Part shown: positions 1 to 64,000 of the stretch, in pieces
Position numbering within the stretch: the first letter of the stretch is position 1
How the letters are laid out: each line of letters starts with the position of its first letter
IMG/VR virus record: IMGVR_UViG_3300021171_000005
Coordinates: 29,866 to 93,865 of that record
Length of the DNA stretch: 64,000 bases
Reading direction: 5' to 3' (one strand)
Origin: a virus
Position numbers and translations under genes: made by a program
The notes under the pieces: generated by a model
The model's input: the letters and a program-made list of their open reading frames with translations, nothing else
What the model was told of the DNA's origin: nothing
Databases searched by the model: none

Positions 1-522
1 GTGGCGATTCAAATATTAGTAAAACGCGGTGTAGACGCAAATCGCCCGGTTTTATCAGATGGCGAATTCTATTTCGCGACGAACACCAAGAGACTGTTCA
101 CGGGATCGGTTCCAAACAAAATTCCGGTAGTTGCGGCGGAAGTAGATTTAACCGCGCAAGCAGCCGCGATCACGGCAACTACGATTTTAACACCGTCAGC
201 GACGGGTCGATTCCGTATTAATGTTTATCTAAAAGTCACGCGAGCCGCTACAACTTCAAGCACATTGGGCGGTGCGACTGGCGTGGTAATTACCTACACA
301 GATGGTACTGATTCTGTTGCGCAAAGTCTTACATGTGCTTTGGCGACACAAGCCGGAGCAATTGCAACCACCAACGCGGGAAACACAACCGCCTCAAAAC
401 TGGTTGGATCGGTGGTTATCTACGCTTTAACCGGTGTAGCAATTCAATACGCGATAGGTTATACATCTTCCGGAACCACCACAATGCAATTTGAAGCACA
501 TTTGTCTTGCGAGGCAATGTAA
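1..522 (+). CDS. Virion fibre/decoration protein: Mtd_N/hyaluronidase-N-like head plus repeated 'LTAQ' C-terminal domain
   Basis: N-terminal IxVKRG...LxDGExxFxxxTxRLxxG motif typical of fibre N-termini; C-terminal ~125 aa is paralogous to ORFs 4086, 24500 and 25819. Confidence 0.6.
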   Translation: MAIQILVKRGVDANRPVLSDGEFYFATNTKRLFTGSVPNKIPVVAAEVDLTAQAAAITATTILTPSATGRFRINVYLKVTRAATTSSTLGGATGVVITYTDGTDSVAQSLTCALATQAGAIATTNAGNTTASKLVGSVVIYALTGVAIQYAIGYTSSGTTTMQFEAHLSCEAM

Positions 523-558
523 ACGAGTCTACTGGCCAATCCCTCAGACTAGGAGATC

Positions 559-1272
559 GTGTTGATTAATATAGATTGTGTGAACGCAAGTACAGAAGCC
601 AGCGATCAGATGATTAAATGGCTGACCGCCGCACTTCAGATTCAGGTAAATAGAGATTTTGCCCCCATTTGGGGATTTGGAGCGAATTTGTTTTTCGTTC
701 CAAAAGGCGGGGCGACGAATCCCGCACATTGGCAGCTAGTATATCTGGACAATGCTGATGTTTCCGGAGCGCTCGGATATCACGATTTGACCGCATCGGG
801 TTTGCCGCTAGGAAAAGTATTCATCCGCACCACGGAACTAGCCGGGGATGCGTGGTCAGTAACGGCCTCGCATGAATTGCTGGAAATGCTTGTCGATCCT
901 TGGATAGATACAGCGGTCATTCTTTTGAATAACGATGGGTCCGGCACGGCTTACGGATACGAAGTCGGCGATCCGGTTGAAACAGATTCTCTTGGCTACG
1001 TCATCAACGATTTCAAGATGTCCGATTTCATTACTCCTGATTGGTTCAACCCTCCGACACTGATTCCGGGTGGCAAATTTGATTTCATGGGGCATGTTAC
1101 GGCTCCGCTTCAAATTTTGCCGGGCGGATACGCTGGAGTATTAAACATCGGTAGTAGCGGCGGATGGACCCAAATATTCGGGGACGGGACCACTACCACC
1201 AATGTTCCTAAGGGCTCCCGACGAGAACTTCGTACTAAACCTCACGCACAACGAGTTCGCAGCAAAGTTTAA
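559..1272 (+). CDS. Zincin-like metalloprotease
   Basis: ALGYH and SHELLEMLVDP (HExxE) motifs plus downstream YEVGDPVE; RBS AGGAG upstream. Confidence 0.6.
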   Translation: MLINIDCVNASTEASDQMIKWLTAALQIQVNRDFAPIWGFGANLFFVPKGGATNPAHWQLVYLDNADVSGALGYHDLTASGLPLGKVFIRTTELAGDAWSVTASHELLEMLVDPWIDTAVILLNNDGSGTAYGYEVGDPVETDSLGYVINDFKMSDFITPDWFNPPTLIPGGKFDFMGHVTAPLQILPGGYAGVLNIGSSGGWTQIFGDGTTTTNVPKGSRRELRTKPHAQRVRSKV

Positions 1273-1277
1273 GGTTT

Positions 1278-1506
1278 GATGTTCCAAGGAACGATAAGAG
1301 GTTCGGATTAACTTCTTGTCCGGAACTGGACATCGCAGTCGGGTCGCTCCCGGCAAACCCCGCGTTCTGGGGGTTTACAGAACAAAGAATCGTCTTAGCG
1401 GATGATTCTGCGTGCTGGTGGATGACTGGCCGTCGGATATCAGCATCGGATTTCGGCTCTGTCCAAGCCGCGTCCGAGAAGCCTGATCAATCTTCTCGGA
1501 CTCCGA
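1278..1506 (+). ncRNA. Candidate highly structured ncRNA or leader RNA
   Basis: At least 8 helices in 230 nt, with G-U wobbles valid on the + strand, and an H-type pseudoknot (GTTCTG 1364-69 / CAGAAC 1378-83). Confidence 0.6.
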
Positions 1507-1522
1507 GTTTTAGGTGAATCAA

Positions 1523-1624
1523 ATGTGGGTTCGTGCCTGCCCGATTTGCCGTGTAATTTTATGCAAGAAAACCCTTCAGGAAATCCTCTACTGCATATGC
1601 GGAAAATTCGTGTGGGGCCGGTAG
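1523..1624 (+). CDS. 33-aa zinc-ribbon microprotein (MWVRACPICRVILCKKTLQEILYCICGKFVWGR)
   Basis: Translated by hand; AGGTGA RBS; CxxC...CxCG; below the ORF-track size cutoff. Confidence 0.5.
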   Translation: MWVRACPICRVILCKKTLQEILYCICGKFVWGR

Positions 1625-1720
1625 AGGAAATTATCGCTGAATTGCCCGCCATTCCTCCAATCACATTGGAGTTTTGCATATTTTTACAATCCAATTTTGA
1701 CGAAATCATAAAAGACTTAC

Positions 1721-2281
1721 ATGACGACAAAGACCTGCACACATCCTAATTGCAACCGACCGTTCTATGCTAAGAATTCTTGTAAATATCACTATTACGC
1801 CAGCCGCAAAACGGATGATGTAAAATTAAAACAACAAGAATACCAAGCACAATATTACCAAGATAATAAGGAAAGGATTCGAGACCGGAATCTTGAACAT
1901 AGAGACCAACGCCTTCAGTATCTAAAGGAGTGGAGGCTGGCTAATCCCGATATGTACCGACATTATCGTATGACCAATCCTGAACGGTTTATTGAAACTA
2001 GTCGTAAACAGAATTATGCCAAGTATGGCATTACATATGAAGAAAAACTTCAAAGAATAGAACTTCAAGGAAGCAAATGCGCCATTTGTGGGGTAAGCGA
2101 ACCCGGCGGCAAGCACGGACAGTGGGTTACTGATCACGACCACGCTACAAATTGTCTAAGAGCTGAATTATGCAATAGTTGCAACTTAATGCTAGGATTA
2201 AGTAAAGATAATCCAGAAATCCTAAAACAGGCAGCTAAATATTTAGAATCTTGGTCGCAATCTAAAAAGGGTGCGGCATGA
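1721..2281 (+). CDS. Endonuclease VII-like (HNH) homing endonuclease
   Basis: KYGIT...CAIC...DHDH...RAELCNSCN motif. Confidence 0.85.
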   Translation: MTTKTCTHPNCNRPFYAKNSCKYHYYASRKTDDVKLKQQEYQAQYYQDNKERIRDRNLEHRDQRLQYLKEWRLANPDMYRHYRMTNPERFIETSRKQNYAKYGITYEEKLQRIELQGSKCAICGVSEPGGKHGQWVTDHDHATNCLRAELCNSCNLMLGLSKDNPEILKQAAKYLESWSQSKKGAA

Positions 2282-2862
2282 CCAAAGCCCGCTGGGAAAC
2301 GTATAACGACGAGATTCTGGGCAAGGACACGCCAGAGATGGAAGCGGCGATGGCCGCATATGCCCGGAATCGGCATGAAACCAGCAGTGAGCAAAATAAA
2401 GAAGAATTAGCTCGCTGGAAAGAGGGCAATGCCGCAATCGCTTCGCAGTATCAGTGGGTTAAACCCGAAGAATACGCCGATATGGGACCGCGCGTCGGGC
2501 GCATTCTAACCTATGACCAGTTCATTAACATTCTGCGCGAGAAGTGCAAGTTGACATGTTTTTATCGAGAGATGGGGCACCCCCAGAAACTCGCCCTGTG
2601 GGTCCAGAAGAATGGAATGACCGAACCACAAGTTGCTTGCTGGGTGCAAAGACCCTACATGATCGAGTTCGAAGTAATGCGCTTTGATGATAAGGGTGTT
2701 CCGCTGGATAGCCGGTATAGGGGGTGGCGCACTTGTTTGTTGCAAATGAGAATGAAAGAAATGTTGACCGAACAACAAATTAACAAGGCATTCGGCTCTG
2801 CCACCGGCCCCGCATCTGAACGATATAACATGACAATGAAAAGCTTACGGAACAATTTCTAA
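2278..2862 (+). CDS. Hypothetical phage protein
   Basis: 194-aa ORF, ATGA overlap with the upstream gene. Confidence 0.6.
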   Translation: MTKARWETYNDEILGKDTPEMEAAMAAYARNRHETSSEQNKEELARWKEGNAAIASQYQWVKPEEYADMGPRVGRILTYDQFINILREKCKLTCFYREMGHPQKLALWVQKNGMTEPQVACWVQRPYMIEFEVMRFDDKGVPLDSRYRGWRTCLLQMRMKEMLTEQQINKAFGSATGPASERYNMTMKSLRNNF

Positions 2863-3128
2863 TGCAATACCAAACTCAAGATTCGCGGTTGGCTGCCTTT
2901 TTCCTGACAAATGGTATTCCATTCTCGGGGACAGAACTCCGTTATCAGGATGAAGATGATCGCGTGTTGTTGAATTTTACCATCACTGATCAGGACAAAT
3001 TCGCGCAGCTTAAGCGAGATTTCTTCGAGAATGGCACGGTTCCGGCATTGCTGTTCGCCAACAATCTTAAGTTTATTATGCACGCAATCCGCGAGGCCCG
3101 CGAATTGGCAAGACTTTCTGTTCGATAA
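2862..3128 (+). CDS. Small phage protein (DUF5659-like)
   Basis: YQTQDSRLAAFF...G pattern; TAATG translational coupling. Confidence 0.45.
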   Translation: MQYQTQDSRLAAFFLTNGIPFSGTELRYQDEDDRVLLNFTITDQDKFAQLKRDFFENGTVPALLFANNLKFIMHAIREARELARLSVR

Positions 3129-3159
3129 AGAACCTTACCTCAAACCTTAATAGGATTAT

Positions 3160-3759
3160 ATGACTGACGAAGTGAAAGCAAAACAAAAGACTAAAGCACA
3201 GTTATTGGCAGCAGATGTTGATTCGTTGACCACAGAAGAACTCGAACGACGTAAATTGTTCATTACGTTGGATAAAGAAGAAGCCGACTCGCAGGATATT
3301 CGCGAACGCCTCGCAGAGCGCGACAATAAACGCACGATGCGTTTTGAAGGGTATAAATCCAAAGGCCGCGAGCTGAAGAAAATGGTCGCGGACCAGACAG
3401 TTCAGCAGGCCAATTGCAGCCATCGTAAGGGCGGTCGTGGTCTAGAAGCCCTGCAACGCGGGGGCACTGATAGCGATTACGCGGTTATCCGCCATCTGCT
3501 TCCTACCAATGAGATTTGGCAGCGCTGTCAGCGGTGCGGAAAGACATGGCGTCCCCCAAATCAACTCGATTATGCAATGGATGCATCGGAAGGTCGCTTG
3601 GCATTTGAATCCGATATGCGAGCCTACAAAGAGGCCATTGGCTGGCCGACCGACAATATTATGAGTACTGGTATCACCTTCCAGCACCACAGCGAGGACA
3701 ACGATGTTCGGGCGAAGCAATTTGTTCACGATGTCATGAAAGATACCAATCTTCGTTAA
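3160..3759 (+). CDS. Hypothetical protein with coiled coil and Zn-binding motifs
   Basis: CSH...CQRCG; RBS AGGA. Confidence 0.6.
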   Translation: MTDEVKAKQKTKAQLLAADVDSLTTEELERRKLFITLDKEEADSQDIRERLAERDNKRTMRFEGYKSKGRELKKMVADQTVQQANCSHRKGGRGLEALQRGGTDSDYAVIRHLLPTNEIWQRCQRCGKTWRPPNQLDYAMDASEGRLAFESDMRAYKEAIGWPTDNIMSTGITFQHHSEDNDVRAKQFVHDVMKDTNLR

Positions 3760-4085
3760 TGCCTAATCAGCAACTCTATCCTCAAACCACATATCCCCTC
3801 ACTGGAGATATTCAGAGTACGCCCGGTCTGCCGACGGTAACGGTTACGGGGATTCAAACAATCCCCGTTTCCCCTACAACTCCAACTGATCAGCAAGTTC
3901 TTATATTCCAGCAAGCGTTACTGCAATACGTCCCCAGTAATATATTTACTAATAAAAGCATTCAAATAAACGGCGCTCCGGTGAGCGACGATTACGATTT
4001 CTATGTGAATTTCTATGATACTAGGATTCAAGTTAATTCAACAAATCCACCCAATGGAAAACCAGTATTGGTCAACGGAGCGTAA
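3759..4085 (+). CDS. Virion-associated protein
   Basis: LTGDI...PTVTGIQ fibre-type motif; coupled to neighbours. Confidence 0.5.
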   Translation: MPNQQLYPQTTYPLTGDIQSTPGLPTVTVTGIQTIPVSPTTPTDQQVLIFQQALLQYVPSNIFTNKSIQINGAPVSDDYDFYVNFYDTRIQVNSTNPPNGKPVLVNGA

Positions 4086-4559
4086 ATGAGCGTCAATCTT
4101 AATAATACTACGCCAGCAGCTCCGGGTGGTGGTACTAATGTATCGTGGCAAGTTGACGGCTCAGGCAATATTAGTGCTTATACCTCGACGGCGGCTTCAG
4201 TTGCAACAGAGGTTGATTTAACCGCACAGACTGCGAATATTTCTGCAACAACTCTGGTAACTCCCGGTTCTGCGGGATTCTATCGTGTATCGGTATACAG
4301 CATCGTAACTACGGCTGATGGCGCGTCCTCGACTCTTCCTAAAACCACTATTACATGGACAGACGCGCATAATACAACTGCGCAGACTTTCGATGTGACT
4401 CCAACTAATGCTGGAAATACTCTTACTACTTTTCAGCAAGGTTCGATGCAATTAAATTCTGTATCTGGCACAGCGATTAAATACGCAACTTCTGGGTATG
4501 CCTCCGGAACTCCGGCGACGATGCAATACGCATTGCGCATCACCTTGGAGAAAATCTGA
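4086..4559 (+). CDS. Virion decoration/fibre protein with 'LTAQ' domain
   Basis: EVDLTAQ...GFYRV...SSTL...MQYALRITLE, paralogous to ORF 1. Confidence 0.6.
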   Translation: MSVNLNNTTPAAPGGGTNVSWQVDGSGNISAYTSTAASVATEVDLTAQTANISATTLVTPGSAGFYRVSVYSIVTTADGASSTLPKTTITWTDAHNTTAQTFDVTPTNAGNTLTTFQQGSMQLNSVSGTAIKYATSGYASGTPATMQYALRITLEKI

Positions 4560-5659
4560 TGGCGTTAATTAACAACGGCAGTACAGTTTCTCTTCAGCAG
4601 GTCGTCGATAATGCCTTGGCTAACGGCGATACCGCACCTGCATTGGCCACGGGTGGTTACTCAGATCAACCAGCCCTGCAAATTGCAAACACCGTGTTGT
4701 CTGAAATGATCAACGGAGGTCCCGGAACCCAGCCATATAATTGGAAATGGAATAGAGTTAATATCACTCCGTTTTTCACCAATAGCTGGCAGCAGGATTA
4801 TTTCATTCCGGGTTTGGTAGGAATCTCGTGGCTTGAGAGCTGTTACGCGAACGAATTTAATCTCACTTCTCAACCAAAACCTAAGATTCCGATGGAAGCC
4901 CGCAAGGATTTGATTGCCACGTACGTTCAATACGGATGGCCTTCGAAGATTGCGGCACTTCCAAATAAATTATTGTTTACAGGAACATGGGGGGCGACGG
5001 AACTGGCAACTCCGACTGGACAAAATAATCCCGGCCCCGGCGTTGTCATTACAAATCCGGCGGGGCAGCCCGCAATGCCACTTAATCCTATTACTCAAGT
5101 ACAGGATTCCTTCGGCAATTTGTGGGTAGTTACCACGTACGGCACTTGCGGAAATACTAATCCATTTCTGACAAATCAGAACCCAAGCAATCAGTATCCG
5201 ACGCTCCAAAATCCCACAACTTCCGCCGTAACAGTAAATGATGGAAGTGTGGTTTGGACCGCTATTAATCCCAATGGACAGGGATTTCGCTTGAGTCCAA
5301 TTCCTCCGCAGCAAGGACAGGTTTGGCAAATAAACCCCCTTGCTCAGATGAGTTTTCAGAGATTTACTGCTTTAACGCAAACCATTGATCCCATCCCCGA
5401 TGCCTATAGCCAATATTTCATGGATGGGTTTCTTGCCCAATGCTATCGGCGTCATCCCGATGCCAAGGTGCGAGCAAGATTCAATGACGAATACAAATTG
5501 TGGCTGACCAGCCTCGACGCCGCCGTGAAACAGGCCGATAGAGAATTGGATGATTACGGTTTCTATCCCGGAAGTAGCTGTATGGACGGCGGAGGACTAG
5601 GGGGCTGGTTCGGACCGAGCTGGCCGTTCTCGGGTCCACCATTTGGTAGTGCTTATTAA
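4559..5659 (+). CDS. Head-tail adaptor / tail tubular protein A-like
   Basis: PYNWKWNR...QQDY...PIPDAY; paralogue of 7834. Confidence 0.5.
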   Translation: MALINNGSTVSLQQVVDNALANGDTAPALATGGYSDQPALQIANTVLSEMINGGPGTQPYNWKWNRVNITPFFTNSWQQDYFIPGLVGISWLESCYANEFNLTSQPKPKIPMEARKDLIATYVQYGWPSKIAALPNKLLFTGTWGATELATPTGQNNPGPGVVITNPAGQPAMPLNPITQVQDSFGNLWVVTTYGTCGNTNPFLTNQNPSNQYPTLQNPTTSAVTVNDGSVVWTAINPNGQGFRLSPIPPQQGQVWQINPLAQMSFQRFTALTQTIDPIPDAYSQYFMDGFLAQCYRRHPDAKVRARFNDEYKLWLTSLDAAVKQADRELDDYGFYPGSSCMDGGGLGGWFGPSWPFSGPPFGSAY

Positions 5660-5719
5660 TTGACCACAATATATTGTTGTTGTTAAGAACATATAAATGG
5701 TGTATAATATAGAGTATTA

Positions 5720-6278
5720 TATGCCTGCTTCAAGAACACATTGTAAACGCGGACACGAATTAACCGAAGATAATGTCTATTACGCAATTGAAAATGGTCG
5801 CAGGCGCAGACGATGCAAGCAATGTGAATTGAATCGTCGTCAAACCGACCGAGCCAAAGCAGTAAAGAAAGCGGGTCGCCCACCCTACGATCCAAGTAAA
5901 TATCAAAAATGGTACGCCGCAAATGCCGAAGTTGCCAAACAAAGGCAACGCGACGCACGGAAGAACAACCCCGATCAATTTCGTGGGTATGAATATAAAA
6001 AGAGATTTGGCATAACGCTCGAAGAATACAATAAAATGCTTGCCGATCAGAATAATCGGTGTAAAGCATGTAAAACCGATGAACCGGGTGGCAAATACAA
6101 TCGATTCATGGTTGATCATGATCATTCCTGTTGTCCCGGAAGAAAATGCTGCGGAAAATGTATTCGTGGTCTTCTTTGCCATTCGTGCAATTTGACATTA
6201 GGAAACGCCCTAGATAATCCAAAGCGTCTAGCTAATCTTGCAAAGTATATTAGAGATTTTAGGGCACCTTCTCAATAA
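5720..6278 (+). CDS. Endonuclease VII-like homing endonuclease
   Basis: RTHCKRGH N-terminus; FGIT...CKAC...VDHDHSCC...RGLLCHSCN; start at about 5721 or at 5697. Confidence 0.85.
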
Positions 6279-6425
6279 CTTCGTCGCGGCAGTAGACCTT
6301 CCAATAAATCCTATGCGGGGCCAGTAGGCGGAATTCCTTCTACCTACTGCTTGCGATTGGCCCTATTAATCCTTCGTCTGCTCGGCAGGCGTAATCCCCA
6401 CCCTACTCTGACTTAAAGGATTAAA

Positions 6426-7448
6426 ATGAAAGTATTATTTCTAGTAAAGCAAAGACACGCCTATCACGATGGATATAGTCAAACGTTTCCTAGCGGACTG
6501 TTGAATTCGGCGCAATTTGTCGTAGATATGTTGAACGCCATAGGAATCGAAGCAAAATTGGTCGATGTTGTGGACAACAATTCAATTGACAAAGAAGTTC
6601 ATGATTTTAATCCGGACGTAGTAATTATCGAAGCCTTGTGGGTAGTGCCTTCCAAATTCGATGTTTTGAAGCAGCTTCATCCCAATGTTAAATGGGTAGT
6701 TCGCATTCATAGCGAAGTTCCGTTCTTGGCGCAAGAAGGAATGGCTGTCGAGTGGCTGAAAGCATATGTACAGATTCCAGATGTGCTCGTAGCTACTAAT
6801 TCTACGCGGGGACTGGACGATCTTCAATCTATTGTTGAGAATGATTCCAAGGTCTTCCTGCTTCCTAATTTTTACCCCAAAGTTCCGCTATTGCACAATC
6901 CGGGGTCGGATAACGTTCTGAATGTTGGATGTTTTGGCGCGATTCGACCCTTTAAGAATCAGCTTATCCAAGCGGTAGCCTCGATGGAATACGGGGAAAT
7001 GACGGGCACCAAAATCCAGTTTCACGTCAACGTCAGCCGGGAAGAGACCGGAGGAGACAGTGTTCTCCGAAATCTACGCGCTTTGTTTCTTGGTTCCCGC
7101 CATGTTCTTGTTGAGCATCCGTGGCAGGATCATGCAGACTTCATCAAGACGCTAGCCACGATGGACGTATCCTTGTCCGTATCCTTCAGCGAGACCTTCT
7201 GCATCGTCGCGGCAGACGCCGCTTCAGTTGGTGTTCCCATTGTCGTTTCTGATCAGGTTCCGTGGAGCATTCAATCATCGAGAGCTGACACCACAAATTC
7301 AAGCGATATTGTCCAAAAGATTCGGACTGCTATTGGCTGGAAATCTGCAATATTGAACTATAAGAATCGTACGAGTCTTCAGAAATATTCTGCTAAGAGC
7401 CGCCAAACGTGGCTTAAAGAACTGAAAATTATCAGTCAACAGGGATAA
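6426..7448 (+). CDS. Glycosyltransferase, GT-B fold (family 4-like)
   Basis: GAIRPFKN and SFSETFCIVAADAASVGVP motifs. Confidence 0.8.
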   Translation: MKVLFLVKQRHAYHDGYSQTFPSGLLNSAQFVVDMLNAIGIEAKLVDVVDNNSIDKEVHDFNPDVVIIEALWVVPSKFDVLKQLHPNVKWVVRIHSEVPFLAQEGMAVEWLKAYVQIPDVLVATNSTRGLDDLQSIVENDSKVFLLPNFYPKVPLLHNPGSDNVLNVGCFGAIRPFKNQLIQAVASMEYGEMTGTKIQFHVNVSREETGGDSVLRNLRALFLGSRHVLVEHPWQDHADFIKTLATMDVSLSVSFSETFCIVAADAASVGVPIVVSDQVPWSIQSSRADTTNSSDIVQKIRTAIGWKSAILNYKNRTSLQKYSAKSRQTWLKELKIISQQG

Positions 7449-7450
7449 AC

Positions 7451-7831
7451 ATGGCCATTACCCAAGTAACTGTCGCTTCGCCCGCAAGTGAAATTATATT
7501 TCAAGATACCGCAATGGGCGGTACCGCAGATGGGATTAAAGCCTCCTCTGCTGTTGTGTATTACGTTCAAGTTGATAATACTTTGAATGGCGCGGCGTCC
7601 TATGTGAAGTTGTACAATCTCGCTAGCGGCAGTGTCACTGTAGGAACGACCGTTCCCGATCAGGTGCTCCTCGTCGCCGCCAACAAAGTACAAACTTACG
7701 TGTTTAGTACTGCGGCATCTTCTGGGATGACTTTTGGAACTGCTTTGTCCGCTGCCTGCACTACGGCGGGCGGCACCGCTGGAAATACTTCGCCTAGTTC
7801 GAGTGTAGTCGTAACCGTTGTCTACGTCTAA
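7451..7831 (+). CDS. Small virion structural protein
   Basis: YVKLYN...VTVGTTVP...FGTALS pattern common in virion decoration proteins. Confidence 0.55.
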   Translation: MAITQVTVASPASEIIFQDTAMGGTADGIKASSAVVYYVQVDNTLNGAASYVKLYNLASGSVTVGTTVPDQVLLVAANKVQTYVFSTAASSGMTFGTALSAACTTAGGTAGNTSPSSSVVVTVVYV

Positions 7832-7833
7832 TC

Positions 7834-8553
7834 ATGCCAGCTTCTTCTACAAATACGCTTCTCTCTAGCATGGAGTGGGCGAAGAAATTCGTGTTTAATC
7901 GCCAACTTTCGCTTGGGGATTTTAAGGAACCCGCGATTACGTCGGCCAACGTGGTAAAACAAACCATGATGGGGCCGCCATTTAAATGGCGCTGGAATCG
8001 GCAAGTAATTACTTTCAATACCATTATTGGGCAGCAAGATTACGCTCAAGCAAGTAATTTCGGGTGGATTGAAAACGCATCGGTTCAAGATACCGGAGTT
8101 AGCCCGAGCAAATGGTATCCATTAACCCCCAAAATTGATTTGACGCTCGATACTTCATTGGCGAGGCCCGCCAATATTTCGGCACAATTGGATGATTTGA
8201 ACGGAACCATCACTTTCAGGCTGCTACCCGTTCCGGATAAAGTCTATCCCGTGTCCATAACTGTACAAAATAAAGCCGCGTTATTTACGTCTTTGAATCA
8301 AACATGGGGGCCGATTCCCGATGAATACTCTTATATTTATCAATTGGGATTTCTGTCCTATATGTACGAATTCGCCGACGATTCCCGCTGGATTGGCGCT
8401 CGCCAGAGATTTATTTCCTCGTTGCTAGGAGCTTCACAGGGCCTTACCGCCACAGAAGTTAATCTTTTCCTTAATAATTGGCAGACTGTTTCGGCTGCAA
8501 CGACTCAGAAAGAAATGATATTGCAGCAAGGCACGCAGGCGCGACAAACTTAA
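7834..8553 (+). CDS. Head-tail adaptor / tail tubular protein A-like
   Basis: PFKWRWNR...GQQDY...PVPDKVY...IPDEY; lies before the nozzle gene. Confidence 0.55.
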   Translation: MPASSTNTLLSSMEWAKKFVFNRQLSLGDFKEPAITSANVVKQTMMGPPFKWRWNRQVITFNTIIGQQDYAQASNFGWIENASVQDTGVSPSKWYPLTPKIDLTLDTSLARPANISAQLDDLNGTITFRLLPVPDKVYPVSITVQNKAALFTSLNQTWGPIPDEYSYIYQLGFLSYMYEFADDSRWIGARQRFISSLLGASQGLTATEVNLFLNNWQTVSAATTQKEMILQQGTQARQT

Positions 8554-11500
8554 TGACCGGATCATTACAGCTTGCAGGAGCGCAGAGTCAGAAACCACCG
8601 CGCTATGCCCCGCTATACACGTCGAGGTTTTGGAGCGGTTTAAACACTAATCGCTCTCCTCTTCGAAGTGCGGGGTCTGCATACGAGGAACGTTATCTCG
8701 GCACGCGGGGCGACGCACTTATCGATGGCAGTAATTGTGAAATTACGCCACGTCTGACGCTTGCTCGTAGGCCGGGCAATCCTGTCTATAATTCCAGCAC
8801 TTTTGGCCCGGTAGATGCGTTTTATTCCTTCAGGGAATTTAACGCTACAACCGAGCAAATCCGTGTCATGGTGGACGAAACCACTGCGCTATATGACGGA
8901 ACTGCCAATTCACGAATTCTAGTATTCACAAAGAGTTCGGGTGCTGGGCAGTCTTTCATGCAGTCGGTCGGAAACAATCTTTTCTTTGCCAACGGCATTG
9001 ACCAAAAGAAATGGGTCCAGACGTTGTTTACCCGCAATGCGAGCGGGGCACTGCCGAACATTGCCAATAGCACAACTCTGAGCACCGTCAGTACACCATT
9101 TCTGACGACGTATGTAATCGACAGCAACGGCAATCTTCAGCAATTGCTGGCAACTTCGCTTACAACGATTTCTAACGTTGCGTATACTGCGCCGACCCTG
9201 ACCTTGACAGTTGGTTCAACTGCCGGGATTACGGTCGGACAGAATTACGTTATCTGGAATATGGCAACGGCGGTGTGGTTGGACGGCATGACGATTAACG
9301 TCGTCACTGCGAGTGGCACTACCGTAACCGCGACGTTAGTTAATGCCGCTCACGCCAATTATGCTTCTGCCGCCGATACCGGAAATTTCACGGTTATTGG
9401 CGGGACGCCTTCGGCTGTAACTGGGGGCAGTGTTCCGACTTGGAACACGACAGTACCTGCTGCTGGCAATACTCCTCCGTGGCAGGGCGGATTCACAGTT
9501 GACGGTACGGCTATTTGGGTTAATCGCGGAAATCCCGTAGAAAATTGGGGGATAGCGCAAACTACTTCACCCCCGACGGTAACTGTGGGTTCGGCGTCTG
9601 CCGCGTGGCACGCGAACACGTACTATTCCTTGCCGGGCGTGGTAATTGACACTCGTAGCAGCAATAACAATATTTGGCAGGCGACGACTACTGGAACCAC
9701 CGGTTCTACGATTTCATTTCCAACGTCTCCTTCTGTCGGCGATAATTTTACTGAAGGAACAATTGTCTGGCATTGCGTGGCGAACACTGCTTCGGCGGTC
9801 TGGGCCTCGCATACTAATTTTGCCTCTGGCGCTCTCATTGTAGAAACTGCCGGAGGAACGCCATGTCTGTTCCGGCTTTCCATCGCCCAACCTTCCGTTC
9901 AACTGTCCACGTTGATGACGGCGAAGTTTGTCGCTCACAGCGCTTCCGGCGTATTTGATGGTGACTGGGGCGGTTCGGTGGGCGCACCGGTTCTATTTGG
10001 CACGGCTACTCCGCTAGTAATTGCCGCGACCGCGACCAATATCAATTCGCATCTGTGGAATCGCTACAATACCTCCCTCCAGCCGATTGTGGTCTATACC
10101 CTTAACGGCGCGGGCGAGAGCAGCGCGGCTACCTCCACAACCCCGTGGGCGGGTGCTACAACGAACTGGGAAATGATGCTGTTTGGGACCATGACCGTCA
10201 ATCAGGCGGGTCCTGTCAGTTTTCTAGTTGGGCATAACGATGGGTTTTATCTTGGGATGGACGGCGGGGCGACGTACGTCTCGGGGCCGAATACCGGTTT
10301 GTCTACCCGTACTCTTAGCCCTTGGAATGGATATCCGCTGGTTGGTGGAAACAACGTTCCCGGCGATTTTAGCGCGGGTGAGACATTAACTGTAAACTGC
10401 CCAACCGCTGGTACGTACAATTTCGAATGGGCGTTCGCGCAAAAAGATACGTTCCAAGTATTCACGGTTACTGCGAACGGCGCTCAGATTACGCCCACTC
10501 CGCTTGAAACGGGAACGTCAATTCCCAGTTTTCCGGGATTCAGTAAAGCTTTTGCTCCCAATTACGCAAACATTGTCGAAACTCAAATCGGCAACCCAGC
10601 GGTTCCATCTGTTCCGGGGAGCAAGGCATACGAATGGGACAATTTAGGACCAGTTACAGATTTTGCGTGGCGGGCTAAAGTTGCCGTTACGTTGGCGAAC
10701 ACCACGATCACCGATCCGAATAATAACACCGAAGCGCCCTTCGAGGCTGGTGTTAGCGGAACGGTAACGCCGACGTTTGCTACCGGCCTTAATCAGCTTA
10801 CCAACGATAATCCAAATCTAGTTTGGATCAATAAAGGTCCAGCGTCCGCGCCAACTCCCGGCACGATTAGCGCTTTCAACGGCGGTTTTCAATACGTCGT
10901 AGCGTTAGTCAACACCATGACTAACACGGTTTCGAATGCTTCTGGGTTTAGTGTTGCGACAGGCAATTTCATCGGAGCTTCGGGAATCACCATTACCGGC
11001 GGGCTGCCCGCAACCGCAAACATCGATCCGCAATCCGATTGGGTCGCCATATTCAGAACAACGGATGGGCAAACCACGCCGTTCCTCATTCCCGGAACTG
11101 GAAATTCGATCTATACCGTTCCTCTTTCTCAATATCTTCAGAATGGATACGTAGATAGCACCCCGGATACGGGGCTGAACAATTTAATTGAGGCTCCGAT
11201 TGCGGGCGAGAACACCCCTCCGGCGAATGGCGCTCAAAATCTAACCTACCATCTCAGCCGCATCTTCTTCAGCGTCGGAAACACGGTTTATTGGACTTCT
11301 GGACCGGATGCGCCCGTAGGAAACGGAATCGAAGGTGTTGCCCCAGCGAATACCCAAGTATTTCCTTCGTTGGTGCGACGACTTGTTCCGACTACTGCCG
11401 GGTTGTTTGTATTTACGGTGTCCGATATATACGTAATCATCGGGCAGGGAACCGCCAGCAACCCAATTCAGCCCGCGTATCCGTATTTACAGGGCATTGG

Positions 11501-12269
11501 TCTATTGAACTACAACGCGCTTGATATTAATGGCGCGGATATGGGTTTCTACACGTCTGATAAGCGATTCGTTATTCTGAATCCGTCCTCGGGTCCGTCA
11601 GACGTTGGATTTACGATTGGCAATGTAATTACGTCGATCAGTCCTACTGCTGCGTATGTTACGTGGCATTCTTCTGGGGAAGATTCGGCGTGGTTCATCT
11701 CTAATGGTTCGACTGGATGGTACCGAGTCAGCCCAACTCCTTCACCGGAGCAGGGAATCACATGGTCACCTTTTGCCTCCATTGTTGGCGGGGCGAAGGC
11801 GGTCCAATCAATTGAAACCTCGCCGGGCGTGCATAATCTTTTGTTGGGACCAACGACCTCCGGTCCTATTCTGAATCGCAGCATCAGTTCATTTCAGGAT
11901 AATAGCAGCAACTATTCGTGGTTTGCGACGGTCGGCAGTCATGTGCTGGCGAATCCCGGACAGCTCGCCGAAGTGATGTTCTTGGCAGTGGATTCAGTGG
12001 CAATCGGAACCCCACCGTCGATTAGTGTAGTGTTCGACGAGGCCGTGCCTTATTACACGGGAGCATTCGAGCCGATTAATAACCCGGTGTACGATCCACC
12101 GACAACTCATCCTAGTGCCTCTCTTTATCAACAGAGATTCTATTTGTCCGAAACTGGACAACCAGCGGTGTGTCGGTCAATGCAGTATAGGATCGATTTC
12201 CCGGCGGAAAATGTGCAAAACGAAATCTTAAGCTGCACCGTCTTTGGCGCGTTGCTCGTGGAGCAATAA
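8553..12269 (+). CDS. Tail nozzle / DNA stabilization protein (P22 gp10 / T7 gp12-like) with large inserted domains
   Basis: N-terminal SGL..R...LARRPG and C-terminal beta-propeller-like region; insertion with WxAxTxY repeats and a PA14-like HNDGFYL motif; start by TAATG coupling. Confidence 0.6.
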   Translation: MTGSLQLAGAQSQKPPRYAPLYTSRFWSGLNTNRSPLRSAGSAYEERYLGTRGDALIDGSNCEITPRLTLARRPGNPVYNSSTFGPVDAFYSFREFNATTEQIRVMVDETTALYDGTANSRILVFTKSSGAGQSFMQSVGNNLFFANGIDQKKWVQTLFTRNASGALPNIANSTTLSTVSTPFLTTYVIDSNGNLQQLLATSLTTISNVAYTAPTLTLTVGSTAGITVGQNYVIWNMATAVWLDGMTINVVTASGTTVTATLVNAAHANYASAADTGNFTVIGGTPSAVTGGSVPTWNTTVPAAGNTPPWQGGFTVDGTAIWVNRGNPVENWGIAQTTSPPTVTVGSASAAWHANTYYSLPGVVIDTRSSNNNIWQATTTGTTGSTISFPTSPSVGDNFTEGTIVWHCVANTASAVWASHTNFASGALIVETAGGTPCLFRLSIAQPSVQLSTLMTAKFVAHSASGVFDGDWGGSVGAPVLFGTATPLVIAATATNINSHLWNRYNTSLQPIVVYTLNGAGESSAATSTTPWAGATTNWEMMLFGTMTVNQAGPVSFLVGHNDGFYLGMDGGATYVSGPNTGLSTRTLSPWNGYPLVGGNNVPGDFSAGETLTVNCPTAGTYNFEWAFAQKDTFQVFTVTANGAQITPTPLETGTSIPSFPGFSKAFAPNYANIVETQIGNPAVPSVPGSKAYEWDNLGPVTDFAWRAKVAVTLANTTITDPNNNTEAPFEAGVSGTVTPTFATGLNQLTNDNPNLVWINKGPASAPTPGTISAFNGGFQYVVALVNTMTNTVSNASGFSVATGNFIGASGITITGGLPATANIDPQSDWVAIFRTTDGQTTPFLIPGTGNSIYTVPLSQYLQNGYVDSTPDTGLNNLIEAPIAGENTPPANGAQNLTYHLSRIFFSVGNTVYWTSGPDAPVGNGIEGVAPANTQVFPSLVRRLVPTTAGLFVFTVSDIYVIIGQGTASNPIQPAYPYLQGIGLLNYNALDINGADMGFYTSDKRFVILNPSSGPSDVGFTIGNVITSISPTAAYVTWHSSGEDSAWFISNGSTGWYRVSPTPSPEQGITWSPFASIVGGAKAVQSIETSPGVHNLLLGPTTSGPILNRSISSFQDNSSNYSWFATVGSHVLANPGQLAEVMFLAVDSVAIGTPPSISVVFDEAVPYYTGAFEPINNPVYDPPTTHPSASLYQQRFYLSETGQPAVCRSMQYRIDFPAENVQNEILSCTVFGALLVEQ

Positions 12270-12964
12270 TGGCAACGATCCAAGAAGCAATTAACAGAGA
12301 TACATCTGGATATACGCGGCAGGATAACCCTTCTACTCCGGCTCACCAGATAGAAGAATACATGCTCCCGCCTCGCAATGTAATCCAGATTTGTTCTCTG
12401 CCTAATTTGCCGGGCATTTTTCCTTCGACCAACAACATCATCGATTTCCACGTTGGCGGCAAGGTTCCTCAATTTCGCGCACCACTGGCCGCGCCGGTTA
12501 CTTCGCAAGGATCGTCTACAACTACAACCGCCGTCATTACTGCAACTAGTTCAGGCGGCTCTACGACGCCCGGCAATCCTCCGACTTCAAAGACAGCCTC
12601 GATAACAACTCCCATTATCATTTCAGGGAATACGTTTCAAGGCACGATTCTGTTAGCGAAGTCATTTTTATTGTATACCTTGGCCGTCAATAATGCTTGC
12701 CGGGTCCGGCTGTATTCTACGTCTTCCGCGCAATCTACAGATTTATCACGCGGTTTAGGAATTCCGGTAGGGCTAGGAACGGGGCAGGGAATTATCTCGG
12801 ATGTTGAAATCGACTCAGCTCCTACGATATTCCAATATACGAATACCGATGGATCGAATGGTGACAATCCACAAGGCAATGTCGTGTATGTAACTATTAC
12901 TAATTTAAGTTTATCGAACGTCGCTATAACAGCGACCATTACGTATATCCCCTTACAATCCTAA
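12269..12964 (+). CDS. Tail-associated protein
   Basis: ACRVRLY motif; Thr/Ser-rich; coupled to neighbours. Confidence 0.5.
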   Translation: MATIQEAINRDTSGYTRQDNPSTPAHQIEEYMLPPRNVIQICSLPNLPGIFPSTNNIIDFHVGGKVPQFRAPLAAPVTSQGSSTTTTAVITATSSGGSTTPGNPPTSKTASITTPIIISGNTFQGTILLAKSFLLYTLAVNNACRVRLYSTSSAQSTDLSRGLGIPVGLGTGQGIISDVEIDSAPTIFQYTNTDGSNGDNPQGNVVYVTITNLSLSNVAITATITYIPLQS

Positions 12965-13338
12965 TGATATTAAGAACCTTAGACGAGAACGATAAAGCAT
13001 TATTGGCCGAATGGATCGCGGCGGAGCCCGATCACAGCAATAGTACACCTGATTTTTACTATACGCCGGGTACGAAAACTATTCTTTATTCTGATGAACA
13101 AGGTCCGGTCTGCGTGGTTCGATATTCATCGTCCCTTCGCCTCGATATCGATTTTTCACCCACTGCTGGGAAAGATAGAATTAAGAAAATGCTTTCGGCC
13201 AATTTACCGGAAGTTGTGAATCAAGCAAAAGCACAAGGTTTTAGTGAATTAGTTTTTGACAGTACGTCAAAAGCGCTGATTCGGTTCTGTGAAAAATTAG
13301 GATTTACAGTTTGTCCTGATTATCGGAAAACCTTTTAA
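12964..13338 (+). CDS. GNAT-like virion assembly protein (T7 gp13 / P22 gp14 position)
   Basis: ILRTL...D...LIRFCEKLGF; syntenic position before the ejection proteins. Confidence 0.55.
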   Translation: MILRTLDENDKALLAEWIAAEPDHSNSTPDFYYTPGTKTILYSDEQGPVCVVRYSSSLRLDIDFSPTAGKDRIKKMLSANLPEVVNQAKAQGFSELVFDSTSKALIRFCEKLGFTVCPDYRKTF

Positions 13339-13835
13339 TCAACGTGTTTCCATATTTGCCGATGGCAAATTGAACTGAGCGTTGATTCGCTAAGTTTAAA
13401 CATTGAAGACAGTTGGCGAAGTAAATAACCTTCCGCTCGCAACTGTCGAATCCGCTTCACGTCCTCTTCGGATATCTTTGATTGGCTGTGTGCTGATCCA
13501 ACAGATGCGAGGCCCGTTTGGTAGGCGTGGGTCTCGTTTTCCGAACGAGTTGACCATTCTAAATTACATGCTCGATTGTCTGTTTTAATTCCATTGATAT
13601 GGTTTACCTCTGATTTGTTATCCGGATTAGGAACAAATGTGACGGCGATCAATCGTGACACATATTTGTTAATTTGTTTTCCATTATCAACATGCATACA
13701 AACACGATGATAACCAATATTGTTTGTAGATGGAGTTAGAACTTGAGATTTTCCTATTCTACGAATATGCCCGTCAGTGGATGCTTCATAAAACTTGTCA
13801 TATCCGGGAATTGGTTTCCAAACTGGCTTAATCAT
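13335..13835 (-). CDS. NUMOD4-HNH homing endonuclease, inserted antisense
   Basis: WKPIPGY..YEAS..G (NUMOD4); VNHINGIKTDNRACNLEW (HNH); C-terminal HTH. Confidence 0.9.
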   Translation of the reverse strand: MIKPVWKPIPGYDKFYEASTDGHIRRIGKSQVLTPSTNNIGYHRVCMHVDNGKQINKYVSRLIAVTFVPNPDNKSEVNHINGIKTDNRACNLEWSTRSENETHAYQTGLASVGSAHSQSKISEEDVKRIRQLRAEGYLLRQLSSMFKLSESTLSSICHRQIWKHVD

Positions 13836-13864
13836 CCAAATATGATATCACATAAGGCGCGATA

Positions 13865-14659
13865 ATGCAATATATTTATACAACAATAACCGTCGATATG
13901 GTATCAGGCCAAGTCCTTGAGAAAGAAGGATTTTGGTACGACGGATTGACTGAATTAGCTTGTGGAGCCGGAACCGACCAAAAGCAAATCTATAATCAGC
14001 AGCTTGACAATCTAAATAGTCTAAGCAATCGCGCTCAACAAATATTTGGGGATTCGTCAAATATTTTCAATAGCTTAACCGCTGGTTTTGAACCAATTGC
14101 CGCAGCCGGTCCCGGTCAAAACGGATTTACCGCACCGGAATTGGCTAATCTTCAATCTCAAGCCATTACGCAGACCGGGCAGGCTTATCGTAATGCTGCA
14201 CAGGCCGCCGGAGAACGATCTGCCGCAGCGGGTGGAGGAAATGCTTTACTTCCAAGTGGCACTACTGCTCAGTTGCAAGCAAATATTGCACAAGCTGGAG
14301 CTGGCCAAACCGCCAACGAACTGTCAAATATTAATCTACAAAATGCCCAAGTCGGCAGACAAAATTGGTTGTCAGCTGCTGGAATTTTATCCGGTGCTCC
14401 CAATGTATTTAATCCTGCCATAAGTGCGGGGAATTCGGTTACTGGAGCAGGATCGGCGACTGCAAATACGGCAAATCAAATTGCTCAGCAAGACAATTCT
14501 TGGATGAATGTCGTTGGCGGGGCGCTCGGGGGGATCACCAGTGGACTTACTAGCGGCTTGATGAAGGGCAGTAGCGGCGGCTCTGGTGGCGGGGGCGGAG
14601 GAGGATTCCTTCCGTCGGATTCAGGTGGTTGGGGCGACGTAGGTTCATCGACAGGATAA
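13865..14659 (+). CDS. DNA ejection / internal virion protein
   Basis: Gln/Ala/Gly-rich; GPxxLACG-like motif; synteny. Confidence 0.55.
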   Translation: MQYIYTTITVDMVSGQVLEKEGFWYDGLTELACGAGTDQKQIYNQQLDNLNSLSNRAQQIFGDSSNIFNSLTAGFEPIAAAGPGQNGFTAPELANLQSQAITQTGQAYRNAAQAAGERSAAAGGGNALLPSGTTAQLQANIAQAGAGQTANELSNINLQNAQVGRQNWLSAAGILSGAPNVFNPAISAGNSVTGAGSATANTANQIAQQDNSWMNVVGGALGGITSGLTSGLMKGSSGGSGGGGGGGFLPSDSGGWGDVGSSTG

Positions 14660-14661
14660 TT

Positions 14662-16848
14662 ATGGCAGATGATGATCAGGTAATAGAAGCACCAGAAGTA
14701 GACGAGTCTCCCGAACCGGATCAGTCCAGTTCTGGACAACCTCCGGTCGCTGCCGCGCCGATGGCTCCGCCTGCCCAGCCGCAGGGTCCGCCCATTCAGG
14801 TCGTAGCCGCGCATCCAAAGGCGAATCTTTTTCATAATCTCTTGAACGCTCTGGGGGGCGGGGATCAAACGCAATATTCCGTCGATCCACAAACTGGGGC
14901 GATGTCGGTTACCCGTGTTCCTCAAACTTCTGGCCAATTGGCTAAGGGAATCCTAGCCGGTGCCCTCACGGGAATGTTCGCGGGCGCGGGGGAGCGCGGT
15001 CCCGGAAGCGAAGGTCGATCCGCCGCCGCTGGATTCGCCGCCGCACAACAGCAACGCAATGCTGTTCAGGCACAGAACCAAGCAATGGCTAAGGAAGATT
15101 TTGAGCGCCAGCAACAGGCCAAAGTCCGCCAAGCGCAGATTATGAAGGCGAATTTCGACGCCATGAAATCTGCTTACGCTATCGGCAAGGAAAACGACGA
15201 ACAGAAAGATAAAATCGTTTCCAATCATGCCGATGATTTGGCTCAGTGGGCTAATACTGGAGCGGTTAAAGACAAAGACGTTCCGTCCGATCAATTGATG
15301 AAGAAAGGTTACGATCCGTCCAAATATATCGCAGTGCCGGATGGTAAAGTTGCTGTCTTCAAACCGGATGGCTCGCGGGCGACGGACGAAAATGGCGTTC
15401 CGCTTTCTCAACTGACGTACAGCGTTATCGACGGAACTACGCAGGCCCCGCTTACGCAAGAAAAATATGACAAGATGGTGAAATACGGCCTTCAGAAGCA
15501 GGGATCGTCTACACAAATTCCTGAAGGTGCAACCGTTTCTTCCGCAGTTCTGGCCCAAATGAATCATCGTATGGACCTCGTTGATCAGACGCAGAATGAG
15601 ATTGATAAGGCCATTGGACCGGGCAAAGTTAATGTAGTGGACAAGATCAAAGAGAATCCGGGATTATTGCCCGCCATTGAAGCCTACCACAACGATGGTT
15701 CCTCTACAGAAATCGACAATCAGATTAATAACCTTCAGGCAAAGAATCCTCAAGCTGCGGGGCTTATGCGTAGTTTGGTGGGTAAAGACGAACTCGAAGG
15801 TCTCAAGGAAAAACGCGAGGATCGTATCGCTGCTGGAAAAGCCGCAGCTACGGAAACCGCACGAATCAACGCCGAAGAAGGCACTCCAACTGGAAAAGCA
15901 AAAGCTAAGAAAGAATCTCAGCAACTAACTAACGAACAACTCGAAGGCCAAATTAAGCAACTAGATTTGGCTAAGAAAAAAGCCGAAGCCGCGCCCGCAA
16001 ATACTCAACACGGCCCACTTGAGAACGGTATCGATAATACGTATATAAATAGCTTACCTTCGGAAAAACAAAACGCAGTGCGTTTGATTGGCAAAGGAAC
16101 CATTCCATATACTGCTCAAGCCCTGCGTACTTCGGTAGGTCAGAATTATTTAGAAATCCTCGCCAATGCTTTCCCCGGAGATGCTACTCATCCGGGATTC
16201 GATGCTTCTCGTTTTCCAATATACGAGAAAACTCGTATGGGATTTACTTCGGGCAAAGAAGCTCAAGGTACCCGAGCATTTAGCACAGCAATGGAACACT
16301 TGAAGGAGGCAAATGACAATATCAGTGCCCTTTCTACCATTGGCGGATTAAAGGATTTAACTCAAATCGGAGCGTTCGGTTCTTCTGCTCGTCAACAAGC
16401 GAATCGTCTAAACGTGGCAAAAGATGCGGTCGGAGAAGAACTAGCAAAAGCGTATAAAGCGGGTGTAGCCGATAAAAATGAAGTTGAAGGTTGGAAAGAT
16501 AAGTTGAATACCAATGTTCCTAGTAAATTGAAAGATAATATTCAAGAAGTTGCCCGACTACTCAAAGGTCAATTCGATTCTTTGCAGTCTCAATGGGATA
16601 ATGGCTCTCCTCCGGGGATGGTTTCTCCATTGAATAATTTGATTTCGCCGCAAGCACAAAAAGCCTATAAAGGCATCATTGGGCAAGATATCGGATATGG
16701 CACGTCGGCAGGGAGCGCACAGAATCCGCCAGCAGCCCCGCAATCTCATACATTTAGTCTCAGCGCGTGGCAGAAAGCCAATCCTACCGGCGATGCGAAT
16801 GCTGCTAAAGCCGCCGCGCAAGCTCAAGGATATCAGGTCACAAATTAA
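14662..16848 (+). CDS. DNA ejection / internal virion protein
   Basis: Long helical A/Q/K-rich ORF; start chosen after the AGGA RBS. Confidence 0.55.
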   Translation: MADDDQVIEAPEVDESPEPDQSSSGQPPVAAAPMAPPAQPQGPPIQVVAAHPKANLFHNLLNALGGGDQTQYSVDPQTGAMSVTRVPQTSGQLAKGILAGALTGMFAGAGERGPGSEGRSAAAGFAAAQQQRNAVQAQNQAMAKEDFERQQQAKVRQAQIMKANFDAMKSAYAIGKENDEQKDKIVSNHADDLAQWANTGAVKDKDVPSDQLMKKGYDPSKYIAVPDGKVAVFKPDGSRATDENGVPLSQLTYSVIDGTTQAPLTQEKYDKMVKYGLQKQGSSTQIPEGATVSSAVLAQMNHRMDLVDQTQNEIDKAIGPGKVNVVDKIKENPGLLPAIEAYHNDGSSTEIDNQINNLQAKNPQAAGLMRSLVGKDELEGLKEKREDRIAAGKAAATETARINAEEGTPTGKAKAKKESQQLTNEQLEGQIKQLDLAKKKAEAAPANTQHGPLENGIDNTYINSLPSEKQNAVRLIGKGTIPYTAQALRTSVGQNYLEILANAFPGDATHPGFDASRFPIYEKTRMGFTSGKEAQGTRAFSTAMEHLKEANDNISALSTIGGLKDLTQIGAFGSSARQQANRLNVAKDAVGEELAKAYKAGVADKNEVEGWKDKLNTNVPSKLKDNIQEVARLLKGQFDSLQSQWDNGSPPGMVSPLNNLISPQAQKAYKGIIGQDIGYGTSAGSAQNPPAAPQSHTFSLSAWQKANPTGDANAAKAAAQAQGYQVTN

Positions 16849-18779
16849 TGGCTACTCCGACACCACAGCCAATTGATATTTCGGCGGGTTTGGTTCCCAA
16901 ACAAGATGCGGGGTCCGGTATAGATTTATCTGCCGGTCTTGATCAGTCCACATCCGGACAACCCGCCGCCCCGCAAGCACCATTCTTAGAACGAATGGGG
17001 CAGGGAATTGCTTCTGGTGCTGCTGAAACAGTTGCGGGGCTGGGCAAGATCGGCAGCCACATTCCCGGTACAAGTTACGTTTCCGAGAAATTAGGTGATG
17101 CTCTCGGTCTTCCTAAACTAGGACCCGATCAGAATCCCTATGACACCGTAGAGAAATCCGTCCAGCACAATAAAGAGCAAGCCACTAATAATACTGCGGG
17201 GCGGATTGGATACGGAGGGGAAACGCTGACTGAATTTCTCTTGGGCGACGAGGCTCTAAAAGGTTTGTCGTTGGCGGATAAACTTAAGGCCGCCTCTGGC
17301 GTTGCTCAAATGTTTGAGAAATCCCCGAAATTGATGAAAGCTGTTCAGATTGGCGCGGATGCCATGAAGAACTATCCAAAGGCTACTGAAATTGTCGGCG
17401 AGGCTATGCGGCAAGGAGCGGTACAAGGAACGCAGACTCTTGCCAAGACTGGCGGGGATGTTGACGAGGCCGCCAAAGAAGGCGCAACGATGGCCGGGAC
17501 TTCCGGTGTTCTTGGCGCAGTCGGGGCAGGTGCCGGAAGCCTTCTTGAAAAAGGCGGCAAAGCCGCACAAACCGTAGAAACACTCGGCAAGGTTGCCGAA
17601 GCTGCACCATCCAAGGAAGAAGTAACCGAAGGTGCTAAAAACGCCGTAGATGCCGCCAAGCAATCCATGCACACGAAGTTCGAGGCGGGCATTCAAGATT
17701 TGACCGAACGTTTGGGCGATAAAGAAGTTCCTCATGCGGACAGTCCTATCGCCGCTACTGCAAAAGAATTGATTAAGGCTCCCGAACCAGCCGAGCACGG
17801 GTTGGTGGCTGCTGCGAAAGAAGCCGCTGGCGAAAGAATGGACAAACCAGTGAAGGCTTTGCTTGATAAGGCCGCTGCGCAAGAAGGGCAGGCGTGGAAA
17901 GTAAATGATTTAGTTGATTTCCGGCAAGCCGTTAGAAAATTGGCGGATTCTTACCCGCCCGGCGACCCTAATGCCCGAACGCTTTATAAATTGCTACCTT
18001 CCGTGGACGATACTTTGGGAAAGTTGGCAGATCAATCTGGGGATACTGCTGCTAAATCCGATTACGCGGCACTTCGAAAAGACTACAAAAACAAAATCAA
18101 ATATTTCACTCCGTCTGGAAAACCAGAGGATCGCATTGCTTATGCGACAGCCAATGTTTTACGCACAGGGACCAAAGAAGACATTGGCAAGTATCTCATG
18201 AGTGGTGATGCCCGAGCCAAGGTTAAAGCCTTGACTGGACTGTTGGGCGATGACGGGGCTAAAGATATTGGTAAAAATGTTTTCAGTACGATGCTAGAAG
18301 ATGCTTCTCCAAATGGAAGATTGAATCCGACAGCTCTTGTCCAGAAGTGGGCAAAGTTACCAAATGAAGCCAAGAACAGTCTCTTTGATTCTAAGATTGG
18401 CGACACCGCTATCCAACAGCTAATGCAGGATACCAAAAGCGCCGCTCAAGTTCAGAGATTGATGCGTTTAGGTGTGTTGTCTGCCATCTCTGGACCCATC
18501 GCTCATCCTATAGGCGCAGGAGTTGGAACTTTATTAGGATTGACAATCGAAGGCGGAGGATTTGAGGGCGGACGGAAAATGCTAGATTACGTTGCCAATC
18601 ACCCCGCAGTTTGGAAAAGTCTTGGATTGGCGGGAAAAGTTGCAAAAGCCGCCGAGTCCGGAACTGGACAAGCTCTCGGCACCGTAATCAAACAGCAGGC
18701 CGGACGCGGACTTAGCAGTGTAATGCAAGGGGCCTCGCAACCTTTGAGCGAACCCGCACCAATAGGAGAAGAACAATGA
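16848..18779 (+). CDS. DNA ejection / internal virion protein
   Basis: Ala/Gly-rich with duplicated IDxSAGL N-terminal motif; synteny. Confidence 0.55.
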   Translation: MATPTPQPIDISAGLVPKQDAGSGIDLSAGLDQSTSGQPAAPQAPFLERMGQGIASGAAETVAGLGKIGSHIPGTSYVSEKLGDALGLPKLGPDQNPYDTVEKSVQHNKEQATNNTAGRIGYGGETLTEFLLGDEALKGLSLADKLKAASGVAQMFEKSPKLMKAVQIGADAMKNYPKATEIVGEAMRQGAVQGTQTLAKTGGDVDEAAKEGATMAGTSGVLGAVGAGAGSLLEKGGKAAQTVETLGKVAEAAPSKEEVTEGAKNAVDAAKQSMHTKFEAGIQDLTERLGDKEVPHADSPIAATAKELIKAPEPAEHGLVAAAKEAAGERMDKPVKALLDKAAAQEGQAWKVNDLVDFRQAVRKLADSYPPGDPNARTLYKLLPSVDDTLGKLADQSGDTAAKSDYAALRKDYKNKIKYFTPSGKPEDRIAYATANVLRTGTKEDIGKYLMSGDARAKVKALTGLLGDDGAKDIGKNVFSTMLEDASPNGRLNPTALVQKWAKLPNEAKNSLFDSKIGDTAIQQLMQDTKSAAQVQRLMRLGVLSAISGPIAHPIGAGVGTLLGLTIEGGGFEGGRKMLDYVANHPAVWKSLGLAGKVAKAAESGTGQALGTVIKQQAGRGLSSVMQGASQPLSEPAPIGEEQ

Positions 18780-19087
18780 AATGCAGCGATCCCAATTGTG
18801 TATACGATCAATGTGCCGGGCATACTGAAGTAAAGCCCTTGGATTATACACACGAACATCAGAAAGTTAAGTCTCGTCTCACCGGTAAAAACGTCGAGAT
18901 CGCACAAGGGCCGATGCCCGCTGCCGCCGACCCGTCGAAAGGTGGATTGGTGCCCAGCAATCCGTTTGTTTCGCAGGCTCAAGCTGGCTATCTTCACAGT
19001 CATCCATCCGTACTCGGGGCCTCGCGATTGAAAGAATGGGATAACGCAACTCGTGGCAAGCACCTGCCAAAGCATGTGAAGAAATAA
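18776..19087 (+). CDS. Conserved small phage protein
   Basis: PFxSxAQ..Y...W...T...LPxHV motif. Confidence 0.5.
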   Translation: MKCSDPNCVYDQCAGHTEVKPLDYTHEHQKVKSRLTGKNVEIAQGPMPAAADPSKGGLVPSNPFVSQAQAGYLHSHPSVLGASRLKEWDNATRGKHLPKHVKK

Positions 19088-19548
19088 TGGGATATTCGTT
19101 GGGAAATTACGGTATCAGTACCGCCCCGCAACAAACGGTAGGCAGCAGTCGCTACGCAGACCTAATCAAAGGTCAGCTAGCATTGACAGCTTGGCGACAC
19201 GGCAGGACCTACGGTGGCCACGCCGCAAGTCTCTTGATCGCGCAGGTGATCGCTACGAGAGTTAAAAAGGGCTGGGGTAATTGGTTCGACGTTATTCAGA
19301 ACATCTATAAATGCTCCGCAACTTTGGAACAACCCATTGGCTTTCCGAATGCTTGGGACCGGGATTTTTTGAGAGTACTCGCAGAAATCGATGGCGTGTT
19401 CGATGGCACTGCCAAAGACAATACGAATGCGGCACTGTTTTGGGCAGACCTTAATAATATAACCTCCGAGTGGTTCCTAGAAAATGTGGCGCGGTCACCT
19501 AATCATACCCGTGTAGCAGATATGAATTCATTGACGTTCTGGAGCTAA
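19087..19548 (+). CDS. SleB/Hydrolase_2-like protein, catalytic Glu apparently absent
   Basis: LALTAWRHGR...IAQVIATRV...DNTNAALFW resembles LAxxIYxEARGE...AVAxVIxNRV...DPTxGAxxY. Confidence 0.45.
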   Translation: MGYSLGNYGISTAPQQTVGSSRYADLIKGQLALTAWRHGRTYGGHAASLLIAQVIATRVKKGWGNWFDVIQNIYKCSATLEQPIGFPNAWDRDFLRVLAEIDGVFDGTAKDNTNAALFWADLNNITSEWFLENVARSPNHTRVADMNSLTFWS

Positions 19549-20286
19549 ATGGCGACACCTACGGGCATGGCGCAGATTAAGGGTGGATTGTTTCAGGACC
19601 TAGAAGGCTCCCCGCTTTCTAATGGCACCCTGCTTATTGAACTCAGCCATGACTGCAATTTAGGCAGTGTTCCTGAGCAAGTGGTTGCGGGGCTCAAGCG
19701 AATTGTCACGCTGGATACTAACGGAAATATTCCAAGTAATCCGCCAACGTATTTGTTTATTAATTCGTTGCTTACACCCGCAGGTAGTTACTATATTGTT
19801 CGGGGCTTTAAGAGCGACGGCACCAACGCTTTTGGACCGCAGTTTTGGGTGATATCCACCGATCCAACCGACGTAGGCACTTTGATTCCTACTAATCCGC
19901 CGGGCGGTATTCCGATTGTAGCGGCGGCGACACGAGTTGCATCGTTCAATTTTCAAGTTGATGGCGGCGGTTCTGCGATTACAACCGGCGCAAAAGGACA
20001 GTGGTCAGTTCCGACCGCTTGTACGGTGACCGGGTGGGTTTTAACAGCGGATCAATCTGGCTCCTGTGTAATAGACGTTTTGCGCTCGACGTATGCGGGG
20101 TTTCCTACGACTGTCAGTATTGCCTCGACCGACAAGCCAACTTTAAGTTCGGCGCAGAAAAATGAGAACCTTGCGTTAAGTGTTTGGACGACGGCTCTCG
20201 CACAGGGTGACGAACTCCAAATAAATGTCAATTCGGCCTCTACGGTGACCCGCGTAAATCTTAGTATTTTGGTTTCGATTCCGTGA
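19549..20286 (+). CDS. Tail fibre/adaptor protein
   Basis: N-terminal domain paralogous to 21014; C-terminal DGGGSAITTG...GDEL domain. Confidence 0.55.
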   Translation: MATPTGMAQIKGGLFQDLEGSPLSNGTLLIELSHDCNLGSVPEQVVAGLKRIVTLDTNGNIPSNPPTYLFINSLLTPAGSYYIVRGFKSDGTNAFGPQFWVISTDPTDVGTLIPTNPPGGIPIVAAATRVASFNFQVDGGGSAITTGAKGQWSVPTACTVTGWVLTADQSGSCVIDVLRSTYAGFPTTVSIASTDKPTLSSAQKNENLALSVWTTALAQGDELQINVNSASTVTRVNLSILVSIP

Positions 20287-21011
20287 GTATCGCCCTAGTA
20301 CAATCTACGCTCGGCGGCCATACCACATCCTCAAGTAACGGCAGCATATCTTGTACTGGAAATTTTTCTTCAAATACAACAAGCGGCAATTTTCTTATGG
20401 CCGCGTGCTGGTTCACTAGCAGTAATGCAACTCAACCGGGACCACCCACTTTATCCACATCTGGACAAGGTGCGGGATTTTGGACACAGCTCGGCGGCTC
20501 CGCAGGCGCGGATGGCGGCACTCTTTGGAAGGGAAAAACGCTTATTGGAATAGTTCCTAATGCCCCTGCCATCTCTTCTGGAACCGCGACAACTTTTAGC
20601 TATGCTTCCGGCGGCAATGGTGGAACTAAAACAGTAGAATTTGCATTATTTGAATTCTCCGGAGTGTCTCAAACTGCGGGGGCAGGCGGTGTGGATAATA
20701 GCGGTAACACGTCCGGGGCGGCGAGTACTCCCAATCCCGGCAATCTTACCACTACAGCTTCAGATTTATTAGTGGCTATTTATGCTGGGGAAACTGGTTT
20801 GATCTCTGCGGGGTCGGGATACGCTCTAGGACCAAATCCCGTCGCAGTTCAGTTCGGACAAGTGCAGTATGCTTTAAACGTAACCGCAGGAACAATAGCT
20901 ACTGCTTTCTCTGGAGGAACCGAAACGCAGTGGGGCGCGGCAGCTATTGCGTTTTTACCCAGCGTACCGAGCAGTAGTGGCAATAATTCATATGGATTCT
21001 ATTTCGGATAA
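20283..21011 (+). CDS. Fibre/receptor-binding-like protein
   Basis: IALVQS...GN.L.A...EFSGV pattern; Ser/Thr/Gly-rich. Confidence 0.5.
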   Translation: MSIALVQSTLGGHTTSSSNGSISCTGNFSSNTTSGNFLMAACWFTSSNATQPGPPTLSTSGQGAGFWTQLGGSAGADGGTLWKGKTLIGIVPNAPAISSGTATTFSYASGGNGGTKTVEFALFEFSGVSQTAGAGGVDNSGNTSGAASTPNPGNLTTTASDLLVAIYAGETGLISAGSGYALGPNPVAVQFGQVQYALNVTAGTIATAFSGGTETQWGAAAIAFLPSVPSSSGNNSYGFYFG

Positions 21012-21013
21012 AT

Positions 21014-22207
21014 ATGCCCGTACCTAATCTCCAGCTCACCGGCGGACACTTTCAGGACGAGTTTGGCTCGCCACTGAGTTTTGGATATATTTTACTGGAA
21101 TTGAGCCACGATGCTAAGGAAACTACTGATCCGGGAACTGTTTCCGGAGCGCTTAAGAAAACAATCAATCTTGATATAAATGGCAGTATCCCCAGCAATC
21201 CACCGGTTTTGCTATGGGATAATGCCGATCTTCTACCCAGCGGCACCTTCTACATCGTTCGCTGGTTCAAGCAAGACGGCACGGAAGCCTCTAAATACCC
21301 GCAGTACTGGCAGTTAACGGCCTCCCCGAACCCCTTAGACGTAGGAACGATCATTCCCGTCAATCCGCCCGGTGGATTAATTGGTGGGGGCGGTAGTGGC
21401 ACAGTAACCAGCGTCGGCCTCGTCATGCCCGCCGAATTTACGGTTTCCGGAAGCCCTGTTACGAGTTCCGGAACTATAACAGTTACAAAGGCTAATGAGA
21501 CGGCCAATACATTATTTGCGGGGCCGGGTAGTGGCGCAGCCGCCGCGCCAACATTCAGAACACTCGTAGTCAATGATTTCAATTCTGGAACAGGCGCAAC
21601 GTCTTCTACCTTTTGGCGGGGCGACGGCACTTGGGCTGCCACCGGAGTCTCGCTAGCTACTGCGGGACAAGGCGGATTTTTCGGACCCGGACTATTCATA
21701 GACGGGTCACAGATGGATCAAATTGGCGTTACCTCCGCTACAGTTGTGAACGCCAATAACCAAGTTCGCGTCACGCAATTCGTTCTCGCGTACTCTATCA
21801 CGATTCGAAATATCAGCACTGCGGTTTCGAACAACGTAGCGGCGAATTCGATCACATTCGGTATTTATAATATGTCCGGAAACAAGTTACTGGATTCCGG
21901 CACATTTGCTATAGCTACTTCTCCGACCATACAGACAAATACTCTTGGTAGCCCCGTGACACTGAGCCCCGGAGTATATTGGCTTGCTCAATCCTCGACT
22001 ACGAACTCCGGTTGCACGGTGTTAGGTATCCAGCCGTCTGATGATACGAAACACGGCGAGATCATGTATAACACGAACTCAGTTCGATACGGGACGGCGG
22101 CGAACGCTGCATCCTTCGGAGTGCTCCCGGCAACTCTCGGAACCGTGACCTCACACTTGCCGAATACCGACGGTGTGGGTATTTCTTGTCCGTTCTTCGA
22201 ACCATAA
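21014..22207 (+). CDS. Tail fibre protein
   Basis: GSGTVTSV...SGTIT...AGP...PTFR...FWRGDGTW fibre motifs; LSPGVYWLA C-terminal domain. Confidence 0.65.
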   Translation: MPVPNLQLTGGHFQDEFGSPLSFGYILLELSHDAKETTDPGTVSGALKKTINLDINGSIPSNPPVLLWDNADLLPSGTFYIVRWFKQDGTEASKYPQYWQLTASPNPLDVGTIIPVNPPGGLIGGGGSGTVTSVGLVMPAEFTVSGSPVTSSGTITVTKANETANTLFAGPGSGAAAAPTFRTLVVNDFNSGTGATSSTFWRGDGTWAATGVSLATAGQGGFFGPGLFIDGSQMDQIGVTSATVVNANNQVRVTQFVLAYSITIRNISTAVSNNVAANSITFGIYNMSGNKLLDSGTFAIATSPTIQTNTLGSPVTLSPGVYWLAQSSTTNSGCTVLGIQPSDDTKHGEIMYNTNSVRYGTAANAASFGVLPATLGTVTSHLPNTDGVGISCPFFEP

Positions 22208-22266
22208 GACTCTACGGCCCAAATCCCCTGCGAGGCCGATAAATCAATCCTAAGGATATTCTGGCC

Positions 22267-22542
22267 ATGCAAGATTCCACCCCTTTTGCGTGGGCAGTCG
22301 ATCATATTCAGTTGATTGGCTGGCCCGCAGTGTGTATTGCTGTTTATAAATTTGCGCGATTTTTGGATCAAATGCAACATCGCGCAGCCGTTGTAGAAGA
22401 TAACGTAAATTCAATGGCGTCAAATCACTTCCCGCATATGGAAGCCTCATTAAATTCCATCGATGAAACATTACAACGGCAAGAAACTAGATGGGAAGCT
22501 TGGCTGACCGCGCAAGCCGCACACAATCGTAAAGATTCTTAA
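22267..22542 (+). CDS. Small membrane / holin-like protein
   Basis: One transmembrane segment followed by a coiled coil containing NHxxH. Confidence 0.4.
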   Translation: MQDSTPFAWAVDHIQLIGWPAVCIAVYKFARFLDQMQHRAAVVEDNVNSMASNHFPHMEASLNSIDETLQRQETRWEAWLTAQAAHNRKDS

Positions 22543-22561
22543 TTGTCCACATCTGGACAAA

Positions 22562-23056
22562 CTATAGTTTATTGAGGCAGGCAAACTCCCCGAAATATTT
22601 AATTGCAGCTTCGTTATAGGCGCGGGCGGCGTCAACCTCATTATCAAAATATCCAAGATGCAGATTCTTTTTACTTCCATCGTTTAACCAAATAACGGAA
22701 CGCCATCTGCCCTTCTGTTGCGTAACGCCTTTAAATTTGGAGTGGGTATTTGATCTAGTTTTCCGTTTATTTCTAGAATTCTCGTGCGCTTTGGAGAGCC
22801 GCATATTCTCTTTTCGACAGTCCAGCGCATTATGATTGATATGATCAACATAAATACGAGAATCAGTTACGTTCATAATAAATCTGTGTAGTCGAATTTC
22901 CTTCTTCTTGCCGGGACTGATGTATTGCCCGCGATGAGCATAAATCATTCTGCTGTGCGGAGCGATTAGCACAGACCAGTGGTATTGTGACACTCGTTCA
23001 TAATCTTCATCATCAACAATTGCTTCGTAGCCTTGCGTTAACGGTATTCTTTTCAT
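22562..23056 (-). CDS. HNH-AP2 homing endonuclease, inserted antisense
   Basis: IPLTQG..AIVDDED; VDHINHNALD; SKFKGV...LGYF..E..AARAYN..A..YFGEFA. Confidence 0.9.
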   Translation of the reverse strand: MKRIPLTQGYEAIVDDEDYERVSQYHWSVLIAPHSRMIYAHRGQYISPGKKKEIRLHRFIMNVTDSRIYVDHINHNALDCRKENMRLSKAHENSRNKRKTRSNTHSKFKGVTQQKGRWRSVIWLNDGSKKNLHLGYFDNEVDAARAYNEAAIKYFGEFACLNKL

Positions 23057-23063
23057 ACCGCTA

Positions 23064-23092
23064 ATTATACCACACAAAACTCATTCTTTCAA
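23064..23092 (-). promoter_or_regulatory. Sigma70 promoter, probably leaderless, for the HNH-AP2 gene
   Basis: TTGAAA-17-TATAAT with extended TG; ATG 7 nt after the -10 box. Confidence 0.7.
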
Positions 23093-23113
23093 CTATTAAA
23101 AAGGACCAATTTT

Positions 23114-23386
23114 ATGGGCTATCAGTTTTATCCGTTTAAATGTACGCAAGTTACTGTTACCGGAACCGCCACGCAATTAGTGGCAGCAAATGCCTCGCGA
23201 TCTGGATTTCAAGTTGTAAATACCAGCACCACGGACGTTTATCTAGGCGAGTCGAATGTCACTACATCGACAGGGCATCTTCTGACTGGTACGAAGGGCG
23301 CAAGTATTGGGTTCGCAACCACACAGGCTGTTTACGGAATCACTAGCGGTGCTTCCGAAGTAGTCACGATTCTGGAGACGTTCTAG
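23114..23386 (+). CDS. Small virion decoration / spike-base-like protein
   Basis: AANASRSGFQVVN.....VYLG...V....G..L motif. Confidence 0.5.
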   Translation: MGYQFYPFKCTQVTVTGTATQLVAANASRSGFQVVNTSTTDVYLGESNVTTSTGHLLTGTKGASIGFATTQAVYGITSGASEVVTILETF

Positions 23387-23388
23387 AT

Positions 23389-24498
23389 ATGAACAAACAA
23401 TATACTGTTCCTACTGGAAATACTCCGGGTTCTGGCGGCGGGGGCGGAGGAAGCGGCACCGTAACGTCCGTGTCCATGACCGGGGACGGAACCGTACTTA
23501 ATTCTGTAGTTCCCGGTTCTCCGGTAACGACTTCCGGTACTTTGGCCCCTACTCTCGCAAACGCGGGGGGCGGCACAGTATTAGGAAATAATACTACGTC
23601 GTCTGCAGCTCCTGCTTATACGACCGCGCCTGTGTTGGGAATCCCCGGTACGTCCACTGGTTCCATAGCTTTGGCGTCTTCCACTGCTTCGGGTAAATAT
23701 ACAATTACCGCTCCCGCAAATGCGGCGACCCCGACGCTAACGTTGCCAACGGGAACGGGAACATTTGCTGTTACCGCATCTGCGCCAATTGTCCTGAATG
23801 CGACCACTGGGGCATTGACCGCTCCGACCGCAGTTACATCTGCTGCATCGTTGACTTCGAATGCAGTGGTTCTTGGCGGGGGTGGGCAAGCAACTTCTAC
23901 TCAGACTTTTTTAACCACAGATGGTGCGGCCAAGCTCACTGTCGGTGTGATTGGCGGTGGAAATGGTGTGTTGGCGCTGGCGGGTAATACTAGCGGAACC
24001 GCGACATTCACTGCTCCGGCAGTCGCGGGTACTTCTAACAATCCCGTAGCAGTAAGCAATATTTTAACCGGACCCGATGGAGGGCTGACCACTCCGACTT
24101 ACGGGTTCACGAATTCAACGAGCATAGGCATGTCGCAGAGCGGCGGCTCGATGAACCTCAATTCCGCCAGCAACATCAATCTTGCCTCCGGTGGCTCGAT
24201 CCTGTGGCAGTTTCAGGGCGGCGGCGATTTCCTATTTAACAAAGGGAAAGGAGCACACATCCGTACCCAAGCGGCTAACAATGATATGGCCGGTACCCTC
24301 ACTTCCGGTTCAGGCACAACGGTATCTGCCACGTTTACCACCAATTATACATCTACTCCTGCCATCGTGATCACTCCTACTACTGCTGGAATCACGTCTG
24401 CCATCATTACCTCTCAATCGAATTCAGGATTTACGATAACTTACGCTCCTAGCGGAGCCGCTACGTTTAACTATCTCGTTATTGGTAATCCTAATTAG
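23389..24498 (+). CDS. Tail or head fibre protein
   Basis: GSGTVTSV motif; G/T/S-rich; C-terminal F...Y...P.IV.T lectin-like end. Confidence 0.6.
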   Translation: MNKQYTVPTGNTPGSGGGGGGSGTVTSVSMTGDGTVLNSVVPGSPVTTSGTLAPTLANAGGGTVLGNNTTSSAAPAYTTAPVLGIPGTSTGSIALASSTASGKYTITAPANAATPTLTLPTGTGTFAVTASAPIVLNATTGALTAPTAVTSAASLTSNAVVLGGGGQATSTQTFLTTDGAAKLTVGVIGGGNGVLALAGNTSGTATFTAPAVAGTSNNPVAVSNILTGPDGGLTTPTYGFTNSTSIGMSQSGGSMNLNSASNINLASGGSILWQFQGGGDFLFNKGKGAHIRTQAANNDMAGTLTSGSGTTVSATFTTNYTSTPAIVITPTTAGITSAIITSQSNSGFTITYAPSGAATFNYLVIGNPN

Positions 24499-24499
24499 T

Positions 24500-25819
24500 A
24501 TGGCAACCCCAAAACCATTCACAAAGCAATCGATAGTAACAACTTCTGACCAAGATGCCCTTCAAATTAAGGACATTAAAGGAGATGTTGTTGGCTGGAT
24601 TGATTCGTCCGGAACTGGACAGGGTAATTTGGCGAGTGGAGGCGGCGGTGGAACTCCCAGTGGATCAAATACTCAAATACAATTCAACGATTCGGGTTCG
24701 TTCGGCGGCAATGCAAATTTTGCTTTCAACAAAAGTGTGAACACAGTTGGAGGCGTAGGAATTGGGCCGGGTAATACTCCGGGTCAAATTGATCCTATTT
24801 CTGGCGAAACTTCAGGCCCGACCGGTACATCAATCCTCGATGTTACTCAAAGTATATCATCGTCTTCGTTGCCCAATAATACAAGTGCAACATTAGTTAG
24901 TGGCATCGAGGCAAATCCATCGGCTGATAGTAGTAATACATATTTCGCCTTATGGAACATCGCCTCTTCGAAATCCACTAATACTCACGCAATTAGTCAA
25001 ATTGTCGCGCAGCTAGTTGAAGCTGATCATCTTGGTAGTGGGGCTGTTACAAATATTATTGGCGTAACTGGAGGCGCGTTCAACGACAGTTCAGGTAGCG
25101 TCGCCTCTATAGCGGGATTACTTTATTCAGCCCAAAATACGGGTAGCGGCCCTGCCACAAGCGTAACAGGAATATTAATTGAGAGTACCGGAGCGGCGGG
25201 TTCCGGAACTGTTACAAATAATTATGGAATTCGTGTTGCCAGTCCCTCAACCGCTGCGGTAGTTTCTCACAACTACGGTCTTCGGATAGAAGATCAAACA
25301 GGCGGAGGGGGCAATAACCCAGATACTTGGGCAATTTTCGTCGCTGCAGCAGCGGATAAGAGTCAACTTGGCATCGTTCAGATGCAGGGTGCTCTTACCA
25401 AATATAATAATATTTCAACAGTTGCAAACGGCATTCCATCCATATACGGACAAGCGAATCTTACTGCGCAAGGGGCGAATGTAGCGGCAACGACATTATA
25501 CGCGGTCCCCGCTTCCGGAACCGGTATTTACGAAATAACTGTTTATATTGTTGTATCGCAGCCGGGAACAAATTCATCCACTTTGCCGGATTCTCGCCTT
25601 ATCTATACTGATCAAGATTCCTCGGCCACAATTACAGTAAATGCGACGGCGTCAAGTACAGGCAATACCACATCAACCTTCCAACAGTTTACATTTGTGG
25701 TAAATGCAAAAGCCTCAACTAATATTCAATACGACATTGGCCAAGTTACCCCCTACGCCACATCCGGAGCAACCTCAATGCAATTTGCGTATAGAGCACG
25801 AGCGAAATATCTAGGCTAA
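24500..25819 (+). CDS. Fibre protein with C-terminal 'LTAQ' domain
   Basis: GSNTQIQFNDSGSFGG fibre motif; ANLTAQ...GIYEI...SSTL...MQF. Confidence 0.6.
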   Translation: MATPKPFTKQSIVTTSDQDALQIKDIKGDVVGWIDSSGTGQGNLASGGGGGTPSGSNTQIQFNDSGSFGGNANFAFNKSVNTVGGVGIGPGNTPGQIDPISGETSGPTGTSILDVTQSISSSSLPNNTSATLVSGIEANPSADSSNTYFALWNIASSKSTNTHAISQIVAQLVEADHLGSGAVTNIIGVTGGAFNDSSGSVASIAGLLYSAQNTGSGPATSVTGILIESTGAAGSGTVTNNYGIRVASPSTAAVVSHNYGLRIEDQTGGGGNNPDTWAIFVAAAADKSQLGIVQMQGALTKYNNISTVANGIPSIYGQANLTAQGANVAATTLYAVPASGTGIYEITVYIVVSQPGTNSSTLPDSRLIYTDQDSSATITVNATASSTGNTTSTFQQFTFVVNAKASTNIQYDIGQVTPYATSGATSMQFAYRARAKYLG

Positions 25820-27297
25820 TGACGATACAAATTCCTATTACTGGTTCGGGACTTCTCTCATCAACATCCGGTCTACAACTGTCTACGGGTTCGATTCCGG
25901 CGAATTCCGCCACTTCTGTTAATGGATTTGGGTCGTCGATCACTGTTGGTTTTGGTCTATCAAGTCCTTCAACACAAAATTATTTCGCGTTAACGTGCGC
26001 CAAAAATGGATGGGTTGGCACCAATAATGCAATTTCGGGAAGCGGCATCGCCGATCAAATTACAAGTATCAATGGAATTACCCAAGCTGTTGGAAACATA
26101 AATGTGGTTGAGACCGGCATAAACGACTCCTTTACCGGAGGATCGTCCGTCAGTTATCAGGCGCAATATCAGGCCGGATTGTTGTATGCTCTAGTTAGCG
26201 CCGGACTTCCTGATGTAAATAAATTCTGGGCAAATAATGCCGCTATTTCTTATGTAAATTGGTCGAGTAGTACTACGGTATTTGGCCAACCTTTTAAATT
26301 TACAAGTACTATCGGGGCGACTGCTACCGCAACTGTTAACGGTTCGGCAGTTTATGTTGGCGGACTGACTCAACAAACGAACGATTCTACATTATCTGTG
26401 ACCGTTGACGGAATAAATTACGGAAATATTGTCAATCAAGGCGCAAATGCCAGCCCTCTCAGCTCATTCAATTGGCCTTATGCTATAAGGATCGGCGGAT
26501 TGTTTCCGGGGCCGCACACCGTAGTGGTTACATACGCTTCCGGAACAAACAACGGCGGGATTAGTTTTATTGCCGGGAATGGCGGCTTGACCGCGAACGC
26601 GGGTAACGCTTTCAATCCCTCTGGGCCGTCCACATATGTTGTAAATGCAATTCAGGCGGCAAATAGAACGGGCTCCGGAGAAGCTCCCTATAATAATATT
26701 ATCAATATTGTTTCCAGTCAGCTAGCAAGAGATGGTGTTAACGTTGTTGTCGTTGACGCGGCTAGTGCGTTCAATGGAACACTCGCGGCAAATATAAACG
26801 CGGGTGCGTCAAATCACCCTAGCGCGGTGGGGCAGCAAGTTCTTGCAAATTCTCTTCAAGCTGTGTTGAGCCCAGCAGCTACCCCGATGGACCGGCAACG
26901 GGTTCCTGTCCTTGCTTCGCCATTTGAAGTTGCCTCCGTAAATCTTACGGCACAATCTGCCGCTATTTCTGCTACGACGATTGCGACCGCTTCCCAAACG
27001 GGCATGTACCGTATTTCTTGGTCGGCAGCGATTACTACTGCGGACGGTGTATCGTCTACATTGGGAGGAAGCAGCGGGTTTCAGATTTTATACACGTCTC
27101 CCACAGATAGTGTTTCAAAAACAACTGTATCAGGAAATAGTGTTACTTCGGCGGCGAATACAACTGGAACGGCATTAGGTGGAGAAATTGTCATTTATGC
27201 TCAAAACGGCACCGTTATCCAATATCAATACGGGTACACATCTAACACTCCGGGTCAGATGATTTATGAGCTGCATATAAAATTGGAAACAATGTGA
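25819..27297 (+). CDS. SGNH/GDSL hydrolase-domain virion protein with C-terminal 'LTAQ' domain
   Basis: FGSSIT (block I), ISGSG (II), GIND (III), HPSAVG (V). Confidence 0.7.
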   Translation: MTIQIPITGSGLLSSTSGLQLSTGSIPANSATSVNGFGSSITVGFGLSSPSTQNYFALTCAKNGWVGTNNAISGSGIADQITSINGITQAVGNINVVETGINDSFTGGSSVSYQAQYQAGLLYALVSAGLPDVNKFWANNAAISYVNWSSSTTVFGQPFKFTSTIGATATATVNGSAVYVGGLTQQTNDSTLSVTVDGINYGNIVNQGANASPLSSFNWPYAIRIGGLFPGPHTVVVTYASGTNNGGISFIAGNGGLTANAGNAFNPSGPSTYVVNAIQAANRTGSGEAPYNNIINIVSSQLARDGVNVVVVDAASAFNGTLAANINAGASNHPSAVGQQVLANSLQAVLSPAATPMDRQRVPVLASPFEVASVNLTAQSAAISATTIATASQTGMYRISWSAAITTADGVSSTLGGSSGFQILYTSPTDSVSKTTVSGNSVTSAANTTGTALGGEIVIYAQNGTVIQYQYGYTSNTPGQMIYELHIKLETM

Positions 27298-27575
27298 ACA
27301 ATAGTGGAATCTCCGCGTTGAGTCAGATCGTTCATAACGGGGATCAGACCTTCATTGTCCTATCAACTCCGGTTGACAATGAAGTCTTGTCAGAACTAAT
27401 TGATGGGATAACAACGAATTTTCCATTAGCTAATATACCGTCGATAGGATCAGTTCGAGTTTATTATAATTCAGGCCGTCAAGACCCGTCGCAATATTCG
27501 GTTCAGAATAACATCCTTATCTTGAACTTCACTCCGCAGCAAGGAGACACGCTTGTCATTGACTACCGCTATTAA
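27294..27575 (+). CDS. Small virion protein
   Basis: DG..TNF...VRVYYN.GRQ....Y.......F.P..GD.L..DY repeat-type domain. Confidence 0.55.
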   Translation: MNNSGISALSQIVHNGDQTFIVLSTPVDNEVLSELIDGITTNFPLANIPSIGSVRVYYNSGRQDPSQYSVQNNILILNFTPQQGDTLVIDYRY

Positions 27576-29283
27576 ATACGGATTAATTCTATTTTTCGCT
27601 ACGTGTCTCATGGCTCAGACTGCGAACACTGGAGCCAATGTTATCAATGTACGAAGTTATGGAGCCAAACCGGATGGTCAAGTTGCTACCGACTGTTCAA
27701 TGGCTGCTTCATCTACAACGCTGACTTGCAAAGCTTCCCATTTCGTCACAGCGGACGTTAATAAAGTAATTTCTGTGTATGACAGCGGTGCAACGCTAAA
27801 TGGTTTCATTCAGCCCCTAGCCACGACGATCTTAAGCGTTCAGAGCGGTACTCAAGTCACTCTCGCGGTCCAAGCTTCGAATTCTTCTTCCCCATCAAGC
27901 AGAGTCGTATGGGGAACGAATAACGACGTTCCATTCACGAATGCAATGAACGCCTGTGCGAGTCGTGGTGGCTGCGTATTCTCGATCCCAAAAGGTTTGT
28001 ATCTTACGCATGGACTCAGCCTTCCGTGTTCAACAATCGGCAATTTCACAAGTCTCGGCCTCGGAGTATGCACGCGGGCGTATAATAATATTGCGATTTG
28101 GGGCGACGGAACTGATGTTACGATACTAGAGAATTGGGAACCGGCAACATCATCTCTTGCGGTGATCTCTTTCGGCAGTCAAGCCGAGTTATCGCCGTAT
28201 AACGGTACTGTGAATCCGATTACCAATGTATCAGTACACGACATAACGCTCCGTCAAGTTAAAAACGCGACGAATCCTATCAAAAATCTTCGAGCCGACA
28301 ATACCGATGGTCTGATCGTCGATCATGTCAAAGCAATTGGAGGATCATATGAGGGATTCTACTTATCGGGGATTAACTACGATGCGAGCCATTTGTACGC
28401 GGCGGGGGTTGGGCTTGGGGGGCCAAAGAATTTTACTTCAACTTCGGCATTGAATCTAATTGGCGCGTGGGGAAGAGTTAGCGAAAGTTATGTAACCGAT
28501 TCAGGACAATGTATAGAGGCAGGGGGACCGCACGAGGAAATATGGCATATTGTGTGCGATGGCCGAGGACCCGACATTACTTCCGGTGTATCCCCTCATC
28601 TAGCAGTAAACATCTCATCGAATAGTTACGGAACGTGGGATGATCATGTTCACGACAATATTTTTGTAGCTTGGGCCGGAGAAGAATTCTTCAATCAATT
28701 AGGAAAATTTAAGGACTCTTCGTTCAATAATAATTTGATCATCGATGATACAGTCGGTTTGACTCTTGGTTCAGGTAAAGAAACGAACAATGTCAATGTT
28801 TATCCTGAGCAGACGATTGGTGCGCATGGTACTAGTTCTTGTTCGAATAATACATTCATCGTTACTTCCGCCGTTCATCCGGTAACATATTTCTTTCGTT
28901 TCGGCGACGGACTAAACCCGATGTTGGAAAACTGGACGTGCGACGGCAATAAAATTACCTACGCTACGCCCTTTTGTGACACCGCACCATATCAGCCAAC
29001 ATTTAATAGCTCTGATTGCAGCAATGGAGGAGTAACAACGATTCCGAATGGAATATTAAACGTGGGATCGATCTCCGGGATAGCTCAAATACGAATGTCC
29101 CATACGACAATTCAGGCTCCTTTAACTGCGTCTCCGTTCGGTACGATTGGTCAAGAAATCAATATTGTATCCGGAGTTCCGCTGAATCAGCTTTGGATAA
29201 CGGATTGGGAATATAATCTGTCAACTCGTAAAGTAATTGTTGGCGGCGGAGCGACAACTATACCCGCTACCATTTCCCAATAA
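27553..29283 (+). CDS. Pectate_lyase_3-like beta-helix tailspike/depolymerase
   Basis: INVRSYGAKPDG...AMNA...IPKGLY; N-terminal hydrophobic signal-like segment. Confidence 0.7.
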   Translation: MSLTTAIKYGLILFFATCLMAQTANTGANVINVRSYGAKPDGQVATDCSMAASSTTLTCKASHFVTADVNKVISVYDSGATLNGFIQPLATTILSVQSGTQVTLAVQASNSSSPSSRVVWGTNNDVPFTNAMNACASRGGCVFSIPKGLYLTHGLSLPCSTIGNFTSLGLGVCTRAYNNIAIWGDGTDVTILENWEPATSSLAVISFGSQAELSPYNGTVNPITNVSVHDITLRQVKNATNPIKNLRADNTDGLIVDHVKAIGGSYEGFYLSGINYDASHLYAAGVGLGGPKNFTSTSALNLIGAWGRVSESYVTDSGQCIEAGGPHEEIWHIVCDGRGPDITSGVSPHLAVNISSNSYGTWDDHVHDNIFVAWAGEEFFNQLGKFKDSSFNNNLIIDDTVGLTLGSGKETNNVNVYPEQTIGAHGTSSCSNNTFIVTSAVHPVTYFFRFGDGLNPMLENWTCDGNKITYATPFCDTAPYQPTFNSSDCSNGGVTTIPNGILNVGSISGIAQIRMSHTTIQAPLTASPFGTIGQEINIVSGVPLNQLWITDWEYNLSTRKVIVGGGATTIPATISQ

Positions 29284-29290
29284 GGAGCTT

Positions 29291-29545
29291 ATGATTAAAG
29301 CATACATTCAATCATTTCTGGCGTTCACTAAAAGCGTGTTTTCAGAAGAAGGGCAGGGCAGCTACAGCCGCGTGGCCGGTGGAGTGTTGATAGGCTTCAC
29401 CTGCGGATGGATAACATACCTAGTAATAAAAAACCACGCCATGCCCGATCTTACGGGGCCTGCGTGGTTTGTAACGGCTGCTTCTGGTGGTCTCTACGGG
29501 TTGAATAAAGGCGCTGATTTCATCTCCGCATTCAAAGGTAAATAG
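29291..29545 (+). CDS. Holin-like protein with two transmembrane segments
   Basis: GSYSRV plus two TM segments; AAGGAG RBS. Confidence 0.55.
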   Translation: MIKAYIQSFLAFTKSVFSEEGQGSYSRVAGGVLIGFTCGWITYLVIKNHAMPDLTGPAWFVTAASGGLYGLNKGADFISAFKGK

Positions 29546-29788
29546 CTATTTTTTCCGTTTGCGGGGTGGCGGGATAACCTCAATCGCCTCGCCCGGAAGA
29601 TCGTAGTCAGTCTCTCCGGTCCCCGCGTTCCATGTCTGAAAATTACTCTGAGTTTCCTTCTGGATTTCCTCAAAGACTCGTTGCTTCTCTACCATGAGTT
29701 CTTTGAGTTTAATACCGGCCAATTCTGTTTCAAAATATGCGCGGTTCAGGCGCATCAATTGCAGTTCAGTTAGTTTTAATTTAGACAT
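29546..29788 (-). CDS. Hypothetical protein
   Basis: 80-aa ORF coupled to the MazG-like gene. Confidence 0.5.
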   Translation of the reverse strand: MSKLKLTELQLMRLNRAYFETELAGIKLKELMVEKQRVFEEIQKETQSNFQTWNAGTGETDYDLPGEAIEVIPPPRKRKK

Positions 29789-30135
29789 TAGAATTTCTTC
29801 CCTCCGGGCTGCATCCGCGCTTCATGCGTGTGATCAGCCCTTTTCATGTTATATGACATTTTCTCTTCGAAAGCTCCATCGAGGTCGTACCCGTATGCCC
29901 CGCAATAATCAAATATCCGGATCAGGACATCCGCTAATTCAACTTCAGCCATGCGGCGATGCGGGAGTTTATCGTCCGGCAAGTCCTTGCGCTCGCCTTC
30001 CAGAGCTTCCGACAGCTCGGAATGCATAAGAGCAATCATTTCTCCCTTGTTACGGGAGATTGTATGCCCGGTTGCGGGGTCTTGCCACCATTTCTTGTTG
30101 GCTTCGTGACATCGTTTACTCAAGTCATTAAGCAC
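29788..30135 (-). CDS. MazG-like NTP pyrophosphohydrolase
   Basis: ALMHSELSEALE...EVELADVLIRIFD...EKM.YN. Confidence 0.85.
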   Translation of the reverse strand: MLNDLSKRCHEANKKWWQDPATGHTISRNKGEMIALMHSELSEALEGERKDLPDDKLPHRRMAEVELADVLIRIFDYCGAYGYDLDGAFEEKMSYNMKRADHTHEARMQPGGKKF

Positions 30136-30490
30136 TGTACACCCCTGTTCTCGGTTTTCTGGTATTGAAAATACCCCGTACTAAATTCTCTACTAATGCG
30201 GGGTCCTCTAGCTTCGCCACCCAATTATCCATGACTGTCTGAACTTTGTCCGGAAGTGGATTTTCTTGATACTTCTGCTTCGTACGTTCCCTGATTGCCC
30301 TATTCTTCTTTACTCGCGTCAAATTCCTTTTCTTGTAATAGCACGCCTCGCATAATCCTTTAGCCTTGTGCTTCCTCTCTGGATGGCACTTGGCTATTTT
30401 TATTGTCGGCTCGTGAATATTCTTATAGCACGGTCTGCACAAAGTATAAGCGTAGTGGCGTCGATCTGGATGACACTCCGCGTATTTCAT
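30128..30490 (-). CDS. Zn-finger repeat protein (homing endonuclease N-terminal-like)
   Basis: Two CHPxRxHxAxxLCxxCY repeats. Confidence 0.55.
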   Translation of the reverse strand: MKYAECHPDRRHYAYTLCRPCYKNIHEPTIKIAKCHPERKHKAKGLCEACYYKKRNLTRVKKNRAIRERTKQKYQENPLPDKVQTVMDNWVAKLEDPALVENLVRGIFNTRKPRTGVYSA

Positions 30491-30867
30491 TTCTTCTCCG
30501 CAATTAACGAATTGAGAGTTTTCATCAGCTTGATACATCCCTCGCCCTTTGGAGGCCGGTCATCTACAAGATTCCCGGTTTCCAAAGCATCCAAGATAAT
30601 TGCGAGGCAGGCCATAGCATGTCCTAGATGATGAACCCCGCTATCCTCCGCTTGTTCCTCGCCTTCCTTCCAAAGCATTACATGTCGTTCTAAAGCATCT
30701 AAATAAATGCTGGCCCGTACTTTCTTTGACCGCCAGTTGAAACTTGAATATTTCCTCGCACCATCCATCATCGCGTGCGCTAAATGTAAAGTGGCTGTTG
30801 TTGGTATAACGAAGGTGGATATCTTCTTAATCCCTAGTAAATCCTTGGGATTTGTTTCGTCGGACAC
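30487..30867 (-). CDS. dATP/dGTP diphosphohydrolase domain protein (DUF5664-like)
   Basis: NPKD..G..K...GARKY..FNWR...YLDA..RH...W..GE...DSG.HHL.HA. Confidence 0.85.
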   Translation of the reverse strand: MSDETNPKDLLGIKKISTFVIPTTATLHLAHAMMDGARKYSSFNWRSKKVRASIYLDALERHVMLWKEGEEQAEDSGVHHLGHAMACLAIILDALETGNLVDDRPPKGEGCIKLMKTLNSLIAEKK

Positions 30868-30875
30868 GTCATCTC

Positions 30876-31358
30876 CTAATTGATAAAGGCAGCACTTCGT
30901 TTCGGTGACCCAAAATGATGGGCTATGAATTCAACGGCTTCTTCCGTGGTATTGAGATAATGGGATACTGCTTCTTTTACAAAAGGATGGTTGAGCATCA
31001 ATTTATTTGCGGGGTGGACGACCGCGATAATCGGCTTCTTCATCTCCCACGCCCATGCCAGCTCGCAGATTGTTCCTAGCAATGGGCGGGGCGAGCCGAA
31101 GCTCTCCAAATGCATCAGAATGACGTCGGACGCCACGACATCGTGGTAGTCTCGCAGGATGATGTCCTTCGACGTGAGATTAGGATCGGTAATGCCGCCG
31201 TCCGGAGATTCGAGGGCAAGATTCTCTTTGCCCCGCATTGGAGAAAGAACATCAAACTCATGAGCCTCCAGAATGGGAGTTACTTCAATTCTCCACAATA
31301 AAGATTCGGGATAATCAGTAGAAATCAATCCTGCCAAATATATAGTCTTGCGTTTCAT
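30876..31358 (-). CDS. Nucleoside 2-deoxyribosyltransferase-like protein
   Basis: IYLAG...WR...RD..DV..SD...GT..ELAWA...KP. Confidence 0.8.
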   Translation of the reverse strand: MKRKTIYLAGLISTDYPESLLWRIEVTPILEAHEFDVLSPMRGKENLALESPDGGITDPNLTSKDIILRDYHDVVASDVILMHLESFGSPRPLLGTICELAWAWEMKKPIIAVVHPANKLMLNHPFVKEAVSHYLNTTEEAVEFIAHHFGSPKRSAAFIN

Positions 31359-32305
31359 ACCAGTTCCTTTTCAATCTCCTCTAGAATTGCGGGGTTCTCG
31401 TCCAAGAACGCTACAGCATTAAATCTTCCTTGCCAGCGATTTTCCCCGTAAGTCATCCACGCCCCGCTCTTGCTCACAACCCCCGCAGTAACCGCCATAT
31501 CAAAAATATCTCCAGAGCGGGAGAATCCTCGGTCGTAGAGCAGATCGAATTCTGCAACTTTGCTAGGGGCCGAAACTTTATTTTTCTGGATTTTAACTTT
31601 TGTTCTTGCTCCAATTACTTCTTCGCCGTTCTTGATTGCTCCCGCTTTTGAGACTTCCAGACGCATACCCGCGTAGAAGCGTAAGGCTTTTCCTCCCGTG
31701 GTTGTGGCCGGGTTTCCGTACATAACACCGATGCGGTCGCGCATCTGGTTAATCATGATGAAAACGCAATTGGACTTGTGAACAAGTGCAGTCAATTTGC
31801 GCATAGCCTGAGACATCATGCGGGCTTGCAGACCCATCTGAGCATCACCAAACTCGCCTTCAAGCTCGGCGCGAGGAACCAGTGCTGCTACGGAGTCCAC
31901 AACAACAACCGCAATATCTCCGGACTCGACCAAAGCCTTAGCAATTTCTAGAGCCTCTTCCCCGCAGCTTGGCTGGCTGATGAGAAGATCGTCTACGTTT
32001 ACGCCCAATTTGGCGGCATGGTCCCGATCAATTGCATGCTCTGCGTCCACAATTGCACAGAGTTCACCACCCCGTTGGGCTTGCCCGATTACTGACATGG
32101 AAATGGAAGTCTTACCGACCGCCTCTTGGCCAAAAATCTCGATCACGCGACCGCGAGGAAATCCACCTACCCCGGTAGCCGAATCGAGGCTTGGTATGCC
32201 CGTAGAAATGACTTGAACCGGAACGTGCTCGGTATCTCCCATACGAATAAGTGCTCCAGCTCCAAATTGTTTGTTAATTCGAGCTGTCGTTTCTTTGATA
32301 GTCAT
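31355..32305 (-). CDS. recA: RecA recombinase
   Basis: GRVIEIFG..AVGKT; VDSVAALVP; LQARMMSQAMRKL; INQ.R; TTGGKAL.FY. Confidence 0.97.
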   Translation of the reverse strand: MTIKETTARINKQFGAGALIRMGDTEHVPVQVISTGIPSLDSATGVGGFPRGRVIEIFGQEAVGKTSISMSVIGQAQRGGELCAIVDAEHAIDRDHAAKLGVNVDDLLISQPSCGEEALEIAKALVESGDIAVVVVDSVAALVPRAELEGEFGDAQMGLQARMMSQAMRKLTALVHKSNCVFIMINQMRDRIGVMYGNPATTTGGKALRFYAGMRLEVSKAGAIKNGEEVIGARTKVKIQKNKVSAPSKVAEFDLLYDRGFSRSGDIFDMAVTAGVVSKSGAWMTYGENRWQGRFNAVAFLDENPAILEEIEKELV

Positions 32306-32313
32306 AATCCTCG

Positions 32314-33069
32314 CTAGCAATTCGTCGTGCGAGCGCCATCCTCGCACTTCACAGCCCGACCCCAACCTCCGCAATCAAGACATTGAAAGCGACGGTATCG
32401 ACGAGACTGCGTAATCGTGAATCCACGGTATTGAATGTTCTTTGAATTACATTTCGGGCAAAATGCGCGGTTGACTACAGTGAAATTAGGATGATTGCTG
32501 ATCCAAGGACGCAGCCGGAGATATAGCTTTTCCAGCAACAGAATATCTTTCTTGTTGTACTTCACCATTAACGCCCATGATTTAGGATCACCTTCAATGC
32601 ACCCCTGCCACAAATCGAAGTCCGTCTTAATCTTTTTCTCATTCTCAAGTAGCGCGGACAAATCATCCAATTTATTGCTATTGAATCTTGCTACCTTCTT
32701 CGTCGCTTTCTTGGTATCGATGGTCTTAAACGGCTTCGGAGGTTTCAACCCGTGAAAGATAAATCGCGCTTGGAATACTTTTATATCGAATTGGTCTCCA
32801 TTGTGCGCAACAATAATATCAGCTTCGTTGACTAAAGTCCACAGGTCTTTCACCAATTTCTCGTCATTGTACGATCCGGGGCGATAGCCTTTGAAATCCG
32901 GCAAAGCCTTTGCGAATACCTCTTTCTCATCTAGCCATTTGGCTGCGTAAGTTGCGAGGCAGGTCTCCTGTTTGAATCGAATGATATTCTGTTCATACTT
33001 GCCCCATGAATATCCAATGTTGGGGAATGTCTCCAGATCGAGAAAAAGTATTCTAGGTCGTTTTTGCAT
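32314..33069 (-). CDS. DEDD / RNase H-like 3'-5' exonuclease with C-terminal zinc ribbon
   Basis: LDLET; HNGDQFD; YNKKD; CPKC...CLDCG. Confidence 0.85.
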   Translation of the reverse strand: MQKRPRILFLDLETFPNIGYSWGKYEQNIIRFKQETCLATYAAKWLDEKEVFAKALPDFKGYRPGSYNDEKLVKDLWTLVNEADIIVAHNGDQFDIKVFQARFIFHGLKPPKPFKTIDTKKATKKVARFNSNKLDDLSALLENEKKIKTDFDLWQGCIEGDPKSWALMVKYNKKDILLLEKLYLRLRPWISNHPNFTVVNRAFCPKCNSKNIQYRGFTITQSRRYRRFQCLDCGGWGRAVKCEDGARTTNC

Positions 33070-33079
33070 TGGGTCCTTT

Positions 33080-33790
33080 TTAGAATCTATGCCCGAGGGC
33101 GAAGCCGATACCAATTCCGATGCCAACCTGCTTTAATGCTGTTTTAACTTTTCCAAAGAATGTTGGCTTCGCTACGGCCAATTCTGCTTTACATGCATCA
33201 TTTGCTTTCTTGATTTGATCATTGAGTCCTTGAATTTGCGCGGCCTGCGTTGTATTCACCGCCGCGCAACTCGTTAACTGCTTATTGAGATTATCCTCCA
33301 CTGTATGCCCAGCCAATACCTCCTGATGCAGCGAGTCAACCAATTCTAAGTTCTGTACGGTCGTCACCCCGGCTTGTCCAGATACGGACAAATTCTCTCC
33401 GGCGGGTTGCACATCTTGGGGATTGGCCGAACTAATCAGCGTCCGCCACCTAGCCGCCAGCTCCGCAATTGTAAGAGTTGAATCTACTTTCTGTTGTTGC
33501 GCGGTTTTGTCCTTCAGCGCCGCAATTTGCGTAGCAATTAACGCATTTTGCGTAGACATTTGCGCGGCAAGTTGGGTGTACGCTTGTTGCGAGGCGGCGA
33601 CTTGCTGGGCGAGCTGCTGGTTCTTGGCTACCTGATCATCTAACACTTGCTTCGCAACGGCAGCGGCAGCCACAGCTTCGTCGTGTCTGTGGTTCTCAAA
33701 CTTATTCAACAAGAATAGAAATACACCGAGCCCCGCAAGAATCAGGAAAATCCTCTCGTGAGCTTTTATGAATGTAATCCAGCCAATCAT
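33080..33790 (-). CDS. Membrane-anchored coiled-coil protein, possibly spanin-like
   Basis: N-terminal TM, Q/A-rich coiled coil, C-terminal hydrophobic GIGIGIGFALG; near the lysozyme. Confidence 0.45.
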   Translation of the reverse strand: MIGWITFIKAHERIFLILAGLGVFLFLLNKFENHRHDEAVAAAAVAKQVLDDQVAKNQQLAQQVAASQQAYTQLAAQMSTQNALIATQIAALKDKTAQQQKVDSTLTIAELAARWRTLISSANPQDVQPAGENLSVSGQAGVTTVQNLELVDSLHQEVLAGHTVEDNLNKQLTSCAAVNTTQAAQIQGLNDQIKKANDACKAELAVAKPTFFGKVKTALKQVGIGIGIGFALGHRF

Positions 33791-34417
33791 TTACGTTTCC
33801 TTCCTTCGTAACGCGGATTGGGCGGGCGGTTCTTTTAAATATTCTAGTACATTTGTTAGCCAGTCAATCTTATCGATTCTGCCCAATTTTCTATTACAAC
33901 CAGCCCACCGTCCTCCGCATAAAAGCCCACGAACAGTATCTTTTTTAGGCTTCTTAGTTCCGTGCTCGTGGTCTACTTCTATCCGACATCCGTTACCATA
34001 TCCGGGTTTGCCCGGTCTATAATCACCTAGAGGTTTTTTGCACGCCGCACACAAACCCTTTTGAAAATCATATATTACGAAGAATTCTTCTAATGTTATT
34101 CCGTAGTGACTTCTTAAATGTTTATCTCTTAAACATGCCCGACAAGAGTAACTAGATGTTCGTCCCCATAATTCGGTATCGTGCCCTTGAGCGCAAAATC
34201 GCTTGCGGGTGGCTTGTCTTCCACAAAACCAACATTGGGTAGACTTTCCCCTAATAAGACTAGTACTAGATATTTTCCCATTCTGGCCGCATTCGCACTT
34301 ACATCTCCAAAACATACCACCATTACTACTTCGCTGAGTATGCGGCCCCGTGACTGTCCACTTTCCGAACTGCTGCCCGGTTAAATCTTTACTTGTTGAC
34401 TTTTCGCTTTTTGTCAT
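33791..34417 (-). CDS. Endonuclease VII-like homing endonuclease
   Basis: DLTGQQFG.WTV...W.C.C.CG; YGIT..CAAC..VDHEH..VRGLLC. Confidence 0.85.
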   Translation of the reverse strand: MTKSEKSTSKDLTGQQFGKWTVTGPHTQRSSNGGMFWRCKCECGQNGKISSTSLIRGKSTQCWFCGRQATRKRFCAQGHDTELWGRTSSYSCRACLRDKHLRSHYGITLEEFFVIYDFQKGLCAACKKPLGDYRPGKPGYGNGCRIEVDHEHGTKKPKKDTVRGLLCGGRWAGCNRKLGRIDKIDWLTNVLEYLKEPPAQSALRRKET

Positions 34418-34673
34418 ATTTCTTAATGCCTACCATTTTCTCTAAACCACGTACTTCTGCTAATCTGCGGCCAACCTCAATACCACACCTGATAGCATCT
34501 GCCATAACCGTATAATTGTCGTTTTCGTCCTCAAACATTGCGTCTACCAAGAAATGAAATGCCTCGCTATGCATGAGAGAATCTTCGATATCAGGCAATT
34601 GCTCGAAAGACAGTTCGAATACTTCCTCGAACATGTCAATCAATGGTTGGTCGATTTTGCAATCGCATCCCAC
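34389..34673 (-). CDS. Hypothetical acidic protein
   Basis: ORF packed between neighbours. Confidence 0.45.
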   Translation of the reverse strand: MGCDCKIDQPLIDMFEEVFELSFEQLPDIEDSLMHSEAFHFLVDAMFEDENDNYTVMADAIRCGIEVGRRLAEVRGLEKMVGIKKYDKKRKVNK

Positions 34674-34924
34674 TAGTTAAGCCTTTCCGGATCAGATAAA
34701 TTTGCAATAGCCAGCGACACGGACTGGCACATCTCAGTTACGATGTATCGCATTTGTTCATCTGATAGCGCGGCGACGATTGTCCGTTCCGAGAACAACT
34801 TGATTAAATTGCGCAGGGATTCGGTTTCTTTATTCGCCGTATCGACACGGCCCCGCAAATAAATAATGTACGCCGCCAATACGGTAAATCCACTTCCGGA
34901 CAATCCCGCCAATAAGATGAGCAT
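34673..34924 (-). CDS. Small membrane protein
   Basis: N-terminal TM segment. Confidence 0.45.
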   Translation of the reverse strand: MLILLAGLSGSGFTVLAAYIIYLRGRVDTANKETESLRNLIKLFSERTIVAALSDEQMRYIVTEMCQSVSLAIANLSDPERLN

Positions 34925-35145
34925 TACTTACCTTTCTTGGTCTTAGGCTTCTTCTTTTCTTTGCGGGGCGGCCCGAACGCCTTCTCCCACATCTCGTTCG
35001 TAATCTTCGAACTACCAGCCGGTAAAGTGAACGACCCTTGCAAATATTTCATCGTCCTCTAATTCCTTTGCTCTGTCATATTTATCGGCCAATCTCTGAA
35101 GCACCACGAAAAGATCGGCATCTTCATACACATCGTCTATCTCAA

Positions 35146-35565
35146 TCACTTCCACTCACCCGTTCTTATTTGTTCACTTAATCTTTGGGCGCGGTCGCCT
35201 ACTTGTTGCGCCCACACCGAATGCAGCATTTCCGCAGCCGCCGCCTCATAATTCCCTTGCTGGATGTATTCAAGGGTTTGGCGGAATTTTAGAAGGCCCT
35301 CGACGCCCATGTTATAGGCCATATTCGTGATAGCGCCTTGCCGCGCGGCGTCCAGCTCCGCAAACCAAGGAAGCTGTTGCTCTAGTTGCGTGGTAATTCT
35401 ATCCACGCGATTCTGCGTTAAAATGTCGGATTCCGCTTTAGTGATTCCGCAATTAACACGGGCATCAATGCACACGCCAACGCCAATCGTGGTATAACCT
35501 CGACTGTCTGTATAAGCATGAAGGACTTCTCCTTCATCTCGGCGAAGCTGATCTATGATATTCAT
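35146..35565 (-). CDS. Endolysin, T4-type lysozyme (GH24)
   Basis: DEG...Y.D..G..TIGVG; NMAYNMG; S.WA.QV..RA.RL. Confidence 0.92.
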   Translation of the reverse strand: MNIIDQLRRDEGEVLHAYTDSRGYTTIGVGVCIDARVNCGITKAESDILTQNRVDRITTQLEQQLPWFAELDAARQGAITNMAYNMGVEGLLKFRQTLEYIQQGNYEAAAAEMLHSVWAQQVGDRAQRLSEQIRTGEWK

Positions 35566-36095
35566 TAGTTTGGATATCCAGTCGAATCCTCGACGGCCTC
35601 CACAGTTTGCGCGGCAAATTCAGTAGGCTCCCCGAATGGCAGAACCATCTGACTACGGCGGTCAAACTCCGCATTTGCCTTATATCCTTCGGCTAGAGCT
35701 TCATCGATTGCTTCTTGCGCGGCGGTGTTAATTACAAGTTTTTCTGCTCGCTCTGCGATGATTTTCTTAGCGGTATTAGGCTTAACATAAGAGTATGTAT
35801 AGAAATCTTTTCCGCATTCTCGGGAGCAAACCCAGACAATATATTCATCGTCGAAAGGGTTGGGATAAATCCTATGAAAACCTTCGTAACCATCAGGCAG
35901 GGTGGAGGAATCTTCTTTCGCCCGAATATGATCCCATGTAATGAAACTCGCGTTTTCGTGTCGGGCGGCGCATCGAGGAGAATCACAAATTATCCCAATC
36001 GTTTGGGATTCAGTGACTCTATCTTTATCGGGGCTGAATACTACCGTCTTGCCGTCTACTTCTACACTGACTTGTCTTGTAATTTTAACGCCCAT
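35565..36095 (-). CDS. Hypothetical Zn-binding protein
   Basis: CDSPRC...CSREC; contains QMVLPF. Confidence 0.5.
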   Translation of the reverse strand: MGVKITRQVSVEVDGKTVVFSPDKDRVTESQTIGIICDSPRCAARHENASFITWDHIRAKEDSSTLPDGYEGFHRIYPNPFDDEYIVWVCSRECGKDFYTYSYVKPNTAKKIIAERAEKLVINTAAQEAIDEALAEGYKANAEFDRRSQMVLPFGEPTEFAAQTVEAVEDSTGYPN

Positions 36096-36485
36096 TATTC
36101 TCGCTCCAAAACTACTTCGCTATCCCACTCAAACACCTTGGCAATCGATCCAGCCACGTCGATAGCTTTGCGGTGCGCCTCGTCTCGTGAGTCCGCTTCG
36201 ACTTCGATGTAATCTTCAGCTTTTACATGTACTGTATATTTCATATATTTCCTTTAATATAGCGTATAACTATCAAATCCACAACGAGGACAGAAATAGT
36301 ACTTATCTTCACTCACATAATTGAATTCTTTGCTGAGGCAAATGGGGCAGTCGGGCAGTTTTTCATCGGCCTCGCATTCATAAACAATTGCCTGAATTCT
36401 CTTGACTTCGATTGGCTGGCAGCCCGAGCAAAATGGGCTAGTCTCCCCCTCGATATCTCTGGGAATGTAAACCGAGTGCTGGCAT

Positions 36486-36698
36486 CTACGCATTGTCCCC
36501 GGCCTCGATCAAATCCCTCCAATACTCGTCCCGCCATTTCTTACTATCATTACAATTAAATAAATAGTCCCACAACATATTGCCGGGTTCGTTTTTGTAT
36601 CCCAATTCCTTGACGGCTTTGCGATACAACCGTTCTTGTTCGTTGGCCAGTTTCTTAATTGCGAGGCGGTATGTGTCTGCTACTTTACGTTTGGTCAT
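36486..36698 (-). CDS. Hypothetical protein
   Basis: 70-aa ORF coupled to neighbours. Confidence 0.45.
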   Translation of the reverse strand: MTKRKVADTYRLAIKKLANEQERLYRKAVKELGYKNEPGNMLWDYLFNCNDSKKWRDEYWRDLIEAGDNA

Positions 36699-37018
36699 GA
36701 TTTATTCCACTGCGGGGCGCGATCTTTATGTTCTCCCTTGGGTCCTATGTGACATTTTGCACAGATCATTATTGAGTTCTCCAAGCTAATATCTCCGCCG
36801 CGCCCACGATGTTCTTTTTCGTGCATATGACCTCTGCCAAGCGGCCCCGCGCAATAAGCACATTCTCCGCCACTGCGTCTCACTAACTCGGCCCGTATTT
36901 CCGATACCGCCTCGCCTCTGGGCCATTCCGCAACCAATTCTGTCGGCAAATAAAGAGCGCGAGCCGGGTATTTAAAAATCCGAATCGGTTTGCGGGTCGA
37001 GGGATTGATCTCGCACAT
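36695..37018 (-). CDS. HNH endonuclease
   Basis: CAYC...HMHE..HR..GG...N....C..CH. Confidence 0.7.
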   Translation of the reverse strand: MCEINPSTRKPIRIFKYPARALYLPTELVAEWPRGEAVSEIRAELVRRSGGECAYCAGPLGRGHMHEKEHRGRGGDISLENSIMICAKCHIGPKGEHKDRAPQWNKS

Positions 37019-37712
37019 CACTCGATTTCTTGAGGACATCGGGCTCCTTATCCGCCAAATAAGAGGCTGTCCAGCGCCACAAGATTTCCTTCCGGATGTG
37101 TGAGGCGCTGTTGTCATTCCAACGGTCAAGAATAGGTAGCGGTGGATCATCAAGGCACGCTGTTTTAATCGCACGTTCCCATTCTGCCTTTTCTTCGGCG
37201 CTCATATAACAACCGGCAAGATCCACCCATGCACCGGTTTCAAACTCATTGCGAAACTCATATTCCCCGGCTATTTGCTTATCGAATTCCTGAATGGTGA
37301 CTTTGGGGTTCTTAGCTTTTGCGAGGAGTTCGTCGGTTGGCTTCTTCCCGTCAGCCTTCTTCATGGCGGAAGCAAGCTTAGAAGCCTTAGACATGCCCAT
37401 GTCGATTACATCTTGCGGGGCGGCGACATCGAGGAGTTGTTCGGCGATTTGCGCGGTTGCGTATAATTTTGTCCGGCCAGCGTGTTGGAATTTCTCCGCC
37501 AGTGATTTGATAAAGGCGTTGTACCCGCCGTAGCCAAGCGGCTCCCATAATTTGTTCTCTCGAACATCTTGCAACATCACCCCGAGCCGGACGAAATCCT
37601 TGTCCAATTGCGCGGATTGCTGATCGATATCCGTCAGCAATTTGGTTAATTCAACTTGCAGACGATTGGCTTTCTGGGAGTCTTGCTCGATTACGTTTTC
37701 AACGACGCGCAT
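36972..37712 (-). CDS. Hypothetical phage DNA-binding protein
   Basis: LG..L..VR..KLW..LGY..Y..F pattern. Confidence 0.5.
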   Translation of the reverse strand: MRVVENVIEQDSQKANRLQVELTKLLTDIDQQSAQLDKDFVRLGVMLQDVRENKLWEPLGYGGYNAFIKSLAEKFQHAGRTKLYATAQIAEQLLDVAAPQDVIDMGMSKASKLASAMKKADGKKPTDELLAKAKNPKVTIQEFDKQIAGEYEFRNEFETGAWVDLAGCYMSAEEKAEWERAIKTACLDDPPLPILDRWNDNSASHIRKEILWRWTASYLADKEPDVLKKSSDVRDQSLDPQTDSDF

Positions 37713-38746
37713 AGCAGTCTTTTGGCTCCGGCTTCGAGGTATATTGGTTGGCCTTCCGAATTGGCGTTTAGCAAAACGTCACCGGAGACCTCATTAAAGA
37801 ATTCCTGCAACTGATGCAGCTTAATCCCGAACTTAAATGTATCGAATAAAGGGTCTGATTCTATTGAAATTGCGGGGATTGCATCCTCACCAGAACCGTT
37901 ATTTCCTACTGCATTTAGTATAACATTGGTACTTCCAATAGTCAATGTAATTCTATCGTTTTCTTTATCAACGATGGGTTCAATACGACGTAAGGCTTCT
38001 TTCATTTCTTGCGCGGCTATTTTGGATATAATAGAGAATGTCTTTGGAATGATGGAATTACAGTTGGGAAATTCCTTAGCTAATTGCCGGGCAACGATAA
38101 TCGCGGGGCCGGACTTGAAATACAGATTCGTGGTATCTTGGTAGATCGTGACGACCTCGCCCCGCAAAGCTTTGGTGGCCTGAATGACTTGGACGGGCAT
38201 GATGAATGAAAATGGCGGGGCGGCGCTAGGCATATCCACGATTCCCATGCGTTTGCCATCGGTGCCGTAGGCCGATAGCGTTTGTCCGGAACTGGATAAG
38301 AGGACAGACCCCGTATAGGAAAACTGCTGACCCGACTCCGAGGCCGACGCCGCGTAATTCACCATCTCATTGAACTGTTTCGTATCCAGAACACAGACTG
38401 CATTCAGGGGAAGTGTGATCTTTGGGATTTGCGGGGTCGCGAGGATAGGAATAGTCAGCTTCGACTGTTTTCGTTTCAGTTGTAATTTGCTAATAAGCTC
38501 CGGGTTTGTTTCGACCTTGCCGAGACCATTCAGCAGGGAGATATCGATTTCGTCATCCAACCGCCCGGCAATCTGTGAGAACTTCTCCGCAGAGACACCA
38601 AACGTACCCATATCCGGGCATATAACACCGACTGTTATATTTATCCCGACCGCGTAGGCGAGAGACCCTGCAAAGATCAAGGAATCAGTTTTAACTGTAC
38701 CTAAGACCTTCACTACGTCCTTCAACTGCGTGGCCGGGATTTTCAT
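37691..38746 (-). CDS. dnaN: DNA polymerase III beta-clamp-like protein
   Basis: ~350 aa; GTDGKRM (cf. ATDGHRL); ARQLAKEFPNCNSIIP; three-domain layout. Confidence 0.8.
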   Translation of the reverse strand: MKIPATQLKDVVKVLGTVKTDSLIFAGSLAYAVGINITVGVICPDMGTFGVSAEKFSQIAGRLDDEIDISLLNGLGKVETNPELISKLQLKRKQSKLTIPILATPQIPKITLPLNAVCVLDTKQFNEMVNYAASASESGQQFSYTGSVLLSSSGQTLSAYGTDGKRMGIVDMPSAAPPFSFIMPVQVIQATKALRGEVVTIYQDTTNLYFKSGPAIIVARQLAKEFPNCNSIIPKTFSIISKIAAQEMKEALRRIEPIVDKENDRITLTIGSTNVILNAVGNNGSGEDAIPAISIESDPLFDTFKFGIKLHQLQEFFNEVSGDVLLNANSEGQPIYLEAGAKRLLCASLKT

Positions 38747-39367
38747 TTATTTCTCGTCTTCCAAATCCAAACAATCATCAAACGTCAATCCAGCTCGTTT
38801 TGCCGCATCAGTAGAGCACAGAACCTTAGCAGCTGCTTTTCGATTCCCGAGTAAAGCAAATTGCCGCGCAAGTTCCCGAGAATCGCATCCTTTGTCAACC
38901 TTGCCACCGCCAAGGGACGCTCCGAACATAGGACCAGTTGCCCCGCCGGAATATCCTTTAACGCAAGGAGAGGTTGGAATTGCTTCAGGAGCGTAAGCAA
39001 GTGGGGTGTTTCGTTCTTGCTTATAGTTTAGGGTTGTGTCATTTCCACTGCTATTGTTGGATTGCTGCTGTTCCTGTTGTGCGGATGAGACCCCGCCTTT
39101 ACCACCTTCTGCCACGTTGGTATTGGTGTTAGATGAATTGCCGGAGTTTTTAACAACGCCGCCGGTGGCTTCTGCTAATCCGCCTTCGGCAATTGCTGAC
39201 GAAACAGAACTAGAATTACTTTCCGAGTTTGCACTAGAAGTAGCTTCTGAATTGATTACTGAATTATTCGTTGTTGGGGGTGGGGTTTGCTTTGGCTTAC
39301 ACTGCTTTTTCTCGTGTGCAAAAGCCGCCGCGCAAATCACAAGAATAACTACCACATTACGAAACAT
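38747..39367 (-). CDS. Secreted low-complexity protein
   Basis: Signal peptide ending AFA; S/N-rich; C-terminal Cys cluster. Confidence 0.6.
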   Translation of the reverse strand: MFRNVVVILVICAAAFAHEKKQCKPKQTPPPTTNNSVINSEATSSANSESNSSSVSSAIAEGGLAEATGGVVKNSGNSSNTNTNVAEGGKGGVSSAQQEQQQSNNSSGNDTTLNYKQERNTPLAYAPEAIPTSPCVKGYSGGATGPMFGASLGGGKVDKGCDSRELARQFALLGNRKAAAKVLCSTDAAKRAGLTFDDCLDLEDEK

Positions 39368-39720
39368 GCTTCTCCTTTACGTTTTTACGCACTTCTTCTT
39401 AAAATCCTGCCAGATCACGCCTAGTGATTTAAGCCTGAGACGATCCGCCGTAGTTCAATTTGTCCTCGTCCAGAAACGCCTCGAATATATACCGCACTTC
39501 CTCGCTTTGTGAAATGCACCAAGTCTCGTGGCGGATTACGCCCCCGCAAACCTCGCAGGCCGATTCCGCCGCGTATTTATTCGAATGCTTCACTCACCCA
39601 GTACCCATCCGAGAAATTTGTTGATCATGTAGACGAGCCCCGCAATTAAGAAAATTCCTGCAAGCGTAATTCTATAGGCATTCATCCGATAATTAAACCA
39701 TGAATAATCCAATAACGCAA

Positions 39721-41613
39721 CTAAAATATTGATTCTTCTGGTTGCGAGGTAATTTCCGGGGCTTTAATATCGCTGATAATCTCCGAGAACGTACAAACTT
39801 TCCCCGCAAACATCAAAGTCGTATAAGAACCACCCGGTCCTTTGTCACGGAACTTCTTGACCGCGATTTGGGTAATGGGGCTGTATTCGTTGTCGTTTGT
39901 CGTAAGGTCTTTGTTGTGTTTAACCTCGTCGCGATGGATGCTAAATACCGTTGCCGAATCGTTCTGAACCGCCTTTGTACCGTCCAAATCTGAGATGTGA
40001 TTGGTCTTGCCTTTGTGCTGCTGATCGGCTTTCCGCGCCTGATGGACAACAATGAATTTGAGATTGTAGGTCGCAGCCATGTTGGTAATGCGTTGCATGG
40101 CCGTAGCCTGCTCTTTGTAGGTATCCCGCCCCGTACCCCGGCAAAGAAAATGCAGATTATCCAAAACCACAACCGTTGGTCGGAAGTGCTTAATCCCGGA
40201 TTCAATTAAATCCAGAACTTGGTCAATGGAGGTTAGGGAAGTATCCCGGCCAATGTAGTAGCGAAAATCGGGGCCGAGAATTTGGGCGGCATTTCTATAA
40301 TCCTGCTCATCCAGATTTAGTCTGTCTTTATGGAGTAAATGTGAAGTGAAAATCGTGTCAATTTGATGAGATGTTAATTCGGCTTGGTAGTTGAGTACTG
40401 TTTCTTTATGCTTCTGCGCTCCGTGAATAGTCGCTTGAAATACCCACGACGATTTACCCATGCCGGAATCTGTTGAAAACACGGTAGTTACGGTGCCCGG
40501 CAAGATAATAGCCATGTCGTCTACGGACTTCCAAGGGAACCGAAACCGGTCAGGATGATCAATGAGTTTGGTATGCTCGCCCGTCATCAAGCTGTGTTGA
40601 ACGCTGTATATGCCTTTAAAGGGTTTCGATTTAGCTTCCGCAGTAAGACTCTCTACCTTAGTCCTAAAGGACTCACTAAATCGATTTATCTCCTTCAGGA
40701 ATACATCAGAAGCATCTTTATGAGGTTTGGCCCACTGAAATCCACAAGCGCGGTCCTTGAGCGCCACACGAAAGCGCTCCATACACTCGATTCCGGGTTT
40801 ATCCGTATCTCCGGCCAATACAACATAATCTGCTAATTCCAGTTTTTCTAGCATTTCCGCTGTAGGCTTGATTTCCGCTCCGGGAACACTACAAGCAGCA
40901 AATCCAGATTGCACCAGAATGGCCATATCGTACCCACCTTCTACCAAGTAGACCGGACTTAGTGGGTCGATTAAATGGTATCCAAACAGGGTATCCGTTT
41001 TCATTCCCGGTACCTTCCTGACCTCTTTGCGAATTATCGACCGAACTTCTAGGGCCGTAACTTCATCGCCATCAATTGCTGGTAAGCAAATCCATCCCTT
41101 GTCAAATACATCTTCCAAGCCAGAACGATAAATTTGCATTCCATCTAAAGTTTGGACAAACCCCATGTGGAGTTTCTTGGCAGTATCGAAGGTTATGCCT
41201 CGTTCTTGCAACAACCAGTTCTGCACAAAAGTATTTGTCGCAAGTGCTTCTTCAAATTTTCTGTATCTGGAAAGCGACAACGTAACAGCCGGTACACTTC
41301 GTTTTTGAAATACTTTTTCGGAGCGTTCTTGGTCTGCCGCGCCCGTCAGATTTTCTACAATTTCACACGCTTTGGAAAAATTACAATTGTCAAGTCGCTG
41401 GATGAATTGAAAAATATTGCCAGCTCCTTGGCAACCAAAACACTTCCAAAGCCATACGCCTTCGTGTTGATATACGGTGAACGACGGGGTATCGTCTTTG
41501 TGAGAAGGGAGGGGGCATTTGCCCAAAAGTTCCGTTCCACGCTTTGTGAGTTTGGCGCGACTACGATAGATATTCAATACTTCAGGGCGCTTTTTTAGTT
41601 CTTCTGGAGTCAT
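39721..41613 (-). CDS. Primase-helicase (CHC2 zinc finger, TOPRIM, SF4 helicase)
   Basis: CP..H.D.TPSF...CFGC; VEGGYD; DTDKPG; GMGKSS; LDNLH; VHQARK. Confidence 0.9.
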   Translation of the reverse strand: MTPEELKKRPEVLNIYRSRAKLTKRGTELLGKCPLPSHKDDTPSFTVYQHEGVWLWKCFGCQGAGNIFQFIQRLDNCNFSKACEIVENLTGAADQERSEKVFQKRSVPAVTLSLSRYRKFEEALATNTFVQNWLLQERGITFDTAKKLHMGFVQTLDGMQIYRSGLEDVFDKGWICLPAIDGDEVTALEVRSIIRKEVRKVPGMKTDTLFGYHLIDPLSPVYLVEGGYDMAILVQSGFAACSVPGAEIKPTAEMLEKLELADYVVLAGDTDKPGIECMERFRVALKDRACGFQWAKPHKDASDVFLKEINRFSESFRTKVESLTAEAKSKPFKGIYSVQHSLMTGEHTKLIDHPDRFRFPWKSVDDMAIILPGTVTTVFSTDSGMGKSSWVFQATIHGAQKHKETVLNYQAELTSHQIDTIFTSHLLHKDRLNLDEQDYRNAAQILGPDFRYYIGRDTSLTSIDQVLDLIESGIKHFRPTVVVLDNLHFLCRGTGRDTYKEQATAMQRITNMAATYNLKFIVVHQARKADQQHKGKTNHISDLDGTKAVQNDSATVFSIHRDEVKHNKDLTTNDNEYSPITQIAVKKFRDKGPGGSYTTLMFAGKVCTFSEIISDIKAPEITSQPEESIF

Positions 41614-42647
41614 AGAATTTTTCCAAAGTCTACTGGCTTAGGAATGTTAGATAGAATCTTTTCAGATTCCGCTTGTCCTTTCTCCACTATGGTTTCGATT
41701 TGTTTATTAGTCTGCTCTATTTTTTCTTGTCGCTTGCGGCGTATCTCAATCAACTGCACGGCGGTTTCTGTAAAGTCCTTAGCTGCGTAATTCAAGTTGA
41801 AGTCTCCGCGATTCGCTAAGAATTCATGGTATGCAGCTTTGATGTCCGCATCTGGATAATTTTTCCGCAGCCGCGCAATTTCTGTAGAAAGCTTGTCATT
41901 GAAAAGAACAACCCCATCGGACAAATCTCCGAGTTCGGTAATTAGAACTTGGCACTCTCGGTCTGTGTGGAGAGTTCTGATGCCTCGCAAAATTCCCGGT
42001 GCTACGTCAAGAAACTCGGCCAACGGCTTCTTGACTGAATCCGGGTCTTGCGCGACGGCCCAATCGCGAAAAGCAGTCGTGACTTCATTCTGCCCAAAGG
42101 CGTCTGTCAGTTCTTTAATCTCCGCCCAAATATTATCCCAACGTTCGGCTTTCATCCCTAAAACCTGAAGACATATGACTGGGATTTGTTTTTTGGCTGA
42201 CATGGTTTCCTCTACTTCCTGTTTTACTGAATCTACTTCAGGTTTTATTGTATATACTTCGTGGGTGGTTTTAACCCCCTCGGCCACGGGGGTTTTTAAC
42301 CCCTCCGCCCCGTCCCCCCTCGGGGGTTTTAAACCCCTCCGGCCACGGGGGTTTTTAACCACCACGGTCCCTCGCTTAACACGGAAGACTGGTGTACGGT
42401 GCCCGTCCTTGCTTTTCTTTTCCCCTACTTGTTCTAGCCAGCCATTTGTCAACAAATATTTCCGGGCATCCTTAAGGGCGTCGATACTCATGCCCAGATC
42501 AGTGCAAATAGAATCGCGGGACGGCCAAGAAGTTCGGCTAGGGCCTTCACGACAATAGTGGTACATCCATACTTTGAAAGCCGGAAAGGGAAGCAAGAAG
42601 ACTTCTTTCCTGTCGCAGAAAAGTTTCTTAAACGGTCTGGAGGGCAC
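41610..42647 (-). CDS. Replication initiator-like protein with N-terminal wHTH
   Basis: WPS...I..DLGMS...L...L...GWL; internal iterons; adjacent to the primase-helicase. Confidence 0.7.
   Translation of the reverse strand: MPSRPFKKLFCDRKEVFLLPFPAFKVWMYHYCREGPSRTSWPSRDSICTDLGMSIDALKDARKYLLTNGWLEQVGEKKSKDGHRTPVFRVKRGTVVVKNPRGRRGLKPPRGDGAEGLKTPVAEGVKTTHEVYTIKPEVDSVKQEVEETMSAKKQIPVICLQVLGMKAERWDNIWAEIKELTDAFGQNEVTTAFRDWAVAQDPDSVKKPLAEFLDVAPGILRGIRTLHTDRECQVLITELGDLSDGVVLFNDKLSTEIARLRKNYPDADIKAAYHEFLANRGDFNLNYAAKDFTETAVQLIEIRRKRQEKIEQTNKQIETIVEKGQAESEKILSNIPKPVDFGKIL
42267..42363. repeat. Iteron cluster, putative replication origin
   Basis: Four GGGGTTTTWAACCCC-like inverted repeats; 21-bp CGGCCACGGGGGTTTTTAACC occurs twice (42281, 42340). 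Confidence 0.75.
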
Positions 42648-43124
42648 CTACGGCCTCCACTGAACTCGGTTGCCTGCCTCTCGCCATACAGAGGTTTCAT
42701 CGCAACATAAATAAATTCTCTGAGGCTCAAACCATTGACCCATGTCCGGTACTTTGAATACATTGTTCATATCGGCCCCTAGAAGTAGAATTTCCAAACC
42801 ATCGCACTGATCTTTGACCGAATTATATATTCTATTAAAATCAAATCCGGAGGGAACACTTCCATTCCAATCCGTAACGGTTACTGGACGAATTTCTACA
42901 AGTGGGCTTTGGCATCGAACAAATTTAGTTCCGTAATATTCGTTGGTATTTGCATATGGGGGAAGATAAAGTTCAAAATCTGGAACCCAATAATTTAAAT
43001 CATACGGCTCATATTTCCATTCCCACCCTATGATATCAAAAGCAGCGGCCCATCTTGCTTCGAGGCGTGATCTAAATTGAGTTCCGTTATAAAAAGTGGG
43101 TCGTGCTACCGTCGTATATGCCAT
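42648..43124 (-). CDS. PD-(D/E)XK-like nuclease
   Basis: FRSRLEARWA..FD...W.YEP...PDF...VEIRP. Confidence 0.7.
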   Translation of the reverse strand: MAYTTVARPTFYNGTQFRSRLEARWAAAFDIIGWEWKYEPYDLNYWVPDFELYLPPYANTNEYYGTKFVRCQSPLVEIRPVTVTDWNGSVPSGFDFNRIYNSVKDQCDGLEILLLGADMNNVFKVPDMGQWFEPQRIYLCCDETSVWREAGNRVQWRP

Positions 43125-43126
43125 AA

Positions 43127-43936
43127 TTAAAGTTCCTCAATCCAATTATCAGATTCCTCGGCTTTTATTTTACCACTAATACGATTCCATTCATACACTT
43201 TTCTTAATGCGAGGAAAGATTCATACGCGGCGTCGATTTGTTTTCTTGTGTATTTATACGGGGTCGCCTTCTCCTCGCCGATTTGCAGAATCCAAGCTTG
43301 CTCAATCTTGATGTCCGGTCTTTGCTCCTCAAAAGCTCCTATGTAGGCGGCGAGTTGCATTTCGTAGGGCTTATAAATCGATTTAGCAGCCTTGAAATCT
43401 ATGAGAGAAGGAATTCCATCCACGATTGCGGCGTGGTCGAGAGTCCCTGAAAATTTGTGCTTTCTGGAATAAACCCGGATTTCATTCCCGATTGATTCTA
43501 TCTTTCGTTTGCCGTACCAATTCAAGGCTTCGTCGAATCGAGCACGGATTGGAGTTCCTGACAGTGGCGGAGCGGCATCTGGTTCAGTGAAATATCGTTC
43601 TAAAGCGGCATGTGCCAGTGTGCCAATATCCGCCGCTTTATCACGGACAGTTTTATAATTGGCCGCCGCGTCTTGAAATGCTTCCTCCAAGAACGCAGCT
43701 CCGTGAATTTGGTCAGGCAGGATACGTTGTCGGCAGACTTCGAGACACATCCGAACTGCCCAATTTTGCAGGGCCGAGCTTTTCCCGAAGTCTGCTAGTG
43801 ATGTAATAGTGGTGACGGACGGACACTGCACTTTAACCCCACGGTCAACGATTTTATATCGATGACTTGCGGGGTTAAAAGATATCGTGACTTCGCCATT
43901 ATAAAGGGAAGTCTGTACTTCTTGCGTCTCTTCCAT
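43127..43936 (-). CDS. PD-(D/E)XK exonuclease (recombination)
   Basis: PSVTTI; GT.AH..LE; GTLD...IDFK; QLAAY. Confidence 0.85.
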   Translation of the reverse strand: MEETQEVQTSLYNGEVTISFNPASHRYKIVDRGVKVQCPSVTTITSLADFGKSSALQNWAVRMCLEVCRQRILPDQIHGAAFLEEAFQDAAANYKTVRDKAADIGTLAHAALERYFTEPDAAPPLSGTPIRARFDEALNWYGKRKIESIGNEIRVYSRKHKFSGTLDHAAIVDGIPSLIDFKAAKSIYKPYEMQLAAYIGAFEEQRPDIKIEQAWILQIGEEKATPYKYTRKQIDAAYESFLALRKVYEWNRISGKIKAEESDNWIEEL

Positions 43937-43948
43937 TTGCGGGGCCGA

Positions 43949-44350
43949 TTAGAACGGTGAATCTTCCCCCACACCGACGGCTTCGAGTTGCGCAGCCTTT
44001 TCTGTTTGTCCATTTCCGGACGGCTTTGAATCGAGCATAACCAATTCGTTCGCCACGACTTCAGTAACGTACTTGGTCTGTCCATCCTTCTCGTAGTTTC
44101 TTGTGGTAAGGCGGCCCTCCAAATAGACGGAGCTGCCCTTTTTAAGATATTCTCCTGCAATTTCTGCAAGTTTGGTCCATGCTACGATGTTTACATACTC
44201 TACGCGGTCCTGCTTTTGCCCGGCCTTATCCTTGTATGACTCATTCAGTGCGATAGAAAAATTCGCCACGGCAGAGCCGCTCGGTGTGTATTTCACAGCT
44301 GGGTCTTTCGTAAGACGACCCACACAAATAAATTTATTAACGCTTCTCAT
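43949..44350 (-). CDS. ssb: Single-stranded DNA-binding protein
   Basis: VNK..VGRL..DP; YLKKGS.VY.EGRL; C-terminal DSPF. Confidence 0.95.
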   Translation of the reverse strand: MRSVNKFICVGRLTKDPAVKYTPSGSAVANFSIALNESYKDKAGQKQDRVEYVNIVAWTKLAEIAGEYLKKGSSVYLEGRLTTRNYEKDGQTKYVTEVVANELVMLDSKPSGNGQTEKAAQLEAVGVGEDSPF

Positions 44351-44442
44351 TTCATTCTCCTATAATCTTCCTATTGCCCATATGATTATTCCCAATATGC
44401 TTACTAAGAAAATCCATTGCGCTGCTAATTCGACTTTGCTTA

Positions 44443-45345
44443 TCATTTTACGAGGTCGGCGAGGCTCCCATTTGATTGCGCGGTCGTGAGGTTCGAAATT
44501 ACCGTGTCCCACTGTCTCTTGGTCAAATCCTTGGCGCTGTCGCGTCCCGTAGACTTGAGAACGTATGTCTTAAGCTTATCGCGATCAATTTCAAATTTGC
44601 CGAGCTGCTTCTTGATCTCTGCCATCTGGTCCGAACTTGGCTTGTCACCAATGACATCAGGTACGTCCGAGTCATTAGCAATTGGCGGGGCGGCCTGAAC
44701 TGGTGGCTCTGGGGCGACCACCGTACTCGATTTGGGAACGGTTATACTCTCTTTCAGAACAGCAGGGCGGCCTCGCTTAGCAGCATTTACTTGTGATGGT
44801 ACGGCACCGCCGACTTGCGATTGTCCAGATGTGGACGGCTTGTCTTCCTGAGGGCCGTCGGTATCTTCGTCGGCGGCGATGCCCAGAACAGTCGAAACTC
44901 CGTACCGACGGTAATAGGTCAGATATGTTCCGAGTTCCTGAGGTTTCACTTGGGTGGGAACGGGCAGCCCCGCATCTTCCAAAACCTCATCTCCTAGCTG
45001 AAGCCGCGTGACCACATACAGTTTGTCCCCATCACGGCGAAGGGGCTGGGAAAACGCAATGCCCTGTTTAGAGAGAGCAGGAACAGCCATGCCCAAAATA
45101 TCAGATAAATCCGCGTATTTATATTCGTATTCGTACGCCCGGCCATCCTTTGTAGTTCCGCGAACCTTGCCGGTTTTGCTCTTGTTTACTGGTTTAAATT
45201 CAGATTGTGCTTTGGCTAGCGCGTCCGCCAATTTGCCTTTTGTGTAGACACTTTGTTGGCCGAAATGACCTGCTTTGAGATCGTGGGTAAAAGTATTGCC
45301 TTCGCTCAGAGCTAGGCTTGCTAATGAATTTACTGGAACGCTCAT
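44443..45345 (-). CDS. ERF-family ssDNA-annealing protein
   Basis: ALAKAQ.EF..V.K...YKYA.L; Q..G..LTY.RRY.....LGIA.DED.D; AAGGAG RBS. Confidence 0.88.
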   Translation of the reverse strand: MSVPVNSLASLALSEGNTFTHDLKAGHFGQQSVYTKGKLADALAKAQSEFKPVNKSKTGKVRGTTKDGRAYEYEYKYADLSDILGMAVPALSKQGIAFSQPLRRDGDKLYVVTRLQLGDEVLEDAGLPVPTQVKPQELGTYLTYYRRYGVSTVLGIAADEDTDGPQEDKPSTSGQSQVGGAVPSQVNAAKRGRPAVLKESITVPKSSTVVAPEPPVQAAPPIANDSDVPDVIGDKPSSDQMAEIKKQLGKFEIDRDKLKTYVLKSTGRDSAKDLTKRQWDTVISNLTTAQSNGSLADLVK

Positions 45346-45362
45346 ATACTCCTTCATGAAGT

Positions 45363-45478
45363 AGGGCCGGATGGTTGGAGGTCCACCCGACCCCGATAGT
45401 TCTTAGCTAGGATCGAACCTGCGGGGTGTCCGGTTCCGCCTAGCACGGTAAACCCGTTGGCTGGTTGCCCCGCATATT
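45363..45478 (-). ncRNA. Structured pseudoknotted 5' leader of the erf-ssb operon
   Basis: Three hairpins plus a 7-bp pseudoknot; wobbles valid on the - strand; begins right after a consensus promoter. Confidence 0.55.
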
Positions 45479-45484
45479 AGAAAT

Positions 45485-45513
45485 ATTATACTGATTAATC
45501 CATATATTGTCAA
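45485..45513 (-). promoter_or_regulatory. Perfect sigma70 promoter
   Basis: TTGACA-17-TATAAT. Confidence 0.85.
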
Positions 45514-46412
45514 TCATTATTTGCGAATGCACTATCCAATAACAATCGCTTATAATGCTCTGGCAATCCCGCAGTAGAAGCTCTCAAAATGCGGGGCACC
45601 GCGTATTCTGCTAATTTCTGCTGGATAAACTCCATTTCCTCTTCGCGGATATCGGACTGTACTTCCTTGATCAGCATGCCGATATCTTTGGGAGAGTTTT
45701 CTAGCTTACCCGCCTCGCGAAGCCGCGCAATTGACTTATTCCACCGAACCTCAGAACGCAAGGTAGCAATGATTCGTTCTACGACATCGCCAAGGGTAGG
45801 ATTGTCGGCTTTCCATTCTTTGCTATGCGTTTCCTTGAATTCCTCTGTGACAAACTTGCCCATTTGTACTTTCTTGTCACGGCCAAATTGATTATAGTTC
45901 TTTACAACAATTCCTTCGATCTTACCGCCGCCAAGAATACTGTCTCTATTCAGCAGATTATAAAGGGTTTCCGGATTGTCTACGAGACCTTCGTAGAGCA
46001 CCGGAGTAATTTCTAGTCCTAGCCGCGCAGCTTCGTCCTCCTTCTCGCGCCGCGTCAAATAGACCTCATCACCCGTATTGACGTCGTAGATGATCACATG
46101 GCCGTTAGGCACGCGCTCATATTTCATCGTGTTGTGCTTGGGCTTTTGAAGGAACTCCGTGCGATAGGTCCAGCCTTCGTGGAGTTGCGGGGCGAGGCGC
46201 TTGGCTGTCTCAATGCCCAGAGAGAACATCTTCTCAGGATTATCGGCGTATAATTCCGCGCCTTTGGAGCGCAGAGCAAGCTCGCCGTTCTGGACACCGA
46301 AAGAGAACTGAGAGCCATCGATCTTCTCTTCGACCAAGACGGGGCCTTGGAAAAGCTCGGGGATGCCCCCGTGTCCAATTGCAAAAACTTTAGGATAAGA
46401 ATGAAGGTTCAT
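45510..46412 (-). CDS. ATP-dependent RNA ligase (Rnl2-like)
   Basis: YPK; EKIDG (motif I); IYDV; EGIVVK; K.V..EFKE. Confidence 0.85.
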   Translation of the reverse strand: MNLHSYPKVFAIGHGGIPELFQGPVLVEEKIDGSQFSFGVQNGELALRSKGAELYADNPEKMFSLGIETAKRLAPQLHEGWTYRTEFLQKPKHNTMKYERVPNGHVIIYDVNTGDEVYLTRREKEDEAARLGLEITPVLYEGLVDNPETLYNLLNRDSILGGGKIEGIVVKNYNQFGRDKKVQMGKFVTEEFKETHSKEWKADNPTLGDVVERIIATLRSEVRWNKSIARLREAGKLENSPKDIGMLIKEVQSDIREEEMEFIQQKLAEYAVPRILRASTAGLPEHYKRLLLDSAFANND

Positions 46413-46432
46413 TAAATTATCTCTTGTTCGGG

Positions 46433-46894
46433 TTACTTGATTGAGTTCTTAGGTTTCCTGCCTTTGATGCACGTATACTTCGGTTTCTCAAAGGCGTCTT
46501 CTGTACTCCATCCAGATAGAATACGCTGTTTTATCATTTGATATTCTAAACCTAACAATTCCGTCCATTCTTTTAAAAGCCGAGTCTCTCCCTTGTAGGC
46601 TATTAGCTTGACCGATCTGCTATTTCTAACTTGCTGTTTCTGAGTAGCCCACCGAAAATTGGTGGGACCGTATCCGCTATTGTTATCGATTCGGTCTAGA
46701 GACGTTCCCGGTGGCTTTGGACTTACGTCCGCCAAGAAATTATCATATTCATGCCAACGATCACACACAAGAATCCCCCGACCGCCATATCTGTGATACC
46801 AAGGCGTGTTGGGGTTGTAACACCGCTGCATCATCGCCTGCCAAGTTTTGTACAGAGGATCAAGCGATCTTTTAGTTTTAGGTCCGCGTTTCAT
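46433..46894 (-). CDS. HNH-like homing endonuclease
   Basis: W..M.QRC.NP....YGGRGI.VC.RW; SLDRIDN..GY.P.N.RWAT. Confidence 0.85.
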   Translation of the reverse strand: MKRGPKTKRSLDPLYKTWQAMMQRCYNPNTPWYHRYGGRGILVCDRWHEYDNFLADVSPKPPGTSLDRIDNNSGYGPTNFRWATQKQQVRNSRSVKLIAYKGETRLLKEWTELLGLEYQMIKQRILSGWSTEDAFEKPKYTCIKGRKPKNSIK

Positions 46895-46920
46895 TAACAC
46901 ATGTGGTGTTGCAGGGAACT

Positions 46921-47217
46921 TTAATTAGTTTCGTGCAATTGGAACTTTACAATTTCCATCATCTCTCGCTGACGGCCTTCAACTTTTTTAGGCTCTGGAT
47001 AAACATCCACGTCCTCGCCATAGTAGCCGCTCGTTACCGTGTGGTTTTCCCACACGCCCTGCAACCAAGCTGTCAGCGCGTTTTGTGCAGATCGTTTCGT
47101 GTAGAACAGGCGAGGCGGTTTTTCATCGGTTGGCTCATCGTAGCTAAAACCCCGCGACTTCTTTCGCATGGGCAAGTATTTTGTAGTACCAAATACCCGA
47201 ATGGCGAATACTTCCAT
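46921..47217 (-). CDS. Hypothetical phage protein
   Basis: PRLF....A.NAL..W motif; GAGG RBS. Confidence 0.55.
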   Translation of the reverse strand: MEVFAIRVFGTTKYLPMRKKSRGFSYDEPTDEKPPRLFYTKRSAQNALTAWLQGVWENHTVTSGYYGEDVDVYPEPKKVEGRQREMMEIVKFQLHETN

Positions 47218-47264
47218 AAAGCCTCGATTAAATCATGAGTTAACTGATGTTATTAAACCTAAAC

Positions 47265-47504
47265 CTATTTCGAAGAAGTCTGCGCCGTCTTGAAAAGAGT
47301 ATGGCAAACAAAACTTAAAATCCACGCTTTTCCTACAGACAACGGGCCTCCAAATAGAGAAGTCAATACCGCAGGTGTGAATAAGTAATTAACCGCCCAT
47401 TTGACAGGATATGCCAGAAGAAAAGATAAAGCGACCACTCCAAGAACCACGATAACAATATTTCCTATAATTTTAGCAGCATCTATCTTATTGTCAGCCA
47501 TCAT
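47265..47504 (-). CDS. Small membrane protein
   Basis: Two hydrophobic segments. Confidence 0.5.
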   Translation of the reverse strand: MMADNKIDAAKIIGNIVIVVLGVVALSFLLAYPVKWAVNYLFTPAVLTSLFGGPLSVGKAWILSFVCHTLFKTAQTSSK

Positions 47505-47731
47505 TGCCCCTTCAAATGCGCGATATATTTCGGATCAGTGTATCGAAGCAAGAAATGAAACCACATCCATGTTATGAACGGCATCGTGACCCACCACGGA
47601 CTGTACCGAACTGTGATCTGAGTGAGCATGGGAGTGGATTTGCCCGGCCCCCATCCGGACCAGAATTCGTAAAACGCCAGCCCCGCAAGAATCAAAACCC
47701 ATCCAATCTCCCAAGCTTTATTCCAGTGCAT
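47501..47731 (-). CDS. Small Trp-rich membrane protein
   Basis: Two TM segments; C-terminal WxWFHF. Confidence 0.5.
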   Translation of the reverse strand: MHWNKAWEIGWVLILAGLAFYEFWSGWGPGKSTPMLTQITVRYSPWWVTMPFITWMWFHFLLRYTDPKYIAHLKGQ

Positions 47732-48599
47732 ATAACAACTCCACGGCCTTCTGAACATATGGCACGTCGGCCTTATCCACGGTCATCGCATACGTGCCAA
47801 GCGTCATTGACTTGCAGGCATGTCCTAGTCTTTGAGCAAGGATTCGCTCAGGCATTCCCACCACACTGGCGAAGAAGGTCGCATTTCCTCGTCTAAGTCC
47901 ATGAAATCCAATGGGTTCCAAACCCTGCGCTCGCATAAGAGGATCGAGCACCCGCGCACGAATTTCCGTAACCCATTGCGGACCACCCGAACGAGTTCGG
48001 AAAACGTAAGCTTCGGCTTGACCCTGTAAACACTGTCCTCGTAGAAGATCAGATAATTCCTTCGAAATGGTAAAACTGCGGTAGGCCGTTGAGGTTTTGG
48101 GTTCTTGAGAACGACCCCCGAAGACAGAACGATTAACTGATAAGGTTCGCTCATTGAAATCAATGTCCTGAGTTTGCAAGCCGAGGGCTTCGCCGATTCG
48201 CAAACCGGTTTCGCACATCAAAGCCACAAAGGGTTTATGATCACCCGCAGCCGAGATAATCTTTTTCATCGATTCGTGGGGCAACCAATCTTGCTGGCTT
48301 TTACGAATCTTCGGCAAAATCGGGGTAGGGAACTCTTTGATAAGACCCTCGCGTTTTGCCTGACCTAAAAGATTCCTGAGAGTTCCGAAGACATTCCGAC
48401 AGGAGCGCGGCATCTGTTCTTTGGCGAGGTCTGAAAAGACTTGTTGGAGCTGCGCGTAGCTGATGTCCGGAAGTGGACAACCGCCAATCTTGGAGTTGAG
48501 CAGTTTAATATGTGAGGACATCGTATGTTGCGACGCCCTTTTCTTCATCGGCAGAATTGTGGTTCGCCAGCGCTCGGAAAATTCTTGAAATGTCTCCAT
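47718..48599 (-). CDS. Tyrosine recombinase lacking an N-terminal arm-binding domain
   Basis: TGLRIGE (R); PKT (K); HGLRR (HxxR); LGH; TYA (Y); 293 aa. Confidence 0.92.
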   Translation of the reverse strand: METFQEFSERWRTTILPMKKRASQHTMSSHIKLLNSKIGGCPLPDISYAQLQQVFSDLAKEQMPRSCRNVFGTLRNLLGQAKREGLIKEFPTPILPKIRKSQQDWLPHESMKKIISAAGDHKPFVALMCETGLRIGEALGLQTQDIDFNERTLSVNRSVFGGRSQEPKTSTAYRSFTISKELSDLLRGQCLQGQAEAYVFRTRSGGPQWVTEIRARVLDPLMRAQGLEPIGFHGLRRGNATFFASVVGMPERILAQRLGHACKSMTLGTYAMTVDKADVPYVQKAVELLYALE

Positions 48600-48699
48600 T
48601 GTGCAACTCCTAACTATTGCATATTATCATGCAACTGTATTGTTCCAGCTACTCAATTGAGATTTGCGAGGCCCGGTTCGGCCCCGCAATTCATCAATA

Positions 48700-48728
48700 A
48701 TCCTACCAATCTACCCGCATTTTGTCAA
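48700..48728 (-). promoter_or_regulatory. Sigma70 promoter upstream of the recombinase
   Basis: TTGACA-17-TAGGAT with extended TG. Confidence 0.6.
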
Positions 48729-48734
48729 GCATTA

Positions 48735-49214
48735 TTACGGGGTTGTTAACGTCACCGAACTCGTCAACGTCTTCGTATAGCATCCTCCGAACCGCGCAAA
48801 ACTAAAGAAGAACGTATACGTAGCATCATAATACCCGCCGACGAATTCGACGTGCTCGGAGCTGGGTCCGGTGCAAACCCGGCCATTCGTGTTGGTCGAG
48901 ATTGGCGGTCCCAATGTAACGTCCGTCACGATAGCGCATGGCGGCTGGCTTCCATCCGGAGCCGTGTAAAACACGTATCCCATTGTCCCGCCGCCGGTAG
49001 AGCAGTCAAAGTTAGGAGCGACGACGATTTGGTTAAGCTCGATCCCTGAGTTATCCTGAGCGGTGTAGTGCGTTCCGTAGAGGGAGAAATAGCCGCGTGT
49101 CGCGGTGCCCCGGAATTGATACATCGTGTTTTGGTAGTAGGTGGTGGAGGTTTGCGCGGTCGCCGCAATCGACAGAAGCAGCCCCGCAATTAGCATCAGC
49201 ATTTTCTTAAACAT
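48735..49214 (-). CDS. Secreted protein
   Basis: Signal peptide MFKKMLMLIAGLLLSIAATA-Q. Confidence 0.6.
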   Translation of the reverse strand: MFKKMLMLIAGLLLSIAATAQTSTTYYQNTMYQFRGTATRGYFSLYGTHYTAQDNSGIELNQIVVAPNFDCSTGGGTMGYVFYTAPDGSQPPCAIVTDVTLGPPISTNTNGRVCTGPSSEHVEFVGGYYDATYTFFFSFARFGGCYTKTLTSSVTLTTP

Positions 49215-49248
49215 TGTTTGTCCTTAGGTTAGGGAATTTAAACAGCTT

Positions 49249-49512
49249 TTACAAATCCTTTTTAGTTTTGCCGAGCAGATTGACGTTGATACGCAATCCC
49301 TTCATGATTTGGTCATACAGTTCACATTTCACGACATATGGACGAAGGTCTCGCTCTAAGCGATCATTCCAAATCTTCGCAGCACTCAGAGCACTATTAA
49401 GCGTCTCTTTGGCCTTCCTAGTCTCGTCCAGTTCGGATCGAACGCAATCTAGCTTCTTTCTGAGTTCTTCTTTTTCCTTAAGCAAATCCTCTTTATCTGG
49501 AAACCAACCCAT
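49249..49512 (-). CDS. Coiled-coil hypothetical protein
   Basis: AAGGAG RBS. Confidence 0.55.
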   Translation of the reverse strand: MGWFPDKEDLLKEKEELRKKLDCVRSELDETRKAKETLNSALSAAKIWNDRLERDLRPYVVKCELYDQIMKGLRINVNLLGKTKKDL

Positions 49513-49678
49513 AATTCTCCTTTAATTGTTTACATTAAACTAGTTTCTGAATTGCGGGGGCCGGATATGACTCTCGATAGGCTTTACGCTGAGTAGTTTT
49601 CCATCCGGCCAGAATGTGCCTATCCATCCCCGCAAACCTGTGATTAAATCATGTTCAAAGCATCTAGATTAACTAGGT

Positions 49679-50158
49679 TTACAGTTCATCAATCCAATCA
49701 ATTTTCGTTTCGTGAGCGCAGTAACCTCTGTGCCATATAGCGTTGTTGCAATTGTAGCAGAGAAGCCGGAAATCATCTTTCGGCCATCCTCGTTCTTTTA
49801 GCCATCGGCACATAGCGTTACCATCAAAACCGACGATTGCCCGGTGTTCCGCTCCGTTGTCGTTAGTATGATCAAGTGTCAAAAATTCGTACTCCGTAAC
49901 GTCACATCCGCCGGGACATTGGCACTTGTGACCATACGCATTAAGCATCTCAGAACGTAAACGAATGCTATAAGTCTTAAAACTATTCCTACAATTTTCA
50001 CACTGCGACCGGCCTTCGCGGGGTTTCTTCCCGCAGGCACACAAACCCTGTTCTCGAAACTTACGCGCTCTCTCGCGAGAATATACATTCTGCGGATCGT
50101 TCGATAGTTCCTTACGCTTTAATGGCCTTTTTAATACTTTCTTGGGCCGGTAAACCAT
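49679..50158 (-). CDS. HNH/EndoVII-like nuclease
   Basis: YG.KCQC...LTLDH.N.NG..HR...LLC.NCN. Confidence 0.75.
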   Translation of the reverse strand: MVYRPKKVLKRPLKRKELSNDPQNVYSRERARKFREQGLCACGKKPREGRSQCENCRNSFKTYSIRLRSEMLNAYGHKCQCPGGCDVTEYEFLTLDHTNDNGAEHRAIVGFDGNAMCRWLKERGWPKDDFRLLCYNCNNAIWHRGYCAHETKIDWIDEL

Positions 50159-50200
50159 TCAATCCAATAGTGACAGTCTGAGATGCAAGTCACTTTGAAT

Positions 50201-50229
50201 ATAATACTCAATTAATCCATCAATGTCAA
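50201..50229 (-). promoter_or_regulatory. Sigma70 promoter
   Basis: TTGACA-17-TATTAT; spacer shares ATGGATTAAT with the 45485 promoter. Confidence 0.7.
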
Positions 50230-50847
50230 GGATAAAATACAATAATTACGAGGCGGGGGTTGTCCGGATGTGGACAGGGAACCCCGCAAACCAAGAAGGG
50301 ACTTGTATTCCACAGGAGACACAACGTAACTTATCGGTCATAAATGGTTACTAAAGGACGACAGGCATCATTGGCCGATAGTTACGTATTGACTAAATGG
50401 TAAAATAAAAACACCGGGAGAACAGATGGCGAAACACCTCTAAAAGACTCGCATTACTATAGTAACTTCCGATAACAGGTACTTTGTTATCAGTGACTTA
50501 CGGGCACTGTACTTAGGTAACGTGTGTCTAGACTTTGGTACCTTTGAAGTAAACACGCCTCGCACCCAAAATGGGACCAGTGAGCAAAAGGGGCCAGAAA
50601 GTACTGAACGCCGTGGTTGACTATCTTTATTGGAGCGCTCAGCAGTGCCGGAACACTGACGAGCAGATTCCGATCAAGCTGGCGCTAGCTCTTTGCGGGG
50701 CGATTCGCCGAGGCGACCAACATCCGTTCGAATCGGCTTGCTACAATGCCTTTGGCGGGGCGCTAGAAAATTACACTCGAAAACGTTTAAAGGAGAAATT
50801 CCAACAAGCCTATGAACTCCGCAAATGTATACCTACGACCGTGCCCG

Positions 50848-51060
50848 ATGGGGGACGCGATATGGATACTTCGGCAAGCGAGAGGGTTGTCACAATGCGC
50901 TCTCGGCAAAAAGCTGCGAATGAAGAAAAACGGGGTGAGCAGACTGGAACGCGGGGAGCAGCGCTTAACATTGCGAATGCTCGTAAGGGTTAGCCGGGCG
51001 CTTCAGATTCCACCCCGCGTTTTGATTGAAGTAGCCGAAGCTCGTAAGTATCGAATGTGA
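50848..51060 (+). CDS. XRE/Cro-C1 HTH transcriptional regulator
   Basis: LRQARGLSQ..L.......VSRLERG...L....VSRAL; start may be 50812. Confidence 0.8.
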   Translation: MGDAIWILRQARGLSQCALGKKLRMKKNGVSRLERGEQRLTLRMLVRVSRALQIPPRVLIEVAEARKYRM

Positions 51061-51136
51061 GCAAAATTGAACAGAACAGCGGGCGGTCGGCTGTTGTATT
51101 CTTGTGAGCGAGAGAGGGCAGAGGGAGCTGTTCAGC

Positions 51137-51346
51137 ATGAACAATAACGACACTAGGCAGATTGCTCTGTCGATATTGGAAGGCCTACGCGATGACATTC
51201 TGACAGCGAGAACCCGCGATGGACACCGCATTTTGGACACCGCCGATTTTCGCCAGTACCTCACTGAGCAAATAAACCATATACGCGGCAACTCTCACTC
51301 AGAAGAATACCCAGACTCTTCCCCAGACCAATTAAAACGACCATAG
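51137..51346 (+). CDS. Hypothetical protein
   Basis: GGGAG RBS; ends before the terminator. Confidence 0.4.
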   Translation: MNNNDTRQIALSILEGLRDDILTARTRDGHRILDTADFRQYLTEQINHIRGNSHSEEYPDSSPDQLKRP

Positions 51347-51382
51347 AAAAAAGCCGCCGGAGAGGAGTATTCTTCGGCGGCT
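51347..51382. terminator. Rho-independent terminator between convergent genes
   Basis: AGCCGCCGGAGA/TCTTCGGCGGCT stem with an A6 tract (U-tract on the - strand). Confidence 0.7.
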
Positions 51383-51386
51383 CTGA

Positions 51387-51608
51387 TCATTTATCCTCCA
51401 AAGCTTTTAACCGTCGTTTCCACTTCAAAGCTCCCTTTTTATTCCCGTCTTCTAGCGCCCATTTTAAATGCAATTCACATCGTTCTCGAAGTGCGGTCTT
51501 ACGCTTTTCTGGCGCGATCTGATCAATCCTTATCAAGCCATCCCTGCTGAGATTCGTTCGCTTACCGAACTCAGCCCAATATTTTTCCCATTCTTCTTTC
51601 GTTGCCAT
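51387..51608 (-). CDS. Hypothetical protein
   Basis: MATKEEWEKYW... portion of the listed ORF. Confidence 0.45.
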   Translation of the reverse strand: MATKEEWEKYWAEFGKRTNLSRDGLIRIDQIAPEKRKTALRERCELHLKWALEDGNKKGALKWKRRLKALEDK

Positions 51609-51721
51609 AAGTCTTGCTGAAAAAACCCCCGCCAGAATTCTCCTCTGACGGGGCTCCCTAAGGATCGACAATGCCAATGCCGACCTAAACGGAGAATACC
51701 ATTGGCCGGGTCTCCCAGCAA

Positions 51722-52075
51722 CTAAACAGCTTTTTTCCGAACCTTGGCGGGCAGCCCCGCATAATCTGCCACGCCTATAAGAACATCCCCGATCTGATGC
51801 GCGATATACGAATTGAACATGATCGTCATCTGAACGTGATCCTTCGCCGATATCTGCATCAGTACTAATTCGCTGGAAACTACATCCACGTTTACATACG
51901 CTCCGTCGCCCAGCGACCACGAGTTCATTGGATTGATCATGGCCGGAACCTCGCGGGATATGATTCGTTCGGCGTCCATCACACAGGATATAGCTTTGTC
52001 GATAGCACCAATCTCCATGTATCCCACGACTGCCTGAAGAATGTTACGTAAAGCGTGCGCTTGCGATCTTCTCAT
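51722..52075 (-). CDS. Hypothetical protein
   Basis: GAGG RBS. Confidence 0.5.
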   Translation of the reverse strand: MRRSQAHALRNILQAVVGYMEIGAIDKAISCVMDAERIISREVPAMINPMNSWSLGDGAYVNVDVVSSELVLMQISAKDHVQMTIMFNSYIAHQIGDVLIGVADYAGLPAKVRKKAV

Positions 52076-52090
52076 CTTGCCTCACTAGAT

Positions 52091-52217
52091 GCGGGACCAT
52101 CCCAACGACTCTGAGAGGGGCGCGTCTAGGGGGTACAATCACTCTAGCATCGCGTGCGCACTAGTCGCGTCGCGGTGTTAGGGACTGCCTGACCCCTTGA
52201 CGGTCGGGTGGTCCCGC
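52091..52217 (-). ncRNA. Rod-shaped candidate ncRNA with a central bubble (6S-like shape)
   Basis: GCGGGACCA/TGGTCCCGC closing stem, nested stems with minus-strand wobbles, TACAAT upstream. Confidence 0.5.
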
Positions 52218-52272
52218 TTTTGAATTGTACTACTTTTGGCCTAGTCTGGTATACAGCGGATACCCTAGAGAT

Positions 52273-52698
52273 TTATTGCCTCGTCGCGGAAAAAGCGCCG
52301 TTCCTTGGGCCACATCCAGTGAGATTGCCCGCGCCTAGTTGTACAGTTCCGGACAAAGATTTCTGATCGCTCGATAGCGTTCCCGTAAAACTCTCCGCGC
52401 CATCCCCTGATACAACTTGGAACTGTTGCCCGCTGGTGAAATATCTCCCTGAGACTTGGGAATTAAATTGGCAAGATGGCGGAGTGGATATTGCGGAGCC
52501 CGTGACATTACCCGATCCATCTTCCGACAATACTAGTTTCAAATTACCGGTTACTACGGTGAAATTGAGGCCACCTGAGAATGTCCCAGTCATTGGCATT
52601 CCCGGCGGGGGTGGCGGAGGCGGCGGATTTCCGGAACTGCTCTTGGAATTACCGCACCCCGCAAGAAGCAATAGAAAACAAAAGGGGAGGTATTTCAT
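52273..52698 (-). CDS. Lipoprotein with poly-Pro linker
   Basis: Lipobox LLLAGC; PPPPPPP. Confidence 0.75.
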   Translation of the reverse strand: MKYLPFCFLLLLAGCGNSKSSSGNPPPPPPPPGMPMTGTFSGGLNFTVVTGNLKLVLSEDGSGNVTGSAISTPPSCQFNSQVSGRYFTSGQQFQVVSGDGAESFTGTLSSDQKSLSGTVQLGAGNLTGCGPRNGAFSATRQ

Positions 52699-53045
52699 TA
52701 TCTTGCTCCTGCCGATTTCTTGGGCACTTGTTTCAGCCCCGTAATTGGCGGGACATGCCCCACCGTCACATAATTGGTATCCTCCAATCGAAATGCTTTG
52801 ATCTCGAAGTCATTGAGTTTCAGTCTACGAAAATCCGACTGCAATGTCCGTTTGAAAGTTTGCAAAATCGTCTTCATCCCCGGTTTTGTGGATACAGGAA
52901 ACGAAACCTCAATGACTTCCTCTGGTTTGAGCCCATTACTGACCTTCGCCATTACATCGCGGTATTCCGCAAGTTGTAGTACAGTTGATCGGCGGCCTCG
53001 AATGCTGATGGCCGCATCTTCTTTTGTCGTTATTCTGACAGGCAT
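52698..53045 (-). CDS. Basic hypothetical protein, possibly DNA-binding
   Basis: GGAGG RBS; RGRRS; own promoter TTGACA-18-TAGATT (53069-53098). Confidence 0.55.
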   Translation of the reverse strand: MPVRITTKEDAAISIRGRRSTVLQLAEYRDVMAKVSNGLKPEEVIEVSFPVSTKPGMKTILQTFKRTLQSDFRRLKLNDFEIKAFRLEDTNYVTVGHVPPITGLKQVPKKSAGAR

Positions 53046-53114
53046 TTGTAATTCCTCCAATGCAGAGGAATCTACAATAACCTGACAATATTTGTCAAGT
53101 ACAAAATGAAGATT

Positions 53115-53447
53115 TTATGCGTTTCCAGACACCAGAGTCATAGTTTCTATGGGTACCACGGTAATGAGGATCACTTCTTTATCCTCAAAGATGTGATGCT
53201 CGACAATATAATCGGAGTTCTCTTCTAGTTTATGGAGATACATTTTAAGGACGGCTCTTTGGAAGGGAAGGAGGGGGTCCAAAGTAACCTCGATGATTTC
53301 AAACGGCGCTGCCGCGCCATCTTCTAGAATCTGGTTAAGTTCATGAATCTCAGGAATTGCAAGCAAAGTGGCCGGTACAGATGTACTGCTCATACTGCCT
53401 TCCCTTTCTTTCTCCCCTCTCAAAGGTGAGTGCATACTATCGAACAA
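53115..53447 (-). CDS. Hypothetical protein
   Basis: ORF; start probably at MSSTS. Confidence 0.4.
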   Translation of the reverse strand: MFDSMHSPLRGEKEREGSMSSTSVPATLLAIPEIHELNQILEDGAAAPFEIIEVTLDPLLPFQRAVLKMYLHKLEENSDYIVEHHIFEDKEVILITVVPIETMTLVSGNA

Positions 53448-53655
53448 ACACCCCGCAAGGGTAGGTTGCTTCGGTAATCAAAACGCCGTATTACCTTGCC
53501 GAGTGACGGTAATTTCGGCATGTAAATTGCCGCTTACAACATTTACAATTCTATTTGTCCACATCTGGACAACCCGCCTCGCATTTCCTACAGGAATAAT
53601 CATACAGTTTCGACTGTAGTAGTCAAGTATTATTTTTTCAAAATGAGACGATTTT

Positions 53656-55605
53656 TTAATGGGCATCAGACCAATTACTACCAGTCTTTGATTCTACCAA
53701 TATCGGCACTACGATGCCTTTCGTGACGGAAGTCTCCATGATTCGTTTAAGCTCGGCCAACGCCTCTTGTCCTTCTTTTGTAGGAGATACGGACCCCGCC
53801 AATTCATCATGCACCGTAAGGCTTAATTGCAAGGGCCGTCTTTCTGTAATCACCCCGGATTCCCACGCCTCAACCATCGCAGCCTTAGTCATGTCCGCTG
53901 AAGAACCTTGTGTATAGCGGTTCAGCGCCCGATGTAGCCCTGCGCGTTTAATATCACCGTAAGCTTCCAGCGCTTGTTTGTAAGGAAGTGCGAGTGTTTT
54001 GTAGCTGCCGGTTGCACTAGTTTTTGCTTCCCACAAATCAAATCTAGAGCGGCGGTTTAATACTGTTCTAATATACCCTTGCTTCTCCGCCTTCCTCATT
54101 GCTGCTTGCGATACTTCTTTAACGAAGGGAACATTCGTATGATATTGCTCCAACGTATCGTATGCTTCTTGCGTGGGCTCTCCTTGCTCGTCTACCATGC
54201 CCAATTCATTAGCTAATTTCTTAGCCCCCATGCTGAACGCCAAGCCAAAATTTATGTTTTTTGCTGCTTTGCGGGGCAATCCAGTTAGCTCGACCACCAT
54301 GTTATGAAAATCGACAGTCGCATCTTCCCTATACCTTTTGAGCGCTTCCGCCGCCCCGCTACATTTAGAAAGAACCGCAGCGTTAACGATCAGTCGGAAT
54401 TCTATTTGACTGTAGTCATTCGCAAAGAAGTCCTTACCTTCGTCGGGCAAGAACATGGAGCGCAGTAACGGGCCAAGCTCTGGATCGCGAGCTGGTATTT
54501 GCTGGAGGTTTGGCGTCGTACAACTGAAGCGCCCACTGACTGTACCTTTATTCCCATCCTCGTCGCTAGCCCGCCGTAAGGGATGAAATTGCGCGTGAAC
54601 TCGGCCATTGATGTTGTCTTCCAATATGTAGCTGCAAACAAAGGGATTACGAGCTTTCTCGTATTTGCGGGCTTCAAGAATTAGCTTAAATGCCTGATGC
54701 GTTTGTCGCTTCATCCATTGGTTCGTAAAGGATGGATTGCCTTTAGCCGTCTGCGGAAATGTGAGATTCAGCTTTTCACACATCTTTACGAGGTCGGCGG
54801 ACGCCGCAATATTTACCGGAAATCCGGCCATGTCTGCGAGTTGGGCCAACGCTTTATCTCGTTTTCCTGCGAGGACTCCATCAACCTCTTGTGCTTTATT
54901 TACGTCCACGCGAACACCCCGCATTCTCATGGAATTGAGCAGAGGAGTCAGGCGACATTCCAGATTGTAGAGGTCCAGCAATCCTTGCTCGGCCAGCTTC
55001 GCCTTCTGCTTTTCAAGGATTAGCGGGGGAAGATCAATATCTACTAAAGCGTACTCTGTGGCGTGTGCGGGATGGACTTCAGCGAAATGCTTCATTACAT
55101 CATCGCCATACAGTTCCGTTAGATACGTGCTCTTTTTGCCTCCGCCTAGATGCTTTTGTGCGAGACTTTCCAAGCTGTAGCTCATCGCTAATTCATCCAG
55201 CAATGGCTCCGCCCACTGTACGTCATGGAATTTGGCGCGTGGCGCGTGAATGCCATATTTGTTTAGGAAGAACATATCGAAAAGGTTTGAATTGGCCCCG
55301 ATAAGGTCGCCCTTGAAATCCTTCAGTTCAGTTTTAAGCCAGCGAACTACCTGCTGCTCCTCGCAGTTCATGCCTTGCTGGTGGCGAATCGGCCAATAGT
55401 CTCGCACGCCTGTATTGGTTTTTATTCCTACCCCTACAATGTAATCGCCCCGCAAAACATCGAAACCGGAAGTCTCAAGGTCCAAACTGACCCATTTACA
55501 TTGCGCTAGGGAAGGGAACTCAACAGGCGGGCGATATTCTACGGTCGTATACGTTGGAATGTGCCTGATCTTGAAGTCCGGAAACAGGAGTCCCGTATTA
55601 TCCAT
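53656..55605 (-). CDS. Family A DNA polymerase with 3'-5' exonuclease
   Basis: DLET; SGRFS...PNLQQIP; DYSQIEFR (motif A); R..AK..NFG (B); QGSSAD; VHDEL (C). Confidence 0.95.
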   Translation of the reverse strand: MDNTGLLFPDFKIRHIPTYTTVEYRPPVEFPSLAQCKWVSLDLETSGFDVLRGDYIVGVGIKTNTGVRDYWPIRHQQGMNCEEQQVVRWLKTELKDFKGDLIGANSNLFDMFFLNKYGIHAPRAKFHDVQWAEPLLDELAMSYSLESLAQKHLGGGKKSTYLTELYGDDVMKHFAEVHPAHATEYALVDIDLPPLILEKQKAKLAEQGLLDLYNLECRLTPLLNSMRMRGVRVDVNKAQEVDGVLAGKRDKALAQLADMAGFPVNIAASADLVKMCEKLNLTFPQTAKGNPSFTNQWMKRQTHQAFKLILEARKYEKARNPFVCSYILEDNINGRVHAQFHPLRRASDEDGNKGTVSGRFSCTTPNLQQIPARDPELGPLLRSMFLPDEGKDFFANDYSQIEFRLIVNAAVLSKCSGAAEALKRYREDATVDFHNMVVELTGLPRKAAKNINFGLAFSMGAKKLANELGMVDEQGEPTQEAYDTLEQYHTNVPFVKEVSQAAMRKAEKQGYIRTVLNRRSRFDLWEAKTSATGSYKTLALPYKQALEAYGDIKRAGLHRALNRYTQGSSADMTKAAMVEAWESGVITERRPLQLSLTVHDELAGSVSPTKEGQEALAELKRIMETSVTKGIVVPILVESKTGSNWSDAH

Positions 55606-55895
55606 TATTTGTCCGGATGTGGACTAGATTGCGGGCGTTTCGCTTGCTCCGCTTTGTCGCAGGCATCCGTCCATTCGATCTCCAATCCCGCATCTTCCAG
55701 ATAATACATATGCTCCGCATTGGTATGCCCGCAGGGTAGGATGCTAGCCATCATTTGAGACCAAGACATATTGCACCATTCTTTCACTCGGGCGGCCAGC
55801 TCAATAGCCATAGATTGGGCCACGGGAATGTTCTCAAATCCGTATTCCCGGAGGCAGTATTTTATAATATCGGCTATGGTCGGCGAATTGGCCAT
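55605..55895 (-). CDS. Hypothetical protein
   Basis: TAATG-coupled to the polymerase gene. Confidence 0.5.
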   Translation of the reverse strand: MANSPTIADIIKYCLREYGFENIPVAQSMAIELAARVKEWCNMSWSQMMASILPCGHTNAEHMYYLEDAGLEIEWTDACDKAEQAKRPQSSPHPDK

Positions 55896-56069
55896 TCTAT
55901 ATTGTTTGTCTGACTTAAACTAGTATTTTGCTGTAGCCATCGCCGTAAAGACGCAAAATCCAGCGGCGATGGGATGCTGAAGGTAGAAGAACACCCCCGC
56001 AGCAACTAGAAACATTCCCGGTACCAAAAGTAATCTAAGCTTTTCTTTCATATGGTTTAACTCCGCTGA

Positions 56070-56252
56070 TTAATCTAGTTTCTTGTAACTGTAAAATGTA
56101 ATTGGTTCTCCCGTCGGTTTTGGGAGCGGACGTTTTCGTGTAAACTCCAGTCGCTTTGTCCGAGACATCAACTGGTCATAATGCTCATCGTCCAAGTAGA
56201 TGATGTACTTGGACACAAGATCGAATATGAATTTGCCGATTGCTTTCTTCAT
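56070..56252 (-). CDS. Small hypothetical protein
   Basis: ORF in the small-gene array. Confidence 0.45.
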   Translation of the reverse strand: MKKAIGKFIFDLVSKYIIYLDDEHYDQLMSRTKRLEFTRKRPLPKPTGEPITFYSYKKLD

Positions 56253-56264
56253 TGAGTCTGCCGA

Positions 56265-56450
56265 TTAAACTAGTTTCGCCTCTGCCTCTTTTGCTCGCTT
56301 TGCCCAAGCGAGAATGACTCTGTGCTGCATTGCTTGCGCTTCCTTGACGAAGTAGACGCATCGCTTTGGGTCGCCAACGTACTCAGAGCCTCCCGGTGTC
56401 AGTGATTCAAGTGCTCGCATTGCTTCTTCATACTTGGCTTTGTAGTCCAA
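56265..56450 (-). CDS. Small phage protein (LTPGGSE motif)
   Basis: GGAGGGG RBS; ends in KLV inside the boundary motif. Confidence 0.5.
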   Translation of the reverse strand: MDYKAKYEEAMRALESLTPGGSEYVGDPKRCVYFVKEAQAMQHRVILAWAKRAKEAEAKLV

Positions 56451-56717
56451 TGATCCCCTCCCGACGTACTTAAATCATCTATTGTCTTTCTTGATCTATT
56501 TAGTTCCATTATTGAACTATTCTGACTTAGGCGGTTTATCGCCTAGTCCCTCATTAGGCGGATTTGCGCCTAAGAAAGTCCGTCGTCCCCGATTCCGAAA
56601 CACATACGCAGCGTAGGCTTCTGCGAATGTGTACTTGTCCTGCGGGTCCTGATTCGTCCAGAATTCTGCTTCGAACTCTTTCGCTGTCACAACTTCTCCA
56701 AACCCTGCTAAATCTTC

Positions 56718-56933
56718 TTAGTTAACGTAGTTCGGCCTCGGACCCATCATAACGGCCAGCTTGATTCGTTTGCAGCCAGTACAGATATTATACCGCTTAA
56801 ACAGAATAGAGAATACCTTTTTTACTCGATCAACACTTACCCCGATTGATATTGCAATATCGTCGTTCTCGGCTCCGAGTAGCAGCAAACTGATCACACG
56901 GTTTTCAATATCGCGGGTTCGGATGCGTTTCAT
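56718..56933 (-). CDS. LuxR-type HTH protein
   Basis: E.RVI.LL..G..N.DIA..IGVS...VK.....LF.R. Confidence 0.65.
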   Translation of the reverse strand: MKRIRTRDIENRVISLLLLGAENDDIAISIGVSVDRVKKVFSILFKRYNICTGCKRIKLAVMMGPRPNYVN

Positions 56934-57199
56934 TGTACTAAGCTCTTTTCTTCTTGCGGCGGCTTTTCCAGCTTCAAAACATTCGCCGTCCCGCCAATTG
57001 CGGGGATCAGAGTTGTGAATTCCACCTTAGTGATGATATGCGGTGGTGTTTCGGCACCAGCGGGCTTTCCAGATATGGATAAGCCCTTGGCAATCGCGCC
57101 GTCCTCGACTCGAACAACAACCGCGCAAATGTGATCGGACTTAACTGCTACGAGGTCGCCCGGTTTTAGCTCTGAACCAAGAAGATCAACAATTTTCAT
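56930..57199 (-). CDS. Small SH3-like hypothetical protein
   Basis: DLLG.EL..GD.VA motif. Confidence 0.5.
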   Translation of the reverse strand: MKIVDLLGSELKPGDLVAVKSDHICAVVVRVEDGAIAKGLSISGKPAGAETPPHIITKVEFTTLIPAIGGTANVLKLEKPPQEEKSLVQ

Positions 57200-57203
57200 T
57201 TAA

Positions 57204-57470
57204 TTAAGAACTCTCCATTCGATATGTAAATGCAGCCAACTCGTGCAGGAGGAACGAAATACTTTCATGTGTCAAACTGCATCTATCTGCAATTTTCCAC
57301 GCCCAGTCTAGAATCAATTGTTGTTCTTTCGGCGTAAACTTTCTCGGGATACTGCCATATACGCGGTCGCGCCACTCTTGTGGCAACGCAGATAAAGTAC
57401 ATACGCGATGATGAATACTTCCACAATCAGGACACGGCTCTTCGGGCAGTTCCATTTCGAATGTTGTCAT
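57204..57470 (-). CDS. Hypothetical protein
   Basis: CPDCG...C. Confidence 0.45.
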   Translation of the reverse strand: MTTFEMELPEEPCPDCGSIHHRVCTLSALPQEWRDRVYGSIPRKFTPKEQQLILDWAWKIADRCSLTHESISFLLHELAAFTYRMESS

Positions 57471-57486
57471 TAAGTTATATATTGTT

Positions 57487-57861
57487 CTAACTACTCAAAC
57501 TAGTTTCGAGTTCACTGATTGTCGCTTCCGTGCTGTCCACTTCCGGACAATCGGTAGGTTCGATTGTCGCCACGAATTCTGCGATTTGAGCACGAGTCCA
57601 TTCGTGTTGATCGTTGAGATGATAAATGATATGCAACGCTTTTGATTTATATACGTGGCACGCCGGGCAATTATGCTGCTGCTCGATCCAAGGCCAAATA
57701 TCATAAAGCTTGGAATAAGAAGCTTCAACTGTAACTTGAACACCTACAGTCTGCAATGCTCCTCCAAGCGCACAGGGGGCGTCCTTGGAATACATTGAAT
57801 CCGCCCCGAATCCCTGTGGTTTCATCATTCCGTTCATCAAGATTGCGTGTGACAGTTTCAT
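57487..57861 (-). CDS. Conserved phage protein (DUF6197-like)
   Basis: KLS.AI..G...CALG.A...LND...WTR.QIA. Confidence 0.6.
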   Translation of the reverse strand: MKLSHAILMNGMMKPQGFGADSMYSKDAPCALGGALQTVGVQVTVEASYSKLYDIWPWIEQQHNCPACHVYKSKALHIIYHLNDQHEWTRAQIAEFVATIEPTDCPEVDSTEATISELETSLSS

Positions 57862-57862
57862 G

Positions 57863-59551
57863 TTATCTCCTATTCGCTAATGCGCTATTGATACCGGGCA
57901 TGTTCGGCCCCGCATTTGGATTAACTCCATTGCCGGGCGGGAAAGCACTTCCTTTGTACGGTACTGTATTAACGAACTCATTGCCGGTCATTGAACCATT
58001 CGGCCAGCACGCGGCCACATGCTGCGCAATCGTACCGGGCAAACTCCAGCAATTCGTAAGACCGCCGCCAGTTGAATATACACCAAAATTACCGATATCT
58101 ACAACATTATTATCGAAATGAAAGTTGACATTCCCGGTAATCGGACCACCGGCATTGAGTATCCCATTGGCCATCGTAGCTGCTTTGTCCACAGCAGGAG
58201 TTAGCCAACCATCGTTTTGGAATACATTATTTGATACAGTAACGTCGTGATATGGTACTGTGCTATTTCCTCCTGCAAGGAGATTCGTAAACGATCCGCA
58301 CAGATAGCACGTTCCGTACTGCAAGTGATCGAATACATTGTCATGGATTGATTCATTGCCACAGGCAGCAGGCCACCCGCCCAAGTCGTTAGGACCGCAG
58401 CCAAGCTGTAAAGCCTGTCCTGCATACGAACTATAATTGAATCTAACCGTAACATTAGTGACCGCGCATATTGGGCAAACACTTCCACTTACTCCTGCCT
58501 GATTCTTTGGAGTTAGCAATATCGAAGCCCCGACTTGAGTAAAGCCCGCCCAATTATATTGTAGTCTGTTGCCTTGGATCAGAGCGCGATTAACATTCTT
58601 CATCTCGACATGATTCTTTACGATCCACGGATGCTTGATACCATCTTTTCCCGCCGTGCCTCCGTCGTATGTCGGGTCTTGAGGATTCCAAGATGTCGGT
58701 TTAAATATATCATTGTATTGAATTGTAACGTCGGGAGTTACGACAGTTGCGGGGCCTCCGCCAAAGATTACATTCTCGCCAGATGCTTCAAGGAAGTTGT
58801 TCTGAATCAAATAGTTACCGTCAGAACCGGTAGACAACCCACCAGAGATGGCTTGCGCATCCCCGCAACTCCCAGAAATCGCCCGGCAATGAAAATCAGA
58901 AAAATAGCTATTAATGACGGAAGAGTTGGGAGAGTTCGATAAATCAATGCCCCGCGTAGTTTCGTCGGTCGCCGTACCGTGGAACCAACAACGATCAACG
59001 ATAACAGTAGAGCCCAGATTGCGATACAGATTGTAAACAATCCCTGTACCAGATGTGCGCGTAACTTCCAATCCAATCAAACGGACAAACGATCCGCCGG
59101 TTAGCGAAGCGTTTTGGCCGTTGAGAATGATTGTCGGCATGAGTTTTGCCGCGCCGCTAGTTGGTTGGGCGTATGCCGGGCGATTGGGCAAAGAAACGAT
59201 CCCCGCAAATGCGGGAGAAACGCGGACATTCTCGCTTGGCAGTAAAGCCGAAGCAGTCTTAATTGTGATCCATTGCTGCGCCGTGCCATTCGGAAGAACC
59301 AATCCGCTTAATGTCGCAATGAATGCTGGATCAATAACAATTGTGTCGCCGGGTACGGCTGCGTTTAACACCGCCTGTAAGCTCGGCACATTGGCCGGAA
59401 CCAGAATCGGAAGGTTGTCGCTAGGCGTAAAGGATTGTCGGATTTCTGGAACCGACATAGGCAACTGAGCGGGGCCGTCGTATGTCTGTCCAGATGCGGA
59501 CAAAAACGCCCCGCAAATCAATATTGGCATTAGAACCTTGGGGAATTTCAT
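57863..59551 (-). CDS. Secreted right-handed beta-helix (polysaccharide lyase-like) protein
   Basis: Signal peptide; LQA.LNAA.PGDTI; IQNNFLEASGEN; KNHVEMKN; AGGAG RBS before ATG 59551. Confidence 0.7.
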   Translation of the reverse strand: MKFPKVLMPILICGAFLSASGQTYDGPAQLPMSVPEIRQSFTPSDNLPILVPANVPSLQAVLNAAVPGDTIVIDPAFIATLSGLVLPNGTAQQWITIKTASALLPSENVRVSPAFAGIVSLPNRPAYAQPTSGAAKLMPTIILNGQNASLTGGSFVRLIGLEVTRTSGTGIVYNLYRNLGSTVIVDRCWFHGTATDETTRGIDLSNSPNSSVINSYFSDFHCRAISGSCGDAQAISGGLSTGSDGNYLIQNNFLEASGENVIFGGGPATVVTPDVTIQYNDIFKPTSWNPQDPTYDGGTAGKDGIKHPWIVKNHVEMKNVNRALIQGNRLQYNWAGFTQVGASILLTPKNQAGVSGSVCPICAVTNVTVRFNYSSYAGQALQLGCGPNDLGGWPAACGNESIHDNVFDHLQYGTCYLCGSFTNLLAGGNSTVPYHDVTVSNNVFQNDGWLTPAVDKAATMANGILNAGGPITGNVNFHFDNNVVDIGNFGVYSTGGGLTNCWSLPGTIAQHVAACWPNGSMTGNEFVNTVPYKGSAFPPGNGVNPNAGPNMPGINSALANRR

Positions 59552-59997
59552 GTATCTCCTAGTATCCAAAAAAGCGTCCGTATTTATGTACGAGCCTCGC
59601 AACCTGATAGGCAACGTTGACAGCAAGGGCAAAAGCAGTTCCAATCATACAGATATTGTACTCTATTTCGTATTGCAATGTCTACACAAATAATCAGCAG
59701 CCCAAGCATACCATGTGTAAATGCTGACCGACCACGGCCATAAGAATAAACCATGTTTGCATATAATCGGTCTTGGTTTATGAAAATCCTTGCATTCCAC
59801 TGTAAGCTCCCGACTTTAGCGTGAAATCGCGGTTTCCAAATGCTCCAATAAGCCCGGAAAATCAGCGATATTGCCTTCAAATCCTATTACATCCGCGATC
59901 ATTCGGAGCTGGCCGCGCAATACCGCCAACTCAGACATAGCGTAAGCTTCTAGTAGTTGTGAAAGTTCGTCGTCTTTCGTCATGTCGTTACCTCTAT

Positions 59998-60465
59998 TTA
60001 AATGTCGCTATGGGATTCCTTGAGCGCACCCCGCGCAATCTCCATATCAGCCTTGAACGATGGAGCTTGTTCGTCACTAAAGTAAAACGGGTCGCATTCG
60101 ACTGCATAATTTACCCAGCCAATCATTTTTGCTAGCGCTTCATCTTTGGCGGCGAGCTGTTCGCTCAACTCTTCAATTTTCTGGTAATCGATTTCCGACT
60201 GAATCTCTAGTTGCTTAACATCTCGCTGGGCGGATTCGAGTTCCTGACGGAGTTTTTCAGCCAAATCTTGCCATGTTGTAAAGTGTTGCTCGGCTCCCGG
60301 CGTCTCTGGCCGAGGGGCGGGCGCGGTACGCTGTGCGTCGTTATGAAGGATTTGAACTTTCTCGCAGATACAGTTGCTTCCAGTGCGGCATCCCTCAATC
60401 CGATGATCGTGGAGCAGTTGACCAAGCTCGCTTAAGAAATGTGTTGTCGTCTCAGTTTCCGCCAT
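59998..60465 (-). CDS. Hypothetical coiled-coil protein
   Basis: ORF in the early-gene array. Confidence 0.5.
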   Translation of the reverse strand: MAETETTTHFLSELGQLLHDHRIEGCRTGSNCICEKVQILHNDAQRTAPAPRPETPGAEQHFTTWQDLAEKLRQELESAQRDVKQLEIQSEIDYQKIEELSEQLAAKDEALAKMIGWVNYAVECDPFYFSDEQAPSFKADMEIARGALKESHSDI

Positions 60466-60901
60466 TATTCGCCTCCGGCTCCGTGAGCCAATTCTGTATC
60501 TGCCTCAATCCGCGCTCCGTGCGCTGCTCTTGCGGGGTTGCTAAGTTTTTGTGGCAGCAAGAAAAATCGCAGCAACACTCGTTTGTCATTTCGTTGTGTA
60601 CTGAAATTCCCTGCATCCAAAGAGCAGTCTGCTTTACGAGAGATGCCACATACTCGGGTGTCCGATCTCCATTGCGGTCCCATGCACCTTGCATAATTCG
60701 TTCATTCCTGAACTGATCGTGATGCCAATTTTGGGGCGGCGCAGGCGAGGCGGGAGCGGCGTGCCACGGCGTATGCCACGGATGCGTGCACTCCTGTACT
60801 TCGCCCTCGAATTGCATCGCAGGATGCTTTCGCGGATCGGGACTGTCGCAACGCGGGCACCGCTGGGCCTCCCCGGAAGCGGCTGATTTATCAATTTTCA
60901 T
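60452..60901 (-). CDS. Cys/His-rich hypothetical protein
   Basis: CPRC.SP.P..HP...C.HPWH; W..G.S.HN...ECC.DFSCC. Confidence 0.55.
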   Translation of the reverse strand: MKIDKSAASGEAQRCPRCDSPDPRKHPAMQFEGEVQECTHPWHTPWHAAPASPAPPQNWHHDQFRNERIMQGAWDRNGDRTPEYVASLVKQTALWMQGISVHNEMTNECCCDFSCCHKNLATPQEQRTERGLRQIQNWLTEPEANNGGN

Positions 60902-60924
60902 AAGTCCTCAATTAATGTGTGCAA

Positions 60925-61134
60925 TTAAACTAGTTTCCCATCGGCCAGAATGCGGTTGAACTCGGCGTTGTCGTGCTTGCGGCGGTCGTATAGTTCAATG
61001 TCCCAGCCCTCTTGCACGCACAGGACGAACTCCTTCACGGTGACGCCGTGATCCAGAGCAGTTCGAATTGCGTCGGTCAGTTGGTCGCACATGTGGCTGT
61101 AAGCGTAATTCCCCATTCGGTCAGGCAGAGCCAT
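60925..61134 (-). CDS. Small hypothetical protein
   Basis: GGGGAAG RBS; ends in KLV. Confidence 0.5.
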   Translation of the reverse strand: MALPDRMGNYAYSHMCDQLTDAIRTALDHGVTVKEFVLCVQEGWDIELYDRRKHDNAEFNRILADGKLV

Positions 61135-61186
61135 ATCGTCTTCCCCTGCTTAAATTATGTGTTGTTCCGTTCACTTTGATTATGAT

Positions 61187-61438
61187 TTAATCCCCTACCG
61201 CCTCGTATGTCGCCTCGAAAATGTCTGGTTTGCAGGGGTAGAATTCACCTTTCACGCCCTTAATGATCCAATCAAGCGTGTCGGCTGTCATGCAACCTTC
61301 CAGCGTTTCGATGAACAGCTTCGCGCCAGAGTCACTGACATTGAACTTGCCCGGCATGAATTCTGCTATCTCGTATTCGTTGTTGCCGTCCCAACGGATC
61401 GCTTCAATGACTACTGGTTTCTTGCGAAACTTTGCCAT
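61187..61438 (-). CDS. Conserved phage protein (PGDYG-like)
   Basis: [11 protein letters not shown].....TLEG...[22 protein letters not shown]. Confidence 0.8.
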
Positions 61439-61455
61439 ATTTCCTCACTTCTAGT

Positions 61456-61713
61456 TTAATCAGACAACTCAATTGATGATTTAAGTGCGTTCGGATCGCG
61501 TTCCACCATGTAGCCCATGTCAGCAAGTTCGCGCAGAATCGCCTGTGCCTTGCATCGCTCGTCGCTCATTCCACAGCAGTAGTGGTCGCAAAACTTAGCC
61601 ATCAGAATGGCGTTTATCATCGCGTGCTCTATCTCGGGAACCTTCAAGCAGGCGTGTTTCTCAAATTCCCCGTCCGTTTCGGTCTTGAAATCGCATACCA
61701 CACAATGTTCCAT
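61456..61713 (-). CDS. Small Zn-binding hypothetical protein
   Basis: CVVC...H.C; GAGGGG RBS. Confidence 0.5.
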   Translation of the reverse strand: MEHCVVCDFKTETDGEFEKHACLKVPEIEHAMINAILMAKFCDHYCCGMSDERCKAQAILRELADMGYMVERDPNALKSSIELSD

Positions 61714-61720
61714 ATCCCCT

Positions 61721-61966
61721 CACTCAACACATGTCTACTGCCCTTTGCGGGGGCTTGGCGGAGGCGGCAAAGGCATCCAATGAGAAATAGAGCCATCTGA
61801 CCAGTGTGTATCAGACTCTGGTCTGCCGCTACGACTGTCGATGTTTACGAAGTTCTTGTTGCCTTCCATGTCATCGGTTACAAAAATCAGCACATCTCGC
61901 CCTATTTTTGGCAATTGGTCGGCAACGGAAATCCATTTCATAAATCCTCCACTCAACACATGTCTA
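61721..61966. repeat. Perfect 17-bp direct repeat CACTCAACACATGTCTA (61721-37, 61950-66) flanking one gene
   Basis: Read directly from the sequence. Confidence 0.9.
61735..61941 (-). CDS. DUF551-family protein
   Basis: MKWISV.D.LP...SHWMPLP.PP. Confidence 0.85.
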   Translation of the reverse strand: MKWISVADQLPKIGRDVLIFVTDDMEGNKNFVNIDSRSGRPESDTHWSDGSISHWMPLPPPPSPRKGQ

Positions 61967-61979
61967 AAGTTTGTGCCAA

Positions 61980-62492
61980 TTAAACTAGTTTCGCCCGTTT
62001 TTCCTTGAAACCACAGTTATCGCAGTCAATTTGGTCGGGGTTTGCCTGAAATACACAGCGATACTTGCTGTCACACTGAGGGCACGGCTCACAACCATAC
62101 ATGTTGGCCGTTGGGCTATTGTAGTCAATTACATTCGACGGTTTCATCTTTATTTGCGGGGCGCGGCTTTCCTTATTGAAATGCCATCCGTCTAGGCATA
62201 TGTCCTTCCCATTATGATATGCGGGATCAAGACTCAGGCGAATTGCGCGGCTTGTGCTACGGCAGCTTGGACACTCATATAGCGCTCTGATTTCTCTTTC
62301 AATTTGCGCAGCGTGCGGTTTGAGATACTTGTCTGTGAATTCTTCCAAGCTTCGCCGACGGTGATATTCGTCCCATATTATGTGGCAATCGCAGAGCATT
62401 CCTCCCTCGCTCTGCCTCCACGAACATTTAGGATCGTGCTCCTCTGTTTTGGTAAGCCGCATAAACTTCCAAGCATCGGGGAAATCCATCAT
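61980..62492 (-). CDS. Cys-rich hypothetical protein
   Basis: Multiple CxxC motifs; ends in KLV; start inferred from ATGA overlap. Confidence 0.5.
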   Translation of the reverse strand: MMDFPDAWKFMRLTKTEEHDPKCSWRQSEGGMLCDCHIIWDEYHRRRSLEEFTDKYLKPHAAQIEREIRALYECPSCRSTSRAIRLSLDPAYHNGKDICLDGWHFNKESRAPQIKMKPSNVIDYNSPTANMYGCEPCPQCDSKYRCVFQANPDQIDCDNCGFKEKRAKLV

Positions 62493-62698
62493 TGTATTTC
62501 GATGTCTCGCGGTACAAACCATTGCCCGACAATGCACGAATTGTGGCCGCTCAGATGATCCGCTGCCCGTACTTCGCCATTGCCGTATTCCACGGCATCG
62601 ATACGAATCCAATCGCCGTATCTGTCCTTTGCGTATACTGGCGTATTCTCAGCTATTGCGCGGCTGGCTTCTTCGAATGTATTCGTTAGCTTTGCCAT
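62489..62698 (-). CDS. Small hypothetical protein
   Basis: Downstream of TTGACA at 62729-34. Confidence 0.45.
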   Translation of the reverse strand: MAKLTNTFEEASRAIAENTPVYAKDRYGDWIRIDAVEYGNGEVRAADHLSGHNSCIVGQWFVPRDIEIQ

Positions 62699-62780
62699 AT
62701 GCGAATCATCCCACATATACGGGGCGATTGTCAAGCATTAATCCACAAATCTTTAGTAACCTTGTCCAGATACGGACAAC

Positions 62781-62957
62781 TCAGTTTATCGCTTCGTCCG
62801 CACTCAGGCGACGGCACCGAACCAATCCGCCATAATATCCGAAATCAATTACGCATACCGGATGTTTGCCGTGCTGGTATGGGCTATTCGGACAATCGTC
62901 GTCGTTTGTCTCGGGTGATAGTTCTTTACCACATGCGGGGCATGTAATGGGCTTCAT
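62781..62957 (-). CDS. 58-aa Zn-ribbon protein (MKPITCPACGKEL...)
   Basis: Translated by hand; fills the gap between two motifs. Confidence 0.45.
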   Translation of the reverse strand: MKPITCPACGKELSPETNDDDCPNSPYQHGKHPVCVIDFGYYGGLVRCRRLSADEAIN

Positions 62958-62994
62958 AGGTTAACTAATACATATATTGTCTAGGTAGATCAAA

Positions 62995-63495
62995 CTAGTT
63001 CGTCGAATCCGCATACCATGTTTGATGTTTTTCGGCAATATGCTCGTTGCCGTCGTATTCGTCAATCTCGTAATCCGTTCCGTCTGGAATTGTCACGATT
63101 GACAGTCGGGCATGAGCACCATTTGCCTTGTCGCCCAATTCTTCAACAACCTGAATCAGTTTAGGATCGTGGCGTTCGAGGCAGCGGCCATGATCGACAC
63201 TGTGACTATCCGCAGCGTCATTAGCTGCCTTACGCTCTTCAAATGTCATGTCGCCCCAGTTATCAGTGCGAGGCAAAACTTCGTTGGGGTTAGGGATGTC
63301 GTAAGCGTACCACACGAATGCTTTTTTTGCTTCCTCGACGGACACGGGTACAAGCGCGTGGGGGTCTAATCCGCCATCCGGCTTCCGCCCCATCACAAAG
63401 AAGTAGCATTCTCGGCCATTGAGTTCAGCAAGTCGCTTTGTCGCAAGCGGTGATAGACTGAACCCACCAAAACAGCTATTGATTACTACTTTCAT
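62995..63495 (-). CDS. Conserved phage protein
   Basis: KVVIN.CFGGFSLS...RHDP.LIQVVEELG...I.EYDG.E. Confidence 0.75.
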   Translation of the reverse strand: MKVVINSCFGGFSLSPLATKRLAELNGRECYFFVMGRKPDGGLDPHALVPVSVEEAKKAFVWYAYDIPNPNEVLPRTDNWGDMTFEERKAANDAADSHSVDHGRCLERHDPKLIQVVEELGDKANGAHARLSIVTIPDGTDYEIDEYDGNEHIAEKHQTWYADSTN

Positions 63496-63706
63496 GTCGC
63501 AGACCTCATTAAATTAATCAAGTCAATCATACCTTGTTGTCGCTAGCAACGCCAGTAATCCCACCAAAACCGCATCAATTCTCTGATTCCAATAGAGACA
63601 CAAACACATGCCGATCATTGCCGTGACTCGGAACCCGAAATTGGCTTGTTTGCTCATCATTAACTCATGTGTAAAGCTGTTTAGACAATTTATGTCTTAA
63701 TGTCGC

Positions 63707-64000
63707 TTACTCCGCGAACTTAACAAACTTACCGCCCTTAAGCAAGTAAAATGTATCGGCTTTAATCTTCTTGCCATCTACTTTGACAGTTTTAACGTCT
63801 ATGCGGTTCCATTCGTCTTTCACTTCTTTCCATTCAGCCAAAGTCAGCCAGCATCCGACCGCGCCCTTGGCTTTACCTTCTATTCCAAGAGATACGGCAC
63901 AGCCCTGTTTTCCGGTGTTGGTCGCGGCGCTCTGGTAGCCAGTGTTGGTCGCGGCGCTCTGGTAGCCAGTGTTGGTCGCGGCGCTCTGGTAGCCAGTGTT
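63707..64000 (-). CDS. Partial phage protein with NTGYQSAAT repeats, truncated by the window edge
   Basis: 27-bp tandem coding repeat followed by KAKG..G.WL.LAEW...VDG..IKADTFY.L. Confidence 0.85.
   Translation of the reverse strand, partial: NTGYQSAATNTGYQSAATNTGYQSAATNTGKQGCAVSLGIEGKAKGAVGCWLTLAEWKEVKDEWNRIDVKTVKVDGKKIKADTFYLLKGGKFVKFAE

Follow-up and report, generated by a model that had tools for sequence, protein, structure and literature searches.

Dispersed short sites in phages and plasmids

The closest published case to the palindromes described here is an unexplained 17-bp repeat of the Cluster O mycobacteriophages, for which a dimeric binding protein was proposed and no function assigned (Cresawn et al., 2015; PMC4351075). 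In our recount, Corndog contains 34 copies of TGTTCGG-NNN-CCGAACA. The uncultured soil phage analyzed here (G000), related to Tunturi 3, a podovirus that infects Acidobacteriota, has in common with Cluster O more than 30 copies per genome, a nearly identical half-site (TGTTCGG in Cluster O, TGTYCRG here) and an A/T-rich centre. In both cases the copies are located between genes, near 5' ends and within genes, their positions are retained among relatives and the host genome lacks the sequence. Differences concern the spacer, which is 3 bp there and 2 bp here (7+2+7; the phage genome G002 has 2 and 1), the type of virus, with Cluster O consisting of siphoviruses of Actinomycetota with 70-kb genomes, and the proportion of intergenic sites (41% in Corndog versus about 20% here).

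A second comparison is offered by KorB, with 12 O_B operators on the IncP plasmid RK2 (PMC11790492; PDB 1r71, 8qa8, 6s6h). In KorB and ParB systems, as here, short perfect palindromes are dispersed over the replicon; there they are read by a ParB-type helix-turn-helix dimer, here possibly by a candidate reader whose domain aligns over its full length with their DNA-binding domains at sub-threshold Z-scores of 5.6-6.8. The parS sequence TGTTNCACGTGAAACA is, like the present site, 16 bp long, starts with TGT and ends with ACA. In contrast to these systems, the candidate reader has no N-terminal CTPase domain, so that clamp-like sliding is not expected, and the sites are three to four times more numerous and mostly intragenic. 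Cluster A stoperators (PMC9283540, PMC6550527) also occur in tens of short copies genome-wide, coding DNA included, and their sequence likewise differs between closely related phages. However, they are asymmetric 13-14-mers, read by a monomer, oriented with transcription and mostly intergenic, whereas the present sites are palindromes without a preferred orientation, 80% of them intragenic. A closer analogue of stoperators than the palindromes of G000 is an asymmetric 14-mer found in its sister phage G007.

Number and position of the palindromes

The window, i.e. the whole stretch of 64,000 nt analyzed, corresponds to positions 29866-93865 in a virus record of 93,865 bp and contains 5 exact copies of TTGTCC-N6-GGACAA and 25 with at most two mismatches (shuffled sequences: mean 2.46, maximum 8). 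In the whole 93.9-kb phage, 25 copies have at most one mismatch, compared to 0 for the reversed pattern used as control, and 43 have at most two. The palindromes, about 40 in all, are spread over the entire genome at intervals of ~2.6 kb. An example 18-mer is TTGTCCACATCTGGACAA; the full site is best written as TGTYCRG-WW-CYGRACA, 16 bp with T/A flanks. The copies are listed below in window coordinates; G003, G006 and G007 are genomes of related phages.

1316-1333, TTGTCCGGAACTGGACAT, intergenic
8251-8268, weak copy GTGTCCATAACTGTACAA, 2 mismatches, intragenic, not retained in relatives
12144-12161, exact, 108 nt short of the end of a 1263-aa virion gene; position shared with G006
14722-14739, 93 nt into a 739-aa gene; position shared with G003
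16944-16961, 96 nt into a 643-aa gene
18337-18354, 643-aa gene, frame 1; position shared with G006
18654-18671, 108 nt short of the end of the 643-aa gene; not retained in G006
20451-20468, TTATCCACATCTGGACAA, intragenic
22543-22560, exact, fills the gap between convergent genes; context shared with G006 (position 95688)
24605-24622, 123 nt into a 445-aa gene
30246-30263, degraded, one arm lost; exact reverse complement of 34886
33374-33391, exact, 236-aa gene; position shared with G006 and G003, absent in G007
34886-34903, degraded; reverse complement of 30246
38282-38299, within the sliding-clamp gene; position shared with G006, spacer differs
41842-41859, within the replication-initiator gene; position shared with G003
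44006-44023, close to the 3' end of a 133-aa gene
44821-44838, within the ERF recombinase gene
48463-48480, 119 nt into the tyrosine-recombinase gene; position shared with G006
50260-50277, intergenic in a divergent region, flanked by GCGGGG and CCCCGCAA; centre ~74 bp upstream of the predicted start of a strong promoter-like site
52339-52356, close to the 3' end of a 141-aa ORF
53555-53572, exact, ~20-37 nt past a promoter-like site, in the gap that follows the DNA polymerase gene
55609-55626, 3' end of a 96-aa ORF, adjoining the DNA polymerase start
57533-57550, close to the 3' end of a 124-aa ORF
59486-59503, encodes the signal-peptide end (LSASGQ) of a 593-aa beta-helix protein; position shared with G006, which has LSAYGQ
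62762-62779, exact, centre ~72 bp upstream of the predicted start of a promoter-like site

All coordinates given in a preliminary description of this DNA were recovered on recount, as were the identity of the 18-mers at 22543 and 53555 and at 33374 and 62762, the reverse complementarity of the degraded pair, the weakness of the copies at 29913 and 57065 (3 mismatches each) and the copy that spans the convergent gap. Its proposal that selection acts on the DNA of mostly intragenic sites is borne out as well. A synonymous-codon shuffle within genes yielded 3.1, 7.8 and 18.1 copies at 0, 1 and 2 mismatches, compared to 10, 25 and 43 observed; the copies that survive this shuffle are mostly the intergenic ones, which it leaves alone. 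Using crude ORFs, 29 of the 36 good sites are intragenic (~80%, with ~20% intergenic) and occupy all three reading frames, 17 of them frame 0 (L-S-x-x-G-Q), 8 frame 2 (C-P-x-x-D) and 4 frame 1. Since different peptides are encoded in the three frames, selection acts on the DNA and not on the peptide. Arm positions C5, C6 and G13 are invariant in the oriented sites (29/29), the spacing is constant at 6, and orientation is unbiased with respect to transcription (17 versus 16), as previously described. The fixed 6-bp spacing and the inverted arms of conserved sequence, together with the positions retained in relatives and the genome-wide spread, support the view that the sites are DNA-level elements whose geometry is that of a dimer-binding site. 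Symmetric spacers (AGATCT, GGATCC) were not found in the palindrome copies because both hexamers are avoided genome-wide (0 and 1 copies). The resemblance to DnaA boxes suggested earlier holds only for copies with an ACATCT spacer, and a titration of the host initiator is not supported.

The sites are enriched in the early region (14 of 36 within 21 kb, p = 0.02), and one in four is located 12-35 bp 5' of another motif, CCSCGCAA. This motif is present within 40 bp of 10 of 40 sites versus 9% expected, the site almost always preceding it, and a few of its copies are located in a promoter-like spacer. Genome site 1595 overlaps the spacer and the -10 element of a TTGACA-17-GACAAT promoter-like site, and genome site 19656 is located immediately 5' of a ribosome-binding site. 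In long genes, 7 of 12 sites are at most 170 nt away from a gene end (23% expected, p = 0.009). Such a bias would suit enzyme substrates: the sites could be where the tyrosine recombinase of the phage carries out crossover or nicking, or they could be hot spots at which related phages exchange gene modules. The inverted arms around a 6-bp spacer have the layout of a tyrosine-recombinase core site; moreover, recombination between the Cluster O repeats gave rise to insertions and deletions (PMC4351075). Nevertheless, we regard this explanation as very unlikely: the arms measure just 6-7 bp, forty active sites in both orientations, some of them identical, would scramble the genome, and G002 has no such recombinase, while G007 has one without having the motif. 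The gene-end bias is also explainable by a tolerance of protein termini for the peptide that a site encodes.

A role as an RNA hairpin, acting in processing, stability or the control of translation, seems extremely improbable. A 6-7-bp stem is possible, and besides genome site 19656 several copies in the relative G001 are located immediately 5' of a ribosome-binding site, with 13 of 15 copies in its early region sharing one orientation. However, such a stem would be short and weak, the arms are conserved in sequence instead of covarying, G000 uses both orientations equally relative to transcription, copies are found between convergent genes and deep inside genes, and Rfam gave no match.

Conservation and variants in related phages

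A comparison with relatives revealed that 11 of about 20 alignable sites are present at the identical codon in G006 or G003 (local protein identity 40-80%). At these conserved positions the arms are retained and the spacers are altered or flipped, and the spacer asymmetry is therefore not functional. The conserved asymmetric spacer reported earlier thus holds as a sequence preference (RGAWSY in G000), but its orientation is not kept at orthologous sites. The sister phage G007 has unrelated sequence at the conserved-site positions and no palindrome lattice; instead, it contains 36 copies of the asymmetric 14-mer. Other genomes have their own variants: the arms are TGTYC/GRACA in G003, and the palindromes are GTCCGGWWCCGGAC in G001 (21 copies), GTCCAGATCYGGAC in G002, CGTA-N5-TACG in G011 (22 copies) and GTAT-N3-ATAC in G012 and G013 (38 copies in each). 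These lineage-specific palindromes argue for a co-evolving phage reader.

It could be assumed instead that a conserved host protein, CRP/FNR-like or another global regulator, recognizes TGTCC-N6-GGACA and is exploited or titrated by unrelated phages. This would account for the identical arms in G002, which has almost no genes in common with G000; besides the reader family, only two proteins are shared at an E-value of 1e-5 and neither is a DNA-binding candidate. CRP-family sites have the matching layout TGTnn-N6-nnACA. The matches listed from 185,579 species (one genome each), however, are scattered singles with no multi-copy chromosome among them, and close relatives, which probably have similar hosts, bear quite different palindromes. 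For these two reasons a host factor, included among the possible binders in the preliminary description, is quite unlikely, and G002 also encodes a distant member of the candidate reader family. Several of the matches in the species scan are coding coincidences in thrombospondin-type repeats.

A candidate reader next to the sliding clamp

None of the binders named earlier (an XRE protein, a LuxR-like helix-turn-helix protein, the winged-helix initiator, a basic ORF or a host factor) held up, and our best candidate was not among them. For the 'XRE' ORF and the basic ORF at 52698, Pfam and PHROG gave no match, and the motif-sharing relatives contain no homologue of either. The replication initiator has an N-terminal domain that could not be aligned between phages sharing the motif. 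The 71-aa 'LuxR-like' ORF (56718-56933), similar to GerE in language-model features only, has no Pfam match and is not conserved in the motif-sharing G006.

A different small phage regulator, for example this 71-aa GerE-like ORF or the true GerE ORF of G006 (E = 8.7e-9), could use the sites as operators and roadblocks, comparable to the Cluster A repressor-stoperator network or the dispersed inverted repeats of phiC31. As it has a tyrosine recombinase (Pfam E = 1.9e-17), the phage may be temperate; in addition, the early region is enriched in sites, some of which overlap promoter-like sites or flank them. Furthermore, by language-model features (0.93; 178 in common) the 71-aa ORF resembles GerE/LuxR proteins of the stand-alone type, which are common in Acidobacteriota, and boxes of the LuxR type, for example the TraR box, are likewise 18 bp long with AGATCT at the centre. 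We still consider such a regulator unlikely, as the proteins of G000 and G006 are not detectably related (E ~1) though the motif is common to both, neither G001 nor G002 yielded a GerE protein, a search of 5.8 billion proteins gave only two homologues of the 71-aa ORF, and the sites are, unlike stoperators, mostly intragenic and unoriented.

The best candidate is encoded beside the sliding clamp:

36972-37712, minus strand, candidate reader of 246 aa, unannotated family, central helix-turn-helix, homodimer model
37691-38746, minus strand, sliding-clamp gene (PHROG 947, E = 6.9e-31), 3' end overlapping the candidate reader gene

This gene pair is kept in G000, G006, G003 and G001. Family matches at E = 1e-70 or better were found in these four genomes and in G007, and G002 matches at 4.6e-9; all five genomes that contain this palindrome are represented. 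Weak matches (E = 1e-5 to 9e-3) were also obtained from genomes whose lattices are weak or of another kind, and a search of Tunturi 3 and G009 gave none. Because of the G007 member without a lattice and the weak matches elsewhere, the presence-absence correlation of reader and lattice is loose. Distant homology to Corndog gp122 (240 aa) is possible (E = 8.4e-4 by hmmsearch; by hhalign, 75% probability and E = 2.5e-5 across 56 columns).

The 246-aa protein has no Pfam or PDB sequence match. Its central domain, modelled from residues ~34-152 with a pLDDT of 91.5, is most similar to ParB/KorB/VirB DNA-binding domains, below significance. Using an aligner independent of Foldseek, the best full-length neighbour is the ParB DNA-binding domain with parS (6s6h; Z = 6.8, rmsd 3.2, 97 residues), other best ones being VirB, SopB, KorB and Spo0J, and about 12 of the best 30 Foldseek rows belong to the ParB/KorB superfamily. 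As both measures are sub-threshold (best Foldseek E = 0.75; Z = 6.8 below 8), the ParB-like fold is suggestive only. The homodimer model scored 0.72 (best control 0.00), a value that, in the calibration of the tool, is attained by 20 of 30 homodimers and 1 of 23 monomers of solved structure, with at least 92% contact agreement between runs and a partner pLDDT of at least 79. The predicted interface leaves residues ~80-138 free, i.e. the recognition helix and the following helices. G000 and G002 agree in their half-sites but not in the putative recognition helix, and the position next to the clamp could equally indicate a replisome accessory protein without sequence specificity.

Possible role of the palindromes

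Protein binding, the identity of the reader and the effect of binding are what we infer. With somewhat less than even confidence, we assume that the palindromes are double-stranded DNA docking sites for a symmetric dimer of a phage protein, most likely the 246-aa product, whose translation follows directly on that of the sliding clamp. Each subunit would set a ParB/KorB-type helix-turn-helix on one TGTCC half-site, and the dimer would be held together by the long N-terminal helix and the C-terminal helices. As the ParB CTPase domain is missing, the reader is expected to sit on its sites rather than to slide. Our best guess for the purpose of this arrangement is a genome-wide control or organization of the phage chromosome that would be tied to replication, with promoter-proximal copies acting as operators.

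Abundance and anatomy of the palindrome

The window holds five exact copies of TTGTCC-N6-GGACAA, whereas none occurred in any of 100 shuffles, and 25 copies with up to two mismatches (shuffle mean 2.46, maximum 8). For the whole genome of the phage under study, hereafter G000, 10, 25 and 43 copies were counted at zero, one and two mismatches, and a reversed-pattern control gave 0. The total amounts to 36-43 copies, 7 of which are intergenic; an example of the 18-mer is TTGTCCACATCTGGACAA. All coordinates of the preliminary description proved to be correct, including the reverse-complement pair at 30246 and 34886 and the weak sites. Alignment of 29 sites oriented by their spacer revealed that C5, C6 and G13 of the arms are invariant and that the remaining core positions are kept in 27-29 of the 29, while the outermost T and A are looser than the core and conservation stops at 18 bp, with no conservation at all in the flanks. 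This anatomy lends good support to the reading of the palindromes as sites on double-stranded DNA at which a protein docks.

To compare the counts with coding constraints, each ORF was subjected to a synonymous-codon shuffle that preserved the proteins and the codon usage. This left 3.1, 7.8 and 18.1 copies at zero, one and two mismatches, mostly intergenic ones that had remained unshuffled, so that the observed counts lie above the shuffled ones, in agreement with the earlier proposal of selection on the DNA itself. The 29 intragenic sites among 36 good ones occupy all three frames and encode unrelated peptides (LSxxGQ in frame 0, CPxxD in frame 2). Frame 0 is in excess (17/29), and the spacer ACATCT codes for Thr-Ser where its complement AGATGT would code for Arg-Cys; both the excess and the choice of spacer orientation are consistent with coding tolerance. 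Plus orientation was counted for 17 sites and minus orientation for 16, intermixed in every gene block.

The phage and its relatives

The source record, an IMG/VR virus of 93,865 bp rated complete (the window being its bases 29866-93865), has a GC content of 48%. PHROG and Pfam scans of G000 identified the large terminase, portal and major head protein, a T7-type primase-helicase, a split family-A DNA polymerase, a sliding clamp, a UvsX-like and an ERF recombinase, endonuclease VII, an RNA ligase and a tyrosine recombinase (PF00589). No near-identical phage emerged when 20 kb were compared by megablast with 50,697 phage records. Only one cultured relative was found, Tunturiibacter phage Tunturi 3 (portal identity 57%), a 97.6-kb podovirus with an Acidobacteriota host from tundra soil (PMC11924767), and therefore G000 is probably a large soil podovirus as well. 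Two features of the record are noted in passing:

46433-46900, minus strand: HNH endonuclease (PHROG 3377, E 8e-52), one of the two proteins common to G000 and G002, probably a mobile homing-type gene
63873-64000: contig end within a 27-nt tandem repeat (minus-strand reading NTGYQSAAT, at least three units), inside which the record may have been cut

Dispersed words in G000 and compared phage genomes (TGTCC-N6-GGACA counted with at most one mismatch)
Genome; relation to G000; word; copies
G000; phage under study; TGTCC-N6-GGACA; 39
G006; portal identity 80%; TGTCC-N6-GGACA; 44
G003; portal identity 74%, 70-kb fragment; TGTCC-N6-GGACA, half-site TGTTCAG; about 10, or 26 if TGTTC/GAACA arms are admitted
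G001; portal identity 35%, 20 proteins in common; GTCCGGWWCCGGAC; 21
G002; only two proteins in common at E 1e-5; GTCCRGWWCYGGAC; about 10, and 5 further copies in a 13-bp form whose centre is 1 bp
G007; sister phage IMGVR_UViG_3300050821_004371, portal identity 67%; asymmetric 14-mer RTACGGAAAACGNA; 36 (e.g. 29561, 39362)
G011; relative by portal; CGTA-N5-TACG; 22 (1.4 expected)
G012 and G013; relatives by portal; GTAT-N3-ATAC; 38 each (about 2 expected)

Roughly 20 G000 sites have surroundings alignable with G006 or G003, and for 11 of them one of these two carries a site at the identical codon, at a local protein identity of 40-80%; the G007 sequence at these places is unrelated. Two intergenic copies are also conserved in position, one after the terminase region and one between convergent genes (window 22543). 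The palindrome sites are real, selected and conserved. Both the codon shuffles and the conserved positions demonstrate selection on the palindrome at the DNA level, against coding constraints.

The palindrome was not found in G007, G008-G015 and Tunturi 3. In G007 it is replaced by the 14-mer of the table, which is co-oriented with genes in 26 of 36 cases (72%) and often lies directly 5' of a ribosome-binding site, possibly as an element akin to stoperators or promoters. G013 additionally carries several further 10-mers with 40-45 copies each. The sites of G001 (53197-85673) have TT as plus-strand central dinucleotide in 17 of 21 cases. Of the 15 sites within early and replication genes on its minus strand, 13 show GGAACC when read in the sense direction, and several of these immediately precede a ribosome-binding site; G000 is without such a bias. 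The occurrence of lineage-specific words on a shared genome plan argues for a phage-encoded reader that would have co-evolved with its sites, and not for a host factor.

A host factor had been among the binders suggested before. A scan of bacterial genomes returned among the matches listed only scattered single copies of the palindrome, at chance level or as coding matches in thrombospondin-type repeats. It also found TTGTCC-RGATCY-GGACAA in at least seven Solirubrobacterales MAGs (L168, L172, L179, L187, L191, L195, L224), where the non-coding surroundings of the 18-mer are conserved. One side of this copy reads ...GGGTAGTTTCAGCC, and a run ...GGAAAAAG follows. It is located directly downstream of an aminotransferase gene in the loci checked, is unexplained by its neighbours (aminotransferase, acetyltransferase) and has no Rfam match; the window likewise gave no Rfam family match.

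The spacer and the symmetric form of the site

The preliminary description had regarded the 6-bp spacer as conserved and asymmetric, but at orthologous sites the arms are retained and the spacer is altered or flipped, for example GGAAGT in G000 versus ACAAGC in G006, or GGAACT versus GCAGAT in a relative, which speaks against asymmetry as a functional feature. The proposed similarity to a DnaA box (TTWTNCACA) is restricted, as only sites with ACATCT or ACATCC spacers read TTGTCCACA and those with GGAACT, AGTTCC or GCATCT have no such reading.

The 93.9 kb of G000 contain no AGATCT and one copy each of GGATCC and CCWGG; GATC is not avoided (320 copies). Symmetric spacers are therefore unavailable in G000, and the pattern points to restriction-site avoidance. 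The relatives differ in this respect: CCWGG occurs 121 times in G001, AGATCT 35-38 times in G002 and Tunturi 3, and G002, which tolerates AGATCT (35 copies), uses the perfect palindrome TGTCCAGATCTGGACA. Avoidance of short palindromes looks like a fingerprint of the restriction systems of each host. Taking the flipped orthologous spacers, the avoided symmetric spacers and the perfect palindrome of G002 together, the site is best written as a 16-bp palindrome, TGTYCRG-WW-CYGRACA.

Placement in the genome

The mean spacing of the sites is about 2.6 kb, and the coefficient of variation of the gaps (0.75) is somewhat under the 1 that random placement would give. A 21-kb block of small early genes harbours 14 of 36 sites (about 2.5-fold enriched, p 0.02), and intergenic sites are modestly enriched (7/36 versus 9% of positions, p 0.04). 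Of the 12 sites that lie in genes at least 900 nt long, 7 are located within 170 nt of a gene end, versus 23% expected (p 0.009); this bias may reflect only the peptide tolerance of protein termini and linkers.

Some sites are located near promoter-like sequences, which were recognised by consensus alone and whose number does not exceed that in shuffles. Genome site 1595 occupies the spacer and the -10 element of a TTGACA-17-GACAAT site, the centres of window sites 50260 and 62762 are about 72-74 bp upstream of the starts predicted for two strong promoter-like sites, and window site 53555 is found about 20-37 nt downstream of another.

CCSCGCAA, the second abundant word of the 93.9-kb genome, has 111 copies versus about 6 expected; either orientation occurs, and most copies fall within coding DNA (examples of the word are at 50282-50289 and 59509-59516). 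It occurs within 40 bp of 10 of 40 palindromes (9% expected), with the palindrome almost always 12-35 bp 5' of it, likewise in G006 and G003; variants of the word are present in G006, G003 and G007. A few copies are part of promoter-like spacers, such as TTGACA-acggg-CCGCGCAA-ctt-TATGAT at genome position 27121.

One early gene with a palindrome was also recorded:

57863-59644, minus strand: 593-aa protein with a signal peptide and resemblance to a right-handed beta-helix (pectate-lyase-like), in which the palindrome encodes the end of the signal peptide in G000 and G006

A candidate reader next to the sliding clamp

As a candidate for the protein that reads the palindrome we consider the following ORF:

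36972-37712, minus strand: 246-aa ORF overlapping the 3' end of the sliding-clamp gene

Its sequence pattern is L-G-x-x-L ... W ... G-Y-x-x-Y/F ... G-R-T-x-L-Y ... I-A-E-x-L-L, and homologues are present in G006 (67%), G003 (44%), G007 (36%) and G001 (31%). A profile built from 36 sequences of the family matched G002 at 81935-82636 (E 4.6e-9) and, more weakly (E 1e-5 to 9e-3), G008, G010, G011, G012 and G013, with no match in Tunturi 3 and G009. The gene is located directly 3' of the sliding-clamp gene and overlaps it in G000, G006, G003 and G001. The family has no sequence match in Pfam or PDB, but is large: a search of 1.84 billion representatives yielded 747 clusters at E ≤1e-3, almost all of them 210-250 aa long. 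No tblastn match at E ≤1 was obtained in cultured phages, and in a related-locus search a diverse alignment of the reader gave no conserved stretch and the G001 protein matched only itself.

The whole protein was modelled at a pLDDT of 78. As generic helical matches dominated the fold search with the complete model, the central domain (residues 34-152) was re-folded alone, reaching 91.5. Structural alignment of this domain against representatives (VIA-align) placed the ParB DNA-binding domain bound to parS first (6s6h_B, Z 6.8, rmsd 3.2, 97 of 119 residues), followed by VirB-DNA (Z 6.2), SopB-DNA (5.9), KorB (8qa8, 5.8; 1r71, 5.6) and Spo0J (5.6), with only the Rubisco factor Raf1 and an ORC fragment interspersed among the rows of the ParB superfamily. 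Foldseek gave a non-significant best E of 0.75, with about 12 of the first 30 rows from the ParB superfamily (Noc 7ng0, TM 0.57). The results of both tools are below their stated thresholds, and the ParB/KorB-like character of the predicted domain is a lead, not a finding. The N-terminal CTPase domain of ParB was not found by Pfam.

A symmetric homodimer was predicted with a score of 0.72, whereas three controls scored 0.00 at best. In the calibration of the tool, this mark is attained by 20 of 30 homodimers and by 1 of 23 monomers of solved structure, counts that hold only roughly because our own alignment was supplied. The runs share at least 92% of contacts, and the partner pLDDT is at least 79. 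The modelled interface comprises residues 8-59, including part of a single long helix (residues 2-30), and residues 157-230, and leaves residues ~80-138 with the putative recognition helix free, which is what a palindrome reader needs. A ParA or KorA partner was not noticed among the ~60 of ~150 ORFs scanned with Pfam and PHROGs. We regard the 246-aa protein as the best available hypothesis for the reader of the palindrome and hold the chances of its being so as roughly balanced. The sites could control promoters in a subset of cases, organise the genome or have a role linked to replication, the last being suggested by the neighbourhood of the clamp gene.

Other proteins failed as candidates. 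Of the binders put forward in the preliminary description, the XRE ORF and the basic ORF at 52698 have neither a family match nor a homologue in G006. The LuxR-like ORF of 71 aa resembles stand-alone GerE proteins by language-model features only, fails the Pfam GerE model and is matched by two homologues among 5.8 billion proteins; G006 encodes a GerE protein of no relation to this ORF and none was found in G001 or G002, so that no GerE-family protein is conserved alongside the palindrome in these four genomes. What the replication initiators of G000, G006, G003, G001 and G007 have in common is confined to the C-terminal 200 residues, and the N-terminal domains cannot be aligned even among phages carrying the same palindrome. 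The tyrosine recombinase is missing in the motif-bearing G002 and present in the motif-less G007, and the HNH endonuclease was rejected on cross-genome distribution or non-conservation. About 30 small early ORFs yielded nothing usable from Pfam and PHROGs.

Comparison with known systems

The closest published case is Cluster O of the mycobacteriophages, with dyad repeats around an A/T-rich centre that are located in intergenic regions, close to 5' ends and inside genes, are kept in position across five phages and do not occur in the host. A dimeric regulator was proposed in that study, although a transcriptional role was considered unlikely (PMC4351075). In a recount, the Cluster O phage Corndog has 34 copies of TGTTCGG-NNN-CCGAACA (TGTTCGGTTTCCGAACA). 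Dispersed inverted repeats are also a feature of phiC31. The Corndog half-site TGTTCGG is nearly that of the G000 group, most clearly in comparison with TGTTCAG of G003. As in Cluster O, G000 has 7-bp inverted repeats around a short A/T-rich spacer, of 2 bp and not 3, in more than 30 inter- and intragenic copies with positions kept in relatives. The 240-aa gp122 of Corndog matches the reader family marginally (hmmsearch E 8.4e-4; hhalign probability 75%, E 2.5e-5, 56 columns), and homology to the candidate reader is possible from these profile comparisons.

The best-understood dispersed-palindrome system is KorB with its O_B operators on RK2, where KorB acts as a CTP-dependent sliding clamp (PMC11790492); the CTP-binding domain that closes this clamp is absent from the candidate reader. 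The stoperators of Cluster A, which are asymmetric sites of 13-14 bp, oriented with transcription, mostly intergenic and read by a monomeric immunity repressor (PMC9283540), are a closer analogue of the G007 14-mer than of the G000 site, which is an equal-armed, unoriented palindrome and intragenic in 29 of 36 cases.

Dispersed phage palindromes have been published before (Cluster O, 2015), without a reader or function. What is new is a second, unrelated phage lineage with nearly the Cluster O half-site, the evidence for selection on the sites from codon shuffles and positional conservation, and a testable candidate reader, predicted to be a dimer, with the possible homologue gp122 in the culturable Corndog, which makes the question accessible to bench work in Mycobacterium smegmatis. 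Tentatively, and with a different outcome the likelier one, the unannotated phage family of ~230-aa proteins (747 clusters) might consist of CTPase-less homodimers similar to the ParB DNA-binding domain, each reading a lineage-specific palindrome every 2-3 kb and genetically coupled to the clamp, with the Cluster O repeats belonging to the same system and gp122 as their reader. If the reader is confirmed, this would define a novel means by which a lytic or temperate phage addresses its whole chromosome via one protein, and the fixed adjacency to the clamp gene would indicate a link to replication.

Follow-up and report, generated by a model that had tools for sequence, protein, structure and literature searches.

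A 33-bp lox-like repeat at the ends of small early genes of a soil phage coincides with breakpoints between related genomes

Results

The repeat and its position relative to genes

The window, a 64,000-nt stretch of DNA, corresponds to positions 29866-93865 of a 93.9-kb phage genome of soil origin. Its small early genes are punctuated by a palindrome, AAACTAGTTT, which is the top over-represented 10-mer genome-wide, with nine exact copies (18 against 0.27 expected when both strands are counted). Five of these lie in the window (49537, 56267, 57497, 60927 and 61982) where 0.07 are expected, and none of 100 shuffles held five, so the repeat first noticed in a sequence-only reading of this DNA is real. 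Single-mismatch copies are found at 55917, 56072 and 62992. Among the variants named in that reading, 56072 and the inverted copy at 61448 (plus strand, PWM score 23.9) are genuine, while the copy at 46920 is weak: it has two mismatches, and its PWM score here is below 8. Five further copies lie beyond the window, at genome positions 460, 1087, 3196, 3879 and 5338; four of them follow the local gene direction, and the ambiguous one, 5338, is inverted between two plus-strand genes. The copies sit on both divergent arms of small early genes and nowhere else.

The conserved unit is 33 bp long, not 13. It is an oriented, asymmetric, lox-like inverted repeat with a 13-7-13 geometry, in which the palindrome forms the strong arm. 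A 13-bp left arm (AAACTAGTTTAAT) is followed by a 7-nt spacer and then by a 13-bp right arm, which is degenerate and resembles the left arm's mirror, ATTAAACTAGTTT. When the 13 nt beginning 11 nt past the palindrome were scored as the right arm, the match to ATTAAACTAGTTT was 6.65 of 13 over 26 non-redundant sites (null 3.36, sd 1.59); adjacent offsets scored 4.6 and 4.7, so that the mirror match occurs at a single offset, and the same scoring found no partner arm upstream of the palindrome. PWM matches are likewise paired on the two strands 23 nt apart. Position 19 of the element is an invariant A. The spacers are specific to their positions and the same in genomes that differ by ~30%. The individual elements are listed in Table 1.

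The element provides the stop codon of the upstream gene. Four ORFs end in KLV-TAA (the 61-aa ORF at 56265, the 69-aa ORF at 60925, the ORF ending at 61980 and a 30-aa ORF, MDRHILAGW...IQKLV), the TAG of the motif terminates the ORFs of 166 aa (62995) and 43 aa (55920), and a 124-aa ORF passes through it as ...ETSLSS, all as originally read; the view that it is a nucleic-acid signal rather than a peptide tag is thus supported. That an ORF ends at the motif is partly automatic, because two of the three motif frames hold a stop. The rule that copies always lie at a gene 3' end is nearly true, the exceptions being 5338, which has no upstream ORF, and 3196, where the stop comes just before the motif.

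Table 1. Elements, the module missing from a relative and the recombinase gene (window coordinates).
Feature	Position	Strand	Description
Element	62969..63001	-	Left arm GAACTAGTTTGAT, spacer ctaccta, right arm GACAATATATGTA; TAG ends 166-aa ORF 62995-63495
Module, ~990 bp	61991..62981	-	Present in window, absent from L153; block ends 61990 and 62982; 58-aa ORF 62781-62957, internal sigma-70-like promoter 62734-62705, ORF ending KLV at 61980
Element	61959..61991	-	Left arm AAACTAGTTTAAT, spacer tggcaca(a), right arm (A)CTTTAGACATGTG; followed by 74-aa DUF551 gene 61735-61959
Inverted copy	61448..61480	+	CTTCTAGTTT aat cagacaa CTCAATTGATGAT; between ORFs 61187-61438 and 61456-61713; identical in L153
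Element	60904..60936	-	Left arm AAACTAGTTTAAT, spacer tgcacac, right arm ATTAATTGAGGAC; TAA ends 69-aa ORF 60925-61134
Element	57474..57506	-	Left arm AAACTAGTTTGAG, spacer tagttag, right arm AACAATATATAAC; 124-aa ORF 57487-57861 reads through
Degenerate element	56474..56506	-	Left arm GAACTAAATAGAT, spacer caagaaa, right arm GACAATAGATGAT; first anchor of PolA-adjacent array
Element	56244..56276	-	Left arm AAACTAGTTTAAT, spacer cggcaga, right arm CTCAATGAAGAAA; TAA ends 61-aa ORF 56265-56450
Element	56049..56081	-	Left arm AAACTAGATTAAT, spacer cagcgga, right arm GTTAAACCATATG; TAA ends 60-aa ORF 56070-56252; syntenic G001 copy (33150) has same spacer
Element	55894..55926	-	Left arm ATACTAGTTTAAG, spacer tcagaca, right arm AACAATATAGAAT; TAG ends 43-aa ORF 55920-56051; 96-aa gene 55605-55895 begins within right arm
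Element	49514..49546	-	Left arm AAACTAGTTTAAT, spacer gtaaaca, right arm ATTAAAGGAGAAT, which includes Shine-Dalgarno sequence of gene 49249-49512; ends 30-aa ORF 49535-49627
Decayed copy	48632..48664	-	AATCTCAATT gag tagctgg AACAATACAGTTG; PWM 12.4
Xer-like tyrosine recombinase, 293 aa	47718..48599	-	Intact; Phage_integrase domain, E 1.9e-17

Breakpoints between related genomes

Breakpoints were compared with four related sequences, three of them close kin. A relative with 78% PolA identity carries element copies at syntenic places with identical spacers. G000 and G001, whose conserved genes show a DNA identity of only ~70%, have five identical 7-nt spacers in common and a sixth pair matching at 6 of 7 positions; for spacers cgagcaa and gtactca the order is also kept on the rightward arm.

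Unrelated genes meet precisely where the spacer gives way to the right arm in ~8 independent comparisons involving four genomes. These junctions include 62992 against L153, 57497 against L154, three sites against L153 (56497 at 12716, 56267 at 12473 and 55917 at 12264), 3879 against G001 42369, and 460 against 3196. A single CTTTAGACATGTG right arm with its DUF551 gene stands behind three different units of left arm plus spacer in the window, L153 and L154. In L153, the left arm and spacer of the 62992 element continue directly into the right arm of the 61982 element, the junction reading ctaccta followed by CTTTAGACATGTG; the ~990-bp insertion or deletion between the two sequences thus takes its flank and spacer from one site and its right arm from the other. 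Homology does not explain this event, because a crossover in the shared 9-nt AACTAGTTT would give the other spacer. At 57474..57506, L154 is common up to the spacer and continues with another right arm and gene, and upstream of this element identity between the window and L153 goes from 100% to ~65% within 50 nt. L153 matches 56474..56506 through the spacer, followed by GTTAACACATAAT and a different ORF. The left arm and spacer of 56244..56276 recur in L153 and L154, where the ORFs to either side are unrelated. Across the array upstream of PolA, the spacer order caagaaa, cggcaga, cagcgga, tcagRca is common to four genomes, L153 and G001 each being without one member, and the ORFs between the spacers are unrelated in all four.

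The alignment of relatives proposed in the sequence-only reading places gain and loss breakpoints at the element, at one fixed position, in line with its idea of a joint where one-gene modules are gained, lost or replaced. The same joints appear in contigs from four other soil samples (56273->56470, 57200->57482 and 61970->63511), with a loose end at 56251. Some junctions fall off the boundary, either after position 15-16 (56072 against G001 33150, 1087 against G001 41430) or after the Shine-Dalgarno sequence (3196 against G001 41940), and about half of the breakpoints of the window against L153 and L154 lie outside elements (51381/51619, ~58800, 59682/59816, 60032).

The recombinase gene

The gene at 47718-48599 encodes the only tyrosine recombinase of the genome, in which no serine recombinase was found. 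It is intact and has a promoter-like site of its own (TTGACA-17-TAGGAT, 48728-48700), as had been proposed. Its assignment as the enzyme of the array is not supported: its score of 21 bits is far below the integron-integrase cut-offs (265 and 435), the G001 copy is frameshifted near residue 205, and its family (40-54% identity, contigs of ~93-96 kb) also occurs in G002, G003 and G004, where neither the motif nor any repeated lox-like inverted repeat was found. No result ties the recombinase to the sites, for which it is the obvious candidate enzyme, but by guess.

Discussion

Since gene swaps between related phages, involving unrelated genes, fall at one fixed point within the element, the repeat appears to mark joints of cassette exchange, which partly supports the earlier cassette interpretation. 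The best reading of these sequences, tentative and given slightly less than an even chance, is a site-specific exchange resembling the pdif modules of Acinetobacter or integrons. Small early genes would be exchanged at the element between co-infecting relatives. A recombinase bound to the arms would make its cuts at a border of the 7-bp spacer, recombination would take place between sites of two genomes that have a common spacer, and the module between differently spaced sites could be replaced without loss of its neighbours, as under the pdif rule. Rare events between unlike spacers would yield precise deletions or insertions. The modules lack a promoter at the joint and would depend for their transcription on sigma-70-type early promoters lying upstream, as integron cassettes depend on Pc. 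A recombinase arm binds a monomer, and a perfect 10-bp palindrome is unusual there and typical of the site of a dimeric regulator; the palindrome in the left arm thus counts against the recombinase-arm reading. Homologous recombination across the 20 nt common to both sites would account equally well for exchange at same-spacer anchors, and the phage has genes for RecA and an ERF-type annealing protein.

In pdif modules of Acinetobacter plasmids, which are served by XerC/XerD, many short arm-spacer-arm sites per replicon likewise bound small gene modules; the spacers vary among sites, sites with matching spacers recombine, and replacement of modules takes place between sites that share a spacer (PMC13141974), much as spacer order is kept here in four genomes while the genes between are replaced. 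However, pdif sites are 28 bp long (11-6-11), with known XerC and XerD arms and alternating orientation (C and D modules) (PMC13141974), whereas the present sites are 33 bp long, unrelated in sequence, all direct within an arm and overlapping stop codons in early operons of a lytic-looking phage, with a recombinase that is only a candidate. Integrons share with this array single promoterless ORFs in one orientation, each followed by a recombination-type site overlapping the gene end, as well as array content that varies among close relatives, crossover at one fixed bond and the joining of unlike sites. The analogy with attC drawn in the earlier reading fails on anatomy: attC is 57-141 bp long and recognised as a folded single strand with extrahelical bases. 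IntI has a characteristic extra domain, and no attI or Pc platform adjoins the recombinase gene here. The shufflon site sfx, used by Rci, is similarly asymmetric, pairing a conserved with a variable arm around a 7-bp core, and occurs in many copies at the 3' ends of coding segments (PMC11852207). In contrast, sfx sites are inverted and Rci carries out inversions only, whereas the present sites are direct within each arm and it is whole genes rather than C-terminal exons that are exchanged here. Rci also has an extra C-terminal domain (~384 aa, against 293 aa for the present recombinase).

The main alternative, somewhat less likely, is regulatory: a dimeric phage or host protein would bind the palindrome and a weaker site 23 bp away, the two forming either an operator pair or a portion of a non-canonical promoter that times or damps each small early gene, with recombination as a by-product. 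Read in this way, the 13-7-13 geometry is a pair of operators spaced by 23 bp: a second, related 10-mer starts 23 nt on from the perfect 10-bp palindrome of the left arm. The element occurs only on early arms and is oriented with transcription, the copies inverted relative to genes (61448 and genome 5338) fit DNA-level recognition, and the decayed copy lies between the promoter and the start codon of the recombinase gene. nAnnAT at positions 18-23 (11 of 28 sites) is a -10-like word, with the invariant A in the place of A-11, and RecA and ERF could serve the recombination. A precedent exists in the PeSLs of T4-type phages, short repeated intergenic cassettes of hyperplastic early regions, which also include the stop codon of the preceding gene and the start region of the following one, and which delimit insertions, deletions and replacements among close relatives; they consist of a consensus sigma-70 promoter and a G+C-rich stem-loop and are exchanged via homologous recombination (PMC2839356, PMC4122927).

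The present element differs from PeSLs in its 13-7-13 geometry, in having neither promoter consensus nor G+C-rich stem-loop, and in having a fixed breakpoint and at least one junction, that in L153, off shared homology. Neither a -35 nor a -10 is conserved in a usable register. If the palindrome served as -35, the predicted transcript would in many cases begin past the next gene's Shine-Dalgarno sequence or its start codon (at 49537 these lie at positions 15-20 and 25; at 55917 the ATG is at 22), and with TAGTTT as -10, TTGACA is matched at 4 of 6 positions or better at only 5 of 26 sites, against 11% of random positions. No sigma factor gene was found in the genome and an HTH protein was recognised in 0 of 30 early proteins; the search for a T7-like RNA polymerase was also blank, as it was in control genomes, and so carries little weight. 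The spacer between operators or promoter hexamers need not keep its sequence, yet the position-specific spacers are identical across ~30% divergence.

It is improbable that the element acts at the RNA level, with GAAACUAGUUUAAU and the following A/U-rich tract as a processing, termination-reinitiation or translation-enhancer signal between cistrons of a polycistronic early mRNA. Most copies are co-oriented with genes, the upstream stop codon is inside the motif, the next start codons cluster at positions 19-27 past the palindrome (often within ...ATRATTTAATG, whose ATG is at 27), and a Shine-Dalgarno sequence is missing from many of the genes that follow. However, a perfect palindrome without a stable hairpin (the stem is three A-U pairs) is meaningless in RNA, two good copies are inverted (61448 and genome 5338), three (460, 5338 and G001 45658) have no ORF within 70 nt downstream, and the distance from palindrome to start codon varies from 11 to 50 nt while that to the right arm is fixed; an Rfam search matched no family.

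Still a little less probable is a phage nuclease that reads the palindrome and cuts ~10 nt away, repair from a co-infecting genome converting the adjacent gene in the manner of T4's free-standing homing endonucleases: the breakpoint does lie at a fixed distance from the palindrome, and the rightward early arm ends with the gene (genome 5866-6282) of a 138-aa T5orf172/MUG113 (GIY-YIG-like) protein, which belongs to a superfamily whose enzymes cut away from the bound sequence (I-TevI), but this protein has no recognisable DNA-binding domain, the dyad symmetry and the position-specific conserved spacers are left unexplained, and homing-nuclease tracts have one fixed and one ragged end, whereas the modules here are often precise at both.

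Anatomy of the repeated element

The palindrome AAACTAGTTT, which the sequence-only reading had singled out as repeated, occurs in five exact copies in the window against 0.07 expected, a number reached in none of 100 shuffles. It is the top over-represented 10-mer of the whole phage record (G000, to which 'genome' positions refer), with nine exact copies; copies with one mismatch lie at 55917, 56072 and 62992, and five additional copies lie beyond the window (genome 460, 1087, 3196, 3879 and 5338). Among the variants proposed earlier, the inverted copy at 61448 was recovered and the one at 46920 is present but weak. The flanks give every copy a direction, and four of the five out-of-window copies follow the local genes (minus in the leftward arm, plus in the rightward arm). 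Within one arm all copies are direct, except those at 61448 and at genome 5338, the latter being inverted between two plus-strand genes. The ORF ends ascribed to the motif were all confirmed: KLV-TAA closes four ORFs, TAG closes two, and one ORF reads through (ETSLSS). Only one of the motif's three frames is free of stops, so that an ORF entering it usually ends there, and frame agreement is no evidence for a protein-end signal.

The 13-nt motif previously taken as the unit is real, but an alignment of 26 non-redundant copies from four genomes and a dyad test show that the conserved unit is larger, at 33 bp. The palindrome is followed on its 3' side by A/G-A-T/G, seven variable bases, a box (TTAAT, ACAAT or CTTTAG) and an invariant A at 19 nt. 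The right arm, the 13 nt that begin 11 nt after the palindrome, matches ATTAAACTAGTTT, the mirror of the left arm AAACTAGTTTAAT, at a mean of 6.65 of 13 positions, compared with 3.36 (s.d. 1.59) for random 13-mers; 16 of the 26 sites have at least seven matches, against a chance rate of 0.029. Shifting the offset by a single base in either direction lowers this mean to 4.6 and 4.7, complementarity of the arms peaks sharply at a 7-nt spacer only, and the same dyad test revealed no partner arm 5' of the palindrome. This sharp peak defines the element as an imperfect inverted repeat in which a 7-nt spacer separates a strong from a weak arm, each of 13 bp. A PWM scan added decayed copies, such as those at 56497 and 48655, along with many in the relative G001, which carries the element on both early arms and shares odd variants with our phage at matching places (ATACTAGTTT, and the mirrored AATCTAGTTT versus AAACTAGATT here).

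Genome layout and relatives

The record, of soil metagenome origin, is 93,865 bp long (the window being bases 29866-93865). Its virion genes lie on the plus strand up to about 29.5 kb of the window, and genes beyond are on the minus strand (Table). The minus-strand early arm extends past the record end into genome 1-1400, G001 is unbroken across the corresponding point, and a second early arm, on the plus strand, starts at about genome 1800. A member of the Acidobacteriota may be the host, which we give as a lead only. At 30487-31358, on the minus strand, a protein with a dATP/dGTP diphosphohydrolase N-terminal domain (PF18909, E 1e-24) adjoins a nucleoside 2-deoxyribosyltransferase-like protein, a pair which hints that the phage alters the nucleotide pool or its DNA bases.

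A megablast of the region against the phage collection gave no match, and the closest PolA there is 41% identical. A large protein database holds PolA relatives of 93-71% identity on contigs of about 95 kb, among them P0003-P0008 (76-71%, up to 98 kb). The comparison set consisted of four sequences, of which G001, L153 and L154 came from scans with a PolA alignment; the same scan of genome contigs found no relative. An exact-pattern scan of viral contigs with a 14-mer gave single, chance-like matches only, and the pattern 13+N7+RTTAA gave seven, the kin among them being G001 and one fragment (G006) with a single copy at its end. A full-text literature search with the 10-mer returned only unrelated primers and sequences.

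Coordinates and composition of the compared sequences, arrays, joints and neighbouring features (window positions unless marked)
Feature	Position	Observation	Junction
G001		96,206 bp; PolA 78%	
L153		19.3-kb contig, 18.5 kb of it used; PolA 100% (tblastn)	
L154		11.3 kb; PolA 93%	
Minus-strand block		RecA, clamp-like protein, primase-helicase, SSB, ERF, RNA ligase, tyrosine recombinase, PolA, then numerous tiny ORFs	
Window array	between 57-aa and 96-aa genes	four elements; spacers caagaaa, cggcaga, cagcgga, tcagaca	
L154 array		the same four spacers except the last, tcaggca	
L153 array		caagaaa, cggcaga, tcaggca	
G001 array		taagaag, caagaaa, cagcgga, tcaggca	
Joint versus L153	62992 and 61982	61991-62981 absent in L153; 62992 flank and spacer (gat ctaccta) fused to 61982 right arm (CTTTAGACATGTG)	
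Joint in window, L153, L154	61982	three left-arm-plus-spacer units (tggcaca(a), ctaccta, ctgcata) precede one common right arm and 74-aa DUF551 gene	spacer/right arm
Joint versus L154	57497	upstream gene, arm and spacer (tagttag) common; right arm and gene differ	spacer/right arm
Joint versus L153	56497	same up to and including spacer caagaaa, divergent after	spacer/right arm
Joint in window, L153, L154	56267	arm and spacer (cggcaga) common; ORFs on either side unrelated	spacer/right arm
Further pairs	genome 3879 vs G001 42369; genome 460 vs 3196; 55917 vs L153 12264	identity stops at final spacer base	spacer/right arm
Breakpoints away from elements	51.4-51.6 kb	237-291-bp indel	
	59.7-59.8 kb	promoter swap	
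		switches within 593-aa gene; junction within 155-aa gene	
Tyrosine recombinase	47718-48599 (-)	293 aa	
Recombinase homologue in G001 (L160)	G001 25265-26120	frameshift near residue 205	
159-aa gene	49679-50158 (-)	G001 homologue at 32439-32837	
593-aa ORF	57863-59644 (-)	beta-helix-like	
Diphosphohydrolase-domain protein	30487-31358 (-)	PF18909	
138-aa gene	genome 5866-6282 (+), L008:2031-2447	outside window	
TGTCC-N6-GGACA (examples)	57540-57555; genome ~3910-3925	16-bp palindrome	

Gene replacement at the spacer/right-arm boundary

As read from aligned relatives, the element marks cassette joints. The window and L153 share long blocks of 99-100% identity, broken by replaced or missing segments. 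Junctions were read directly from the alignments, in gene orientation, since the right arms fall into similar families and an automatic junction caller overshot. In six of seven independent pairs with identical arm and spacer and different downstream DNA, the first right-arm base is the first difference; at 56267 the upstream ORFs, too, diverge as far as the outer edge of the left arm. The loss or gain of the module between 62992 and 61982 was not driven by homology, because a crossover in the shared AACTAGTTT would have brought the other spacer. Site-specific exchange of this module would give the circle joint ...AAACTAGTTTAATTGGCACA(A) followed directly by GACAATATATGTA... The same joints recur in contigs from four other soil samples (56273 to 56470, 57200 to 57482 and 61970 to 63511, with a loose end at 56251), a kind of evidence that cannot show transcript ends or circles. 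The expectation that breakpoints of gene gain and loss would fall at the motif holds in part: many lie at the spacer/right-arm boundary, but about half of those that separate the window from L153 or L154 lie away from any element. Some junctions at elements fall after position 15-16 or after the Shine-Dalgarno sequence.

The segment of about 237-291 bp at 51363-51655 is missing from L153 and L154, as well as from contigs of three additional soil samples; it has a 33-nt inverted match at its edge and a terminator-like hairpin (51653-51627), and may be a small insertion. In soil sample X4, one low-depth contig joins 61167 to 47508 via 17 other letters, which look like a left arm in decay (on the gene strand, ACTAAATTAAT); the recombinase region may lie elsewhere in the array of that strain.

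Spacers are retained at syntenic sites

The arrays beside PolA consist of single ORFs in one orientation. The set of ORFs varies among the four genomes, exchange taking place at the sites, and the ORFs between array elements (43-120 aa) have no detectable similarity in any genome pair. Syntenic sites nevertheless retain identical spacers with modules replaced between them; the junctions at 61982 and 62992, however, join unlike spacers. The rightward arms of G000 and G001 both carry cgagcaa and then gtactca. Altogether these two phages have five identical 7-nt spacers and a sixth pair alike at 6 of 7 positions, despite conserved genes that are only about 70% identical in DNA, indicating that the spacers are not free to drift.

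The copies at genome 460 (-) and 3196 (+) have the same left arm and spacer (20 nt, cgagcaa), inverted around the divergent early control region, and the copy with the gagcgag spacer is in the leftward arm here (1087, -) and in the rightward arm of G001 (41430, +). The sequences may reflect inversion or relocation between the early arms. In our phage, about 3.5 kb separate PolA from a 159-aa gene further downstream. The G001 homologue of this gene (54% identity) is found immediately upstream of PolA, after the last array element; the differing positions indicate that the gene was relocated relative to PolA.

Regulatory readings of the element

Site-specific exchange is the best-supported mechanism for these joints, and we favour it tentatively. 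Its main rival, which we consider rather unlikely, is a regulatory cassette at which recombination is incidental. With its perfect 10-bp palindrome, the strong arm looks more like a target of a dimeric DNA-binding protein than of a recombinase monomer, and a pair of operators spaced 23 bp apart is an equally good reading of the two arms. The promoter-early stem-loop cassettes (PeSLs) of T4-type phages, moreover, have a stop codon inside the repeat and populate hyperplastic early regions with insertions and deletions at the repeats (PMC2839356); the present element likewise bounds insertions, deletions and replacements in a hyperplastic early region. However, the PeSL hallmarks, a consensus sigma-70 promoter and a stem-loop, are absent here, and on sequence grounds we find no workable register for a promoter reading.

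A sigma-70 promoter scan flagged no element, and perfect TTGACA-17-TATAAT promoters are found elsewhere in the same region. With TAGTTT taken as -10, there is no -35 upstream: a hexamer that matches TTGACA at 4 of 6 positions or better is present at 5 of 26 sites, versus 11% of random positions. The -10-like word nAnnAT is found at positions 18-23 in 11 of 28 sites; with this word as -10 and the palindrome as -35, the start would at many sites come after the downstream gene's Shine-Dalgarno sequence or start codon. Sigma-54-like, ECF-like and Bacteroidota-like promoters fit few sites only, by eye. No terminator-like site overlaps an element, and the palindrome alone could form at most three A-T pairs around a 4-nt loop. 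Searches of the other early arm for Rfam families and tRNAs, and of the phage for Sigma70_r2 and Sigma70_r4_2, gave no match, and no HTH protein was recognised among 30 early proteins; the search for a T7-type RNA_pol was also blank, which carries little weight since control genomes were blank as well. The 593-aa ORF was considered as an RNA polymerase and rejected, as it is a beta-helix-like protein.

This ORF has the look of a right-handed beta-helix, and its nearest Atlas clusters are mostly from Acidobacteriota. Positions 57550-58800 are just 50-70% identical to L153, compared with 92-100% in the flanks; the gene is hypervariable, with perhaps a role in host range.

Comparison with known systems

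The geometry of the element fits the simple core sites of tyrosine recombinases (lox, FRT and sfx type), in which a 6-8-bp spacer is flanked by inverted arms of about 11-13 bp each. In such sites the strands cross over inside the spacer or at its edge, and the junctions of the six pairs fall at that edge. In shufflon sfx sites the arms are asymmetric around a 7-bp core and one arm is variable (PMC11852207), a variable arm that the weak right arm here resembles. The closest system in logic is that of the pdif modules of Acinetobacter plasmids, where many Xer-type sites of 28 bp (XerC arm, 6-bp spacer, XerD arm) vary in their spacers, matching spacers recombine and modules are replaced between same-spacer sites (PMC13141974). 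Our element differs from pdif in its 13-7-13 layout and its arm sequences, and also in orientation, which alternates in pdif (C and D modules) and is direct within an arm here, apart from the two inverted copies. The likeness to integron attC sites suggested by the sequence-only reading extends to the variable one-orientation array of single ORFs with exchange at the sites, but fails on integrase type, as IntI has an additional domain and the phage recombinase is not of the IntI type, and on attC anatomy, a 57-141-bp imperfect inverted repeat (R''-L''...L'-R') used as a folded strand, compared with 33 bp and a 7-nt spacer here.

The fullest form of the site-specific reading, possible but doubtful in our judgement, is that a virulent-type soil phage has its own cassette system, in which heterospecific lox-like 13-7-13 sites with differing 7-bp spacers as slot addresses would let a phage Xer-like recombinase swap single host-takeover genes between co-infecting relatives and leave the array unscrambled. 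Such a system would be recombinase-mediated cassette exchange in natural form, and phages would have their own equivalent of integrons and pdif modules. To our knowledge, apart from 'illegitimate recombination plus selection' and T4-type PeSLs, little is understood of how phages turn over their small early genes, anti-defence and host-takeover genes among them. The present case offers joints resolved to the nucleotide, the geometry of a recombinase site and position-specific spacers unchanged across diverged genomes. If the exchange is enzymatic, a phage-borne cassette system with slot addressing would open a new route by which accessory genes spread and might supply orthogonal recombination sites to engineers; should the element be a regulatory cassette, PeSL-type modular shuffling would reach an unrelated soil phage lineage by means of a very different element.

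Candidate enzymes

The tyrosine recombinase gene beside the array is intact, as reported earlier, and encodes a Xer-like protein; as for the claimed lack of an arm-binding domain, what can be said is that the domain match is confined to the catalytic domain. The protein falls below every NCBIfam cut-off, scoring 21.2 and 20.8 bits with the integron integrase models (cut-offs 265 and 435), over residues 107-158 only. It is the sole recombinase in the genome, and a search there for a serine recombinase (resolvase-family gene) found none. Its family, at 40-54% identity on contigs of about 93-96 kb from a wider clade, is distributed more widely than the motif: the carriers G002, G003 and G004 are devoid of the motif and of any repeated lox-like inverted repeat. 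In G001 the frameshifted homologue is 62% and 50% identical on either side of the frameshift, and is either a pseudogene or an assembly error. The earlier proposal linking the enzyme to the motif is not supported, and given the family's presence in motif-less relatives and this frameshift we regard it as a candidate, nothing more.

Sites of hix and gix type cross over at a central TA. A serine invertase of this type was rejected, as the genome has no resolvase-family gene and the junctions lie away from the palindrome centre. Ends of the IS200/IS605 type were rejected too, given neither a long subterminal hairpin nor a conserved target tetranucleotide at the junction.

The rightward early arm ends, just past the element at genome 5338, with a gene for a 138-aa protein that has T5orf172/MUG113 (GIY-YIG-like) domains. 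The palindrome TGTCC-N6-GGACA is also among the top over-represented words in G001 and the more distant G004; its conservation hence reaches further than that of the AAACTAGTTT element, and it goes along with the recombinase family.
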